Below, one piece after another: positions 1-64,000 of a DNA stretch of 64,000 bases (the first letter of the stretch is position 1; every line of letters begins with the position of its first letter). The position numbers were made by a program, and so were the translations under genes. The notes under the pieces are model-generated. The model was not told where the DNA came from, did not search any database, and saw only the letters and a program-made list of their open reading frames with translations. The DNA lies in NCBI GenBank assembly GCA_051294905.1, contig CM119371.1, forward strand, positions 21,888,001-21,952,000, in the 5' to 3' direction. This DNA is from Botryllus schlosseri. Taxonomy: Eukaryota.

Positions 1-71
1 TTGTGGGATTTCCAAACGTCAATGAGATCCACAAGAACGGTAGCTGGGAGCCGCAGTTGGGAATTACTGGT

Positions 72-490
72 GTAAACGCTTTTCTGCAGACCTGACATAC
101 ATAGTTTTTGACTTCAGTATGTGTATTTCCATGTCTTTTCAAGTGCCAAAGCTGGGTAAATGCTTTTCGTGGATCTGACATATATATTGTTTTTCGACTC
201 CTGTATGTATATTTCCATGTGTTTTCCACACAAACGATTTTCCACAGATCTGATGGTCGTGGTTTTTGACTCCAAGGTGAGCAGCAATATGTTCTGTTAA
301 AGATGTCTTCCTAGTGAAAGACTTCCGACACATCTCACATTTATACTTTACTTTGTTTTTGTATCCATATGTCTTTTCGAGTGACCGATCGGATTATAAT
401 CTTTGACAATGACCTTGCATTCATGATTTTCCAAACCAGTGTGGGACAGTAAATGTTTTTCAATGTTGCGATTGTAGCAAACGCTTTTAC
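72..490 (-). pseudogene. Degenerate C2H2 zinc-finger gene relic (ZNF-A)
   Basis: Finger/linker fragments EKHLLSHTGLENHEC, YKCEMCRKSFTRKTSLTEHIAAHLGVKNHD and KTHGNIHTGVEKQYIC lie in different frames, with frameshifts, deletions and lost Cys/His. It abuts a MITE-like terminus at ~1-70. The upstream 520-640 resembles the upstream DNA of the intact genes. Confidence 0.8.
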
Positions 491-1569
491 AGAAGAAAAA
501 ATAGCAATATCGGTTCAGTTTGATAAAATACAAAATCCAATCAATACAGGAATAACAATCATATGATAGATTAATAGGCTACCAGTTTGATTGAATTTTC
601 TAGGCATCGTAATGATGAATAAGCAGACAATTCGGACAGTCACCAATTTAGAAGAGTTGTTCCAGATAGATTATTGATTTTCAAACTGGGATCCGTGGTC
701 CATTTCAAAAATTCAAATGATCGTGAAAATTTTTTAAAAAGCATTTAAAAAAAAAACGTGTCGAGCGATTCAAGATTCCAATACGTGCAAAATTGGGTAC
801 ACAGTTTATGATATTGGATATGATATCAACGTCCACTATATTTTTTTACCATTATGCGAACTCCTTATGGAATTAGACAGATTAGATTTGTCTGATCTAT
901 ACTCCTGAACAGCGACGTGCTGTCAAATGAGGCAGGTGAGGCAGTGTCTCACCTGTCGCCAGGGTAAGAGAAAATTGTGAAAACCCTCAATGATAATTGG
1001 TATTTTTCATCGATATTCATAAATAACTAAATTGTGAATATTGTTTTCACCCAACATCATCAATTTGCAGAATTATTATTCAAAAATACTTCGCGAAAGA
1101 AGAGGTGAGGCACGGGCGGGCCGTGTCTCACCTGCGACCATGCAATTTTTCATAAACAGCTCGGAATTAATAATAATTGGTCTCATTCAAATGCTGTCGT
1201 CGTACTGATTCCGAAAATCCAAATATTAACAGACTCAGAGCATCAGAACCCCTCAAAATGACCAAGCAATGTGACATTCGGCTTCATTACAGACGATGCC
1301 ATGCAGCACATGGACAATCTAAGCACAGTGAAACGCGCTATCGATTTCGAAAAACGAACAGTCTTGTAGGACTTGTTTAGTAGCGACGGCCAATACGTAA
1401 TGTGGAGCAAATACATTCCCAACTAATGTATAGCTGATATGTCCTGGCAAAATTGCGAGAGTATGGAAAAAGTTTTCATCTCATATTTGGAAATTACCAT
1501 ACTATACCATACATGTAGTTTCCCATATTCCATACTGAAATTTCATTCCATACCATGACCTAGCTTTAT

Positions 1570-2321
1570 TGAATCTTATTTGTGCAGTGTGAGCCAAATA
1601 TCACAAGTGCTAATCATACGCTGTAATTTGAATGTTACAACAGCAGGAAAAATACCAACATTCCCATCTAGAAACAGATAAGTGAGAAAAAATGACGTAT
1701 ACAGAGAATTTTTGTGGCAGCTATAATGGACGTATGCAAGTGACACGAAGATACCAGCTAGCATACCAGCAAACATACCAGCATTTCTACAATCTTAGCC
1801 CAGCAATCATACAGCCGGAAAGCTGATCCATAGATGATAGATACATGCGCTGTGTACCTGTAGAGATTTGATCCTAATATTAAATCATATTGATATGGTG
1901 GCAGAGTGAATAGAAGACTACTTCGAGTAAGAACACATTTCAATGTACGGCAGTTTTGCTCACATGACTGTGTCATGTTCAAGATAATCATCAACAAACG
2001 GAACCGACTCGTTTTTCGCTATTTTTCTGCTCATTCAAAAGTAGTATAAAATTTATGTATCAGCAGGAACATTCAACATTTAAATGCAAAACGTTTTTTC
2101 AGCATGGCAACACAAAGGTTTCGAAACATTCCATACGCTGAATGTCAATCTGACAATTCATTAAATGTAAAGTGTTAATGATGCAAAAATTTCAAGATAT
2201 GGGATTTATCCTGTGTTCAATAAAATGTGCTTTCAGCTAGAATGGCGCTCCAGATATATCCCACAATTTATTGTCACCTCCGCCATGAATGTTCACACAT
2301 CTCCTGAAAATACTGGTGAGT
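1570..2321. repeat. Orphan paralogous ZNF 3'-flank (gene deleted)
   Basis: Aligns by eye to 15280-15955, the 3' flank of the 11-finger gene, e.g. ctgtgttcaataaaatgtgctttcagc vs ctgtgttcacaaaaatgtgctttcagc. It then jumps to sequence paralogous to 17843-18560. Confidence 0.7.
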
Positions 2322-4099
2322 ACATCTCAGGCGATAGGGGACCAATATCTCGTTCGGAGAAGGGACCTGAAACCGATCACTTTGAACACCAGCACCGATA
2401 ACACCAGCCAACACAGCGGTTCTTCAACGTTCCACCACGACGCAAATCCAAAGGATATTATCATCTTGCGATCCAAGACTCGCTCATAGAAATGAATACA
2501 TTTCAAATTCAACTATACTACATTTTTCACGGGCAAGCTGTACGTAACGGCTTTCTATGAAACATGATTCATCACATTGATCACAATAACTGTATAAGTC
2601 ATTGAAGTCACATAATATACATCATCATGGTATTATTTGTGCACAACTTCGCTTTATGCGCATATTCAAGGTTTCCAAACTTTTTCTACTCACAAGCTCG
2701 TTGCAGCAAATTTTCAAGATTAGGGTCACCTGAACCATTGGCCGTGATCGATTTTATATAAGCAAGTAGGCCTACGAGAAAACGACAAGCGCCACTGGCA
2801 GGTAGAATTATATGATTTTCATCAGGACCTCCGTGAATTTTACGTTCTGCCACCCCATTTACCCATTACGACAAAAACTGATCATGCTAGAGTTGGAAAA
2901 TGTTGACGCAATATTGATGATTTAACCTCAGCAAGTGACGTGACTCTTTTCCCCTCTCCCTCTTTCCGTCTCTTCCTCTTTCCCAGAACCGAAAGACACA
3001 TGATTAGGAATCTGCGCATTGGTCTTGAAAGCTTCGATACAAAATCCATATCAAGTTAATTGAACTTCTTTGCTGACAGGGAAATATTGGTATCCATCCA
3101 GCTAATGTGCATATGTATGAGGGTAACTTGGCATTGTTACCGTTTATTTCAGCAATCAAACAAGGATCCCCTTCAGGCTGTCTTTGTAAGGATGCTGCAT
3201 AGTGCAATGCAGTTAAGCGATATTGCAAGCGAAAAGCTCGCAGAACACCATATAAGACGATAAGCTATGATACTCTAGCAATCTGAACACAACGGAATGT
3301 AATGAAGGAGTGAAAATGTCAATGTTGTATGAAATGGATGGCAGAAACAAGCACATATTCACAAGATAGTTACTACACTGAAACTTATAATGAAATCGAA
3401 CCTAATGTACACAGACTGCTAATAATTAGAGAATATGGGAATGGATCTGTAGCCTACTTGCAGCTTGAAGTGTTTGTGCAACCAGTATAGCATTACCTCA
3501 TCACACTGTGATAGAAAAATTCGAACATCCACATCAAACTGCTTTGTTCTGCACTGCTCTGTTTTATTGAAGCTGATTGGTGCAGTGCAAACCAGATCTT
3601 TCAGTTAGTAAGCATACGCTTTCATTTATATGTGAAGAAGAGGCACTCATATTCACGTAATGATACAAGTGAGTATGTAGTGGTAAGAAGACCAAAGGCA
3701 CGTAACCATTTATTCAATGCCATCCCAGAAATTAGGCATCCTAAAGAGGTGCTATATATATATATGTGTTACATACTAGTTCATATTTCATTGCAATATT
3801 AAATCAAGTTGATGTGCTGGCAGAGTGAATGGACGATTCCACTGAGTAACAGCATATTTTACTATAAGCTATTCAATGTTAGTGTATTATGATAATATTG
3901 AAAATTATCATCACAAATATCATCTATTCCTTATTCCTTCATTTTAAAGTTGTCCTAAATTTGTGCGTCAACAGTAACATCCAGCAGCAGAAACGTTTTT
4001 TCAACTTGAACACACAAACGAATCGTGAATGTATGAAACATTTAAATAGCAATTCATCAAATATAGAATGTTACCGATGGTTGTTGATTCAAAAAGTCT

Positions 4100-5074
4100 A
4101 GTACATTGGATGTATCTTGTGTTCACGAAAACTCGCTTCTCGCTGTAATGACTTTTAATAGATATCACAGAAACACCGTACTTACTACCTCTAGCATGAA
4201 TATACAGTGGATAACGATCTACTGGTGAATAGTAAGTAAACGCATTTCCACTGGTCTAGCACTCATAGTTTCAGATGTGCATTTTCAACACTTGACAAGT
4301 TACCAAGCAGGGCAGATCTGACATGCATAGTTTTTGAGTCCAGTATGTATATTTTCCTGTATTTCCGAGTTACCAAGCCGGGTAAACGCTTTTCCGCAGA
4401 CCTGACACTCATAGTCTTTGCCTCTAGTATGTGTATTTCCATAGGTTTTGAAGTGACTAAGCTGGAAAAATACTTTTCCGCAGATCTGATATTCGTTAGT
4501 TTCGGTTTCCGGAATGTGCATTCTCATGTGCTCACAAGTTACTGAGCAGGGTAAACGGTTTTCTGCAGATCTCCCATACATAGTTTTCGACAACAGTATG
4601 TTCGTTTCCATGTATTTTGAAGTTACCAAGCCATGCAAACGCTTTTCTGTAGATCTGAAATGCATTAGTTTCTGATTCCGGTTTAAGTTACTGAGCCACG
4701 TAAACGGTTTTCCACAGATCTGTCATGCGCAGTTTTTGACTCCGATGTGCGCATTTTCATGTATTTTCAAGTGAAAAAGCCGTTTATACGGTTTTCCGTC
4801 GACCTGACACTAATTGTTTTTGACTCCAATATGTTTATTTCGATGTGTTTTCAGATGAACAAGCCAGTTAAACGATTTTCCGCAGCTTTAACCTGCAAAT
4901 GCTTCGAATCCGGTAGGTGTATGTCCGAGTAATTTCAAGTGATCAAGCTGGCTAAATGCTTTTCTGCGGATCTGCAACGCATAGCTATCGACTCCAATAA
5001 GAGTATTTCCATTTCTTTTCAAGTTAGCAAGTCTGGTAAACGCTTTTCCATAGACCTGACACTCAGTTTTTGAC
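4100..5074 (-). pseudogene. Decayed zinc-finger tail (about 10 broken fingers) downstream of the ZNF-B1 stop codon
   Basis: The 84-bp finger periodicity continues (e.g. YECQVCGKAFTRLGNSEIQENIHTGLKNYACQIC) with stops, frameshifts and lost ligands. Confidence 0.85.
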
Positions 5075-5830
5075 TCAAGCATGTGTATTTTCATGTGTTT
5101 TCAAGTGATGAAGCATGCTAAACGCTTTTCCGCAGATCTGACATGCATAGTTTTTGACTCCAGTATGTGTATTGCCATGTCTTCTCAAGTTCGAAAGCTG
5201 GCTAAATGTTTTTCCACAGATTTGACAGGCATATTGTTTGACTCCGGTATGTGTATACCCATGTGTTTTCAAGTGATGAAGCTGGCTAATAGCTTTTCCG
5301 CAGATCTGACATTCATAGTTTTTGACTCCAGTATGTGTATTTCCATGTCTTTTCAAGCCCCGAAGCTGGCTAAACGCTTTTCCGCAGATCTGACACTCAT
5401 AGTTTTTGACTCTTGTATGTGTATTTTCATGTTTTTTCAAATCATAACGCCGGGTAAATGCTTTTCCGCAGATGTGACATTCATAGTTTGTGACTCCGGT
5501 ATGTGTAATCCCATGTTTTTTCAAGTTACCGAGCTGACTAAATGCTTTTCCGCATATCTCACACTCGTAGTTTTTGACTCCAGTATGTGTATTTCCATGT
5601 TCTTTCAAGCTGCTATGCTGGGTAAATGCTTTTCCACATAATTCACATTTATACTTTTTGATTCCAGTATGTATATCTCCATGCCTTTTCAAGTCACCAA
5701 GCCGGGCAAACGATTTTCCACAGATCTCACATTCAATATTCCTATATTCAAGGTGGAATTGCAGGTGAATTTTCAATCCGTCTGGAAAATGAAAGCTCAT
5801 TCCACAGACCAAACACATATTCTTCGTCAT
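5075..5830 (-). CDS. Tandem C2H2 zinc-finger protein, 9 fingers, 251 aa (ZNF-B1)
   Basis: Nine C-x2-C-x12-H-x3-H fingers with TGVKNY-type linkers. An in-frame TAA ends 9 nt upstream of the ATG. The stop TGA replaces the linker Gly codon. Confidence 0.9.
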   Translation of the reverse strand: MTKNMCLVCGMSFHFPDGLKIHLQFHLEYRNIECEICGKSFARLGDLKRHGDIHTGIKKYKCELCGKAFTQHSSLKEHGNTHTGVKNYECEICGKAFSQLGNLKKHGITHTGVTNYECHICGKAFTRRYDLKKHENTHTRVKNYECQICGKAFSQLRGLKRHGNTHTGVKNYECQICGKAISQLHHLKTHGYTHTGVKQYACQICGKTFSQLSNLRRHGNTHTGVKNYACQICGKAFSMLHHLKTHENTHA

Positions 5831-5839
5831 TCTTCTTGA

Positions 5840-5872
5840 TTATCCACAAATTACTTCTTCAAGTGCACACAT
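5840..5872 (-). promoter_or_regulatory. uORF MCALEEVICG* in the 5' leader of ZNF-B1 (identical copy at 10826-10858)
   Basis: ATG at -42 and TAA ending 9 nt before the main ATG. The same arrangement occurs at 17318-17347 and 37936-37968. Confidence 0.55.
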
Positions 5873-5962
5873 GAAGCGATCGTTCTCTGATTGAAAACGA
5901 ATATATTCCAATAGCTTGTAATGAGCTATTAAATAGTATTAGAATACTTATATTATAGAAAA

Positions 5963-5990
5963 TCTGTCTGAACATACAAATGACAAATTA
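5963..5990 (-). promoter_or_regulatory. Putative 3' splice acceptor (tttgtatgttcag/acag) ahead of the coding exon
   Basis: Pyrimidine-rich tract plus CAG ~135 nt upstream of the ATG. Paralogous acceptors lie at 17439-17440 and 38057-38058, the latter with a cttaac branch-like motif. Confidence 0.55.
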
Positions 5991-6098
5991 CAACATTCAA
6001 CCAATACAAGAATAAAAAACATAGAATATATATCAATAATGGATAAGTTGCATTTTTAGGCATTGTAACGATCGGGAATAAGACAATTCAGACGAGTA

Positions 6099-6327
6099 CC
6101 GTAATTTTCCAAGTATAGTACGCCCCCATGTATAATACGCACCCTCACAATGGCATGCGATTTCTGGGAAAAAGCCTGTACCCATGTATAGTACGCACCC
6201 TGCATTCACAGTACATGAATAGCTGTGTTTTAGTACGCGATGTTGTTCTGTTTTGCGATGTCACTGTCGAACAATCATGACATAACCCTCGCTAATCATT
6301 ATGCAAATAACGGCATTGTCTCTAAAC
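6099..6327 (+). mobile_element. Tc1/pogo-type MITE, left part (family P); identical copy at 11085-11313
   Basis: TA followed by the CCGTAATTTTCC terminus; matches the full copy at 33395-34202. The empty site is seen in the paralogue at 17591 (gacgagta|gttcc). Confidence 0.8.
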
Positions 6328-6890
6328 CAGAGGTCTCAAACACGCGGCCCGCGAGAGCATTTTGTGCGGCCCGCGACGGCATTTTGGAATTTCAAGTATT
6401 CAACAATATATTCACGTGCCATACATCTTTTTCAGATATGAGATCTTAAAGTTCAACCTAAAACTACTATAAAGATCACTGAAATCTAGACAAACTTCAT
6501 TATCACATCACTTTTAAAAGTAGAAGTAGTAGCAGTAGAAGATCTGCTATTACGTCACATTTCCAATCCATGATGATAAAACATGACCCTTGGTGATTCG
6601 TGACAGAAAATTGTGATTTGGTTTGGTGCAACCTTCTCGTAAAATTACTCGATTTGGGATTGACTGGGTGAGTTATTAAAAACGACGTGAATGTAGTCGG
6701 GTCAAACGGTAAAATCAGAGAAGGATTTGCGATTGGGAACGGTGACTTGCTATTCCTACGGACAAAACAATCTATGAAACTGTCATGGGGAAGAGTAATA
6801 TATCACAACATCGTTGCTTGCGTTGCGTAGAATATATAGCTATCTAATCAGGTCAGTATGGCAACCCTGGCATTCTGTGACCCCCATGAC
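6328..6890 (+). mobile_element. hAT/Charlie-like non-autonomous element (family E), left part
   Basis: CAGAGGTCTCAAAC terminus with GGCCCGCG subterminal motifs; homologous (inverted) to 26288-27805. Confidence 0.75.
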
Positions 6891-7560
6891 AAGGGCGTTT
6901 TTTTTTTTGACATGTCTAAAAAGTCAAAATTAGGTCAAAATTGTTGCGTTAGGTCAAAAAATGTCAAAATTGTTTACGAAGTTCAAACTTTTTTGCAACC
7001 TGCATTTCGTTTGTATCGTAGATTTTGCACTTTCGGTGCACTTATCATTAGGCATTTTACAGCTTGTTGCCTACTTTATAGGCCTACCGTTGTAGATGGC
7101 CCCGTGTCTGCTCATTGTGAATCATATTAAACATTAAAATGAAACAAATGGTGTTATGCTCAACGTACCGCAATATCCCAACTGAAGCAAGACTGCGTGG
7201 GCATTGCATGGTTCTTATATCAAGAAGCGCACGATGAAAAATTGTTATGTAGACAGCGTTGTCAGAATGAAGCAACACGGTTGGTCACCATCAGCAGCGT
7301 ACGCACAACTTCAGTGTTGTCAGCCAACAACTGCTGCTGGTGAACGTTCTTTCTCCATTCTTGGAAAGCTACTGAGTAAGGACAGACAGACACTTTCTAC
7401 CCGAGAGTGTAGGAAAGTATGTTTCGTTGTACTACAATTTGATTTGATTATTTCCACCATAATGCGTAATGTAACTACTGGAATTCTTCATAGGGCCAGA
7501 TTTCGATAAAATATTAGTTTTTTCATTTAAAAATTTGTCAGTTTTTGAGCCAAAAAACTT
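6891..7560 (+). mobile_element. Internally deleted hAT element (family H), truncated by the duplication junction
   Basis: Left TIR aagggcgtttttttttttgac and the transposase remnant QPTTAAGERSFSILGKLLSKDR are present; the right TIR is missing. Confidence 0.8.
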
Positions 7561-9085
7561 GATTGATCACAATAACTGTATAAGTCATTGAAGTCACATA
7601 ATATACATCATCATGGTATTATTTGTGCACAACTTCGCTTTATGCGCATATTCAAGGTTTCCAAACTTTTTCTACTCACAAGCTCGTTGCAGCAAATTTT
7701 CAAGATTAGGGTCACCTGAACCATTGGCCGTGATCGATTTTATATAAGCAAGTAGGCCTACGAGAAAACGACAAGCGCCACTGGCAGGTAGAATTATATG
7801 ATTTTCATCAGGACCTCCGTGAATTTTACGTTCTGCCACCCCATTTACCCATTACGACAAAAACTGATCATGCTAGAGTTGGAAAATGTTGACGCAATAT
7901 TGATGATTTAACCTCAGCAAGTGACGTGACTCTTTTCCCCTCTCCCTCTTTCCGTCTCTTCCTCTTTCCCAGAACCGAAAGACACATGATTAGGAATCTG
8001 CGCATTGGTCTTGAAAGCTTCGATACAAAATCCATATCAAGTTAATTGAACTTCTTTGCTGACAGGGAAATATTGGTATCCATCCAGCTAATGTGCATAT
8101 GTATGAGGGTAACTTGGCATTGTTACCGTTTATTTCAGCAATCAAACAAGGATCCCCTTCAGGCTGTCTTTGTAAGGATGCTGCATAGTGCAATGCAGTT
8201 AAGCGATATTGCAAGCGAAAAGCTCGCAGAACACCATATAAGACCATAAGCTATGATACTCTAGCAATCTGAACACAACGGAATGTAATGAAGGAGTGAA
8301 AATGTCAATGTTGTATGAAATGGATGGCAGAAACAAGCACATATTCACAAGATAGTTACTACACTGAAACTTATAATGAAATCGAACCTAATGTACACAG
8401 ACTGCTAATAATTAGAGAATATGGGAATGGATCTGTAGCCTACTTGCAGCTTGAAGTGTTTGTGCAACCAGTATAGCATTACCTCATCACACTGTGATAG
8501 AAAAATTCGAACATCCACATCAAACTGCTTTGTTCTGCACTGCTCTGTTTTATTGAAGCTGATTGGTGCAGTGCAAACCAGATCTTTCAGTTAGTAAGCA
8601 TACGCTTTCATTTATATGTGAAGAAGAGGCACTCATATTCACGTAATGATACAAGTGAGTATGTAGTGGTAAGAAGACCAAAGGCACGTAACCATTTATT
8701 CAATGCCATCCCAGAAATTAGGCATCCTAAAGAGGTGCTATATATATATATGTGTTACATACTAGTTCATATTTCATTGCAATATTAAATCAAGTTGATG
8801 TGCTGGCAGAGTGAATGGACGATTCCACTGAGTAACAGCATATTTTACTATAAGCTATTCAATGTTAGTGTATTATGATAATATTGAAAATTATCATCAC
8901 AAATATCATCTATTCCTTATTCCTTCATTTTAAAGTTGTCCTAAATTTGTGCGTCAACAGTAACATCCAGCAGCAGAAACGTTTTTTCAACTTGAACACA
9001 CAAACGAATCGTGAATGTATGAAACATTTAAATAGCAATTCATCAAATATAGAATGTTACCGATGGTTGTTGATTCAAAAAGTCT

Positions 9086-10060
9086 AGTACATTGGATGTA
9101 TCTTGTGTTCACGAAAACTCGCTTCTCGCTGTAATGACTTTTAATAGATATCACAGAAACACCGTACTTACTACCTCTAGCATGAATATACAGTGGATAA
9201 CGATCTACTGGTGAATAGTAAGTAAACGCATTTCCACTGGTCTAGCACTCATAGTTTCAGATGTGCATTTTCAACACTTGACAAGTTACCAAGCAGGGCA
9301 GATCTGACATGCATAGTTTTTGAGTCCAGTATGTATATTTTCCTGTATTTCCGAGTTACCAAGCCGGGTAAACGCTTTTCCGCAGACCTGACACTCATAG
9401 TCTTTGCCTCTAGTATGTGTATTTCCATAGGTTTTGAAGTGACTAAGCTGGAAAAATACTTTTCCGCAGATCTGATATTCGTTAGTTTCGGTTTCCGGAA
9501 TGTGCATTCTCATGTGCTCACAAGTTACTGAGCAGGGTAAACGGTTTTCTGCAGATCTCCCATACATAGTTTTCGACAACAGTATGTTCGTTTCCATGTA
9601 TTTTGAAGTTACCAAGCCATGCAAACGCTTTTCTGTAGATCTGAAATGCATTAGTTTCTGATTCCGGTTTAAGTTACTGAGCCACGTAAACGGTTTTCCA
9701 CAGATCTGTCATGCGCAGTTTTTGACTCCGATGTGCGCATTTTCATGTATTTTCAAGTGAAAAAGCCGTTTATACGGTTTTCCGTCGACCTGACACTAAT
9801 TGTTTTTGACTCCAATATGTTTATTTCGATGTGTTTTCAGATGAACAAGCCAGTTAAACGATTTTCCGCAGCTTTAACCTGCAAATGCTTCGAATCCGGT
9901 AGGTGTATGTCCGAGTAATTTCAAGTGATCAAGCTGGCTAAATGCTTTTCTGCGGATCTGCAACGCATAGCTATCGACTCCAATAAGAGTATTTCCATTT
10001 CTTTTCAAGTTAGCAAGTCTGGTAAACGCTTTTCCATAGACCTGACACTCAGTTTTTGAC
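9086..10060 (-). pseudogene. Decayed zinc-finger tail of ZNF-B2
   Basis: Duplicate of 4100-5074. Confidence 0.85.
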
Positions 10061-10816
10061 TCAAGCATGTGTATTTTCATGTGTTTTCAAGTGATGAAGC
10101 ATGCTAAACGCTTTTCCGCAGATCTGACATGCATAGTTTTTGACTCCAGTATGTGTATTGCCATGTCTTCTCAAGTTCGAAAGCTGGCTAAATGTTTTTC
10201 CACAGATTTGACAGGCATATTGTTTGACTCCGGTATGTGTATACCCATGTGTTTTCAAGTGATGAAGCTGGCTAATAGCTTTTCCGCAGATCTGACATTC
10301 ATAGTTTTTGACTCCAGTATGTGTATTTCCATGTCTTTTCAAGCCCCGAAGCTGGCTAAACGCTTTTCCGCAGATCTGACACTCATAGTTTTTGACTCTT
10401 GTATGTGTATTTTCATGTTTTTTCAAATCATAACGCCGGGTAAATGCTTTTCCGCAGATGTGACATTCATAGTTTGTGACTCCGGTATGTGTAATCCCAT
10501 GTTTTTTCAAGTTACCGAGCTGACTAAATGCTTTTCCGCATATCTCACACTCGTAGTTTTTGACTCCAGTATGTGTATTTCCATGTTCTTTCAAGCTGCT
10601 ATGCTGGGTAAATGCTTTTCCACATAATTCACATTTATACTTTTTGATTCCAGTATGTATATCTCCATGCCTTTTCAAGTCACCAAGCCGGGCAAACGAT
10701 TTTCCACAGATCTCACATTCAATATTCCTATATTCAAGGTGGAATTGCAGGTGAATTTTCAATCCGTCTGGAAAATGAAAGCTCATTCCACAGACCAAAC
10801 ACATATTCTTCGTCAT
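10061..10816 (-). CDS. Tandem C2H2 zinc-finger protein, 9 fingers, 251 aa (ZNF-B2, identical to ZNF-B1)
   Basis: Identical translation to 5075-5830. Confidence 0.88.
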   Translation of the reverse strand: MTKNMCLVCGMSFHFPDGLKIHLQFHLEYRNIECEICGKSFARLGDLKRHGDIHTGIKKYKCELCGKAFTQHSSLKEHGNTHTGVKNYECEICGKAFSQLGNLKKHGITHTGVTNYECHICGKAFTRRYDLKKHENTHTRVKNYECQICGKAFSQLRGLKRHGNTHTGVKNYECQICGKAISQLHHLKTHGYTHTGVKQYACQICGKTFSQLSNLRRHGNTHTGVKNYACQICGKAFSMLHHLKTHENTHA

Positions 10817-11313
10817 TCTTCTTGATTATCCACAAATTACTTCTTCAAGTGCACACATGAAGCGATCGTTCTCTGATTGAAAACGAATATATTCCAATAG
10901 CTTGTAATGAGCTATTAAATAGTATTAGAATACTTATATTATAGAAAATCTGTCTGAACATACAAATGACAAATTACAACATTCAACCAATACAAGAATA
11001 AAAAACATAGAATATATATCAATAATGGATAAGTTGCATTTTTAGGCATTGTAACGATCGGGAATAAGACAATTCAGACGAGTACCGTAATTTTCCAAGT
11101 ATAGTACGCCCCCATGTATAATACGCACCCTCACAATGGCATGCGATTTCTGGGAAAAAGCCTGTACCCATGTATAGTACGCACCCTGCATTCACAGTAC
11201 ATGAATAGCTGTGTTTTAGTACGCGATGTTGTTCTGTTTTGCGATGTCACTGTCGAACAATCATGACATAACCCTCGCTAATCATTATGCAAATAACGGC
11301 ATTGTCTCTAAAC

Positions 11314-13135
11314 CAGAGGTCTCAAACACGCGGCCCGCGAGAGCATTTTGTGCGGCCCGCGACGGCATTTTGGAATTTCAAGTATTCAACAATATATTCA
11401 CGTGCCATACATCTTTTTCAGATATGAGATCTTAAAGTTCAACCTAAAACTACTATAAAGATCACTGAAATCTAGACAAACTTCATTATCACATCACTTT
11501 TAAAAGTAGAAGTAGTAGCAGTAGAAGATCTGCTATTACGTCACATTTCCAATCCATGATGATAAAACATGACCCTTGGTGATTCGTGACAGAAAATTGT
11601 GATTTGGTTTGGTGCAACCTTCTCGTAAAATTACTCGATTTGGGATTGACTGGGTGAGTTATTAAAAACGACGTGAATGTAGTCGGGTCAAACGGTAAAA
11701 TCAGAGAAGGATTTGCGATTGGGAACGGTGACTTGCTATTCCTACGGACAAAACAATCTATGAAACTGTCATGGGGAAGAGTAATATATCACAACATCGT
11801 TGCTTGCGTTGCGTAGAATATATAGCTATCTAATCAGGTCAGTATGGCAACCCTGGCATTCTGTGACCCCCATGACAAGGGCGTTTTTTTTTTTGACATG
11901 TCTAAAAAGTCAAAATTAGGTCAAAATTGTTGCGTTAGGTCAAAAAATGTCAAAATTGTTTACGAAGTTCAAACTTTTTTGCAACCTGCATTTCGTTTGT
12001 ATCGTAGATTTTGCACTTTCGGTGCACTTATCATTAGGCATTTTACAGCTTGTTGCCTACTTTATAGGCCTACCGTTGTAGATGGCCCCGTGTCTGCTCA
12101 TTGTGAATCATATTAAACATTAAAATGAAACAAATGGTGTTATGCTCAACGTACCGCAATATCCCAACTGAAGCAAGACTGCGTGGGCATTGCATGGTTC
12201 TTATATCAAGAAGCGCACGATGAAAAATTGTTATGTAGACAGCGTTGTCAGAATGAAGCAACACGGTTGGTCACCATCAGCAGCGTACGCACAACTTCAG
12301 TGTTGTCAGCCAACAACTGCTGCTGGTGAACGTTCTTTCTCCATTCTTGGAAAGCTACTGAGTAAGGACAGACAGACACTTTCTACCCGAGAGTGTAGGA
12401 AAGTATGTTTCGTTGTACTACAATTTGATTTGATTATTTCCACCATAATGCGTAATGTAACTACTGGAATTCTTCATAGGGCCAGATTTCGATAAAATAT
12501 TAGTTTTTTCATTTAAAAATTTGTCAGTTTTTGAGCCAAAAAACTTTTTCAGGCCAAACTACTTCGTAAGGACAGACAGTTTCAACCAGAAATGAATATT
12601 AGTAGTACAATTTTAACATTATGTGCGAAAACACCTAATTTGCACACGCGAGGTTAAAATTTGGTCAAAATTCAGTTTTTTTAGGTCAAAAAAAGTCAAA
12701 AATTAGATTTTTTAGGTCAAAATCTTCCGTTTTTTAGGTCAAAAAAAAATCGCCCTACCCATGACGTATAGTTGGTTTGTTCTCATTATCCATTTTATTA
12801 TCGGTGTCGAGAAAGACATTAGTACGCTCTACAGTTGTTACACCAATGAATTCTTTGCCGATCAGACATTTCTTTTTCAGGGGTTCCTAACCAGGGTCCC
12901 TAGATCCCATCGGGGTACGAAGCACCACATCAGGGTGCACGAGATGCATTGTGGAATTAGGTCTATATGCTGTGGAATATTTTTCTGGCCAATTGATTCA
13001 AATGGAAAATAGTATTGGCGCTATGCGCGATTTTATGTGAATGGGCTTTCTGATTTTCATATAGGTACCATCAGAAATTGTGTTGAAAATGGACAGGGGC
13101 AACGAGAAATCTCATCGGAATCACAAGGGGTGCAA
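11314..13135 (+). mobile_element. hAT/Charlie-like element (family E), 3'-truncated, interrupted by family H
   Basis: CAGAGGTCTCAAAC terminus; the segments 11314-11876 and 12766-13135 are inverted homologues of ~26860-27805. Confidence 0.75.
11877..12757 (+). mobile_element. Complete non-autonomous hAT element (family H, 881 bp) with transposase C-terminal remnant
   Basis: TIRs (A/T)AGGGCG(T/A)TTTTTTTTTGAC; perfect 8-bp TSD CCCATGAC (11869-11876 / 12758-12765). The motif PTTAAGERSFS..L.SKDR resembles the hAT C-terminal dimerisation domain. Confidence 0.9.
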
Positions 13136-15849
13136 GACGCATCCTCTCCTATGATGTCTATAACTCATTAATTAAAAAATTGGGGCATACCTCTGGGGTT
13201 GATACCACTTCAATAGCATAGAGATATATAAAATAGTTACTATGTTATGTAGAATTTGAATTGAATTGCCTTCCGCGAGATCACACGATTACGTAATCGA
13301 TTACTCATCGGCGGCGGCCGCTTGATTCGTGCTTATCATGTCTACCTTTCCAAGATCGTAGCGCTGGGCTATGAAGCGCTATAGTAGCATGTAATGTCTC
13401 GTTGGAACGTAGAGATTCATGCGAAACGCAATCAGGTGGCCATATACCAAGAGAGGGCCTAAGTACTACGTCAGGAGATATAGAAGAACAAAATTGTATG
13501 TTATTTTCAAGAATCGAGAACATTTTCTCGCACACCGCTATTCTCTCTGGCGTCTGAGCCGTTAGAGTATCTCAGACCGCTAGGCAGCTACTTCAGGTTA
13601 AGGGCAATATATTGGGCCTCGATTTAAGCCATATGGATGATATTTTATCGCCTTTTTTGTGGATGCAGCAAAATATTGGTCAGTAGGCCGGCCGATTAGA
13701 AAGGGTTAACATCTTGAGAAAAGCCTGTAACAATTAACTGGAAATTAGTCAGCTTCATTGAAATAACCTGGTATTACTGATATTGAAGAACGTGTTCCGG
13801 CTAATTTGAAACCGATTGATGCATCAATGCAGCATTGTGATGACCGAAAAAAAGAAGGCGACATTCTAGTTCTGTAATTACTGAACAAGACTCGAACCTC
13901 TTTTATTTTGCGATTACGAATACATCAAATATATATTTGTTCAGCCAACTGGACATATGACACAGACTAGAAGAGATCTGGGGACTGCATTTGAGAATCA
14001 CTGATTAAAGTGATGCAATTTACAGACGGACAATAAGCATTACTACTGAGGCACAATGTTAAACAGCGCCCTGCGCGCATATTCCAAAAAGGAAATCTAT
14101 GTAGCTTGCACCTTTGATAAAACCATAGTAACAGTGTATGATAATTTTAATCCATTATGCGCCTCCATAGTGTCAGATTGCCACAGCAGATCAGTGCTCA
14201 GTTGTCAGTATAATGATTCATCACAAGTTTTACGCAGAATACCATTCCTTACCCAATCATGTTGGCTAAGCTAGGGACTGACACTGGTTTTGCTCTACAG
14301 CTGATAAGTTCTTGGAAAAGCAACCGTCATGAATCAAACCATAAATATGTGGCCTGCTGGGACAGAAGTGAAACCACCGACCAAAAGTGATTTTTCTTAC
14401 AGCCTGGAGCTATAATTGAACTCTAACCAGCAGTGTCTGAAAGACAGGTAGCGATAGGTAGTTCAATTGACATATTGATAAGCCCAATGATTATTCATAT
14501 TACGATTTACCTCAGTTTTCCCTTTAGTAAACAGGGTTAAGAAGTTGTTGTAGCCGCTTCGCAGGTTCATCAAACAAAATAATGTTAAAGGGCACTGTGG
14601 TGCAGTGTTGTAGGACTATGAATTACAAAGTAATCTGAACGAAACGAAATCTTATGGAGTAACACAATCATTTACAAGATGCAACGCTTGTATGACAGAA
14701 ATACACACAAATTTCGTAAGATATTCAATCAATTCCAAAGCGAAACTGAATAAAAATGATAAGTGTGGACTGTTTACCATCACATCATCACAGTTGATAG
14801 CAAACAAAGATGCGATTATCAGCTGTATCACAGATCATACAGAGATCCATTTCATGTCGCCTCTGTAAGGATGCTGCATACGGCTACTAGTGAAAAAGCT
14901 GGCAGCACACCATATTAGACTGTAAGGAGATTCCTTTTGTAGCGCTATGATTCACCGATAATTTGAAAAAATTGAAATCTCATGAAGGACTAAAATGTCG
15001 ACAAATTGCATGCAATGGATGGCAAAAATAACGGATGTTTACAAAATGGCCACACCATTACAACTTGAAACGAAATTGAAAACGATATGCGCAAACTGCT
15101 AATTACCAGAGAATCTGACGAAGGATAATGCACGTGCAACAATAGTATTAGCTCACCACACAGATTTGAATATCCACATCAAACTGTTCTGAACAACAGA
15201 TCCAGGCCAAATTACCACAAAGTGTTCATTGAAACTGATTAATGCAGTGAGAAACAACTTTTTCAGGAATTCATCGTGAGCTATAACTGAAATATGGAAA
15301 CAGGAAAAACATTTTCATACCGGAACAATTAGGTGAGATAAACAACGTATATGGAATTTTTGTGGTAGCGATAAATGGATATTTGCAACACGCTTAGTGG
15401 CACGAAGACACATAACTATTTCTACAATCTCAGCCCAGAAATCATGCAGCCTGCAAGGTCGATCCAAAAATATATTCGCTATTCACTTGTACAGATTTGA
15501 TTGCAACTCTTAATCGTATTGATATGGTGGCAGAGTGAATGCATGACTCCTTTGTATAAAAGCATATTTTAATGAATATTTCTGTCCATATTACTTACTT
15601 TATCATGTTCAAGATCATCATCGCATGAACTACACTTGCGTTTCTCTATTCCTTTGTTCATTTTGAAGTAGTCCTACATTTTTGTATCAGCAGTAACATT
15701 CAGCAACTAAATGCAAAATCGGTTCTTCAGCTGGACAACACAAACTACTCGAACCATTTTAAACAGATGAATGAATTATTTGTCAATCTGACAATGCATC
15801 AATTATAAAATATTAAAAAATTCTAGGACATGAGATGTTTCCTGTGTTC

Positions 15850-16339
15850 ACAAAAATGTGCTTTCAGCAAGAATGACTTTCCGGAGATATCTCACAAATA
15901 TTTGCCACCTCCTGCATGAATATTCACGCATCTTCAAACTCACTGATGAGTAAGTGAACACTTTTCCACGGTATAAAACTTATAGTTTCTTATTTGTATT
16001 CTTATGCGTTTTCGAGTGGCCGATCAAAATACAATCTTTTCATAGATCTGACATGCACAGATTTTGGCTCCAGTATATTTATTTCCATGTCATTTTAAGT
16101 TACCAAGCAGATTAAACGCTTTTCCACAGATATGACACACACGGGTTTAGACTCAGGTACGTGTTTGTCAATATATTTCCAAGGCACAAAGCTGGGTAAA
16201 CGCTTTCCCCCAAATCTGACACACATAGTATTTGACACCGATATGTGTAGTTCCATGTGTTTAACCAAGCCAGTTAAACGCTTTTCCGCAGATCTGACAC
16301 TCATAGTTTTTACTCTAGTATGTATATTTCAATGTGTTT
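15850..16339 (-). pseudogene. Decayed zinc-finger tail of ZNF-C
   Basis: About 5-6 broken fingers (e.g. YECQICGKAFNWLG, YVCQIWGKAFTQL) after the frameshift that ends the ORF. Confidence 0.8.
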
Positions 16340-17305
16340 TCAGGTTGACGAGCCACACAAGATATGACAATCGTGATTTTTGACTTCGTTATGCACTTTT
16401 CCATGTCTTTTCAAGTTACCAAGTTGGGTAAACGCTTTTCCACAAATCTGACACTCATAGTTTTTGCCACCAGTATGTGTATTTCTATGTATTTTCAAGG
16501 ACCAAAGCTGGGTAAACGCTTTTCCACAGATCTGACACTCATAGTTTATCACTCCAGTATGTGAATGTCCATGTCTGGTCAAGTCACGAAGCCGAGTAAA
16601 CGCTTTACCACAGATCTGACACTCATACTTTTTGACTCCGGTATGCGTCGTTAGATGTTCTTTCAAGTGAGCAATCTGGGTAAACGCTTTTCCACAGATC
16701 TGACATGCATAGTTTTTGACTCCTGTGTGTGTATTTCCATGCTTTTTCAAACCATAACGCCGGGTAAATGCTTTTCCGCAGATGTGACATTCATAGTTTG
16801 TGACTCCGGTATGTGTAATCCCATGTGTTTTCAAGTTACCGAGATGACTAAATGCTTTACCACAGATCTCACACTCATAGTTTTTGACTCCTGTATGTGT
16901 ATTTCCATGCTTTTTCAAACCATAACGCCGGGTAAATGCTTTTCCGCAGATGTGACATTCATAGTTTGTGACTCCGGTATGTGTATTTCCATGTGTTTTC
17001 AAGTTACCGAGCTGTCTAAATGCTTTTCCGCATATCTCACACTGATAGTTTTTGACTCCAGTATGTGTATTTCCATGTTCTTTCAAGCTGCTATCCTGGG
17101 TAAACGCTTTTCCACAAAGTTCACATTCATACTTGATTCCAGTATGTATATCTCCATGCCTTTTCAAGTCACCAAGCCGGGCAAACGCTTTTCCGCAGAT
17201 CTCACATTCGGTATTCCTATATTCAAGGTGGAATTGAAGGTGAATTTTCAATCCGTCTGGAAAATGGAAGCTCTTTCCACAGATCAAACACATATTCTTT
17301 GCCAT
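16340..17305 (-). CDS. Tandem C2H2 zinc-finger protein, 11 fingers, 321 aa (ZNF-C)
   Basis: Eleven intact fingers; fingers 6-7 duplicate fingers 4-5. The ORF ends in a frameshifted 12th finger. In-frame TGA-TAA lies upstream of the ATG. Confidence 0.9.
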   Translation of the reverse strand: MAKNMCLICGKSFHFPDGLKIHLQFHLEYRNTECEICGKAFARLGDLKRHGDIHTGIKYECELCGKAFTQDSSLKEHGNTHTGVKNYQCEICGKAFRQLGNLKTHGNTHTGVTNYECHICGKAFTRRYGLKKHGNTHTGVKNYECEICGKAFSHLGNLKTHGITHTGVTNYECHICGKAFTRRYGLKKHGNTHTGVKNYACQICGKAFTQIAHLKEHLTTHTGVKKYECQICGKAFTRLRDLTRHGHSHTGVINYECQICGKAFTQLWSLKIHRNTHTGGKNYECQICGKAFTQLGNLKRHGKVHNEVKNHDCHILCGSST

Positions 17306-18799
17306 TCTTCTTGATTATCAGTAAATTACTTCTTCAAGTGCACACATCAAGCGATCGTTCTCTGATTGAAGACGAATATTTTCCAATAGCCTGAAATGAG
17401 CTAATAAATAGTATTAGAATACTTATATTATAGAAAATCTGTCAGAACATACAGATGATAACTTGCAATAATTAATAAGGTTGACAAATTACAACATTCA
17501 ACCAATCCAAGAATAAAAAACATGGAATATATATCAATAATAGGTATGTTGCATTTTTATGCATTGTAATGATCGGGAATAAGACAATTCAGACGAGTAG
17601 TTCCATAAAGATGTTTTGCCAAATTTTAGAGATCACAAATACATTTTAGATTCCCTTTCGGAAATTTGCTGCGGATAGAACATTTGGGACGTTCAGGTTT
17701 TAACTTGATCGTCCAATAGAATTCACTTCCAAGACACTGAACCGTAAACTTACTCTCCGTTCACCAAGTCCATCGGATGACAATTAGATTCCAAAGTGTT
17801 CCAGACCGTCTGTGACTCCATCAGCACGGTTCGGCTAGGCAATTAGGGACGGATACCTGGTTCGGAGTAGGCACCTGGCCCTGGTCACGTTAAAAACCAG
17901 CACCTACAGCACTAGCCGAATAAGGATTGTGTCTGACAATATTTTGGAGATCAGTGGTTCTTCAACGTTTTCCACCACGAGCCAAATTCAAGTGGCATTG
18001 CCATCTTGCGACCCAAGACTTGCTCATAGAAATGAATACTTTTCAAATGTAACTTTGCTACATTTTTCACCAGCATGTATGAAATAGCGCAAGTGCAGAC
18101 AACCAGCTGTACGCAACGGCGTTTTATGAAACATGATTCATCACATTGATTACAATACTAATTTCAGTAGTTGAAGTCACTTGTCATTCATGGTATTATT
18201 TGTGCATAAATCTCCTTTAATTGTATATTTATGGATCGCAAACTTTTTTGTACTCACAAACTCCTTTCAGGGAATTTTCAAGATTAGGGTCATCTGAATC
18301 ATTGAACGCGATCGATTTTACGGAACCAAGTACCGGAAATCAACATGCACCATTAGCAGGCAGAATATTATCATTTTCATAACAAACACTGTGAATTTTT
18401 TTTCTGCCACCCCATTTTACCCATTACAACGGAGACTGATCATGCTAGAGTTGGAAGATGTTGACGAAATATTGATGATTCAACCTCAGCTAGTAAGACG
18501 TGGCTATGTCTCATATCTTCTCCCCCTTCCTCGTCCAACACAGAAACATACATGATTCAAAAATATGTGCATTCTCATGATCAGGCCACATTTTCATAAC
18601 CGCTGTTCTGTGTTTCATTTCTATTGGCTGTTGGCTATTTTATGTGACAATTTAACGAACATAGAATGTTGCCGACGCTGGATGATTAAAAAAGATCAGT
18701 ATATGGGATGCATATTTTGTTAACGAAAACTCGCCTATATCTCTGTTGACTTCACAGAGATATCACAGACATGTCATACTTCTTACATCTGGCATGGAT

Positions 18800-19091
18800 A
18801 TTCCCACATGTTCTAAAAGTAAACGCATTTTCGCGGGTCTAGCATTCATAGTTTCCGACTCTGTTATGTGTTTATCCATGTATATTCAAGTCTCCAGCGT
18901 GAGCAACCTGTGTAGGCCTATGTCTAGGCCTCTTCAAGTAAGCAAGCTGAATAAAAGTTTTATCGCGGATCTAACATTCATAGTTTTTGACTCCAGTATG
19001 TGTATTTCCATGTATTTTCAATTGAACAAGTTGGCTTAACGACTTGCCACGGATTTGGCACTCATAGTTATTGACTCAGGTGTGTGTATTT
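18800..19091 (-). pseudogene. Zinc-finger relic (ZNF-D, 3' part)
   Basis: Contains KIHGNTHTGVKNYE-type repeats with stops; cut at 19092 by a CAGGGGCGGGCAAA...GGCCCGCG (Charlie-like) terminus. Confidence 0.75.
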
Positions 19092-22000
19092 CAGGGGCGG
19101 GCAAAATACGGCCCGCGACGGGATTTTGTGCGGCCTGCGGACAGTTTTTGGTCTTACGTGATGATGAGGACAGTGTCGCTGTCAACAGGCATTTAGGCGC
19201 AAACATTTTTAAGCATGAACCTTAGCACGACAAATCGACCTTTCAATACAGCTGATGTTCACTGCATTGACGTAGCCCGGGCTATGGGGACCATGTTATT
19301 CCCCAATTTTTCGAAAATATTCGTAACATTTATAAATAGTGGACTATTTACGGGCAGATGGATTCAAATTAAAAATATTTTGTTCGCTGTGCGCGGTTTA
19401 GTGTCTCTCCGTGCTTGTCCTGATTATGAGAATAAAGTATCCTAATCCTAATCGTGAACTTTGCGCCGAATCTATCACAGAGAGACCTCTAGTGAAAGTA
19501 TTTATCTTAATTTCCAGTCAACATTTCACAGATGGTGACAAAAATTACAACATTATCGATTCAAGTCAAAGAGAGCGCAATTGAACTTGCTTTATTTTTA
19601 GAGAACAGTTTCCTGAACGAGAAAACAAATGCTAAACTTCGTAAAACGTTGGCAAAGCGGAAAGTGACGAACTAATTTATTTTGCTATATTTATTAGCTC
19701 GAGGGCAAAAAGGACGATGCTTCGATTTTTGTAATTTTGTTAATGATAAAAAATATACTATTTTTAAGCTAATTCATTCGCGCGAGCTAGTGTCAATAGG
19801 AAACCAAAAATCAAAAAATTGCGCACTAAATACGCTCGATTTACAGAATTGATTCAAACTGTATCCGCAACTATGAAAGGATAATATTTTTTTTTGGTAT
19901 GGCTTGAGGCCGTAGAGATGCATCAGTCTAGCTAGAGTTGCGGAGTAGGCTAGTGCGTCACCATTAGCTACCTGCATATTCGCGCAAGGACATATCAAGA
20001 CATATCAAAATTTTGCTAAACTTGCGACTGTGCGCCAAGAAAGATTGACGGTGATAACACCTAGAATAAAAAATGGTCGATACACTTTTACAGAAACCGT
20101 AGATATTAATATGACTGCGCGGCTCTAGAATGACAGCAACGTATAGTCCTGCGGTACAAATGCGACTCGAAGAGGAAAACAAGTAATGTCAAGAAATACT
20201 AATTTGGAATCCTTCAAGCAGCTTAGCGTCAATCTTGACCGGAGGTCAACCAAGTTGATGAAAGCAACGTGTACCCATACTAAACTTCATGAATAGTCTT
20301 AACATGTGTGGCATGAGTGTCCTAAATTTTTGAAGTCATAATTTCCATCAGGAATTCGGATCACGTGTATCCCATATATGGAAGCACCAATATCATTGAC
20401 CAATTCATATGTAAACTTTACCAGTGTTACCAAGCAAAATATAGAATAAATACGAATGTGCAGATAGTTGAAACCAATTCATATGATGAAGCACACATGG
20501 GTAATATCAACATTTATTCTATACACAATATTAAATTTCGTTCAAATCGCAGAAGGAGTACATTAAGGGGAGAAGGGAGCTGTCAGTGCAGTATAAGCAC
20601 AACGTTGCTACCTATCGACAGAATACTACTACGTAATTCTACGACTACGTACGATGGAATCACATCGTTTATGTTCAGTTAATTTGTGACAAAACAGTGT
20701 AGGCTGAGTAAAAGCACGCATTCGATCGTCATATGATTGGTTGGTATTGCAGGTCACACAAGTCGTTGACAGGGTCAAGCTGGGGGGAAAAGGATTGATT
20801 GATCAAGTTACAAAGTTGCTCAGCTTGTCCACCACAAAACACAATTTCGAAAGGCATAGAAGGGTTATTTTCAGATTTAAAGAATAAAGTTTGAAAAAAA
20901 TTGTCTACCGACAGACTCAAAATCTCATCTACTGGCTTTTATTCGCTTCAATAACACTGAGACATTGGTGGATGAATAATCACCTGGTGACGGCTGTCAC
21001 AGTAAGGTTGTTCCGGAAGTAGTGTTTTCTTTTCAAACTTCACTCCCATTGTGATGAGATTGTCAGGTTGTATAAACAACGCTAAACACCAAATTTCAGT
21101 CGATTCCAACCAGCAAAACTTACACAATCTACACTATAAGCATCACTACACTATAAGCATCTTTTGATTTTATTGTTCGTATACCCACTCCCGAATTAAA
21201 TACACGTAATTTTACAATAAGTTTACAGGTATTCACAATCATAAAAGCATCCCTTGAGGCCATTGACCTTCGGGTGCATCATAGGAATCTCTGTGGTAAA
21301 GGTTTGGCTGACATGCGAGTTCACGAGAAGAGCACTGTCAAAGGGATCGCTGGCAGTAAATCTGTGCCCTAAAATTATCATTGCATGGGCAAGGCATCTT
21401 CCTGTTCAACTCGACAACAAACGATAGGCCTAGATTGTTCAAAAAGTGAACAAGTTACAGTGAATCCGCTATAAAATTTATATATCCCTCATAGCTGTAT
21501 GTTTTGTTGAAAATCGTAATTTTCATATCACCCGAGACATGGTAAACTGTTTTATATATTATACATATTGTTCAAGCTGCTGTACTCATCTTTGGATTAT
21601 TCTGGAACTTTTGATAATCAAAAACAAGTCTTTGTGATGGTTTGTGATGATGTTATATGATGTAACTTCAATGTTTCTCTCTACATCACAATTATACTGG
21701 GTTGACGTAAAAATTAATTGATAGGTCACGGCAAACAAGACCTTGTTGTTGAAGCAGCAATGTAACAAACTTTAACACGGAAATTAGCATTTGAAACTTG
21801 CTATAACCAACCAACATTTTAATGGCCGTCTAAAAATCAATAATTTGTTCCTAGCTTATTTTTATACATTTTCAAGACAAATCTCTGTGTAAGTGAGATA
21901 GAAACACGTTGCTTCCAAAGCTTTGAAGCCCAAAACTACCTTTCTAGCATAAGCGGTTATTAAGATAGGTAAAAATCAGCTATTTTCGGCTTGTTCGGTG

Positions 22001-22127
22001 AAATTGTCGGCCACTAGAGGGTGCAGAATCCTGAAATCATGTTAGAAGTAATTCATTTGAGATTTGGGACCAAATATTAAATACCACTTGTTGACATTCT
22101 AATTTTAGTTTTTTTCAGTTCACCCTA

Positions 22128-22275
22128 ATATGCTCTTCTAAATGTACATTTCTAGCAAAGGACTTCCCCACACGAATCGCAAAGATTCTTTTTGACCCAG
22201 TCATGTGTATTCTGATGGCTTTCCAAGTTGAATAGTCGAGTAAACAACTTGTTACAGAGCTGACACACATAAATG
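22128..22275 (-). pseudogene. Zinc-finger relic (ZNF-D, 5' part)
   Basis: Translates as YVCQLCNKLFTRLFNLESHQNTH..KKNLCDSCG/frameshift/KSFARNVHLEEHI. Confidence 0.7.
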
Positions 22276-22509
22276 ATGCATCAACAATATTATGTGTAAA
22301 TTTTAATAGTACTGAACTCTTGAAAATCTACACAGTTTACTTGCACCAATCAATGTAAAATCTTCTGTAAAATCACCAACTAAAAAAATCCCAAGACAAA
22401 CGTTTGGGGGAGGGGGGGGCTGACGACGGACTATTTCGGCCATGCCAAATACGTTAATTTCCAATTTTCCCGATTAGGGGGTTTGGGGTGCGACAGTTAC
22501 GGTCCTGAA

Positions 22510-23005
22510 AGTAGCTAAACCAATGCATAGATATTTTTCGAATGACTTGCCTCCTGTCTTCAATCATTTATTCGTGGTTGCTCGAAGTGTACACTCCCAC
22601 AATACTAGACATTCTTCCAGGGGCAACATCCATATACGCCCGCCCACCAGTAAGCTCAGAAAGAAAGAAATCGAATATGCCGGTCCTGATATTTGGGACA
22701 TTATACCTACATCTATAAGAGACCTTCCTTATCACTTATTCAAAAAATAATTATTCAGACACCATATCTCCTATTACTAACACCACTTGTCTCGCCCATT
22801 TTTCCATGTTATAGTTATTATTTATGTTATGCTATGCTGAATTTGATAATCCCAACCAACTTCAACCAAAGTAATAAAGAATATCTGTAATTGTTAATGC
22901 AGGTTGTGATCAGACCCTGTCCTACACCGTTAAGTATCTTGTTACAATTTCATGCGTTAATGTTATTTTCGGTTGGACGAATCAATAAATATTTTTCTTT
23001 CTCTC
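22510..23005 (+). mobile_element. 5'-truncated LINE (CR1/L2-type) 3' end
   Basis: ORF 22523-22750 (NDLPPVF...HSHNTR...YAGPDIWDIIP...FKK) matches the typical ORF2 C-terminus of CR1/L2-group LINEs. It is followed by a 3' UTR with aataaa and a (tc)-rich tail. Confidence 0.75.
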
Positions 23006-25681
23006 TCCCAATACAGACACACATGTTGGTGATAGCAAAACTAATTGACATATTGAATCTGTTTCTAAATTCAATATGCACCCTGCTACAACCATACATT
23101 CCATACTATGCAGAGAAAAATTTTGTGGCCATTGCTGATGAACCAAAACTTGTATCAATGCAGCAACAGATTCCAAATTCATCTAGGGCAGCAGCCAACC
23201 AGTGGCTCTTGAGCCGCCTGTGAAAATGTTTTGGGTGGCCAGAGTGGTAATTCTCGAATTTAGTCTATGCCAAATTAGTCCGGCAGTATTCAGATCTGCA
23301 ATATATAACCTATGCAAACACGGTAACAGTATTATCGACCAGATTCCTACATCAACCTCGAAAAACTTTTGCACATGGCGCGGCTAGAACATGGATGCCC
23401 ACCGAGAGTTTTCATGACATTAATGCGTATCGATAAGTCTAGTTTTCACCATTACCTAATTCGGTTCGCTCCTATCGTACGACCAAAACTAGTCATCAAC
23501 AATCAAGGGGCCCGTGCTATGGTGCGTAAAACTCATGTGGCCCTTTGGCCGAAAAGGTTGGCCCCAGATCTAAGACTTCCTATACCAAAGAATGAAAAGT
23601 TACAGTAGGTAGCAATATAGGAGGTCAATAGTCCTCACCTCATTCATTTACATCATAACACAGTAGTACCTGAAATTAATTTAATATATCAAGTAGCCGT
23701 TATTTAACTTCTTGAACCGCGTCAAAAATCTGAGTTTTAGTGCTATCTCGCCACCCAAGCCGAACACACCAAAAATAAATATATTTTTATTATTAGTATG
23801 TTACGATGTAAGGGGAATGTACGATATAGACAACACATAGACAACAGTTGTACACAATGCAGTTCTACTTTGCAATAGGCTGGAGGGGAAATGTGAATTT
23901 GAAAAAGTGTTGTTGATATAATGGTCCCAACTCCCAATCCCAAATATCAAATGAAATACTTCCATCACGATTTCTAGCCTATAATTGTATAAACAATATG
24001 AGTCTGACTTACCCAGATCAGAGGTTCGTCACTGAGCATTATATGGAACAGAAACACACTTCTACACATAGATAGATGAATACGGTATGCAAGTCTGCAA
24101 CAACCTAGGCCTGTGGTTTTTTTTAGCATGCCTCTTTTCATGATTTCAATGGTCTAGCGCCCCTCCACCGCAATGAGCTCTTACTCTCAAACGTGGAACA
24201 GGACCTAACGCAATTTTTAATGTATATTGCGCAAAATTTTCCCGATGATGATATGATCCCTAGAAAAGAAATATCTCTCGATAAAAAACTTGAAATCACA
24301 CCTTTCTTCATGTTTGTTTTAATCAAGCGTGTTGTCGATTAGCGTCTGCGCTGTACAACAGCAAGCGATCCCCTGCTTTGTTTGCCGCGGAATTAGGTCT
24401 GTGCTGCACGTTAAAACATCGGGGTCAACGGCAGGCCTGAACAATCACATATATACCACTCCATGTGCGCAAGATGTGATCCCTGGCCTAAACATCACAG
24501 TCTCATCTCTAACAGGCCTAGTGCGCACGAAATAATCGTTTGCCTGAGCAATCGCATCTGTAATAGGCCTCGTGCGCAAGATGTCGCTGGCCTGAACAAT
24601 CGCGTCGCCAGCCTCGCAGGCTTTGGCTACTATCTACTATTGTTTAGAGACAATGCCGTTAAGTGTATAATGGTTGGCAATGATTATGTCATGATTGTTC
24701 AACAATGACATCGCAAAACAGAATGTTATCGAATACTAAAATATTACAGTAATTTTCCAAGTATAGTACGTCCACATGTATAATACGCTTCCTTAAAATG
24801 GCATGAAAATTCTGGGAAAAAGCCTGTACCCATGTATAGTACGCACTGGGGATGGTGTGAACCTCTGAAAGGTTCAGGTTCGTGTGAAAGCGAACCTTTT
24901 GGAAAGGTTCTGTGTGAACCAGAACGTGAACCTCATGACGTCACGTGACGTCATATTGCTAATTCCAACCCTACATTTCAGTGAAGTGATAGCCTATATT
25001 AATGTACACCAGTGGTTCTTAACCTTTTTTCTTCCAGCGCCCCCCCCCCCCCCCCACTTCATATTGTAAGGAATGTAATAAAGACAATGAGTAAGAGGGA
25101 GGGCCGTATCCTGATTTTGATGGTCAGCAAAATTTGTGTGGCCTGGTCGCCCTAGGTACCAAAATTTTCCACAATGCATGAATGAATAGGTGGTAATTAC
25201 ATATATCAGTCGCTATAAACTTTTTATCCTCTCAGCCCACGTAATCAGATTTACCAGTAGCACTGAGTGAGCTGTTGTAGAGGAAAATAAAAGGCACGTA
25301 ATTGATAATTAAACATATTCGGGCGTGCCCGCAGGTACAATTATTCGTTACCAGGGCCGTAACAGCACTTCGTCAGCCTCCCCCAAACAAAAAACTTTGG
25401 TCCTGGGCCCCCATCGGGTGATAAACCAAACTTCCGGGGGGGGACTTCACTCCCAGACCCCAATTAGGCTGTCCGCTATTTGCTGATAGTCTATTAGGTA
25501 TCTACATTGGGTGTCAATTTACTGAGGCAGCTATTCTCGCCTATTCGCGCGAAGTGCGAAAAATTTCACTAATTGATGATTGAATTGGTCAATATCATCG
25601 GGAATTGCATGTAAATTGAGATCAATTTTTATCCTCTCTCTGCTCACGTAAACACATTTACCGGTTGAGCTGAGTGAGGTG

Positions 25682-25866
25682 CAATGTTCCCTCTAAGCTG
25701 CGCACGTGCGCAGTGCTGACACGGTCTCTGCACACAGAAAATCTACATTGCGCACAACAAATCCGAAGTTATTACCCTTTTTTAGTCGTCACGCACTGTT
25801 ATCCAAGGGTCACCGCAGTGAGTTGTTGAGTGTGCGCAGACTCATCAAAACTTAAAGCGAACATTG
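25682..25866. mobile_element. Short MITE (~185 bp)
   Basis: TIRs caatgttccctctaag / cttaaagcgaacattg; imperfect TGAGGT flanking repeat. Confidence 0.6.
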
Positions 25867-26287
25867 TGAGGTTTCTTGGAAACTGTAGGGCCCGTTACTA
25901 AACATATTCGGGCTGGCGAACCCGTTGGTATGACTTCGTTGCATAATGTTATTTCGTGATCCCCTGTCTGCAATATCAAAAATATAGAATCGCTCAACGG
26001 GTATATCGTCAAACAGGAATATCCCTGTCGCCCAATCGTACTAAACTAAAAGACGCACACGATTCGAGATTGGTATTTCTTCACTGACATATAATTTTTC
26101 CCTGCCAGATGGAATTCGTCTTCTGGGGTTCAGATTGCCAAGAAAGGGACATTCGGTGTCAGTCATTTAGGCGCCCATGGACAATTAAACCTATATGTAT
26201 TTTGAAGGCTATATGTAACGAAGTTTCCGGTGTTAATTTTCTCTGAATACTCATTAGGGATATGTCCCATCACCACATCATCTACTG

Positions 26288-27805
26288 CAGAGGTCTCAAA
26301 CTCAAATGGGCTCGCGGGCCAATTTCCTAGTTTTGATGACCCCGCGGGCCGCAGCACCAATAATAGGGATATTCAATGTATAATTTCCAAGTAGGCGGCT
26401 TTATTTGACGCGACCTCGCAGACAGACATTCCGAAAACATCGTGGAAATGTAATATAGGCTATTCACGCTTGGCACCTAAAAAAATCACATTTTCAAATA
26501 TTTCAATAAAATTGTATTTGTGCCGGGCACAATTTTTTTAATTAATGAGTTTTAGACATCATGCGAGAGGATGCATTATGACATTGTAAAACTTTCGGGT
26601 TCTAATATTACAGGTAGTGGACCTTTGACGTGCCACAATTTTATGAAGAATATTTAAATATCACTGACGATAGTGATCTGATATCAGAGCATTTGACCGG
26701 TGTAGCCTAATTCTGGTGTTGATATTGTCGTGTTAAGTATACGCAATTGTTACTGTCATTGCCAAAGTCAAATTAATTCAGCGTTCGATTTTGCCTTCGA
26801 ATATTAATTATTATTTAGCTATAGTAATAGCATTGCTTCTTAACCTTTTTAGCAATCGTACCCGTGTGTTTGCAATAAGATTTCCCATAGACCCTGTCCA
26901 TTTTCAACAGAATTTCCGACGGTACCTATATTAAAATCAGGATGCCCATTCACATAAAATCGCCCGTAGCGCGAAGGCTATTTCCTGCTGAATTAATTGG
27001 CCAAGAAAATATTCCGCAGCATATAGGCCTACTTCCACAATGCATCTCGTACACTCTGATGTGGTGCTTCGTACCCCGATGGGGTCTATGGAGGTACGGA
27101 CCCTGGTTAAGAACTTAGGAATTGAAATGTCCAATCGGAGAATTCATTGATGTTACAGCTGTAGTGCTTAGGCTACTACTGGCGTACTCGCCACCGATAA
27201 TAACATGGATAAAGAGAACAAACAACACCCAGCATGTAACCAAGTTAGCGGGTGTTACAGAATACCAATGGTTGCCATACTGACCTGATTAGATAGCTAT
27301 ATACCCGACGCAGCGCAAGCTACGACCTCTTGACATATTACTATCCCCCATGACAGTTTCATGGATTGTTGTGTCCGTTGGATTACCAAGTCACCGTTCC
27401 GATTGGCAAGTCCTTCTCTGATTTTACCGTTTGACCCGACTCAACTCGAGTCATTTTTATTTAATCACCCAGTCAATCCGAAATCGAGTAATTTTACGAG
27501 AAGGTTGCACCAAACCAAATCACAATTTTCAGTAACGAATCATCAAAGGGTCATGTTTTATCATCATGAACTAGAAATGTGACGTCATAGCTGATCTTGT
27601 ACCGCATGGTAACTTTTAAAAGTGATGTGATAGTGTCGTTTGTTGGGATTTCAGTGATTTTTATACTAGTTTTAGCATGAACTTGAAGTTCTTATATCTA
27701 AAAAACATATATGGCACTTGAATACTTGAAATTCTTGAAATACTTGCGCGGGCCGCACAAAATGGTCTCGCGGGCCGCATGCGGCCCGCGTGTTTGAGAC
27801 CTCTG
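26288..27805 (-). mobile_element. hAT/Charlie-like element (family E), both ends present
   Basis: TIRs CAGAGGTCTCAAAC / GTTTGAGACCTCTG; no TSD recognisable. Confidence 0.75.
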
Positions 27806-27941
27806 CGCAAAGCCATTTTTCTCCAGCGCCCCCCATACCGCCCCCCTGAGCCCAGCGCCCCCCATATCGCCCCCTTAGCGTTTCCGCCCCCCTTCAAGAT
27901 CGCCAGCGCCCCCTGGGGGGCGCTGGGGAAAGGTTAAGAAC

Positions 27942-28490
27942 CAGGGTTGTAATGACTCGAGTCACGATTTTCGGATGACTCGACTCGACTCATTTTCTCA
28001 AAATACGGAAATGACTCGACTCGACTCGAGTCAATCTGTGTATCACTCGACTTGGACTCGAGTCATTGCGAATGACTCGAAGCAAGTCATTGACTCGAGA
28101 TTCAGACGGCCAAGACCGACTTTCATTGTAATTTTGAAGCCAACACACTATTGGGATTTCGTCTGTTGGTACTGGTGCTTGAAAATGCGACCAGAACCTG
28201 CTAAAAGTGAGGAAAATTGATATATTATAAATGCGAACCATTCAATATCACCAAACAGAGTTAAAAAAGTGGGTTTAGGAAGACTTTAACTGGAAACTGA
28301 GCAGTCAACACAATGACTTGGACTCGGACTCGAGTCATAATACCATGACTCGGACTCGATCCTCTGTTCGCTGACTTGGACTCGGACTTGACTCGGTGGG
28401 AATTGAAAATAACTCGACTTGACTCGAGTCAAAAATATAAAAGTGAGATTGACTTGTGACTCGGAGCCTTGTGACTTGGTTACAACCCTG
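27942..28490. mobile_element. hAT-type MITE (549 bp) with GACTCGAGTC subterminal arrays
   Basis: TIRs CAGGGTTGTAA / TTACAACCCTG; perfect 8-bp TSD TTAAGAAC (27934-27941 / 28491-28498), located inside the host's right TIR. Confidence 0.92.
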
Positions 28491-30164
28491 TTAAGAACCA
28501 TTGATGTACACTATATCTAGCGACGACTCGGGCTACATAATGCCACAATGCTGAAGTACATATTGACGTTTTAAACGTCACCAGATGTATCAACTGGGCA
28601 ATTAATTTATATCATCATCCCAGAAAATCAATATCTTTCATCGCTTTGCCAACAATTTCGACAAGGACTTGCAAGGGAACATATGCTTACGCTTAAGGCC
28701 TGACCGTACAATGTATTTGGCGTTTGAGTATTGCTACGGTGATGGTGAAGCAGAGGGTTTCTATACTTGCTACCGGTATTACCCCATTAACAAGTTATAG
28801 AGCAGTAGCCAACACCCCAATCGCACGGATTTGGATTTTATGATACAACAAACACATGAAATTAAGATTGACCCCATACGCCTGCTTGATTATTTACATC
28901 AGACAAAGACATCAATTTCGTCAATTGGTTGAATAAGCATCATTCGCTGACTATCGATACACGTAGTGTATTTCGCCTTTGATTTTGTGAGATTGTGGGT
29001 CAAGCTCACAGCAGAGAGTCACAAACGGAAAGCTGGATATTTCGAGCAAACGTTTGTAACAAAGCAAGTAAAATTTCTGAGATGGTCAAGGTACATGCTT
29101 GTTTAGTGTTGATTTTTTATGCTGACAACGCCATGCATAGAATTGCCCGCAGTTGAAATGCAATAAATTTCAACCAAAGATGTTATGATGAAGTGAAAAT
29201 CGTAATATATGAAAAAGGTTCACAGTGCAGAACCTACCGAGGTTCGTTTGTGAACGCGAACCTCTAAATATCGGAGGTTCACACACAGAACGCGAACGTG
29301 AACCTCACGTTCACACCATCCCTAGTACGCACCCTGCATTCGCAGTACATGAATAGCTGTGTTTTAGTACACGATGGTGTTCTGTTTTGCGATGTCACTG
29401 TCAAACAATCATGACATAACCATCGCTAATCATTATGCAATTAACGGCATTGTCTCTAAACGATAGTAGAGAGCAGCCAAAGCCTGCGAGGCTGGCGATG
29501 CGATAGTTCGGGCCAGCGACATGACGTCTTGGGCACGAGGCCTATTACAGATGCGATTGCTAATCATTATACAAGTAACGGTATTGCCTCTATAGGATAG
29601 TAGATAGCAGCCAAAGCCTGCGAGGCCGGCGACGCGACATCTCGCGCACGAGGGCAGATGCGATTGCTCAGGCCAACGGTTATGTTGTGCACACCACGCC
29701 TGTTGGAGGTGCGACTGATTACGCAAGCGATTATATTCTGCGCACATGGCCTGTCGATGAATTAGCAAGGATTGCTGTGCGCGCGTTCAGCAATCAATGA
29801 ATGAATGACCTAATTTCGCTCGCGTGTAAACAGCAAACCAGCTCAGCAGGATATTGCGTGCTGTACAGATGATACTCTCGTTAATTGACAAAACGCTTTT
29901 TGCTACATGGTAGCGCGTTACACTGATAATACGAATTACTGGGCACGATGGCTGAAAGTGAGGCGCGATTGGAAACAAACATGAAAAAGGGTGTGATTTC
30001 AAGTTTTTTATCGAGGGAGATTTTTTTCAAGCGTGTTGTTCCCATGTATAATACGCACCCCCCAATTTTAGGGCAAAAAATCATGAAAATTTTGAGGATT
30101 ATACATGGAAAATTACGGTACTTTTCATGTACTGGGAATACAGGGTGCGCACTATACATGGGTA

Positions 30165-31341
30165 CAGGGATGTCTTTTCCACATGTTTTGATCTTGAAAA
30201 GGGCCTATGGTGGGGTTTGGATGAAGACATTGCCAGTAAACGAAAAAAAAACATTTGTCACGGATTATATGGAAATTGGTCCACTTCATTGAAATAGACA
30301 TGTTAAAACGATGGCGAGATAATTATCAAATACAGTACTTTACACACTGAAATTAACGACCACTAACAGGACAAAAACTGATAATAAGCACATAAAATAC
30401 AGGTAAATATATTCCTGAAGTGATAGTCGTTATCTATATTCTTTGTTGGTCCGATGTAGATTTCTTCACGATACAATGTGATATTATATGATATTTTATT
30501 ATTTGCTCTGCAGCACTCCTAAAGTACTATCACAGGCGAATTATAAGACTAATGGGCATCGTGACAGATCCTATTCATATCAAATGTTATCGTCCTCTTT
30601 TAATGTCATCCTCCATATTCGGTTACTGCCACCCAATTGTATCCATGTATCGTGGTGAAAGACCAATGCTTTTTATTACTATATGACAAGGAGGTCCAGA
30701 TGATATCAAGAGACCCGAAAATGACAAATATGCTCTGTAAGCTCATTGAGTTACCATTTGGTTTCCCTGTATCTTGCAAAGTTTCGAGCAAATAAAAAGC
30801 TTTAGTATCAACGCTTATGTAAAGTTTCAGAAATATGGTTTTCAGCTCATAAATACCATTCTGAATTGCAATCAGCAGCATTTCCACGCCCTGGATCAGT
30901 CAATGTGAAGTAGCGGAGAAATATTCGAACACTGAGCTGCTGGGGAATGCAACTGATGTCTCAGTGGATGTGATTTTGGGAATGACGACTTTGCAATCAG
31001 TAAAAACTTTGAATCAAGGCATAAATGGGATAGATTTCGTGAAATCTAACCTGGTCGGACAATAAAAATCCTAAATATGACTATCACTTGAGGAATATAT
31101 TTACCTGTATTTTAACTGCTTACCAATTCATTTCTTTTTCGTGGTCGCTAATTTCAGTGTGTAAAGTACTCTATTTGAATATTATCTCACCGTCGTTTTA
31201 ACATGTCTATTTCAACATAGTGGACCAATTTCCAGATAATCTGTGTCATATCCTCTTTTTTTTCGTTTACTGACGATGTCTTCATTCAAACACCACCCTA
31301 AGCCCTTGCCAAGATCAAAACAAGTGGAAAAAACATCCCTG
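30165..31341. repeat. Long imperfect inverted repeat (~310-bp arms), foldback-type element
   Basis: 30165-~30475 is the reverse complement of ~31030-31341 (cagggatgtcttttccac ... gtggaaaaaacatccctg). A related arm occurs at 51720-51940. Confidence 0.8.
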
Positions 31342-32059
31342 CAACTCCAGGCATACCTGGAACACGATTTTTGGTCATGTCAGTGTGACGAAATTGGTCA
31401 CAGTAAATACTATTATTTCAAAAATGACCAAAATCTCAATTTGAGTGACCTCGGATTCTACCGGTTGGAATGGAGTCAAATTTAGTAACCTGACGATTTG
31501 ACAACCAAGCCGATGAAATATGAAAAAAAAAGTTTTATTGAACACGACTAACGTTCGAAAAGATAAATTATGATCTGACAGGGCACTGCAACTACCCCAA
31601 ACTGCCCTTGAAGCCAAGCCACTGAGATAGTTGCAAATACAGTGCCTTGTGAACAAAAGATGAGCATGATGAAGAAAATTTGCCCTGGTATAAAATCACC
31701 TCACCGCTCGCTACACTATAGCTATTATGATGTATTTATTGTCACCATCGATATCAAGTAAGCTCTTATTCAATACCATTATTCAAATACATTACAAAAT
31801 AGCTTATGATATCACTTTTCATTACTGGGAAAAACGTTTAATGGTACGAATAGAGTCTGCATCCAACCAGAGACAGTTTTTTGTTCCACGCTGACATTGC
31901 TGAAACAGTAAATTGTTTGCTCATGACATGCACACTTGTACTTACTGGACATTGTGCAACGCGGTTCTAGAGCAGATTGTCTGTAAGTACTGAAAGCTTG
32001 TTGGATGTTGCGAGTAGGCTACACAGTTTCAACCAAGATGACTCTGCAGCCTACAGTTG

Positions 32060-33230
32060 CCAGAAAAGTAAAATGCTCTACATATGTCTCTATCATATGT
32101 ATATTAGGCCTACTAAACAGCAATGTTGCAAAATCACTTCAGAGAAAACGAATTACTGCTGCCAAAAGCCTAGTCAATTCGCAATGGTGCCAAAATTACC
32201 AGCATACCATAAAACAATTCAAAGAGGCAAACTTTTTTGACGATGAACATTAACAAGACAGAGTGGCATTGCAACCTAACTCATGTCCGTGTGTAGTCTT
32301 TAGGCTACTAAGGGTTCGTACGTCCAACATGAATTCAGAGTTGACAACTTTGACTGACCAATGACCATAGATATCTCATTGACTTCAACAGCTATTGAAG
32401 TACATTACGTTAAAAAATTCATTGACTACTGTTATTGGTCTCGATGCTTTATGCCGAGTACTTCATGTCCTCCTATCCAGCCCGCTGACTAGAGAAGTCG
32501 CTCGCCCCTAGCCTAGGGCGTGATGGCTTATTGGCTACAGTTCGAAATTAATTATGACAGAAATATCCAACCAGCAACAAAATGTTTAAGTAATGGAAAG
32601 AATCTGACATAATCATGCAACTGACAATGAAAATGCCAAGTCATTTGCTAAGCCACGGTTTAGCCCTCTATTTCGATAAATTAGGAAATCTGAAGATTCC
32701 AATAGAAAACTTTGGCACACGGATCACCTACTGCCTAATCCTTTACTTAAAATTAAACGTCAGTGGATTTCCAAGGTCTGTAGCATATTTTCCATTTATT
32801 TATCAATCACACGAATCACCAATACAAACCATCCTTATATAAATTACTGACTTTTCTAAATGAGCAAATATAAGTAGAACTAACGACCTTTAGATATCCA
32901 CAGCTAACCAACCAAAACACAAGTAACAAGATTCCATTTCGAAGCGACTAGCCTACCGTACTTGTTTTTAATTTTATCAGAATTGGATCAGCTTTCCATA
33001 TGAACCTCCGTACAAGTACATAGCCTAATGCGCATTTTAGGAACTTAAGCGCACTAATTCGAACAGATTTACGACTATTGCTATACTTAGACAATTTGGA
33101 CAGGAAATAAAGTAGAAAAACTGCTTCGTATACACTTGTATATGTATGAAATATATCAATATCTCTAGTCTAGCAGTAGTTGATTATAGTTCTGACTCCA
33201 CTAGTAGGCTACTATATACTGTGCCCTGAA
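32060..33230. repeat. Paralogous ZNF upstream/intronic module
   Basis: 32060-32580 matches 38148-38400, and 32750-33230 matches 46280-46810. Confidence 0.7.
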
Positions 33231-33394
33231 TGATTCAAGGCTAGCTATTCAACTGAACCAAGCACTAAAAAACGATTTGTTTCACTGAAAGGTAGAATTA
33301 TATTCTTTATATCACACCCTCAGTGCTTTTTTTGTTCTGCGACCTCATTTACCCATACGGCAGAAAGTGATCATGATTGAGTTGGAAGATATTA

Positions 33395-34202
33395 CCGTAA
33401 TTTTCCGAATATAGTGCGCCCCAGTGTATAATACGCACCCTTAAAATGACGTGCACATTCTGGGAAAAAGCCCGTTCCCGTGTATAGTACGCACCATGCA
33501 TTCGCAGTACATTAGTACATGAACAGTTGCGGTTTAGTATTCGATGTTGTTCTGTTTTGCGATGTCACTGTCGAACAATCATGACATGATGATCGCTAAT
33601 CATAATACAATAAGTGCATTGTCTCTAAACAAGAGTAGATAGTACCCAAAGCCTGTGAGATCGGCGTCGCGATAGCTCACGCTAGCGACACACGACATCT
33701 TGTGCATGTGGCCTATTACAATTACATATGCTATTGCTCAGGCCAACGGTTATGTCGGGCGCACCAGTCCTTTTGGAGATGCGACTGATTACGCAAGCGA
33801 TTATATCTTGCGCGCCTGGCCTCTTGTGTATGCGATTGTGAAGGCCTGTCATTAACGCGATGAATCAACAAGGATTGCCGCGCACGCTTGTAGCAGTCAG
33901 CGACCTAATTTCGCTCGCGTACAAACGACAAACCAACTCAGCAAGAGATCGCGTGCTTTGCAGACGACTCTCGTTAATTATAAAGGCGCTATTCGTTAAT
34001 TGGCAACACACTTCTCTATTAAGCAGTGCGTTACACTCTATAATACGAATTACGGGCCCAATGGCTAGAGGTGATGCGCGATTTAAACAAACATGAAGAA
34101 ATGTGTGATTTCAGGTTTTTGATCGAGGGATTTTTTTTCAAGGCTTGCTGTACCCATTTATAAGTAAGTAAAATTTTGCGCATTATACATGGAAAAATAC
34201 GG
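33395..34202 (+). mobile_element. Complete Tc1/pogo-type MITE (family P, 808 bp)
   Basis: TIRs CCGTAATTTTCC / GGAAAAATACGG; TA TSD. Empty-site paralogues lie at ~2890 and ~18450. Confidence 0.9.
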
Positions 34203-35729
34203 TAACGAATGCCGATGATTTTGGCAGAAACTTATCATGATAGAGCTGGAAGATGTTAACGTTATATCGTGTTTTAACCTTAGAAAGTCGCACTTCACTC
34301 TCTCTCGCAATATCTCTCTTTGGACCGAAACACACATGTTACAAAAATCTGTGCATATTCATGATCCCTGATCAGGCTATATTTTCGGAACCTCTGTTAT
34401 TGGCTATTGGCCTATTAAATGAAGCAGAGTTGCCATCATTGAGTTGCACACTGTGAACAAATTTCTATTGATCGTGAGGGGTTTCTTATGGAAACCGTAA
34501 ATCTTGTCTGGAAAGCTCCAAGTTGAAATTCATTTATATTAATACAACTGCTTTACCGACAGGATATGTCCTAGTATCCATCCACCAAATGTGCATATGC
34601 ATAAGGATAACTTGTCATTGTTATCGCGTCTTTCACAAATCAAACGTGGGTCCTCTTTACTTCAGGTCGTCTTTGTAAGGATGCTGCATACTGCTGCGAA
34701 TAGGAGATATTACCAGCGAAAAGCTGGAAGAATACAATATCAGACTATGAGAAGTTTCCAATTGTAGCGCTATGATTAACGACTAATCTGAACGAGACGG
34801 GATGTCATGAAGGAGTGAAAATCTCATCAAGCTCTATGAAATGGATGGCAGAAACGAACACATATTTACAAGATACCCACAAACAACACTACAACTTTAA
34901 ACGAAATTGAAACTGATATGCACAGACTGCTAATTACCAGAGAATGTGGCAATGGATGATGTATTCGCAGTTTAAAAGGTTAGTATAATAAATTATTACA
35001 TTGGATCATCACACTGTAATACAAAAATTCAAACATCCACACCACACGAAACTGCTTCCGAATAACAAACACCGCGCAATTCACCATTCCGTAAGTGTTC
35101 TATTGAAGCTGATTGGTGCAATGCAAACCAAATTCTTCAGTTAGTAAGCATTCATTTCAATTTAAATGTGAAAACAACAGGAGAGATACTCTCATTCACA
35201 TAATGAAGCAAGTGAGTAAAAGATGAGCGAGAAAAGAATGAATTGGGAAACCTGTGACAGCAATAAATAGAGACGTGGGAGAGATTAAGTGACACGATGA
35301 CAAAGGCATGCGACCATTTCTTCAATACGAGCCCGTTAATGACGCACCCCAAAAAGTTGCTACACAGACATATATGCAAAATACCTAGTAGAGATTCTAT
35401 TGCAATAATAAATCAGATTAATGTGCTGGCAGAGTAAATAAACGGCTCCTTGGAAACGGCATGTTATCCTTTAGGGCATTTCCGTCCATATTATTGTATT
35501 GGGTTGAAAATTATCATAATGATCATCATCTATTCGTTTGCTCATTTTAAAGTTGTCCTAAATTTGTGGATCAACAGTAACATTCCGCACCTGAATGACG
35601 AAACGGTTCATTAGCTTGAAAACATTAACGTTTCCAACCATTTAGTATGAATGTATGAAACAGTTCTATGGCTGACAATTTATTCAATATAAAATGTTAT
35701 CGATCCTTTATGATTCAAAGACTCCAGCA

Positions 35730-36225
35730 CATGGGATGCGTCAGGTGGTTAAGAAAACTAGCTGTTCACTGTGATGACTTTCCAGAGACATCACAGACAC
35801 ACAGTACTTGTTACCTCTGGCATGAACATACTTGCATGTTTTTAAATTAACACTGTTGCATTGTAAATACATGCTTTTCCACGGATCTAGGACTCATAGG
35901 TTCCGACTCCGCTATGTGTATTTTTTTGTCTTTTCAAGTGACTGAGCCAGGTAAACGCTATTCTACAGGCCTAACACTCAGTTTTTCACTCTATCATATG
36001 TGTATTTTCATGTGTTTTCAACTGAACAAGCCGGCAAAACGATTTTCCACAGATCTGACATACATATTCTTTGACTCCAGTATGTATATTTGCATGTTTT
36101 TTCAAGCTACCGAGCAGGGTAAATGCTTTTCCTCAGATCTGACACTAATAGTTTTTATGTCCAGTATGTGTATTCCCATGTGCTTTCAAGTCAGCAAGTT
36201 GGCTAAACGCTTTTCCGCAGATTTC
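35730..36225 (-). pseudogene. Decayed zinc-finger tail of ZNF-E (fingers ~21-26)
   Basis: Largely in-frame continuation with accumulating stops: *EICGKAFSQLADLKAH, CQI*GK, CQICGKSFCRLVQLKTH, C*ACR, S*IRG. Confidence 0.85.
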
Positions 36226-37926
36226 TCATCGATAGCTTTTGTCTCCAGTATGTATATTTGCATGTCTTTTCAAGTTACCAAGTAAGGTAAACGCTTTACC
36301 GCAGACCTGACAATCATAGTTTTTACCTCCAGCATGTACATTTCCATGTGCTTTCAAGACACCAAGTCGGGTAAACGCTTTTCCGCAGATCTGACATTCA
36401 TATTGCTTGACTCCGGTATGTGTGGGAACATGTGTTTTCAAGTGGCCTGGCAGCCTGAACGCTTTTCCGCAGATTTGACATAGATAGTTTTTGACTCCAG
36501 TATGTGTATATCCATGTATTTTCAAGTCACCAAGCCCAGTAAATGCCTTTCCACAGATCTGACACTCATGGTTTTTATGTCCAGTATGCGTATTCTCATG
36601 TATTTTCAAGCTACTAAGCTCACTAAAAGCTTTTCCACATATCTCACACCTAACGTTTTTGACTCCAGTATGAATATTTCCATGTGTGTTCAAGTTACTT
36701 AGTCGCACAAACAATTTTCCACATATCGGACAGTCGTACTTTTTTATTCCGGTATGTGTAAGTTCATGTGCTTTCAAGCGTCTGATAAGAGCAAAAGCTT
36801 TTCCACAAATCTCACACGCATAATTTTTGACTCTGGTATGTGTATGTCCATGCCTTTTCAACTCACCCAGCTGAGCAAACACTTTCCCGCAGACCTGACA
36901 TGCATGATTTTTGACCCCAGTATGTTTAAATACATGCTTTTCCAATTCATGAAGCCAGGTAAATGATTTTCCACAGATCTGACATGCACAGTTTTTGACT
37001 CTGGTATGTATATGTCCATGTCTTCTCAAGTAATCAAGCTGATTAAAAGTTTTTCTGCATATCTGACACTCATAACTTTCAAGTCTTGTGTGTGTATTCT
37101 CATGTGCTTTCAAGGAACCATTCAGAGCAAAAGCTTTTCCGCAGATCTCACACGCATAGTTTTGGACTCTGGTATGCGTAACCCCATGCATTTTTAAGTG
37201 ACAAAGCCGGATAAATGCTTTTCCGCAGATCTGACATTCATAATTTCTGACTCCGGTATGTGTATTTTCATGCCTTTTCATGTCACCAAGGCTAGTTACA
37301 GCTATTCCACAGATCTGACATGCATAGTTTTTGACTCCGGTATGTGTATTTACATGTGATTTCAAATCACCAAGCCGCGTGAACGCTTTGCCGCAGATCT
37401 GACATGCATAGTTTTAAACTCCGGTATGTATATGTCTATGTCTTTTCAGATAATAAAACTGGCTAAACGCTTTTCCGCAAATCTGACATGAATAGTTTCT
37501 GACCCCGGTATGTGTATTTCCATGTGATTTCAAGTTACCAAGCCGGTTAAACCCTTTTCCACAGATCTGACACTCATAGCATTTTACTCCAGTATGTGTA
37601 TTTTCATGTCTCCTAAAGTCACCAAGCCGGGTAAACGCTTTTCCACAGATCTCACACTCATAGTTTTTTACTCCTCCAGTATGTGTATTTTCATGTCTTT
37701 TAAAGTCACCAGGCAGGGTGAACGCTTTTCCACAGATCTCACACTGGTAGTTTTCTACTCCAGTATGTGTATTTTCATGTCTTTTAAAGTCACCAAGCCG
37801 GGTAAATGCTTTCCCACAGATCTCACATTCATTATTTCTTTCTTCAAGGTGTAATTGCAGGTGACTTTTCAATCTGTCATGATAATGGAAGTTCTTTCCA
37901 CAGATCCAACACATATCCCTTGTCAT
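36226..37926 (-). CDS. 20-finger C2H2 gene (ZNF-E) interrupted by one in-frame TAA at 37414-37416; as written it encodes a 6-finger, 170-aa protein
   Basis: ORFs 37414-37926 and 36226-37365 are in the same frame; the sequence reads HTGV*NYACQICGK. All 14 downstream fingers keep their Cys2His2 ligands. Confidence 0.85.
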
Positions 37927-38768
37927 TATTCTGGATTATCCTTGAACTTCTTCTTCGAGTACAGACATCAACCGTTTCGTGATTGAAAACAAGTATTCAA
38001 CAATAGCTTTGAATGAGCTATCACAACGTATTAGAATCCTTTTATAGCAATCCAGTCTGAAACACAAAGAAAATGCGGTTAAGTTTGAAAAATTACAAAA
38101 TCCAACATCTCACTTTCACAGAACTTTGTCTTAAAAATGAAAAGAAGAAAAGTAAAATGCTCAACATATGTACCCTATCTATAATATGAAGGCCTATATA
38201 TTGACAGACAGCAATATTGCGGAATCACTAAAGACAAAATAAATGACTGCTGACCAATAGTCAATATGCTAAGCGATCGAAAATTACCAGCATACAGTAA
38301 CAACAATTCAACAAGGCTTGTTCACACATTTGGCTTGTAGTCGTCACGACCTAGAATGCAATGGCCACAATTTTCAATTTATTATGAAAGAAATATCCAA
38401 CCAATCCACAAGCTCAAGCGTTAATTGGTCTTCACCATCTCCAAACACCAAAAATACAACACTATCTTGGCAGACAGTAGATATCATATTGATTTAGAAA
38501 AAAATTAATCCACATCATGTGCTTGTGCAAAAACAGGCTGAACAATCGATATAGACTAGTGATTCACAAGCGCGGTCCCAAAAATATATTAAGAAATCGA
38601 TTTATTCCAAAAAAAAAAAAATTTATATTTATAAAATACTCCTGCTTGGCTTGGCGTCTGTAGTTTTTAATTATAGAATTGCAGGAAAGTTGTGAGTATA
38701 GATTGCTAACGTTACGTCACTGCTGTTTCAATGCAATGTGCCCTAAGTTTCCAGTTGAACGTGTAGTA

Positions 38769-40241
38769 CAGTGGTTCTCAACCTTTTTGGCTTCGCGGAC
38801 CCCTTTTGACCGTCACGGACCCTCGCGGACCCCCTCAAGTTTTAGTTCAATTTTAGCTTTATTATGGTGCAACCTTCATCTGTCTTGTGCAATTATGAAC
38901 TGTAGGCTTGTGATAAACAACAAAATCATGATTTTTCTTGAAAATAACATCGTACTATTTATGTAGAAATTGGTAGACTTTTATTATTTCAAAGCTAATT
39001 TTGCTGCAGTATTTCTTGAAGTACATTGTCGTGTCTTGAAAATCCGCGTCCTCGTTTTGATATGAATGAGGAGGGCCGAAAACCATTTCCGCAAATATAG
39101 ATGGCGGCTAATGCAGTATTAACGCATAACGCTTCCGACGATACTTTTGGTGTGATCGCAACATTTATGGCACCAAAATGAAACAAAACATATATTTTAT
39201 GAACATATAACGTCCAGCATTTAGCGCAGGGACGGGCAACATACGGACCTCGGGTCGAATCCCGCCCGCAACGGCATTTTGATCGGCCCGCAGAGAGTTC
39301 CTACCGTCAAAGTGAAAGCCTAATCTAATAGTATAGACACGTTTTATGCGCCAAATAATGGAACCATGTTTCCCAACCTGAGAAAGACTGTCATGAAACG
39401 ACTTTTTCTGTTCGGGTTTACAATATATTTACGAGCAAACACTTTCGGCCAGGAACAATTGAACATTAACAAGACAAGGCTGCATACCAATATAACTGGT
39501 GATATAAATTTCAAGGTTGGAGCGTAATGCTTTGATAGCAACGAAACACTCCTTGTTCATCAAAAAACAGCTTTGTAGATAGGACATCCGCGATAAGAAT
39601 GCGCCAAATCTGATAGTCGAGCTTCAAAAGTAGCATCGTCCGATTTGTGACGACTGTCAGCCGACAATATTCGGGTTCATTTCAATATGAATATACTATG
39701 CAATTGTATATTGAAGTTCTGTGCCCCCAAGAAGCTGTTCAAATAGTGGTTATGTCTATCGCAGGATAAAATGGATTTCGTGGCGAGGTTTTGATCCCTG
39801 CATTGGTACAAATTTGGGAAATACTTCGGAAATTTTTATTTTAAACGACTGTTCACTAATTTGATGGGACTGACAACTTCAAATCGAGAAGACATAACGA
39901 AGTCCCCCTGATTGACCTTACTATCTCCATATTTTTATTTTGGCAACAAACCCCAACAAAACGTCTCTAAACAGCAATATCTTTGTATCGGCAAGTTATT
40001 GGAAAATTGGCAATGAAAATGAATTTCCACACTACGATAGTTCATGTCAAACGATTATTATGATGATATGAGTCATAAGGTTTTAGCAGTTGTGGTGCGA
40101 AACTGCCTCATGCTTTCTCGAATTAATAAATAAAATAAAAATTACGTTATCAACCATTTTAAAAATTTAGAGGTCTCGCGGACCCCTGAAATTGCTTCGC
40201 GGACCCCTAGGGGTCCGCGGACCCCCGGTTGAGAACCACTG
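38769..40241 (+). mobile_element. hAT/Charlie-type non-autonomous element (family K) with a nested MITE fragment from 39227
   Basis: TIRs CAGTGGTTCTCAACC; perfect TSD GTGTAGTA (38761-38768 / 40242-40249); CGCGGACCCC repeats. An empty-site paralogue lies at ~58545-58640. Confidence 0.92.
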
Positions 40242-43200
40242 GTGTAGTAGCTATAGATATAAATAGGTATTGATAACTTTCAAAACCGGAGGAAAATCCG
40301 AAAAAAATTGTAAAATTTCCTCACTTCGTGGTCGCTTGACGAAAAATGAAAATAAGGCTCAACTCCCGGAAAATACAGTTTTTCTTTCACATTAACAGGT
40401 GGTTGACTGAACAAAAAGGTCGACTTTCCGGTCCAGCTCCCAAAATTGCCGCCGTAGTGTTCCTACAGTGCTGACTTAATGTATATCAGTTGAATTTGGC
40501 CCTATATGTAACCAAAATCCTCAAAATCTCAATAAAGAAGACATTTGGGCGTCCTCCGAGGACAAATCAAAAAAGAGGACAAATCATCTTAAAAGAGGAC
40601 GTATGGTAACCCTATGGTAACTAGATGTGCAGCACGTGACTCACCGTTGAATACTCCAAGATGCATACTGCATTGCCGGCTAAAAGCAGCATAATTGGTA
40701 GTCCTATAGTCAGGGCCGTAACTGCCGCACCCCAAACCCCCAATTGAGGGGGGCCGAGATCGAAGGGGGCCCAAAATTATTTCGTGAATTAGCATAAGTT
40801 ATGAAGTATTTTTTGAAAATTTACGCAACTTTTCAAAAAATTTTTCGCGCTGGGCGCGATTTCAATTCGCCACATATTTTGATTATTGGGTACCACAGGT
40901 GCCGACTTTTATTTTTGCATGGGGTGGCGGCAGGCGCGTAGCCAGGGGGTGTCGAAACCCCCTCCTTTTGAAATGCAAAACCCCGTCCTTTTGAAATTAC
41001 CATTCTGATGCTAATATTCAGTTGCGATTCAACAAGTATTATCAGTGTTACGCGCGGCCGCAATCAATTAGCAAGATTCGTCTGTGCACGCATATCGCAC
41101 AATGTAATGAGACGCGATCTGCCGCTGAGTTGATTGCGAAATTAGGTCATTGATTGCCGAGTTCTCCCTCAGCATTCATCGCTGGACTAAGCACAGTAAC
41201 TAGTAACACGGCGCGACAATTCTGGAACACAAAAGACAGACAAGAGTGATGATTACAAACGCGTGCGACCAATCAGTAATTATCCCGTACCGCCAACACA
41301 ATGTGTTTTTACTTAGTATTGGGTACCTGGCATCGTGACAATTGGTTGCTGATTAAAACATCGATTTTTTACTGCATTGCTGCATTTCCCGATTTATGTT
41401 CGCAAAGCATAATTGGAATAATATCATGGGCACTGGAATAAATTCCAACTAGCAGGCACACACCATAAAACACTGTTCAACTTTGCGCTCCAAGAATATT
41501 TATCATAAAAAAAGGTTCACAAAATATTTTAAACGCGGATTGCGGTCCTCATCGATGCAAATAATGCACTTGAATTGTAGAAGGTAAACGTATATTTGGC
41601 CGTCAACTCGCGATAAGAGATGGTGTTACTCGGAGCGAGCGATGATATCTATAATTCTAACGATGAGGTCAAATTTGTACATCTAATAAAGATCGTTAGT
41701 TGGCTGAAATCAGTATAATTACACTGTGCAAAATACATAGTGGTGATCAGTTTTATCGAACTGTCCAATACGCCGGCAAGGTTGCGCTGATAACGAAAAT
41801 GCAGACATGCCGTAAACCCACAATAATTACAATTACAGGGTGAGCTAGATATATCTAAATAACCAGATTCGGCAATGGCAACGAGCACAATTAGTTTAGA
41901 CTCGGGCATAAGTTTTGATCAAAAGATACATAAACACAAACAATATTACATTCAGAGATTGTTACTGTTCCGCGAACGTGTTTCTGCGGACGGCAGCAGG
42001 CCTGCGCCCTGCATGCGGACGCGCTAAACCAAACCACCGACGATAGTGCACATGAGCTGTCGATGACTTATTCGCATACGAATTATTCTCGCTAATTTGC
42101 AGTACGCAGCATCGATAAAACGTAGGCCCCGATCAACCAGTCGAATTTGATCGTAAAATGGTGCGCTATTATTATCCACGTGTTATTGCAGCAAGAGCAA
42201 TATTGGCGCATGCCGCGATCTTATCAATAGAAATACAAATCTCAAAGGTTTGAAATTCGATCCGCGATATGGTTGCGCACAAACTAATCGAATAAATTCA
42301 GAATTTGCGCCACCGAAAATCTCGTGTTGCATCAATATTTTACAACGTAATTCGACGCCGTGCACTGCACAATGAGCTCAGTATTAATCACAAATCAAAC
42401 ACTGACGAGTGACACCGAGCGAATATGAGTATATAAAGCAGACAAGAATTAGTAGCCTACAGATGATAGCACACTAGAAAGCGTGCATCTAATCAGTAAT
42501 TCCTCAACTTGCGTACAGCACAATGGGGTTCCGAGTCTGACATCGCGACAAATGTTTACTCATTAGGCTATATCGACATTTGAGCTGCATTATTGCATTT
42601 TCCGATAAAAATTGACAAAGCCTTGTTAGAGTAATGAATATACCCACTTTGCGCAGGAATGACTTTCAGTTTGCAGGCGTACACAAACACGCTGTCCTAT
42701 TTCGCGCTCCAAGCCTCCAATTAAAGAGACTATCACGGAAATAACTCACGAATTATTTTGTAAACTAATATGGGCGCAAATGCAATTTAGCTGAAAGTGA
42801 ATTTTCCTGTATGGTTAAGAGACAAGATGTTGTTTCTCAGCGCAAACATGTCGAAAACGACGTCGTAGACGAGGTTACTTCGATTGTATGATTAGTAATC
42901 ACGGATTACAATCTACAATCGTCGCCGGCGAAGCTGCGAATTAAATCATTCCCGTGCGTATCGGTAAATGGTAAATAGTTGGCATTTACTCGCTAATTGA
43001 CAGACCGCGGGCGTTTAAGGATGTTGCATGGCGTGGCCACCACCCAGCCACCCCGTAACTCGGCGCCTATGTTGGGTACTCTTCCTCAAGAAAAAAACAC
43101 TCAAGATTTATAGAAATGGGCATATCAGCGTTGGCCATGACCGCACCACAACGCACCAAGACATGTGACTCCAAGAAGTGTGTCAGAACGATCAGCAGCG

Positions 43201-45032
43201 AGAAAACCTTGGCCATGAACGACTGCTTTTGTGCTGACCAAAAACTTCGAAATACCAAAAACTTCATTATATATACAAAGTACATATAGGTTTGATTAGC
43301 CATATAGGCGCCTAAATGACTCGCGCCGAATGTTCTTGTCTTGGCAATCTGAACCTCACAAGACAAATACCATCCCGCAGGAAGAAATTATATGCCAGTG
43401 AAAATACCAATCCGAAATCGTGTGATCTTTCAGATTAGTAGGTTTGGGCAATTCTACATTTTTAATTATAGCAGACAGGAGGTCACTAAATAACATCATG
43501 TAAAGAAGTAATACCTAGGGGTCCCCCCGTCCGACGATGTTTAATTTTACGGGGTCTGCAGTTTAAAAGACACCTCTCACTCAGCTATACCGGTAAATCT
43601 GATTACGTGGGCAAAGAGGACAACCATGCGATTCCCGATCTTATTCATAGATTTTATCATGAATTATCGAAATATTCGCGCGTCGCGCTGTCTCACTAAA
43701 CAGTACAACTTTACTTGCGTGGCAAAAGCGAACAACGTCATGCGGGGTAAGTTCATCACCCTCTGGGAGCCCGGGGTCCTGACGAAGTGCTGTTACGTTC
43801 CTGCCAATGGGTATACTCCCAGAGCTGTTTAATTACTATTGAGGGGGCCTACACCTTTTTAAACACATCTCACTCAGCTCTTATACCGGTAAATCAGATT
43901 ACGTGAACAGAGACAGGATGAAAATTGATAGCAATACATGCAATTCCCGATCATATTGACCAATTCAGTCATGAAACTAAAGAAATTTCCCGCTTCGCGC
44001 GTTTAGGCGAGAAAAGCTGATTCACTCAATGCACACCCAATGCAGCAGATAAGTAGCGGTAAACAGTGTACAGTTTTGAAATCTCGCCAGGGCAATAAAA
44101 CTACTCAGAAATAGCCATGATCACTGTTTGGGTCCGTTCCATAGCCATAGTATTTGTGCGGCCCCGACCGTACTCTGAAATTCTAAATTTGGCCCTCACA
44201 CCGAAAAAGTTTGGGAACCACTGATATAGACAAAAACAGACTATATTTCATCTGCGTATCTTCACTGTTCGAGTGTTCGTATTTGAGCGAACCGCTGTGC
44301 TGTAATATGATCTGCCCGCACTTTCGTGATAACATCATCTCTTTTGTAATTAAGGTCAAGATACCTCACTGTCTCTCTTTTTGCTGTTATCTTCACTTAC
44401 GGGTTACAATGTTATGTTTAGTTGTACTTAGTTTTGTATATGCGAATGAAGAAGTAACAAACATGAGTAAGATTATCTGACAGTGGTAATATCTGCATTT
44501 GTGCATGCATTTAACCTGATCAATGGGTTAGAAGTAGGAACACCCTCTTCTTTAAAAAAAACCTCCCTTTTCTAAAGGTACGGTACCCCCCGTGTTTTTT
44601 TTCGGCTAAATACGCCCCTGAGCGCGCCTCACGCCATTCAAACTTATCACTTTTAGACAAGACAAACAGTTTTTCTCCTGGCGTCGTAGGTGCTCGGCAA
44701 GAGTATCATTCATTCAATTGATAACTTTTGGGTAGCCGTAAAATGAGCCTTCTTGAGTGGCATTCTACAAAATGTATCTTAATTGAGTATGAGTATTCTC
44801 GTAGGAGCCACTTTGATTTAAATTCTTGCTTAGTAAATTCAAAAGACACAATATAAAATAGCATATATCATGAACTTGTAAGAAAATATCTTATTTCTTC
44901 ACAACTTTGTGTCTTTTCGAGCACTCTGCACAGATGCTTTACAGATCGACCATAAAAGCACCGAAACTACAAGCATTCAACAGCTAATCCTAATTCAGAG
45001 ACATCTGCTGATTGGTAGGCTATAGGCTATGG

Positions 45033-46054
45033 CAGTGGTCGGGAACCTTTTTTGTCCTAAGAGCCATATGGGCCCTATATTTTTCATCTGAACTCCCAAA
45101 GAGCCTTACATGCCAATCAACTGTTACGTCACAATTGAAAATTTGTGACGTCATGGTAGCACTAATTCGAACTCACTATATGAGATTCCTCGTGTGCGCC
45201 ATATATTCTCTGTAAAAACTGGTATTTAATGTTTCGAAAATGAAGCTCGAAACAAGAAGTAAGGCACAGACGGGCCAAGCCTCACCATTGATAACGCAAT
45301 TCATCATAAGTAGCTTGGAATTTATTAAAACCAGGGCGATTTTTTACCTAAAAAACGGAAGATTTTTAATATTGACCTAATTTCGACTTTTTTAGACATG
45401 TCAAAAAAATCGCCCAAATTATAACTGGTATTAGTCGAATGCGACTGTCACACTAATTCCGAAAATATAAATACATATCGACCTCTCAATTCTCAAAGTA
45501 TTCGGTAACAACGTTGCGCCACACGCATACATGTTATCGCCGGTGCTACATATAGCTATACTTACCAATCAAGAAAGTGGATAGCTATGGCGTTGTTTGT
45601 AATTCGAGTTTGTAATTGTGAATGTCATATCCACAATTGTTCATTTAACGCCGTAGATCAGGAAAACAACGTGTATCTGAAATCTGCGTTTGGAAATCGT
45701 CTTTGCCATGTCTGCTATGCTCTTTGATTAATTTACGTAACGCACAATTCAATTTTTCGAGCAGTGTGCAGAGAATTATCGAGTACTACATTGGCCGCCG
45801 CCGTGACAGTAACTTAAATTTGATGATTTTGAAAAGAGGGGGTCCGAGCCCCTAAACCTGAAGACGACATTGTCTTTACCTCTCAAATACATGTTTATAC
45901 TGCCACGAGAATAATTATTTTGGGCGTGATGAAAATTTACCAACAAGTCGCTGCAATATTAATCAATTCAGTACAAAATAAATATTTGGCAAAGAGCCAT
46001 TTCTCACCCAAAAGAGCCATATATGGCTCGCGAGTCATAGGTTCCCGAACACTG
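45033..46054. mobile_element. hAT/Charlie-type MITE
   Basis: TIRs cagtggtcgggaacc / ggttcccgaacactg and AAGAGCCAT subterminal motifs; TSD degraded. Confidence 0.7.
45332..45417 (-). mobile_element. Minimal 86-bp family H MITE
   Basis: Both ends of the 11877-12757 element are fused; TSD attaaaac / attataac. Confidence 0.8.
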
Positions 46055-48760
46055 CTATAGGGCCACGGGTCAGTATCAGTCACAATATAGCATTTAACAA
46101 TAATATATGACATTTAAAGTCGCAATATTATCAGGGTTATTGCCATTGTTGGATCCTGTAGGTACCCAATTAGAATCATCTAAGGTTCATAAACTACGTT
46201 TCTGTCAGGCGACTCCGTGCCCACCCCCTTCAGATGCTTTCCCGCCCCCAGTTTGAGAACCACTGGCATAATCCTTGAATTAAATCAACCGTTAGTGTAT
46301 TTCCAAGGTTTTATACACATTTTCCGTTCATTTATCAATCGCACATATCAAAAATACCAACTAGCCTTCTATGAACTACTGGCTTTTCAAAATTGAGAAA
46401 ATGGCAGCAAACTACCGACTTGAAAAACCCGCAACTAAAACAACTAATGACCTTTGAATATCCATATCTAACCAACTAAAGCAAAACTAGCTACATTCAA
46501 TTCCAAAGCAACTATAGTAATCGTACCATAACTTATTTCATTTTAACTGAAATTGATCAGCTTTAAACATGAGTATCATCAGTGCAAGTAAGCCTACACC
46601 TAGCCTAACATGCATATCCAAAGCCAAAACTTCAGCACATGTATTTGAACACATTTGCAGTTATTAGTATGCCTTGACAATTTGCACATGATCTAAACTA
46701 GAAAAGCTGCTTCCTGGACCCAGTAATCTGGATGAAGCATATCAAATCTCCAGTCTAGCATTAGCTGCTTATAGTGCTGACTCACTAATAGGCAACTGTA
46801 TGCTGTGTCGTCACACTATTTACCAATCTGGATTTTATCGTGTTCATGGGGAGCATTGATCGCCAATGGCCATCAATATTAAAGTTTCCTGGGAATCACG
46901 ATGGCTGATAATGTGAAACACGACACATTTTCACTTGTATATGGGAATCACTGATTTGTGATGGTCGTGGGAGGACTTCCAGAATTGGATTAGAAATGTA
47001 GTGCTGTTTTGAAGTAATGGAATTAAAATAACTGAACTAATCTGCTTGGCTGAGGTTGCTGATAAGTCATGAATAATGATCAACGGGGTGAACCGAAACC
47101 AGCCTACATTAGTGCTGCACTAATAACAACACCGATCAAGATACTCATAATAGGCTATCATTAGAAACAAGACATATAGCTAGACTATTCGAAGATACAG
47201 CACTCATGAACAGGGTGTAGCGAAAAATCAAACAATTGCAATTTGCATCTCAATCAAATAGCTAGGATTGCTGGACAATGAAAGAGGCATGTTTAGTTAG
47301 CAGACAAACTAAAGTATCATGAAATTCAGGTGATGTTCGAATGCACAGTTTAACTTAACCCTCTGGCTATATTGCCTGGGTACCCAAACTGTCACTATCA
47401 GAGTTGGCCATTAAAATATATTCAGATCCACTCATATTTAGACACCACCACATACCAAGGAAAACCGACAAAAATGCTTGGAAACGGAATCAGTAAAATG
47501 ATCAGACGGAGGGTCGCAATTCTTATCGTTAGGTTATGATACAATACACAGTACGGTACTTTGTTCGTTTCAACTCAGGATGAGTATTTATGGTGAAACA
47601 AAGTCGATTCATCCATTAACAGTCGACAATGAACTCATTCAACGCCATGCCTGCATAATAATCGCTTTTACTTTGGTACAATTACGTCCATCTTGTAGAA
47701 CAGAATGGTACAGAAAAGTTTTCTACCCAGCTAAGATCTTTTTGCTTCAATTTCCTACTGTTTTGTGGAGTAGGGTATTTTTATCAGGTGAAAATAGCCT
47801 TTCTTTCCTATTAGATTTACGGTAGCTTTTGATTTTAACCATACTATGAATGTTTTACAGAGTAATGTAGTAAACAATTGATAGAAATTCTTAAAACATT
47901 AGGCTATTGAAATACAATAATGGTACATTAAAACAAACCTGACAAGTAGGCTATAACTCTTGTACGTTTCAGGCAATCAGTGCCAATTACTGCAGTACTG
48001 TGCAGCTGCAATTCAATTCATTAACTACATAATAAAACAGTATTTTCAATGCACTTTCTGTCGTATGTAATTACACTACAATATATTGAAGTCGGAGGAT
48101 CAATACTTGATCTATAGGCCTACATGTGCTTGTGCATATAAAATACAGTTACCGGTGGGCTACAACATGAGAACATTATTGGTACGGTATGATACTAACA
48201 TTTAAGACAATTCCTAGAATTTTCATATGAACATGACTCTTGGCGACATCGCTATCAATATTCATCAATAAAGCTCCACAGCATCCTGATCACGCCAACC
48301 CCGCTCTCATTTTAGCAGTGAAAGAGTCACTCAATACTCAGCCATTACCGTAAGTAAACCATAGTAATTTCATTACTGTGGAATCAAAGTAGTTCATATC
48401 CATTTCACACATTTCAAGAAAATTAACTTTACATAAAATTATCATTTTTTTTCGGCCATATAGTTTGATCACGATCAACTTTGTGGCAATGAGATTAATT
48501 TAAACATGACCAAGATATGACCAAAACAAAATTGGAAATATTACAAGAACTTGATTTCCTATCACTTTAAAAAATGGATCTCAAAATTTCAAAACTGGAC
48601 ATTAGCTACTTTGATTCCACCACGACTTTACAAGTTATATGCTACGGCTATGACTGTGAAATACATCAACAATGGCAAACCGAGGCGCGCTCAGTTGACG
48701 ATATTATGATAAACCGGATTTAGCAATTAATTTTGGAACGTTAAAAATGATTAGCTAGAG

Positions 48761-49847
48761 CAGTGGTTCTCAACCTTTGCGACCGCCACGGACCTTTTAG
48801 AATTTAGCTCAATTACCGTGCAATCGTTATTTGTCTTGTGTAAATATCAACTGCAGGCTAGCGACAAACACTAACAAAATTACTTTTATTGATAATAACA
48901 TCATAGTATTTAGGCTATGTAGAAATTAGGTCTACATTTTATATTTCAAAATGAATCCCGAAACTGCATTTCTTCAAATACGCGGTCATGATGTTGTTGT
49001 TATTCTGTGAGGTATTAATGGTGTTTGTCTACTACAATGGTTGTATACACCAGGCCAATATTCCTTATTTTTGATTCTGTAACAGCCCAATTGTAGAACG
49101 GCCTACTTCTAGGCTTTTGTAAGACAGCGCAGATGAGATGGTGAGGGGGAGCCTACATAAACCTGCAACACTTGGGTTGCAATTCTGGAGTCAACCTCGG
49201 TCGGACTCGAATCCACAACCCATTAGTGTTGTAGCTGTGGATTATACCACTACGCTATCTCGGCACTGCATTGGCGTGTCTTGAATATCCGCTCCTTCGG
49301 TTTAATATGAACGAGTTCCTTAAATCCATTCCCACAAAGACAGGTGGTGGTGAATTTGATAATAACGTGTAGCGCTTGTGACGACACATTTGAGTATCAC
49401 CGCGACAAATATGGCACCAAAACTGAGAAACAGATTTTTTAATGAACATATAACGTCCAGCCTGGTCGTTTTTATCTAGCAACTCATCTTGAATTTAATA
49501 TGGAATAATGGTTGTGTATATCACAGAATAAAATGGATTTCTGCGAACATTTCGAAGTCATCGTGATTGACCTTCACCTTACTACTACAACTTCTTATTT
49601 TTCCATAATCCTTAAAAAAACATCGCTAAACAGCAACATGTTTGTATCAGTAGGCAATTTAACAATTAAAATGAGTTTCCACATTAGTATATTTCATCTC
49701 AGACGGCCAGTCTGTTCATGTGAGTCCTGAGTTTTCCCAGTATAAGAGAAACTGCCTCGTGAATTTCCTATCTTAAATAATACAAATTAGGTTATCAACC
49801 CTGTTGTGAATTTAGAGGTCTCGCGGGCCCCCGGTAGAGAACCACTG
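48761..49847 (+). mobile_element. Family K element, second copy
   Basis: TIRs cagtggttctc / gagaaccactg; TSD agctagag / agctagat; internal similarity to 38769-40241. Confidence 0.85.
48990..49264 (-). mobile_element. tRNA-derived SINE
   Basis: The minus strand starts GCCGAGATAGCGTAGTGG (A box), has GGATTCGAGTCC (B box-like) and ends in an (AAC)n tail. It is absent from the paralogous family K copy. Confidence 0.75.
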
Positions 49848-50262
49848 AGCTAGATGAACATAATGACGTAACGCGTCAACGAAGAACAACTACCATATGA
49901 TCAGGACTGAATACAAGAAAACACATTGCTCTATCAAGTATGCCGGACCCCAATTGTGGAACAGCATCTCGCCGGCTATCCTACAGTCGCCGAGCATGTC
50001 CGCATACAAGTCATTTCTTCTAAATCAATACTAGCCAGTCTTCAGAATAACCGGACCACGACCTAACATCGACCTCGCCCTCCGCCACATGCCACTTCAT
50101 TTTGTCGCTTGCGTCTTATATTCTCTGCATTACTTTTCATTCAGTGTGCATGCCTCTTTTTTAGGCTACTTCGCCTAGGCTAAGGTGGGTGTCTGATCTT
50201 AATAGCTACTCCAAGTTGTTTCGACACCTTCCTATCTTTTCATTGTATCGCAGTCTTGTGAT

Positions 50263-51415
50263 CAGTGTTGCCACTCTAGGTGTCTGGAAAAACACAAGAT
50301 TGTGTCGTGAAAAAACACTAGATTGGCGAAAAAACACTAGATTGGTGAATTGCAGGAAAAATTTGCCGTTGCCAAGTAATCATGATGAACAAGGTACAAA
50401 TCCATAGACTATCAGTGTTCCACACATGAATTCGATACATATGTATGATATACTGCATGATTATTCAACGAAAATTAATGAAACGAATTGATATACTGCA
50501 TGATTATTCAACGAAAATTAATGAAACGAATTCAACAGAGTAAGAAAAAATCAAATATTGGCGCTTTCGAATTGTACGGCATCATAAAAATTATCTTTCG
50601 ATTGTACACTATCGATCAAACATAATATCTTTTGTGTGGCATCTTGCTCTCTACCGTAGGCCTACATCTTCAACCAAACAATGGGGAGGTGTCCATGTGC
50701 ATTGTGCAGCATACTTCATTTCCATGCATGCAGCGGAATGTGGCAATGCCAAGAGATTCGTCATGAGCTTCCCCGGTAAAGGGAATTTCGATTCACCGAA
50801 TCCATTGGGCACATATATCAATTTTTGCAAAAGTTCTGTTCGAGGGCATTGACTGATAACCTGCAGCTCATAATGTGAATTTGCAAAAGCAGCCCCTATT
50901 TCCGACAAATCATTAAGTTCATTAAATAACATCACAGAGGGAATGGCACAGCTAGAGGAACGATTGATTTTATTTTTCTTTGTGTTGGCAAGGCTGTTTA
51001 CGGATTCAATACACTCAAGTACGAAAGTATGCTGTCCTCGGCAAATGAAAATCTTTCCCGAATCTGCAGAGTTAGTTCAACAAGAAACAACAGAGCACTA
51101 TAGCGAAATCGCTCATTTTTTCCGAGACTTTCGCTCAGAAGTACGGATTTACAGCGCACCCTGTTACGTAATGATTACTTGTTACTGCACCACCACATAG
51201 AATTGTTGAAAACAAACATAGCCAGAGGCACCAAATCGCCTTATTAGCGATAAATTTAGGGTATAATTTAGTAGTGTAATGTTAAAGTATTCCTTGTTCG
51301 CACAATTGCAGAAAAACACTAGATTAGCAAAATTGTGCGAAAAAAAACACTAGAACACTAGGACGACCGAAAAAACACTAGATCTAGTGTTAAAACACTA
51401 GGAGTGGCACCACTG
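50263..51415 (-). mobile_element. Internally deleted hAT transposon (1,153 bp) with transposase remnants
   Basis: TIRs CAGTG(T/G)TGCCACTC; perfect TSD CTTGTGAT; AAAACACTAG subterminal repeats. Minus-strand fragments read FLVELTLQIRERFSF..LSVLNP and KFPLPGKLMTNLLALPHSAA. Confidence 0.88.
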
Positions 51416-51942
51416 CTTGTGATGTTTTGAAACGATGAAAATATTAATAAACCTGATTGATTGATTGATCAAACTCACACCCAGTTGATGCTCAAAAAGC
51501 CCAAGCTCTCGGTGGAAAATCCCAAAAACGGGATCTCTGCTTCTATCGCGATCCTGGGTTCTTGCGCCCTCTACTGGCTATGTAATTTAACCAAACGAGC
51601 CGAAAGTAGCCATTAGCCAAGCTGTTCAAATAAAAATTTATTTTCCTAATCATGCTTGCTAGGTGATTAAATCGTCAGGTTGCCTAAAACGACGATGCAC
51701 TAGATATGCTTCTAGATATTGACTATCACTTGAGAAATATATTTACGCGTGTTTTACCTGCTTGTCAGTCTATTCCGTTTTCGTGGTCGTTAATTTTAGG
51801 ATGAATAGTACTTCAGTTGCGAGTTATATCACCATCCTTTGAACGTGGCTATTTCAATGAAGTCGACTAATTTCCAGCTAATCCGTGTCATATCTTTAGT
51901 TTCGGTAACTGCCGATTTCTTTATCCAAACTCTACCATAAGC

Positions 51943-52292
51943 TAGGGTTACCACACGTCCTATTTCAAGAGGATTGGTCCTCTTTTTTGACTTTTTTGCA
52001 AGTGTCCTCGGAGGACGCCCTTTTGGCCTCTTTTTTGAGATTTTGTCATCTTTTTTGAAATGTTGGTCATGTCTATAGCAAAATTCAACTGACATGCCGT
52101 AAATCAGAACCGGAGATCGAGGCGCTCCGGCGGGTATTTAGGGAGCTGAGTGAAAAGTTGACCTTTTTTTTAGTCAACCGACCACAATGTGGGAAAAATT
52201 TACCATTTTTTGACAATTCTCCTCCGATTTTGCAAGTTTGTAAATTCTGGAAAAGTGTCCTCTTTTCAGATTTCCAAAATATGGTAACCCTA
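51943..52292. mobile_element. hAT-type MITE (350 bp)
   Basis: TIRs TAGGGTTACCA; TSD ccataagc / ccataggc; partial inverted copy at ~40280-40614. Confidence 0.85.
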
Positions 52293-52353
52293 CCATAGGC
52301 CCTCTGTCAAGATGGAGACTGGCCGGAGTGACGAAATTTACCTCCGTAAATAC

Positions 52354-54711
52354 CAGTGGCGGCTCGTGACAATATCGGGTGGTGGGGCAAGGGCTGCGAG
52401 CGACTTTTATCAACATGACGTCACAATGGCGTTTTCCAACGCAAAAAAGTAACTTTATGATGGTCACATGAATTTCCCGACAACAGTGATTTTAACGTAG
52501 GTACCGCGAGAGGTTTGCCGTTGAGCCGTGACTTGAAGTGTGGTAACAAATGTTTTATTCATTTATTTTTAATCAAAGGATTATTTTACAAAATGTACGT
52601 GAACTAAGAATCGTCCCTATGCCACGAATCAAGTATCAGGTCATCCTTAGTAGCATGCGTTTTGATTTCATGGTAGAGTTATAGATTACGCAAATCGATA
52701 GACCCTAAAATCCGACCGTCACCCCAAATTTGAAATCCGGATCCAGTCCGGCCAGGTAAAAAAACATTGAAATCCTGCTCCGGCTCCTGAACCGGACTGT
52801 GGCCATCTCTGTTTACGACCAGGTGATAATAGGCAACCAAAGCGGAGGCACCCGGCGTACGATTGGATCAATAGACTGGACAACTTCTAGACCTCTCATT
52901 TTCGCTCTAAAGGCAGCTGCGTAAACTACGTACGGAATAAAGATTCAATACGATTCATGTTCGCACTTGACTTGACCTGACTAATTCCAATGACTAGAAC
53001 TCGAGAGATTGCGTAAGCCTAACTGGAAAGGTCAACGAGTTCGGACACATACGCGATTGTTATCTCATAGATTGGGCCTGTCATATTGAATCCAGAACAT
53101 CAATTTGAATGGTCTTTGAAGAACTAAGGACAGCAGCCTCGGAACTTCGGTCTCGGAACAACGTAGGACATTTTGGCCTTGAAACTGGAGACTGTGACAC
53201 AACACATACGGCTTACTGTCTATAAGTCTGCTGCGAAATCGCCGTTGGAAAATATATTAATATATAAATACATGAATAAAAGCGGTAACTTAGTATACTG
53301 TTACAAGAAATCATCGACAAGTAGCATACGCAATCTCATAACCCATTCCGGTATGGTACACTGTCAAAATCAATGCAAACAGACGAACACCGAACTTTCA
53401 GTAAAATAGATCGAGGAATAGGCTGATCGAATGATCAGCTGTTAGCCGACATCGAAAATGAAATAGCTATCGCAATTGACAGGGGATTGTAAGCAAATGG
53501 TTTGAAGGCCACAATTTCACAGTGAAATGGACATTGGCGAACATAAAATTATGTGAATATTTGAATGCAAACCGAGAATCTTGGTTAGCTGTTTCATGCG
53601 ATCATCATGGAAATATCATCACCGATCTCGTTATGGAACGCAGACTATAGATTAGCACAGACCGACACCGGCTTTTGCGTGAGATCCGCAATGACTAGGT
53701 AGGCTAAGTATCAGATCAGCGCGCATCTCTACCATACTCGACCTCGAAAACGAAATAACTGCCTCAATCATTGAGTGTCAACTTTAAGACTTGGCACCGC
53801 GTTCGATACTAAAATCAAGACATACCGTGTGAAAGCTCATGACAGATCTAGGTATGGAACATCGTTAAAATCAATAGAGACCAATAACGGCTTTCGCGTA
53901 AATTTGTTGGCGATAAATGAAGAGTCAGCTCTTACTCGACTTTGGAAACGAAATTACCACCCACATAGTTCAGTGACAAACTTAAAACTTGTTACAGCGG
54001 TCGATACTAACACTTACCGTGCCAAATGTCATGACCGATCTCGGTATAGAACATCGTCAAAATCAATGGAGACCAATACCGGCTTTTGAGTAAAATCTGT
54101 TTGCTGTACTATGTACAATGATAGATCAGCACACACTGAACTTCGGAAACGGAATTACTACCATTATCTTTAAGTAGCAAGCCTGAAACTTATAGCAGTG
54201 TTAAATACTACCTTCACGACATATCATACCAAGTTTCAAGAATTATCATGGTGCGAAACACCGTCAAAATCGACCTATACCAGCAAAGGTCGACTCAACG
54301 CATATTACGGTTACCGAGTTCAGATATAGATACGATTGTTACATCACACCTTAAGGGCGAGTAGGCATATTTGCCCCGGTTGCTCGGCCATTTTACGAAT
54401 AGGAGAGAGTAAATCACCGTTTCTTTATTGTGCGCGGCTTTGAGAGAATAGATAGTGAAAGCTTGTTATGAGCGCTACCGGGGCAAGCCCCGGCTAGGCA
54501 TTCACAAAGCGAAAACACAGAAGAGAATTCGATTTTCGCAGAGACTTCGCTATGTATGGGCGTTTGCAAGCGAAAGCACAAGAAGAACGCGGGTTTCGCT
54601 GTGATCTCGGTATATATTGATCGCTGTGCGTCTATAAATGGTTAAATTGTTATTGAACAGAATTTTAGGTGGGGCAATGCCCCAGTTGCCCTATAGGACG
54701 AGCCGCCACTG
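52354..54711. mobile_element. hAT-type non-autonomous element (2,358 bp)
   Basis: TIRs CAGTGGCGGCTCGT / ACGAGCCGCCACTG; perfect TSD GTAAATAC (52346-52353 / 54712-54719). Confidence 0.92.
53600..54300. repeat. Diverged tandem repeat, ~200-bp unit, about 3.5 copies
   Basis: The motif cat(g/c)ac(c/a)gatct.g.tat.gaac....aaaatca...gacc recurs at 53617, 53838, 54030 and (weakly) 54237. Confidence 0.7.
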
Positions 54712-56242
54712 GTAAATACTATTATTTAAAAAATGGCCGAAATTTCAACTTGGCAGACATCGGTATCTACGGGTTGGAATTGAGTCAAATTTGGCGTGCA
54801 TCGTTGTTTTAGTCAACCTGACGATTTAATCACCTATAGCAAGCAAGATTTGAAAAAAGGTTTTTTTCGAACAGCTCTGTGAACAGGGAACTGCGTTTGC
54901 GCCAGTGTAACCACGTCCAAAAGTTCTGAGTCACTAGTCAATCTCACACGTTTATAGTTTTGGCTCTAGTCAGATCGGGTCATTTTCTATTCACCCCCAG
55001 TCTGACTGCAAGTCAGTATAGGACCGAGTACTGAGTAGTTTCAAATCCAGCTCAACCCACTTTTTCAACCCTGCTCGAGTGTTATAGACTGGCTCGCATT
55101 CATAATATCGTGAATTTCGTCAGGTCTAACATTCCTGGCCCTGGAATTTTGAAATTTTTAGGGGGGAATCTGGCTTTAGGGTTGTATCGGAAGATATACT
55201 AGGTTCACAAGGTTTTAGATTTTTATGGTAGAACTGTTAAGTATGAAACCGCAGTTCTTTACAATTGTATGTCACTTTGGTGGATTTTAAGCTAGGTTTA
55301 TGTTTCAATGCCTTCTGTAGATATTACACCCCCTAATACAGTAAGGCTCGCGAGACGATTTCGGTGGGCCCGCGACAGCCTCTCGATCAAATTCTGTCTC
55401 TCTCTCTTATCGATTCAACTCCAAGGTCATCGCAAGCGGACTTGGTGATTTATTTTTCGTCAGTGGCTACCCGACCGGTAAAAAAACAGGTCAAATTTAG
55501 CTGTAGGCCTTTTATCAAAGTGTAGTGGTGTCCGCATTCAACTTAGTTCGGACGTCGGACGTATCTGAATATGTTTGGCCATATATTGCTCAGTGAACAA
55601 ATGGTTGTGCGTTAAAGAGCACCTTTTTTATTCTCAGACGACTTTTTCATAGGGTGGAGGCCACGGGGTCCACGAGACGAAAAAGATTGCGAACCTCAGG
55701 TCTAATGTATATCCCAGCAAACACGAAACAGCCCATTGAGGTTAAAAAACCGTTTTTATTTGGTTCATATTAAAGACTGGTAGGTTAGTTTTAAGTGGGT
55801 TTTTGTGTCGACGCGTTTTAACGCGTTCTTCACGCAAATCGGGATAGTTAATAAAACGTAGATAAAACTCTGTATCTACAATGCTTTAGAACGTACAATC
55901 GATGGCCAAAAAACATCCGGACATACTAACATCACTATATTCCCATATTTAGACATACCTGAGGGTGGCTGCGGACACATACACGCGTATCACACTATAC
56001 ATTGCATTTGATGAACTTATAATTCATATAGAAAATAGTGTCAGAGAAACTCAGAACGAAACGAAAGAAACGAATGAAAAAATAATCAAGATCCAAATGC
56101 CAACTGAGTGTCATATTCATCTTCTGACGACGAGGACAAGAAGCTGCATTCTGCCTTTTTCCCCATAAAACCCTACAGAGAAAGAACAACATTGAATGTT
56201 AAAGACATGCTCGATCCTGTTTAGTTAGTTCTTAGTACTACG

Positions 56243-59200
56243 CAGTGTTGGGATGACTCGACTCTTGACTTGACTCGAGTCTGACTCAAGTCAACTCTTT
56301 CGTATGACTCGACTTGACTCGAGTCTCTTTGCAAAAATGACTTGACTCGACTCGGCGCTCCAGATATGTGGATTGACTCGTGACTCGGAGCAAAATTTAC
56401 GAGTCAATTTCAAGTAATCAAGTAAACGGTGACAATTAAATAATCCTATATCTTATGTACGTTCGGATGTTTTGCTTTATGCCGGTGTCACTTGCCAGAG
56501 CAAACAGCCATTCACTGATCGCACCTTTCACTGATCCTCCGTTCTTACATCAGAATTTAATTGACCCAACGAAACGGTCACAGCATATGCTTGCGTTGTC
56601 GTCGTAGTAGTAGTTTATTCTGTTAGCAAGGTATCTTTGTTTCTCAGACAGCACAGTGCTTAAATTGCGCGGTGCTATCTTTTACCAACCCTCTTGTATA
56701 ATTTAAGTCGAACGAATATAGTTTATGCGTCTCTATTCTCACGGATGGGTAGTACCATATCAATTTATTGCAACTTCTCGAGGCTTCGTATTCGATCCTC
56801 TATTTACCCAGCAAATTGGAATGACTTTATTATCTGTACCCTAAGACTGGGTACACTGTGAATCCGGCACTAACCCAGGGCCGGAAAAATGTGGCTCGCG
56901 AGAAGGTTTTCAGTGGCCCGCGAGGCAATTCTCGAAATTAGTTATAATATCAACAACAAATAAATTACCCAGGTAATTTATCGTTAACTTGCAAGACCAA
57001 CCGAAAATTTGATTAGCCTCACCGTGGACTTTAGGCTGTTGATGACTAAAATATCAGTTCCGACGTATTGTCGTAGCCAGGAACACATTTCGTAGATCTT
57101 CGTATATTACCATAAATTAGAATATCTCGTAAGAGATTTATTTGTCTTGATGTTTTTTAGCGCTGCGCTCGATTTATTGCCAGTCGATTTTTTGCTTTTA
57201 GTATTGGTGCCTCCTCCTGAAACGTCTAATTTACGGAATTGATATTAGCTATATTGGCAATTATGCGAGAACATGTCGTCCGACATCCGACTTCGCGTCT
57301 GCACTCGCGAAGAGATCGTTGGCGATGAAACCTTTGCACAAAGTGATAGACGCGCTTTCACTGAACTCTTCGATATTGATATGTCCAAGTGTTGATTAAT
57401 CATGTCCTGGCCAAATGAGCCCAGTGGTATGCAGCGACGGCCCACAATATATGCAACTAACATTATTTCATTGACCGAATTGTTTCATGGGTAATTTATT
57501 TGTTTATAATTTCGAGAATGGCCTCGCGGGCCACGCAAAGCCGGCGGGCCTGCCGTACTTGAATGAATACCAGTCAAGCCTAAGAACTGTAACATCTCTG
57601 TAGTCCATGGACCATGTCAAGTATGCATATGGATATCATACCTTCCATTGACATTCGCCTTTCTGATGAGGGAAGTGGCGCAGCGCCTCCATGACAACAT
57701 GAATGTAAGATTTTTCGGTCAAAGCCTCATCACCATTAGGGTTGTCCAAAATTTGGAAAATCTCAAAAAGTCTCCGTGATTGTGTCTCATTCTATAGATT
57801 ATTGATAAAAAACAACAATTAGCCTGAAAGAAGCTTACAGGAAAGCCGTTAAGATTTCGGTCAACGCGTTTGAAAGTAGCTGCTAAAGAATGGGCGTGCC
57901 ACTGACCATAGAACGGCGAGAAGACTAGTAATCAAATAACCACGGCTCTTGATTAGCTAATCGGCTATGCTTCAATGACCACGGCACCAGCAGCTTGCTG
58001 ACCAGGTGTTCAAGAAGTCTGCTACCGGCGGGGATTCTGAGTGCGCATTGTTAGTAGTTTAGCAGGTGATGATTTAACATTAATTCAGGTCACGTTGAGG
58101 TACGAAATACATGATGAACAAACAGCACCTGCTTCACAGAAGCTTTTACAGCATGACTGCTTCATTGTGAAGGAAACGGCTGAAGCCTACATGTCGTGTT
58201 TTCATCGAGAGAAAGCACAGGCGCTTATGCAAGTGTTGAGCGAATTCATTAATTAGAATTATAGCTACAGTTTGTATACAAATTATATTAAAATGACTAA
58301 ATTCGAGAAAACTTGGAAATCGCATCAAGTTCCAAATCATGGTCCATTCTTATTATGGACATGAGAATAGCAAATGTCTGTGCCGTACAGCAAGCTTGGC
58401 TTGTTTCACACAATAGGCCTACAGTAGCCTTTACAGGAAAACCAGGAATTGGATTAGAAGTAAAACAAAAATGCATCATCATGCATCCAAGCCTCTTGCT
58501 TTGAGTCTGGAGTTTTAACTAGGATTGCAGAAAAATTGTGAAAAGACTGCTAACGTTACGTCACTGCTATTTCAATGCAATGTGCCGTGTAACTTTCCAG
58601 TTGACCGAACAGTAGCTATAGATAGAGGTATTGATAACTAATCTACGATAGATGTGCAACACGTGTCTGACGGTTGACTGCTGAAATTGATGTCAGTTTC
58701 AAATTATTGTGTTTTTTTTTCAAAATAAGCTATTCGCCTGTGCCCATTGCCCAACAACACTATTCCGCACTAGCAGAAACGGCTTCATCGTTGTACTAAC
58801 GCATGGTGTATCATATCTGTTTGTAAAAGGGTAATGTATTGCATCTTATCAATTTATTTCTCTATTCTCTATTTTGGCTGGTAAAGTTACCAGTTCTAGA
58901 AGTTCTATAAACTGAGGCTGTGCAATTACTTACGCAGTTTAACAGTTCTGCGTATATGTGAGCGATACAGCGTCTTCTTGCGTGTATATTTAACTCTATA
59001 TTCGTTCATTGGCTCAGAGTCCATTACCACTCAATCTGTATTTCAGACAGCTAGCAAAATGCAATGACATAATCACGCCTCATACGTCGAAAAGGCAACT
59101 TGACTTGAATTTTGACTCAACTCGAGTCACATACAAAAATCGAGTGACTTGACTTGACTCGAGTCACCTTCGAAAATCGATTGACCTGACTTGACTCGAG

Positions 59201-59246
59201 TCAAAATATACAGTGACGTGGAGGTAGTGACTTGATCCCAACACTG
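56243..59246. mobile_element. DNA transposon (3.0 kb) with GACTCGAGTC subterminal arrays
   Basis: TIRs CAGTGTTGGGAT / ATCCCAACACTG; 5-bp flanking direct repeat CTACG. Confidence 0.85.
56876..57552. mobile_element. Charlie-like MITE nested in the 3.0-kb element
   Basis: Inverted arms gtggcccgcgaggcaattctcgaaatta / taatttcgagaatggcctcgcgggccac. Confidence 0.65.
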
Positions 59247-60366
59247 CTACGAATACAAAATTTGACTCACATTGTAACTAATACATAAACCACAGTTCGT
59301 TAACGTTGGCTAAATCACTATGGATGAACTATGAAACATAATTAGCCTGAAACATACGTTACCATGACAGATTGCTAAAAGTTTCAAAATTGCCATGTAC
59401 ACAGTACCGGTCGCTCTAGGAATCATATAGTTATCATGGATATTAATCAGATTCCTTAGTATGATTTTTATCTTGCTGCGCATGGCGGTATCGTATCTAC
59501 AGGGGTTCTTAAATACTTTTGGTCATGAAACAAAAATGCGGATATTCGACCCCCACATTGTTTTCAGAATATTAAAATGAATCTAGTGCACATAACTATC
59601 CCCGCAAAGCATGAAAATATAGTCTCAAGTTACTGAAGATACCTCATTACTCTAAAGATCCCTATTGAGGGATTCTGGGTACAGCAGTTGCAATTATTGC
59701 TTCACATCCAAAAATCAAACATTGATATTTGGTTTGAGATTGAGTTTTTGATATCATTATAATTATCAAAGTCAGTCCGGTTAAAAATTCTAGACATACC
59801 GAGGGAATACTACGAAAGTATGTAAATCCACTTTTGCGATCGTCTCAGTGTTATATTGTGACAGTCCGGTCTGCTAAGTGGGGAGTTTCTTCTGCGTTGG
59901 ATGAACTTTAAACTGCAATTTGTATATCATGTTTTGCTAGCCATAAGTCTCGGAAGTATTAGAAATATTCGGCCACATACCTGCTTCCTCCGGTACAATC
60001 TTTTTGTAGAACAGTTAAATTCACTTTCCGGTCAAGAAGTTTACCAATTTTGCAAGCTCTTACGCATCTGCTTGCTCTTCCGAACAAAATCAGTACTGCT
60101 GTTTCTGGAATCGAAAGCAGTAGGTGGTAATCTTAGCGCTGGCAACTCGAGCTCAAAATTTTGTTTAACCAATTTTTCAAGAGTCTGCACGCACTCAACT
60201 TGGACAACAGTGCGTAGCGACTAAAAAAAGGTCATTACTTTGATGTTTTGTGCTCAGCCTAAATTTTCTGTGCCCAGAGACGGTGTCAGCATGTCGCAAT
60301 TGCACATTTGAGCAGCTTAAGTTACAGGGAACATTGGTTGCAACACTTGAAAATACGTTTCAATAT

Positions 60367-60881
60367 TGCCAACCAGGGGTCCGCGAAGCATTTTTAGGGG
60401 GTCCGCGAAGCCTCAAAATAGTTGATAACCTAATTCGTATTTATTAAATTTGAAAAATCACTAGGTTATTTCGATTCATTGCTTGTTAAACTCCAGAGCT
60501 CACATAAACACCATGGTCATATGAGAGGAAATATCCTATTGTGCAGACTCATTTTAACCGCTAAATTGCCAATAGCCTACCGAGACACACATTTTGCTGA
60601 TCAGAAATGTTTTCTTTGGGATTGCGGAAAAAAGTTGGATGAGTAAAGTCAATCACGGTGACTCAAAAATGTTTACAAAAATCTATTTTCTCCTGTTATG
60701 TACACAACCACTTTTCCAATTTCATAATAACTTTAAGATAAGCAGCTAGATAAAATGACCAGGCTTGGCGTTACATGTTCATTAAAGAAATTTGTTTGTC
60801 AATTTTGGTGCCATATTTGTTGCGATCATACCCAAATGTGACATCGGAAGCGTTACGCATTAATATTACATTCGCCACCAC
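60367..60881 (-). mobile_element. Family K fragment (inverted), interrupted at 60882 by an element with AATTAC subterminal repeats
   Basis: ggggtccgcg repeats and an internal match to 39100-39180/40130-40240. cagagttggatc followed by an (aattac)n array starts at 60882. Confidence 0.65.
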
Positions 60882-63800
60882 CAGAGTTGGATCAATTAGC
60901 CTACATTATTTCAGTTCAATTACAACTACAATTACTTTCATACATGTTTCAATTACATTACAATTAAATTACTCCATGCTAAAAATATCAAATTACAATT
61001 ACAATTACAATTACTCCTTGCATGCTTCAATTACATTACAATTACAATTGCTGCTGTTGAACATGTAATTGAATAATCATAAATTCAACCGTGCTCCTTG
61101 ACAACCGTATAGCGTCGTAATAAACAACAATTCAAGTATTCATGTTTCATTCATGATACGCAAATACCCGTTTATTAATAAAAAGCAAAAACGTTTTCGA
61201 ACTATTCCAGTATGCAGTATGTCGTTGAAAATAGTATTATAATCAGGGTTGCCATACCGTCCTTATTTCTAAGATTTGTCCTTATTTTGAAGGGCCACGT
61301 CTTAGAAAACTCAACTGTCCTTATTTCTAAGAAATGTCCTTATTTTCGACTTGCGTCCTTATTTTGTCTTATTTTCAACCACTACAGAACTTCGATCGTT
61401 TTCCTCTGGTATCTGTGTTGCATAATATTCTAAAATAATGCTTTTGCGTCGAGATTTTATGACATCATGAACGAAAGGAACTCTCGTGACGTACACACCA
61501 CACGATTTGATTTCTAAGTGGTGAGATAGCTAGAGCAGTGAGTGGTAGCAGTTTCATCTGTGCCGAGCTACCGCAGTGGACGTCATTATAGCAGTAAACA
61601 GCAGTATCAGGTTCCTGCTGTTTGGTCTACAGCAGAATAAGCTCAAGCTGTGGGGAAAGCAGCATTTATTGCGTTCTGAAAAAGGCGCAGTGCTGACGAA
61701 ACATTGGTTAAACCAAGGGTCGGCAACCTACGGCCCGTGGGCCGGATCCGGCCCGCCAAGCGAAATCGTCCGGCCCGCGACATAATAATTAGTTATCACA
61801 AGAATACGGCCCGCCGTTTCATAATAAGTTTCAATCTGCAGTGTAGCACTGCATGAAAAAAATGCGGCATTGCTACGATATAATAGTAGCCTACATCGTA
61901 TTAGTCTATTGTTACGCCATAAAACGAAGGTGGTTGAAGTGGAGATGGATATAGACTAGACTGGATCAGTGCTTATCAATCGGGTGTATCTCGCAACCGA
62001 ACGTGTTCCATACTTTTTTAAAGGGTTTACCACTCTAATGGGGTGTGACAATAAGGGTGTTCTTCCTTTGGTTCAAAAACGCTTGAAACATCTCAGACGC
62101 AATGACGGAATCTCAAAATGTTCAATTATAGATAACTAGCCGCCGCCCAGCAAACACAGTACAGACCAAAGATGTAGAAAAGCCGAGCCGATATAGTAGA
62201 TATTAGATCTCGGCAGGTCGTAGAAAGGGGGATTTTGTGTCGACTCAATTCAACGTCTTTTCCATGTCCTTCAATAATGTAAATATTATGCAGATGCTAC
62301 AGCCTTTAAACATGGTGAGTAGAATGTAGATCCTACGTTAGAAGAAGAAGATCCTGATATAATAACCTGTTTTCTACCACTATGGGCTTAACCTGATCAC
62401 GGCTGCGTACACACACCACATTATTTACTACATATTAATCACATTTGTGATAATTTTATTTCAAACGAATTGGCAATAATGCCGTTGTAAAAAATAAAAC
62501 GAACAAACGAACGAATGTCTTTAGAAAGAAAGTGAAAACAGTCCTTATCATCAGGTTTCATCTTCTGATGAGCCAGTTAAATAACCAGCATGCGGCCTTT
62601 TTTTTTCAACACCCTGCAGAAATAAAATGAAAATGATGATTAATAGCTAAGACATTCGTACTGCGAAAATGGCAGAGGTAGCGACTAACGAATGACTCCT
62701 ACATTTTTTTCGCCCATACTTACTAAAATGGATTCGATTCTGAACTATTTCCACTCAAGTTTTCAAGTTTTATTATTATATTTTTTAATATTATATGACT
62801 AGAGAACTGACTTCAATCGTCACTTCTACTTGATTATCAAGATCAACGATGACTACTTCAGCACTCTTTGAAAACAGCCACTAACACAAAAAGAATTCTT
62901 GACTAAAATTTCTTCACATTCTGTCCAAAATGATCAATTCAACAATCCAAATGAATCAGTTATTTGGCAGCTAGTTGGAGAGATATATACTCAAGTCTAG
63001 AAAGTGGAATGATATTCTGCCTGGAAAGCTGAAGACCTAACAATATTGTGTACAGAGAACAAAACATTTGAGTGGCGGCACTGGTATAGACATTAATAAA
63101 TTATTAGAATTGACAGCAAGATAACCAGCAAGACATTAAAATGAGAATTAGTGCAGTTTCTTAGGCTGTAGTGATACTCAGCCAGTAATTGACCTAGCAG
63201 AGAGCAAAACGTTGTAAATAAAGCGAGCGAAACCTCCGACAAATGATACGATAAAACATTAGAATCGACAGTCTTACTAGAAGCAGAATAACAATCATGA
63301 GGGGTTAGAGAACAGAAGCCCGGGAAGTGACCATCAGAAATTACTGCATACTGGCCGAACAAATCCATGACCACTAACAAATGGTCTTTCAATAGTCAAT
63401 ATTGATACCAAATGACACCACACCTATTTCATAGCAACATTTAGCAAATACAGCGCTGGAGTCAACCTTATATAAGCCCTAACCAAACGCCCATTAGTTT
63501 TCCCACCTACTACTTCGCGGATGGAAATACGCATTAAAGCGAACGGACGCGACTTGTCACACTCTTGCTATTTCTGCTCCTTTTTTCTCTTCGTTCCTCT
63601 TCTCTGTCGCTTCCGCTTGAGGAGAGAAACAGTCGGCCGCGTTTACGGATCGTGAATTCCCGGTGGGTGATTCTTCCTCGAATGGTCAGCACCTTGAAAA
63701 TTGAGAACAATGTTGTTGCAAAATGCATGACAATTTGAAAGTTACATCATTCTAATTATTCCAGTTATGGCCGTGAATCGTTACAAGTGCGGTAACCATA

Positions 63801-64000
63801 AGAATTATTACTATACTTCAACTACAAATAGAATAGCCTATATTGTATAAAATGATTACCAATTCTTTTACGTTGATCGAGTCCCAAATAGATGAAATAT
63901 GTCAAAGAATTTGCTAAATTTTTGTATAATTTGACAGATTCCGAAATCTTCTCAAAGTGCACCTTTCAAAAATTTGATATCAAGACTCCCAACATTTTAC

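Follow-up and report, generated by a model that had tools for sequence, protein, structure and literature searches.

A tandem poly-C2H2 zinc-finger cluster with trimmed arrays in Botryllus schlosseri, probably finger-only and in birth-and-death evolution

Introduction

Poly-C2H2 genes encode several C-x2-C-x12-H-x3-H zinc fingers with TGEKP-like linkers between them. Finger-only, clustered and pseudogene-rich families have already been published, as has ZNF-transposon coevolution independent of KRAB (PMC6444547, PMC10547256). In the pea aphid and the milkweed bug, ZF271-like (APEZ) genes carry the array as their sole domain, with 3-45 fingers, and sit in tandem in groups of 4-8; their turnover is described as high, with disrupted pseudogenes and strong expression support (PMC6444547). 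The need for KRAB- or FiNZ-like modules in ZNF-transposon coevolution is left open in PMC10547256, and work on Styela clava presents zf-C2H2 as the transcription-factor family that is both largest and most variable in tunicates (PMC8122590). Here, we analysed a 64,000-nucleotide stretch of the Botryllus schlosseri genome (GCA_051294905.1, contig CM119371.1, positions 21,888,001 to 21,952,000; hereafter the window), whose arrays probably represent a lineage-specific, finger-only poly-C2H2 cluster in birth-and-death evolution.

Results and discussion

Organization of the cluster

Four ORFs with an M-x4-C start lie on the minus strand (ATG at 5830, 10816, 17305 and 37926), and an in-frame TAA precedes every ATG by four codons; an earlier sequence-only reading had noted the M-x4-C starts and an in-frame stop just upstream. 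The ORFs amount to three distinct genes rather than four, since ZNF-A and ZNF-B are a head-to-tail copy. ZNF-A (5075..5830) encodes 9 C2H2 fingers and is terminated by a TGA within the linker behind finger 9, and ZNF-B (10061..10816) has the same sequence. The duplication that holds them spans 4,985 bp (2576..12546; copies 2576-7560 and 7562-12546), with a single mismatch located outside the ORF and one extra base at the junction, and is either very recent or an assembly artefact. ZNF-C (16340..17305) encodes 11 fingers, its ORF ending after a deletion in finger 12, and fingers 4-5 and 6-7 seem to have arisen by duplication within the array, with a single difference over 63 bases between C5 and C7. 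ZNF-E as assembled (37414..37926) encodes 6 fingers, followed by an in-frame TAA at 37414-37416. The tandem fingers of A, C and E repeat with a 28-residue period, and Pfam places zf-C2H2 and zf-H2C2_2 on A, C and both E frames with E values of 1e-33 or better.

The 5' and 3' flanks are common to A, C, E and the remnants described below. The non-coding 3' flank of E (34506..35809, minus strand) is ~65-70% similar to its counterparts at A (3022-4272) and C (14851-15989) and, judged by this similarity, belongs to the duplicated unit. Another non-coding block (17837..18607, minus strand), with a second copy at 2329-3020 and a fragmented one at 33226-34398, showed no conserved reading frame and would be either the distal 3' flank or the promoter region of the unit.

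Decayed fingers behind the stops

Each of the A/B, C and E arrays is extended by decayed fingers that the sequence-only reading did not report, all on the minus strand. Behind the A stop lie ~10 fingers (4235..5074), none of ten intact, with their copy behind B (9221..10060); behind C there are 5-6 (15908..16375), and none of the five scored is intact. In E, by comparison, fingers 7-20 (36226..37413) are all intact (14/14) and in frame behind the TAA, and are followed by an older stop with five further fingers (35812..36234), one of which is intact. Because the 14 fingers behind it are intact and in frame, the TAA of E is a young stop, an allele or an assembly error. A frameshift was ruled out as the break in E, both parts of which share one frame, and an alternative genetic code was likewise rejected, as the breaks differ (TAA in E, at a Lys; TGA in A, at a Gly) and fall at linker positions. 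Remnant D (18787..19066, minus strand) consists of four broken fingers and retains the family 3' flank, and another broken array, Z (70..488, minus strand), lies at the left end of the window. With A/B, C and E alongside the remnants D and Z, the locus is thus a tandem cluster that includes pseudogenes and in which array length varies from 6 to 20 fingers.

The C-C-H-H ligands are kept in 26/26 fingers within the ORFs versus 1/20 beyond the old stops. Our literature search found no description of decayed fingers behind stop codons; such fingers also occur in KRAB-ZNF genes. The clearest use of the cluster is as a compact record of array duplication and trimming.

Evolution of the contact residues

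Recomputed fingerprints of ZNF-B and ZNF-C match those of the sequence-only reading exactly. For E, QYYR lies within the ORF, but RCHM, WHEK, LRRA and ESSI are E fingers 9, 12, 14 and 16, located behind the in-frame TAA and therefore untranslated as assembled. The described contrast between a homogeneous scaffold and variable positions -1, +2, +3 and +6 holds: these columns are among the most variable (entropy 2.3-2.8 bits), and columns +9 and -2 are variable too (2.3 and 2.1 bits).

The finger fold is under purifying selection, with omega of 0.03 in the core and at the zinc ligands and 0.38-0.46 at other non-contact positions; at the contacts it is 1.3-1.8, and -1, +3 and +6 are the fastest of these. 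On a tree made without the contact columns, contact omega is 1.85 (LRT 12.3), a value reached by 1/56 neutral simulations; on the all-column tree it is 1.34 (p 0.09), reached by 7-9/56, and for pre-stop fingers it is 1.38 (p 0.18). The contacts therefore evolve much faster than the scaffold, as had been proposed, but whether their omega exceeds 1 varies with the tree, and an excess over the neutral rate is no more than suggestive. The N-terminal fingers are conserved from gene to gene: the contact residues of fingers 1-5 differ between A and C at 2/20 positions, leaving the first five fingerprints nearly identical, and the same fingers show pN 0.045 and pS 0.116 (Fisher p 0.027). This pN of 4.5% compares with a 5' flank divergence of 9/133 (6.8%), and the gap is not large.

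We suggest that a ~3.5 kb unit, comprising a 5' flank with acceptor, a single coding exon with the whole array and a 3' flank, was copied in tandem, and that fingers may have been duplicated inside arrays as well. Nonsense or frameshift changes would then trim arrays from the 3' end, after which the cut-off fingers would decay. Retained ORFs would be expressed from transcripts with non-coding 5' exons as small nuclear proteins that presumably bind DNA, their N-terminal fingers conserved and C-terminal ones variable. Base-contact residues changing at the neutral rate or a little faster could allow new copies to read new sequences, and the proteins may act via site occupancy or finger-binding partners.

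Transposons as possible targets

The surroundings are repeat-rich, as the sequence-only reading had noted, and high-copy repeats are abundant. They include a non-autonomous element that carries long terminal inverted repeats (30165..31341), one of many intergenic repeats, and a weak remnant of a hAT dimerisation domain (7186..7506, plus strand; E 0.003, under the Pfam cut-off). Repeats are as dense upstream of E, beyond the range covered by that reading, as between the genes, and proximity to transposon debris is uninformative about targets.

A KRAB-independent transposon-recognition repertoire, engaged in an arms race and blocking the terminal or subterminal repeats of local DNA transposons, would fit the higher contact omega (1.85, with -1, +3 and +6 fastest), the abundant repeats and the correlation of ZNF and TE numbers across animals regardless of accessory domains reported in PMC10547256. 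However, the all-column omega lies within reach of neutral simulations, the pre-stop value has p 0.18, 18/20 contact residues of fingers 1-5 are common to A and C, and in the Hemiptera compared in PMC6444547 repeat content is unlinked to ZF271-like expansion. Binding sites were predicted with a crude recognition code that yields rough patterns only: the A site had 6 matches versus 6.5 expected, and the E site had 17 versus 10.7 expected (3/100 shuffles reach 17), none of them within copies of GGCCCGCG or CGCGGACCCC. The proposed enrichment in the named repeats was thus not found, these rough predictions having missed all named motifs. The window lends transposon targeting no support, and we consider such a repertoire unlikely; by analogy with other families, repeats may still be the single most likely target class, a choice that we make tentatively. 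If the proteins do bind transposons without an effector domain, the cluster would allow the need for KRAB- or FiNZ-like modules in ZNF-transposon coevolution to be tested in an invertebrate chordate.

Expression and the possibility of silent copies

Two RNA runs (X17 and X21, of which 6 and 13 in 100 of the run were read) gave a mean depth of 0-0.5, measured over E only, and a depth of 0 over 34820-36147. In runs X1 and X2, unique non-coding pieces have depths of 3-9 and repeats of hundreds to thousands; these runs behave like DNA, so their cover of E is no evidence of expression. The 15 joints listed of 95 in the reads all lie within repeats, and none has splice ends. Both the near-zero RNA depth on E and the closeness of A-C pN to flank divergence count against the birth-and-death explanation.

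All copies could be silent pseudogenes whose constraint was inherited from functional ancestors, with misassembly accounting for the A/B pair or the stop in E. The RNA depth on E would agree with this, as would the nonsense codon in E, the dead D and Z arrays and an A/B pair one base apart. However, all ten cut-off fingers of A have decayed and all nine ORF fingers are intact, a pattern that requires selection to have continued long after the truncation, and C shows it too. We therefore regard general silence as distinctly improbable.

Effector domains and splice signals

Pfam scans of the five array ORFs returned zinc-finger families only, and no effector family appeared in any of the 163/163 other frames of at least 62 codons within the window. 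KRAB had no match on the array ORFs or on window frames of at least 62 codons, and neither had ZAD, BTB, SCAN or SET. The earlier statement that the coding exon carries no effector domain is supported, though not proven, by the TAA before the array, the lack of a strong acceptor after it and the lack of a Pfam effector in the window.

An in-frame upstream ORF of 10 codons ends at the TAA before A (5840..5872, minus strand), with B likewise, and recurs in C (17318-17347) and E (37936-37968), on the same strand. A candidate splice acceptor of A, predicted from sequence, lies ~135 nt 5' of the A start (5964..5985, minus strand), with putative homologous sites at 17439 in C and 38057 in E. In A, C and E, the stretch from the TAA to finger 1 also contains an AG in a purine-rich context, 19 nt ahead of the first Cys; the triplet reads CAG in E and AAG in both A and C. 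This AG would permit in-frame splicing from an upstream exon, which counts against a finger-only structure.

The arrays might accordingly be last exons that are joined at this weak AG to an unrecognised N-terminal domain encoded upstream, or that have lost such a domain via the shared TAA. The AG occupies an equivalent position in A, C and E, the finger frame of E contains no stop over the 39 codons between the acceptor at 38057 and the TAA, and false finger-only calls are known to arise from small distant exons (PMC2604467). However, the post-TAA AG follows a stretch with 35-53% pyrimidines, compared with 65-76% for the acceptors farther upstream, the 39-codon frame is interrupted in A and C and matches no protein, and the shared upstream blocks showed no conserved coding frame, so that, with no Pfam domain in the window, we find this structure very doubtful. 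Least credible, and close to negligible, is a young, probably ascidian, finger-only family in which a variable C-terminal array would read repeat DNA, a conserved atypical first finger would recruit a silencing partner, stepwise 3' truncation would tune specificity and the conserved in-frame upstream ORF, maybe a relic of a lost N-terminal domain, would act as a restraint.

Comparison with known systems

Whole-protein searches recovered generic finger proteins only, with identities of at most 53% among the 120 best of 1,219 matches; the first 62 residues alone gave no protein match, none of six exact look-ups succeeded, a 44-column profile found only long generic finger proteins, and the Atlas returned C2H2 clusters only. 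The ten top unnamed or little-annotated matches were rejected as relatives, as they belong to a different family with long acidic N-termini and TGVKPF-type linkers.

The part of the Styela clava repertoire study compared here deals with neither clusters nor contact-residue evolution (PMC8122590). Cyprinid FiNZ-ZNF genes resemble the present cluster as a KRAB-independent, lineage-specific tandem expansion for which transposon targeting has been proposed, but are described with a conserved N-terminal module, of which no counterpart was found here, and with knock-down evidence (PMC10547256). Tetrapod KRAB zinc-finger clusters share clustered paralogues, a one-exon array, many pseudogenes and fast -1, +3 and +6 positions, whereas here positive selection is borderline and no KRAB was found (PMC4592553, PMC2604467). 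The ZF271-like (APEZ) genes, compared in anatomy only, are a separate lineage expansion with strong expression, in contrast to the near-zero depth on E, and are alike in tandem clusters, pseudogenes and turnover, and probably in finger-only arrays (PMC6444547). The Botryllus cluster is probably an ordinary birth-and-death poly-zinc-finger cluster, one more case of a widespread pattern.

Array structure and turnover

The minus-strand ORFs A/B, C and E form an ordinary cluster of putative finger-only poly-ZNF genes in turnover; the arrays are real, but the sequence-only reading over-counted and over-read them. In a six-frame scan of the window, all C2H2 fingers fell on the minus strand and grouped into four arrays, whose first cysteine lies at 5815 in A, 10801 in B, 17290 in C and 37911 in E. 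Each ORF does begin with M-x4-C and is preceded by an in-frame TAA, four codons 5' of the ATG; the contact-residue fingerprints reported for B and C match exactly. Frame-preserving one-codon changes occur in two linkers, a deletion in C2-C3 of C (17132-17143, minus strand) and an insertion in E3-E4 of E (37663-37680, minus strand). A stretch of 4,985 bp is duplicated head to tail and carries A in one copy and B in the other; the copies differ by a single mismatch, which is not in the ORF, and an additional base sits where they join. This duplication is either very young or an assembly artefact. With A and B as copies of one sequence, the four readable genes proposed earlier come down to three distinct ones. 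The unit duplicated within the family also takes in about 250 nt of 5' flank and over 1 kb of 3' flank, and these flanks are 65-87% alike among A, C and E. Non-coding sequence downstream of E (32062-33223) repeats that upstream of E (38146-38317 and 46266-46807) but without the interruption by 8 kb of repeats seen in the upstream version; it probably once flanked a lost paralogue on its 5' side.

Profiling the fingers at the DNA level extends every array past its stop and adds two dead ones, D at 18787-19066 and Z at 70-488. It also detects a lone finger (22189-22271, minus strand) of a different sequence type, followed by a broken finger and without the family 5' flank. C-C-H-H is kept in 26 of 26 fingers within the ORFs, versus 1 of 20 fingers intact behind the old stops (those ending the A and C ORFs and the older stop of E), indicating that the genes were trimmed from the 3' end and that the retained part stayed under selection. 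In E, an in-frame TAA follows finger 6; with fingers 7-20 all intact behind it, it is either recent, confined to an allele, or an error. Four of the five fingerprints previously quoted for E lie behind it. Contig runs X1 and X2 behave like DNA, and in them the depth over the flanking repeats exceeds that of single-copy sequence by factors of hundreds to thousands. Contigs of both lack 252 bp (35370-35621) and differ from the window at 40 of about 535 bases in 35622-36156, and their form at 35370-36156 is either a divergent allele or a close paralogue of E. Because the flank of A is homologous across the 252-bp gap, the window's form there looks ancestral. Depth of X1 contigs over the E array (36148-38139) is 87-261 versus 4-9 on unique pieces; the figure is not a copy number but hints that other parts of the genome hold more fingers nearly identical to these.

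Selection on contact residues

A codon model was fitted to 37 fingers, excluding finger 1 and B; omega was 0.03 for zinc ligands and core and 0.38-0.46 for other positions. The contact residues (-1/+2/+3/+6), described earlier as hypervariable, exceed these values, but a significant excess over 1 depends on the tree: omega was 1.34 (p = 0.09) on the all-column tree and 1.85 (p = 0.0005) on a tree without contact columns, and 1.38 (p = 0.18) in the 23 pre-stop fingers. Among 56 neutral simulations (some fits incomplete; model without gene conversion), omega came out too high on the no-contact tree; even so, just one simulation reached the observed value there, and the all-column omega was reached by 7-9. 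Contact pN/pS was 1.0-1.3 in disjoint finger pairs. Against hypervariability throughout, fingers 1-5 are conserved between A and C, with 2 of 20 contact residues differing (pN 0.045, pS 0.116, p = 0.027). Taken together, the omega tests and these conserved fingers suggest that change at contact residues is unconstrained or mildly favoured by selection, chiefly in the C-terminal fingers.

Upstream sequence and expression

Pfam detected nothing but zinc-finger families in the five array frames scanned, and no KRAB, ZAD, BTB, SCAN or SET domain in 163 other stop-to-stop frames of at least 62 codons (the duplication's second copy left out). Four of the 163 gave any match at E 0.01, all below Pfam's cut-offs: the remains of a hAT dimerisation domain, a single finger and two hits judged to be chance. 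Together with the TAA before each array, this agrees with the proposed absence of an effector, although splicing of an upstream exon in frame onto finger 1 is judged only unlikely. The best acceptor-like sites (A 5968/5964, C 17439, E 38057; minus strand), predicted from sequence, lie 145-152 nt before finger 1 and upstream of the TAA, so an exon joined there would be unable to extend the protein. Between the TAA and finger 1, each gene has just two or three AGs, in purine-rich context. Splicing in frame is therefore unlikely, although one AG stands at an identical place in A, C and E. The upstream blocks shared among the genes can be matched in many frames, none of them preferred, as in non-coding homology. 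Some 310 nt upstream of the candidate acceptor of C, a GTAAGT donor-like site (17748-17753, minus strand) could possibly delimit a short first intron with it.

An in-frame upstream ORF of 9-10 codons (5840-5872 in A, 17318-17347 in C, 37936-37968 in E; minus strand) is opened in A/B, C and E by the sole ATG between candidate acceptor and main start, and ends at or just before the TAA, just ahead of the main ATG. Its sequence, M-x-x-L-E-E..., differs among genes mostly non-synonymously and thus bears no sign of coding constraint. In E, this frame runs back to the acceptor through 39 codons without a stop, and a weak search returned no protein match to it.

Reads from two RNA runs, read in part, were compared with 31500-51400, which covers E; depth stayed within 0-0.5 over E and was 0 over 34820-36147. 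Matches were 98-99% partial and nearly all within repeats, and no splice joint was found among the joints listed for this interval. The low depth counts weakly against expression of E in the two samples.

Transposon surroundings and known systems

Many non-autonomous elements surround the arrays, including two of hAT type (52354-54711 and 48761-49847) whose termini read CAGTGG and whose 8-bp target duplications are perfect and 7/8, respectively, and the four repeat motifs singled out earlier occur 8-15 times each. The presumed transposon graveyard is indeed repeat-rich, but repeats are equally dense outside the cluster. Binding-site patterns derived from a crude recognition code, a weak test, gave 6 matches versus 6.5 expected for A and 17 versus 10.7 for E; none fell in the named GC-rich motifs, lending no support to the suggested enrichment.

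A literature search of mainly open-access main texts found no ascidian cluster study describing these ZNF genes. In tunicates, zf-C2H2 numbers are the most variable among transcription factors (PMC8122590), and selection at -1, +3 and +6 is reported together with the caveat of missed N-terminal exons (PMC2604467). The ZF271-like genes of aphid and milkweed bug have been described as finger-only expansions that are clustered and rich in pseudogenes, with no link to repeat content in those insects (PMC6444547). Transposon recognition by the A, C and E arrays, putative here, is plausible and already a published idea: PMC10547256 chiefly argues that ZNF genes and transposons coevolve whether or not accessory domains are present.
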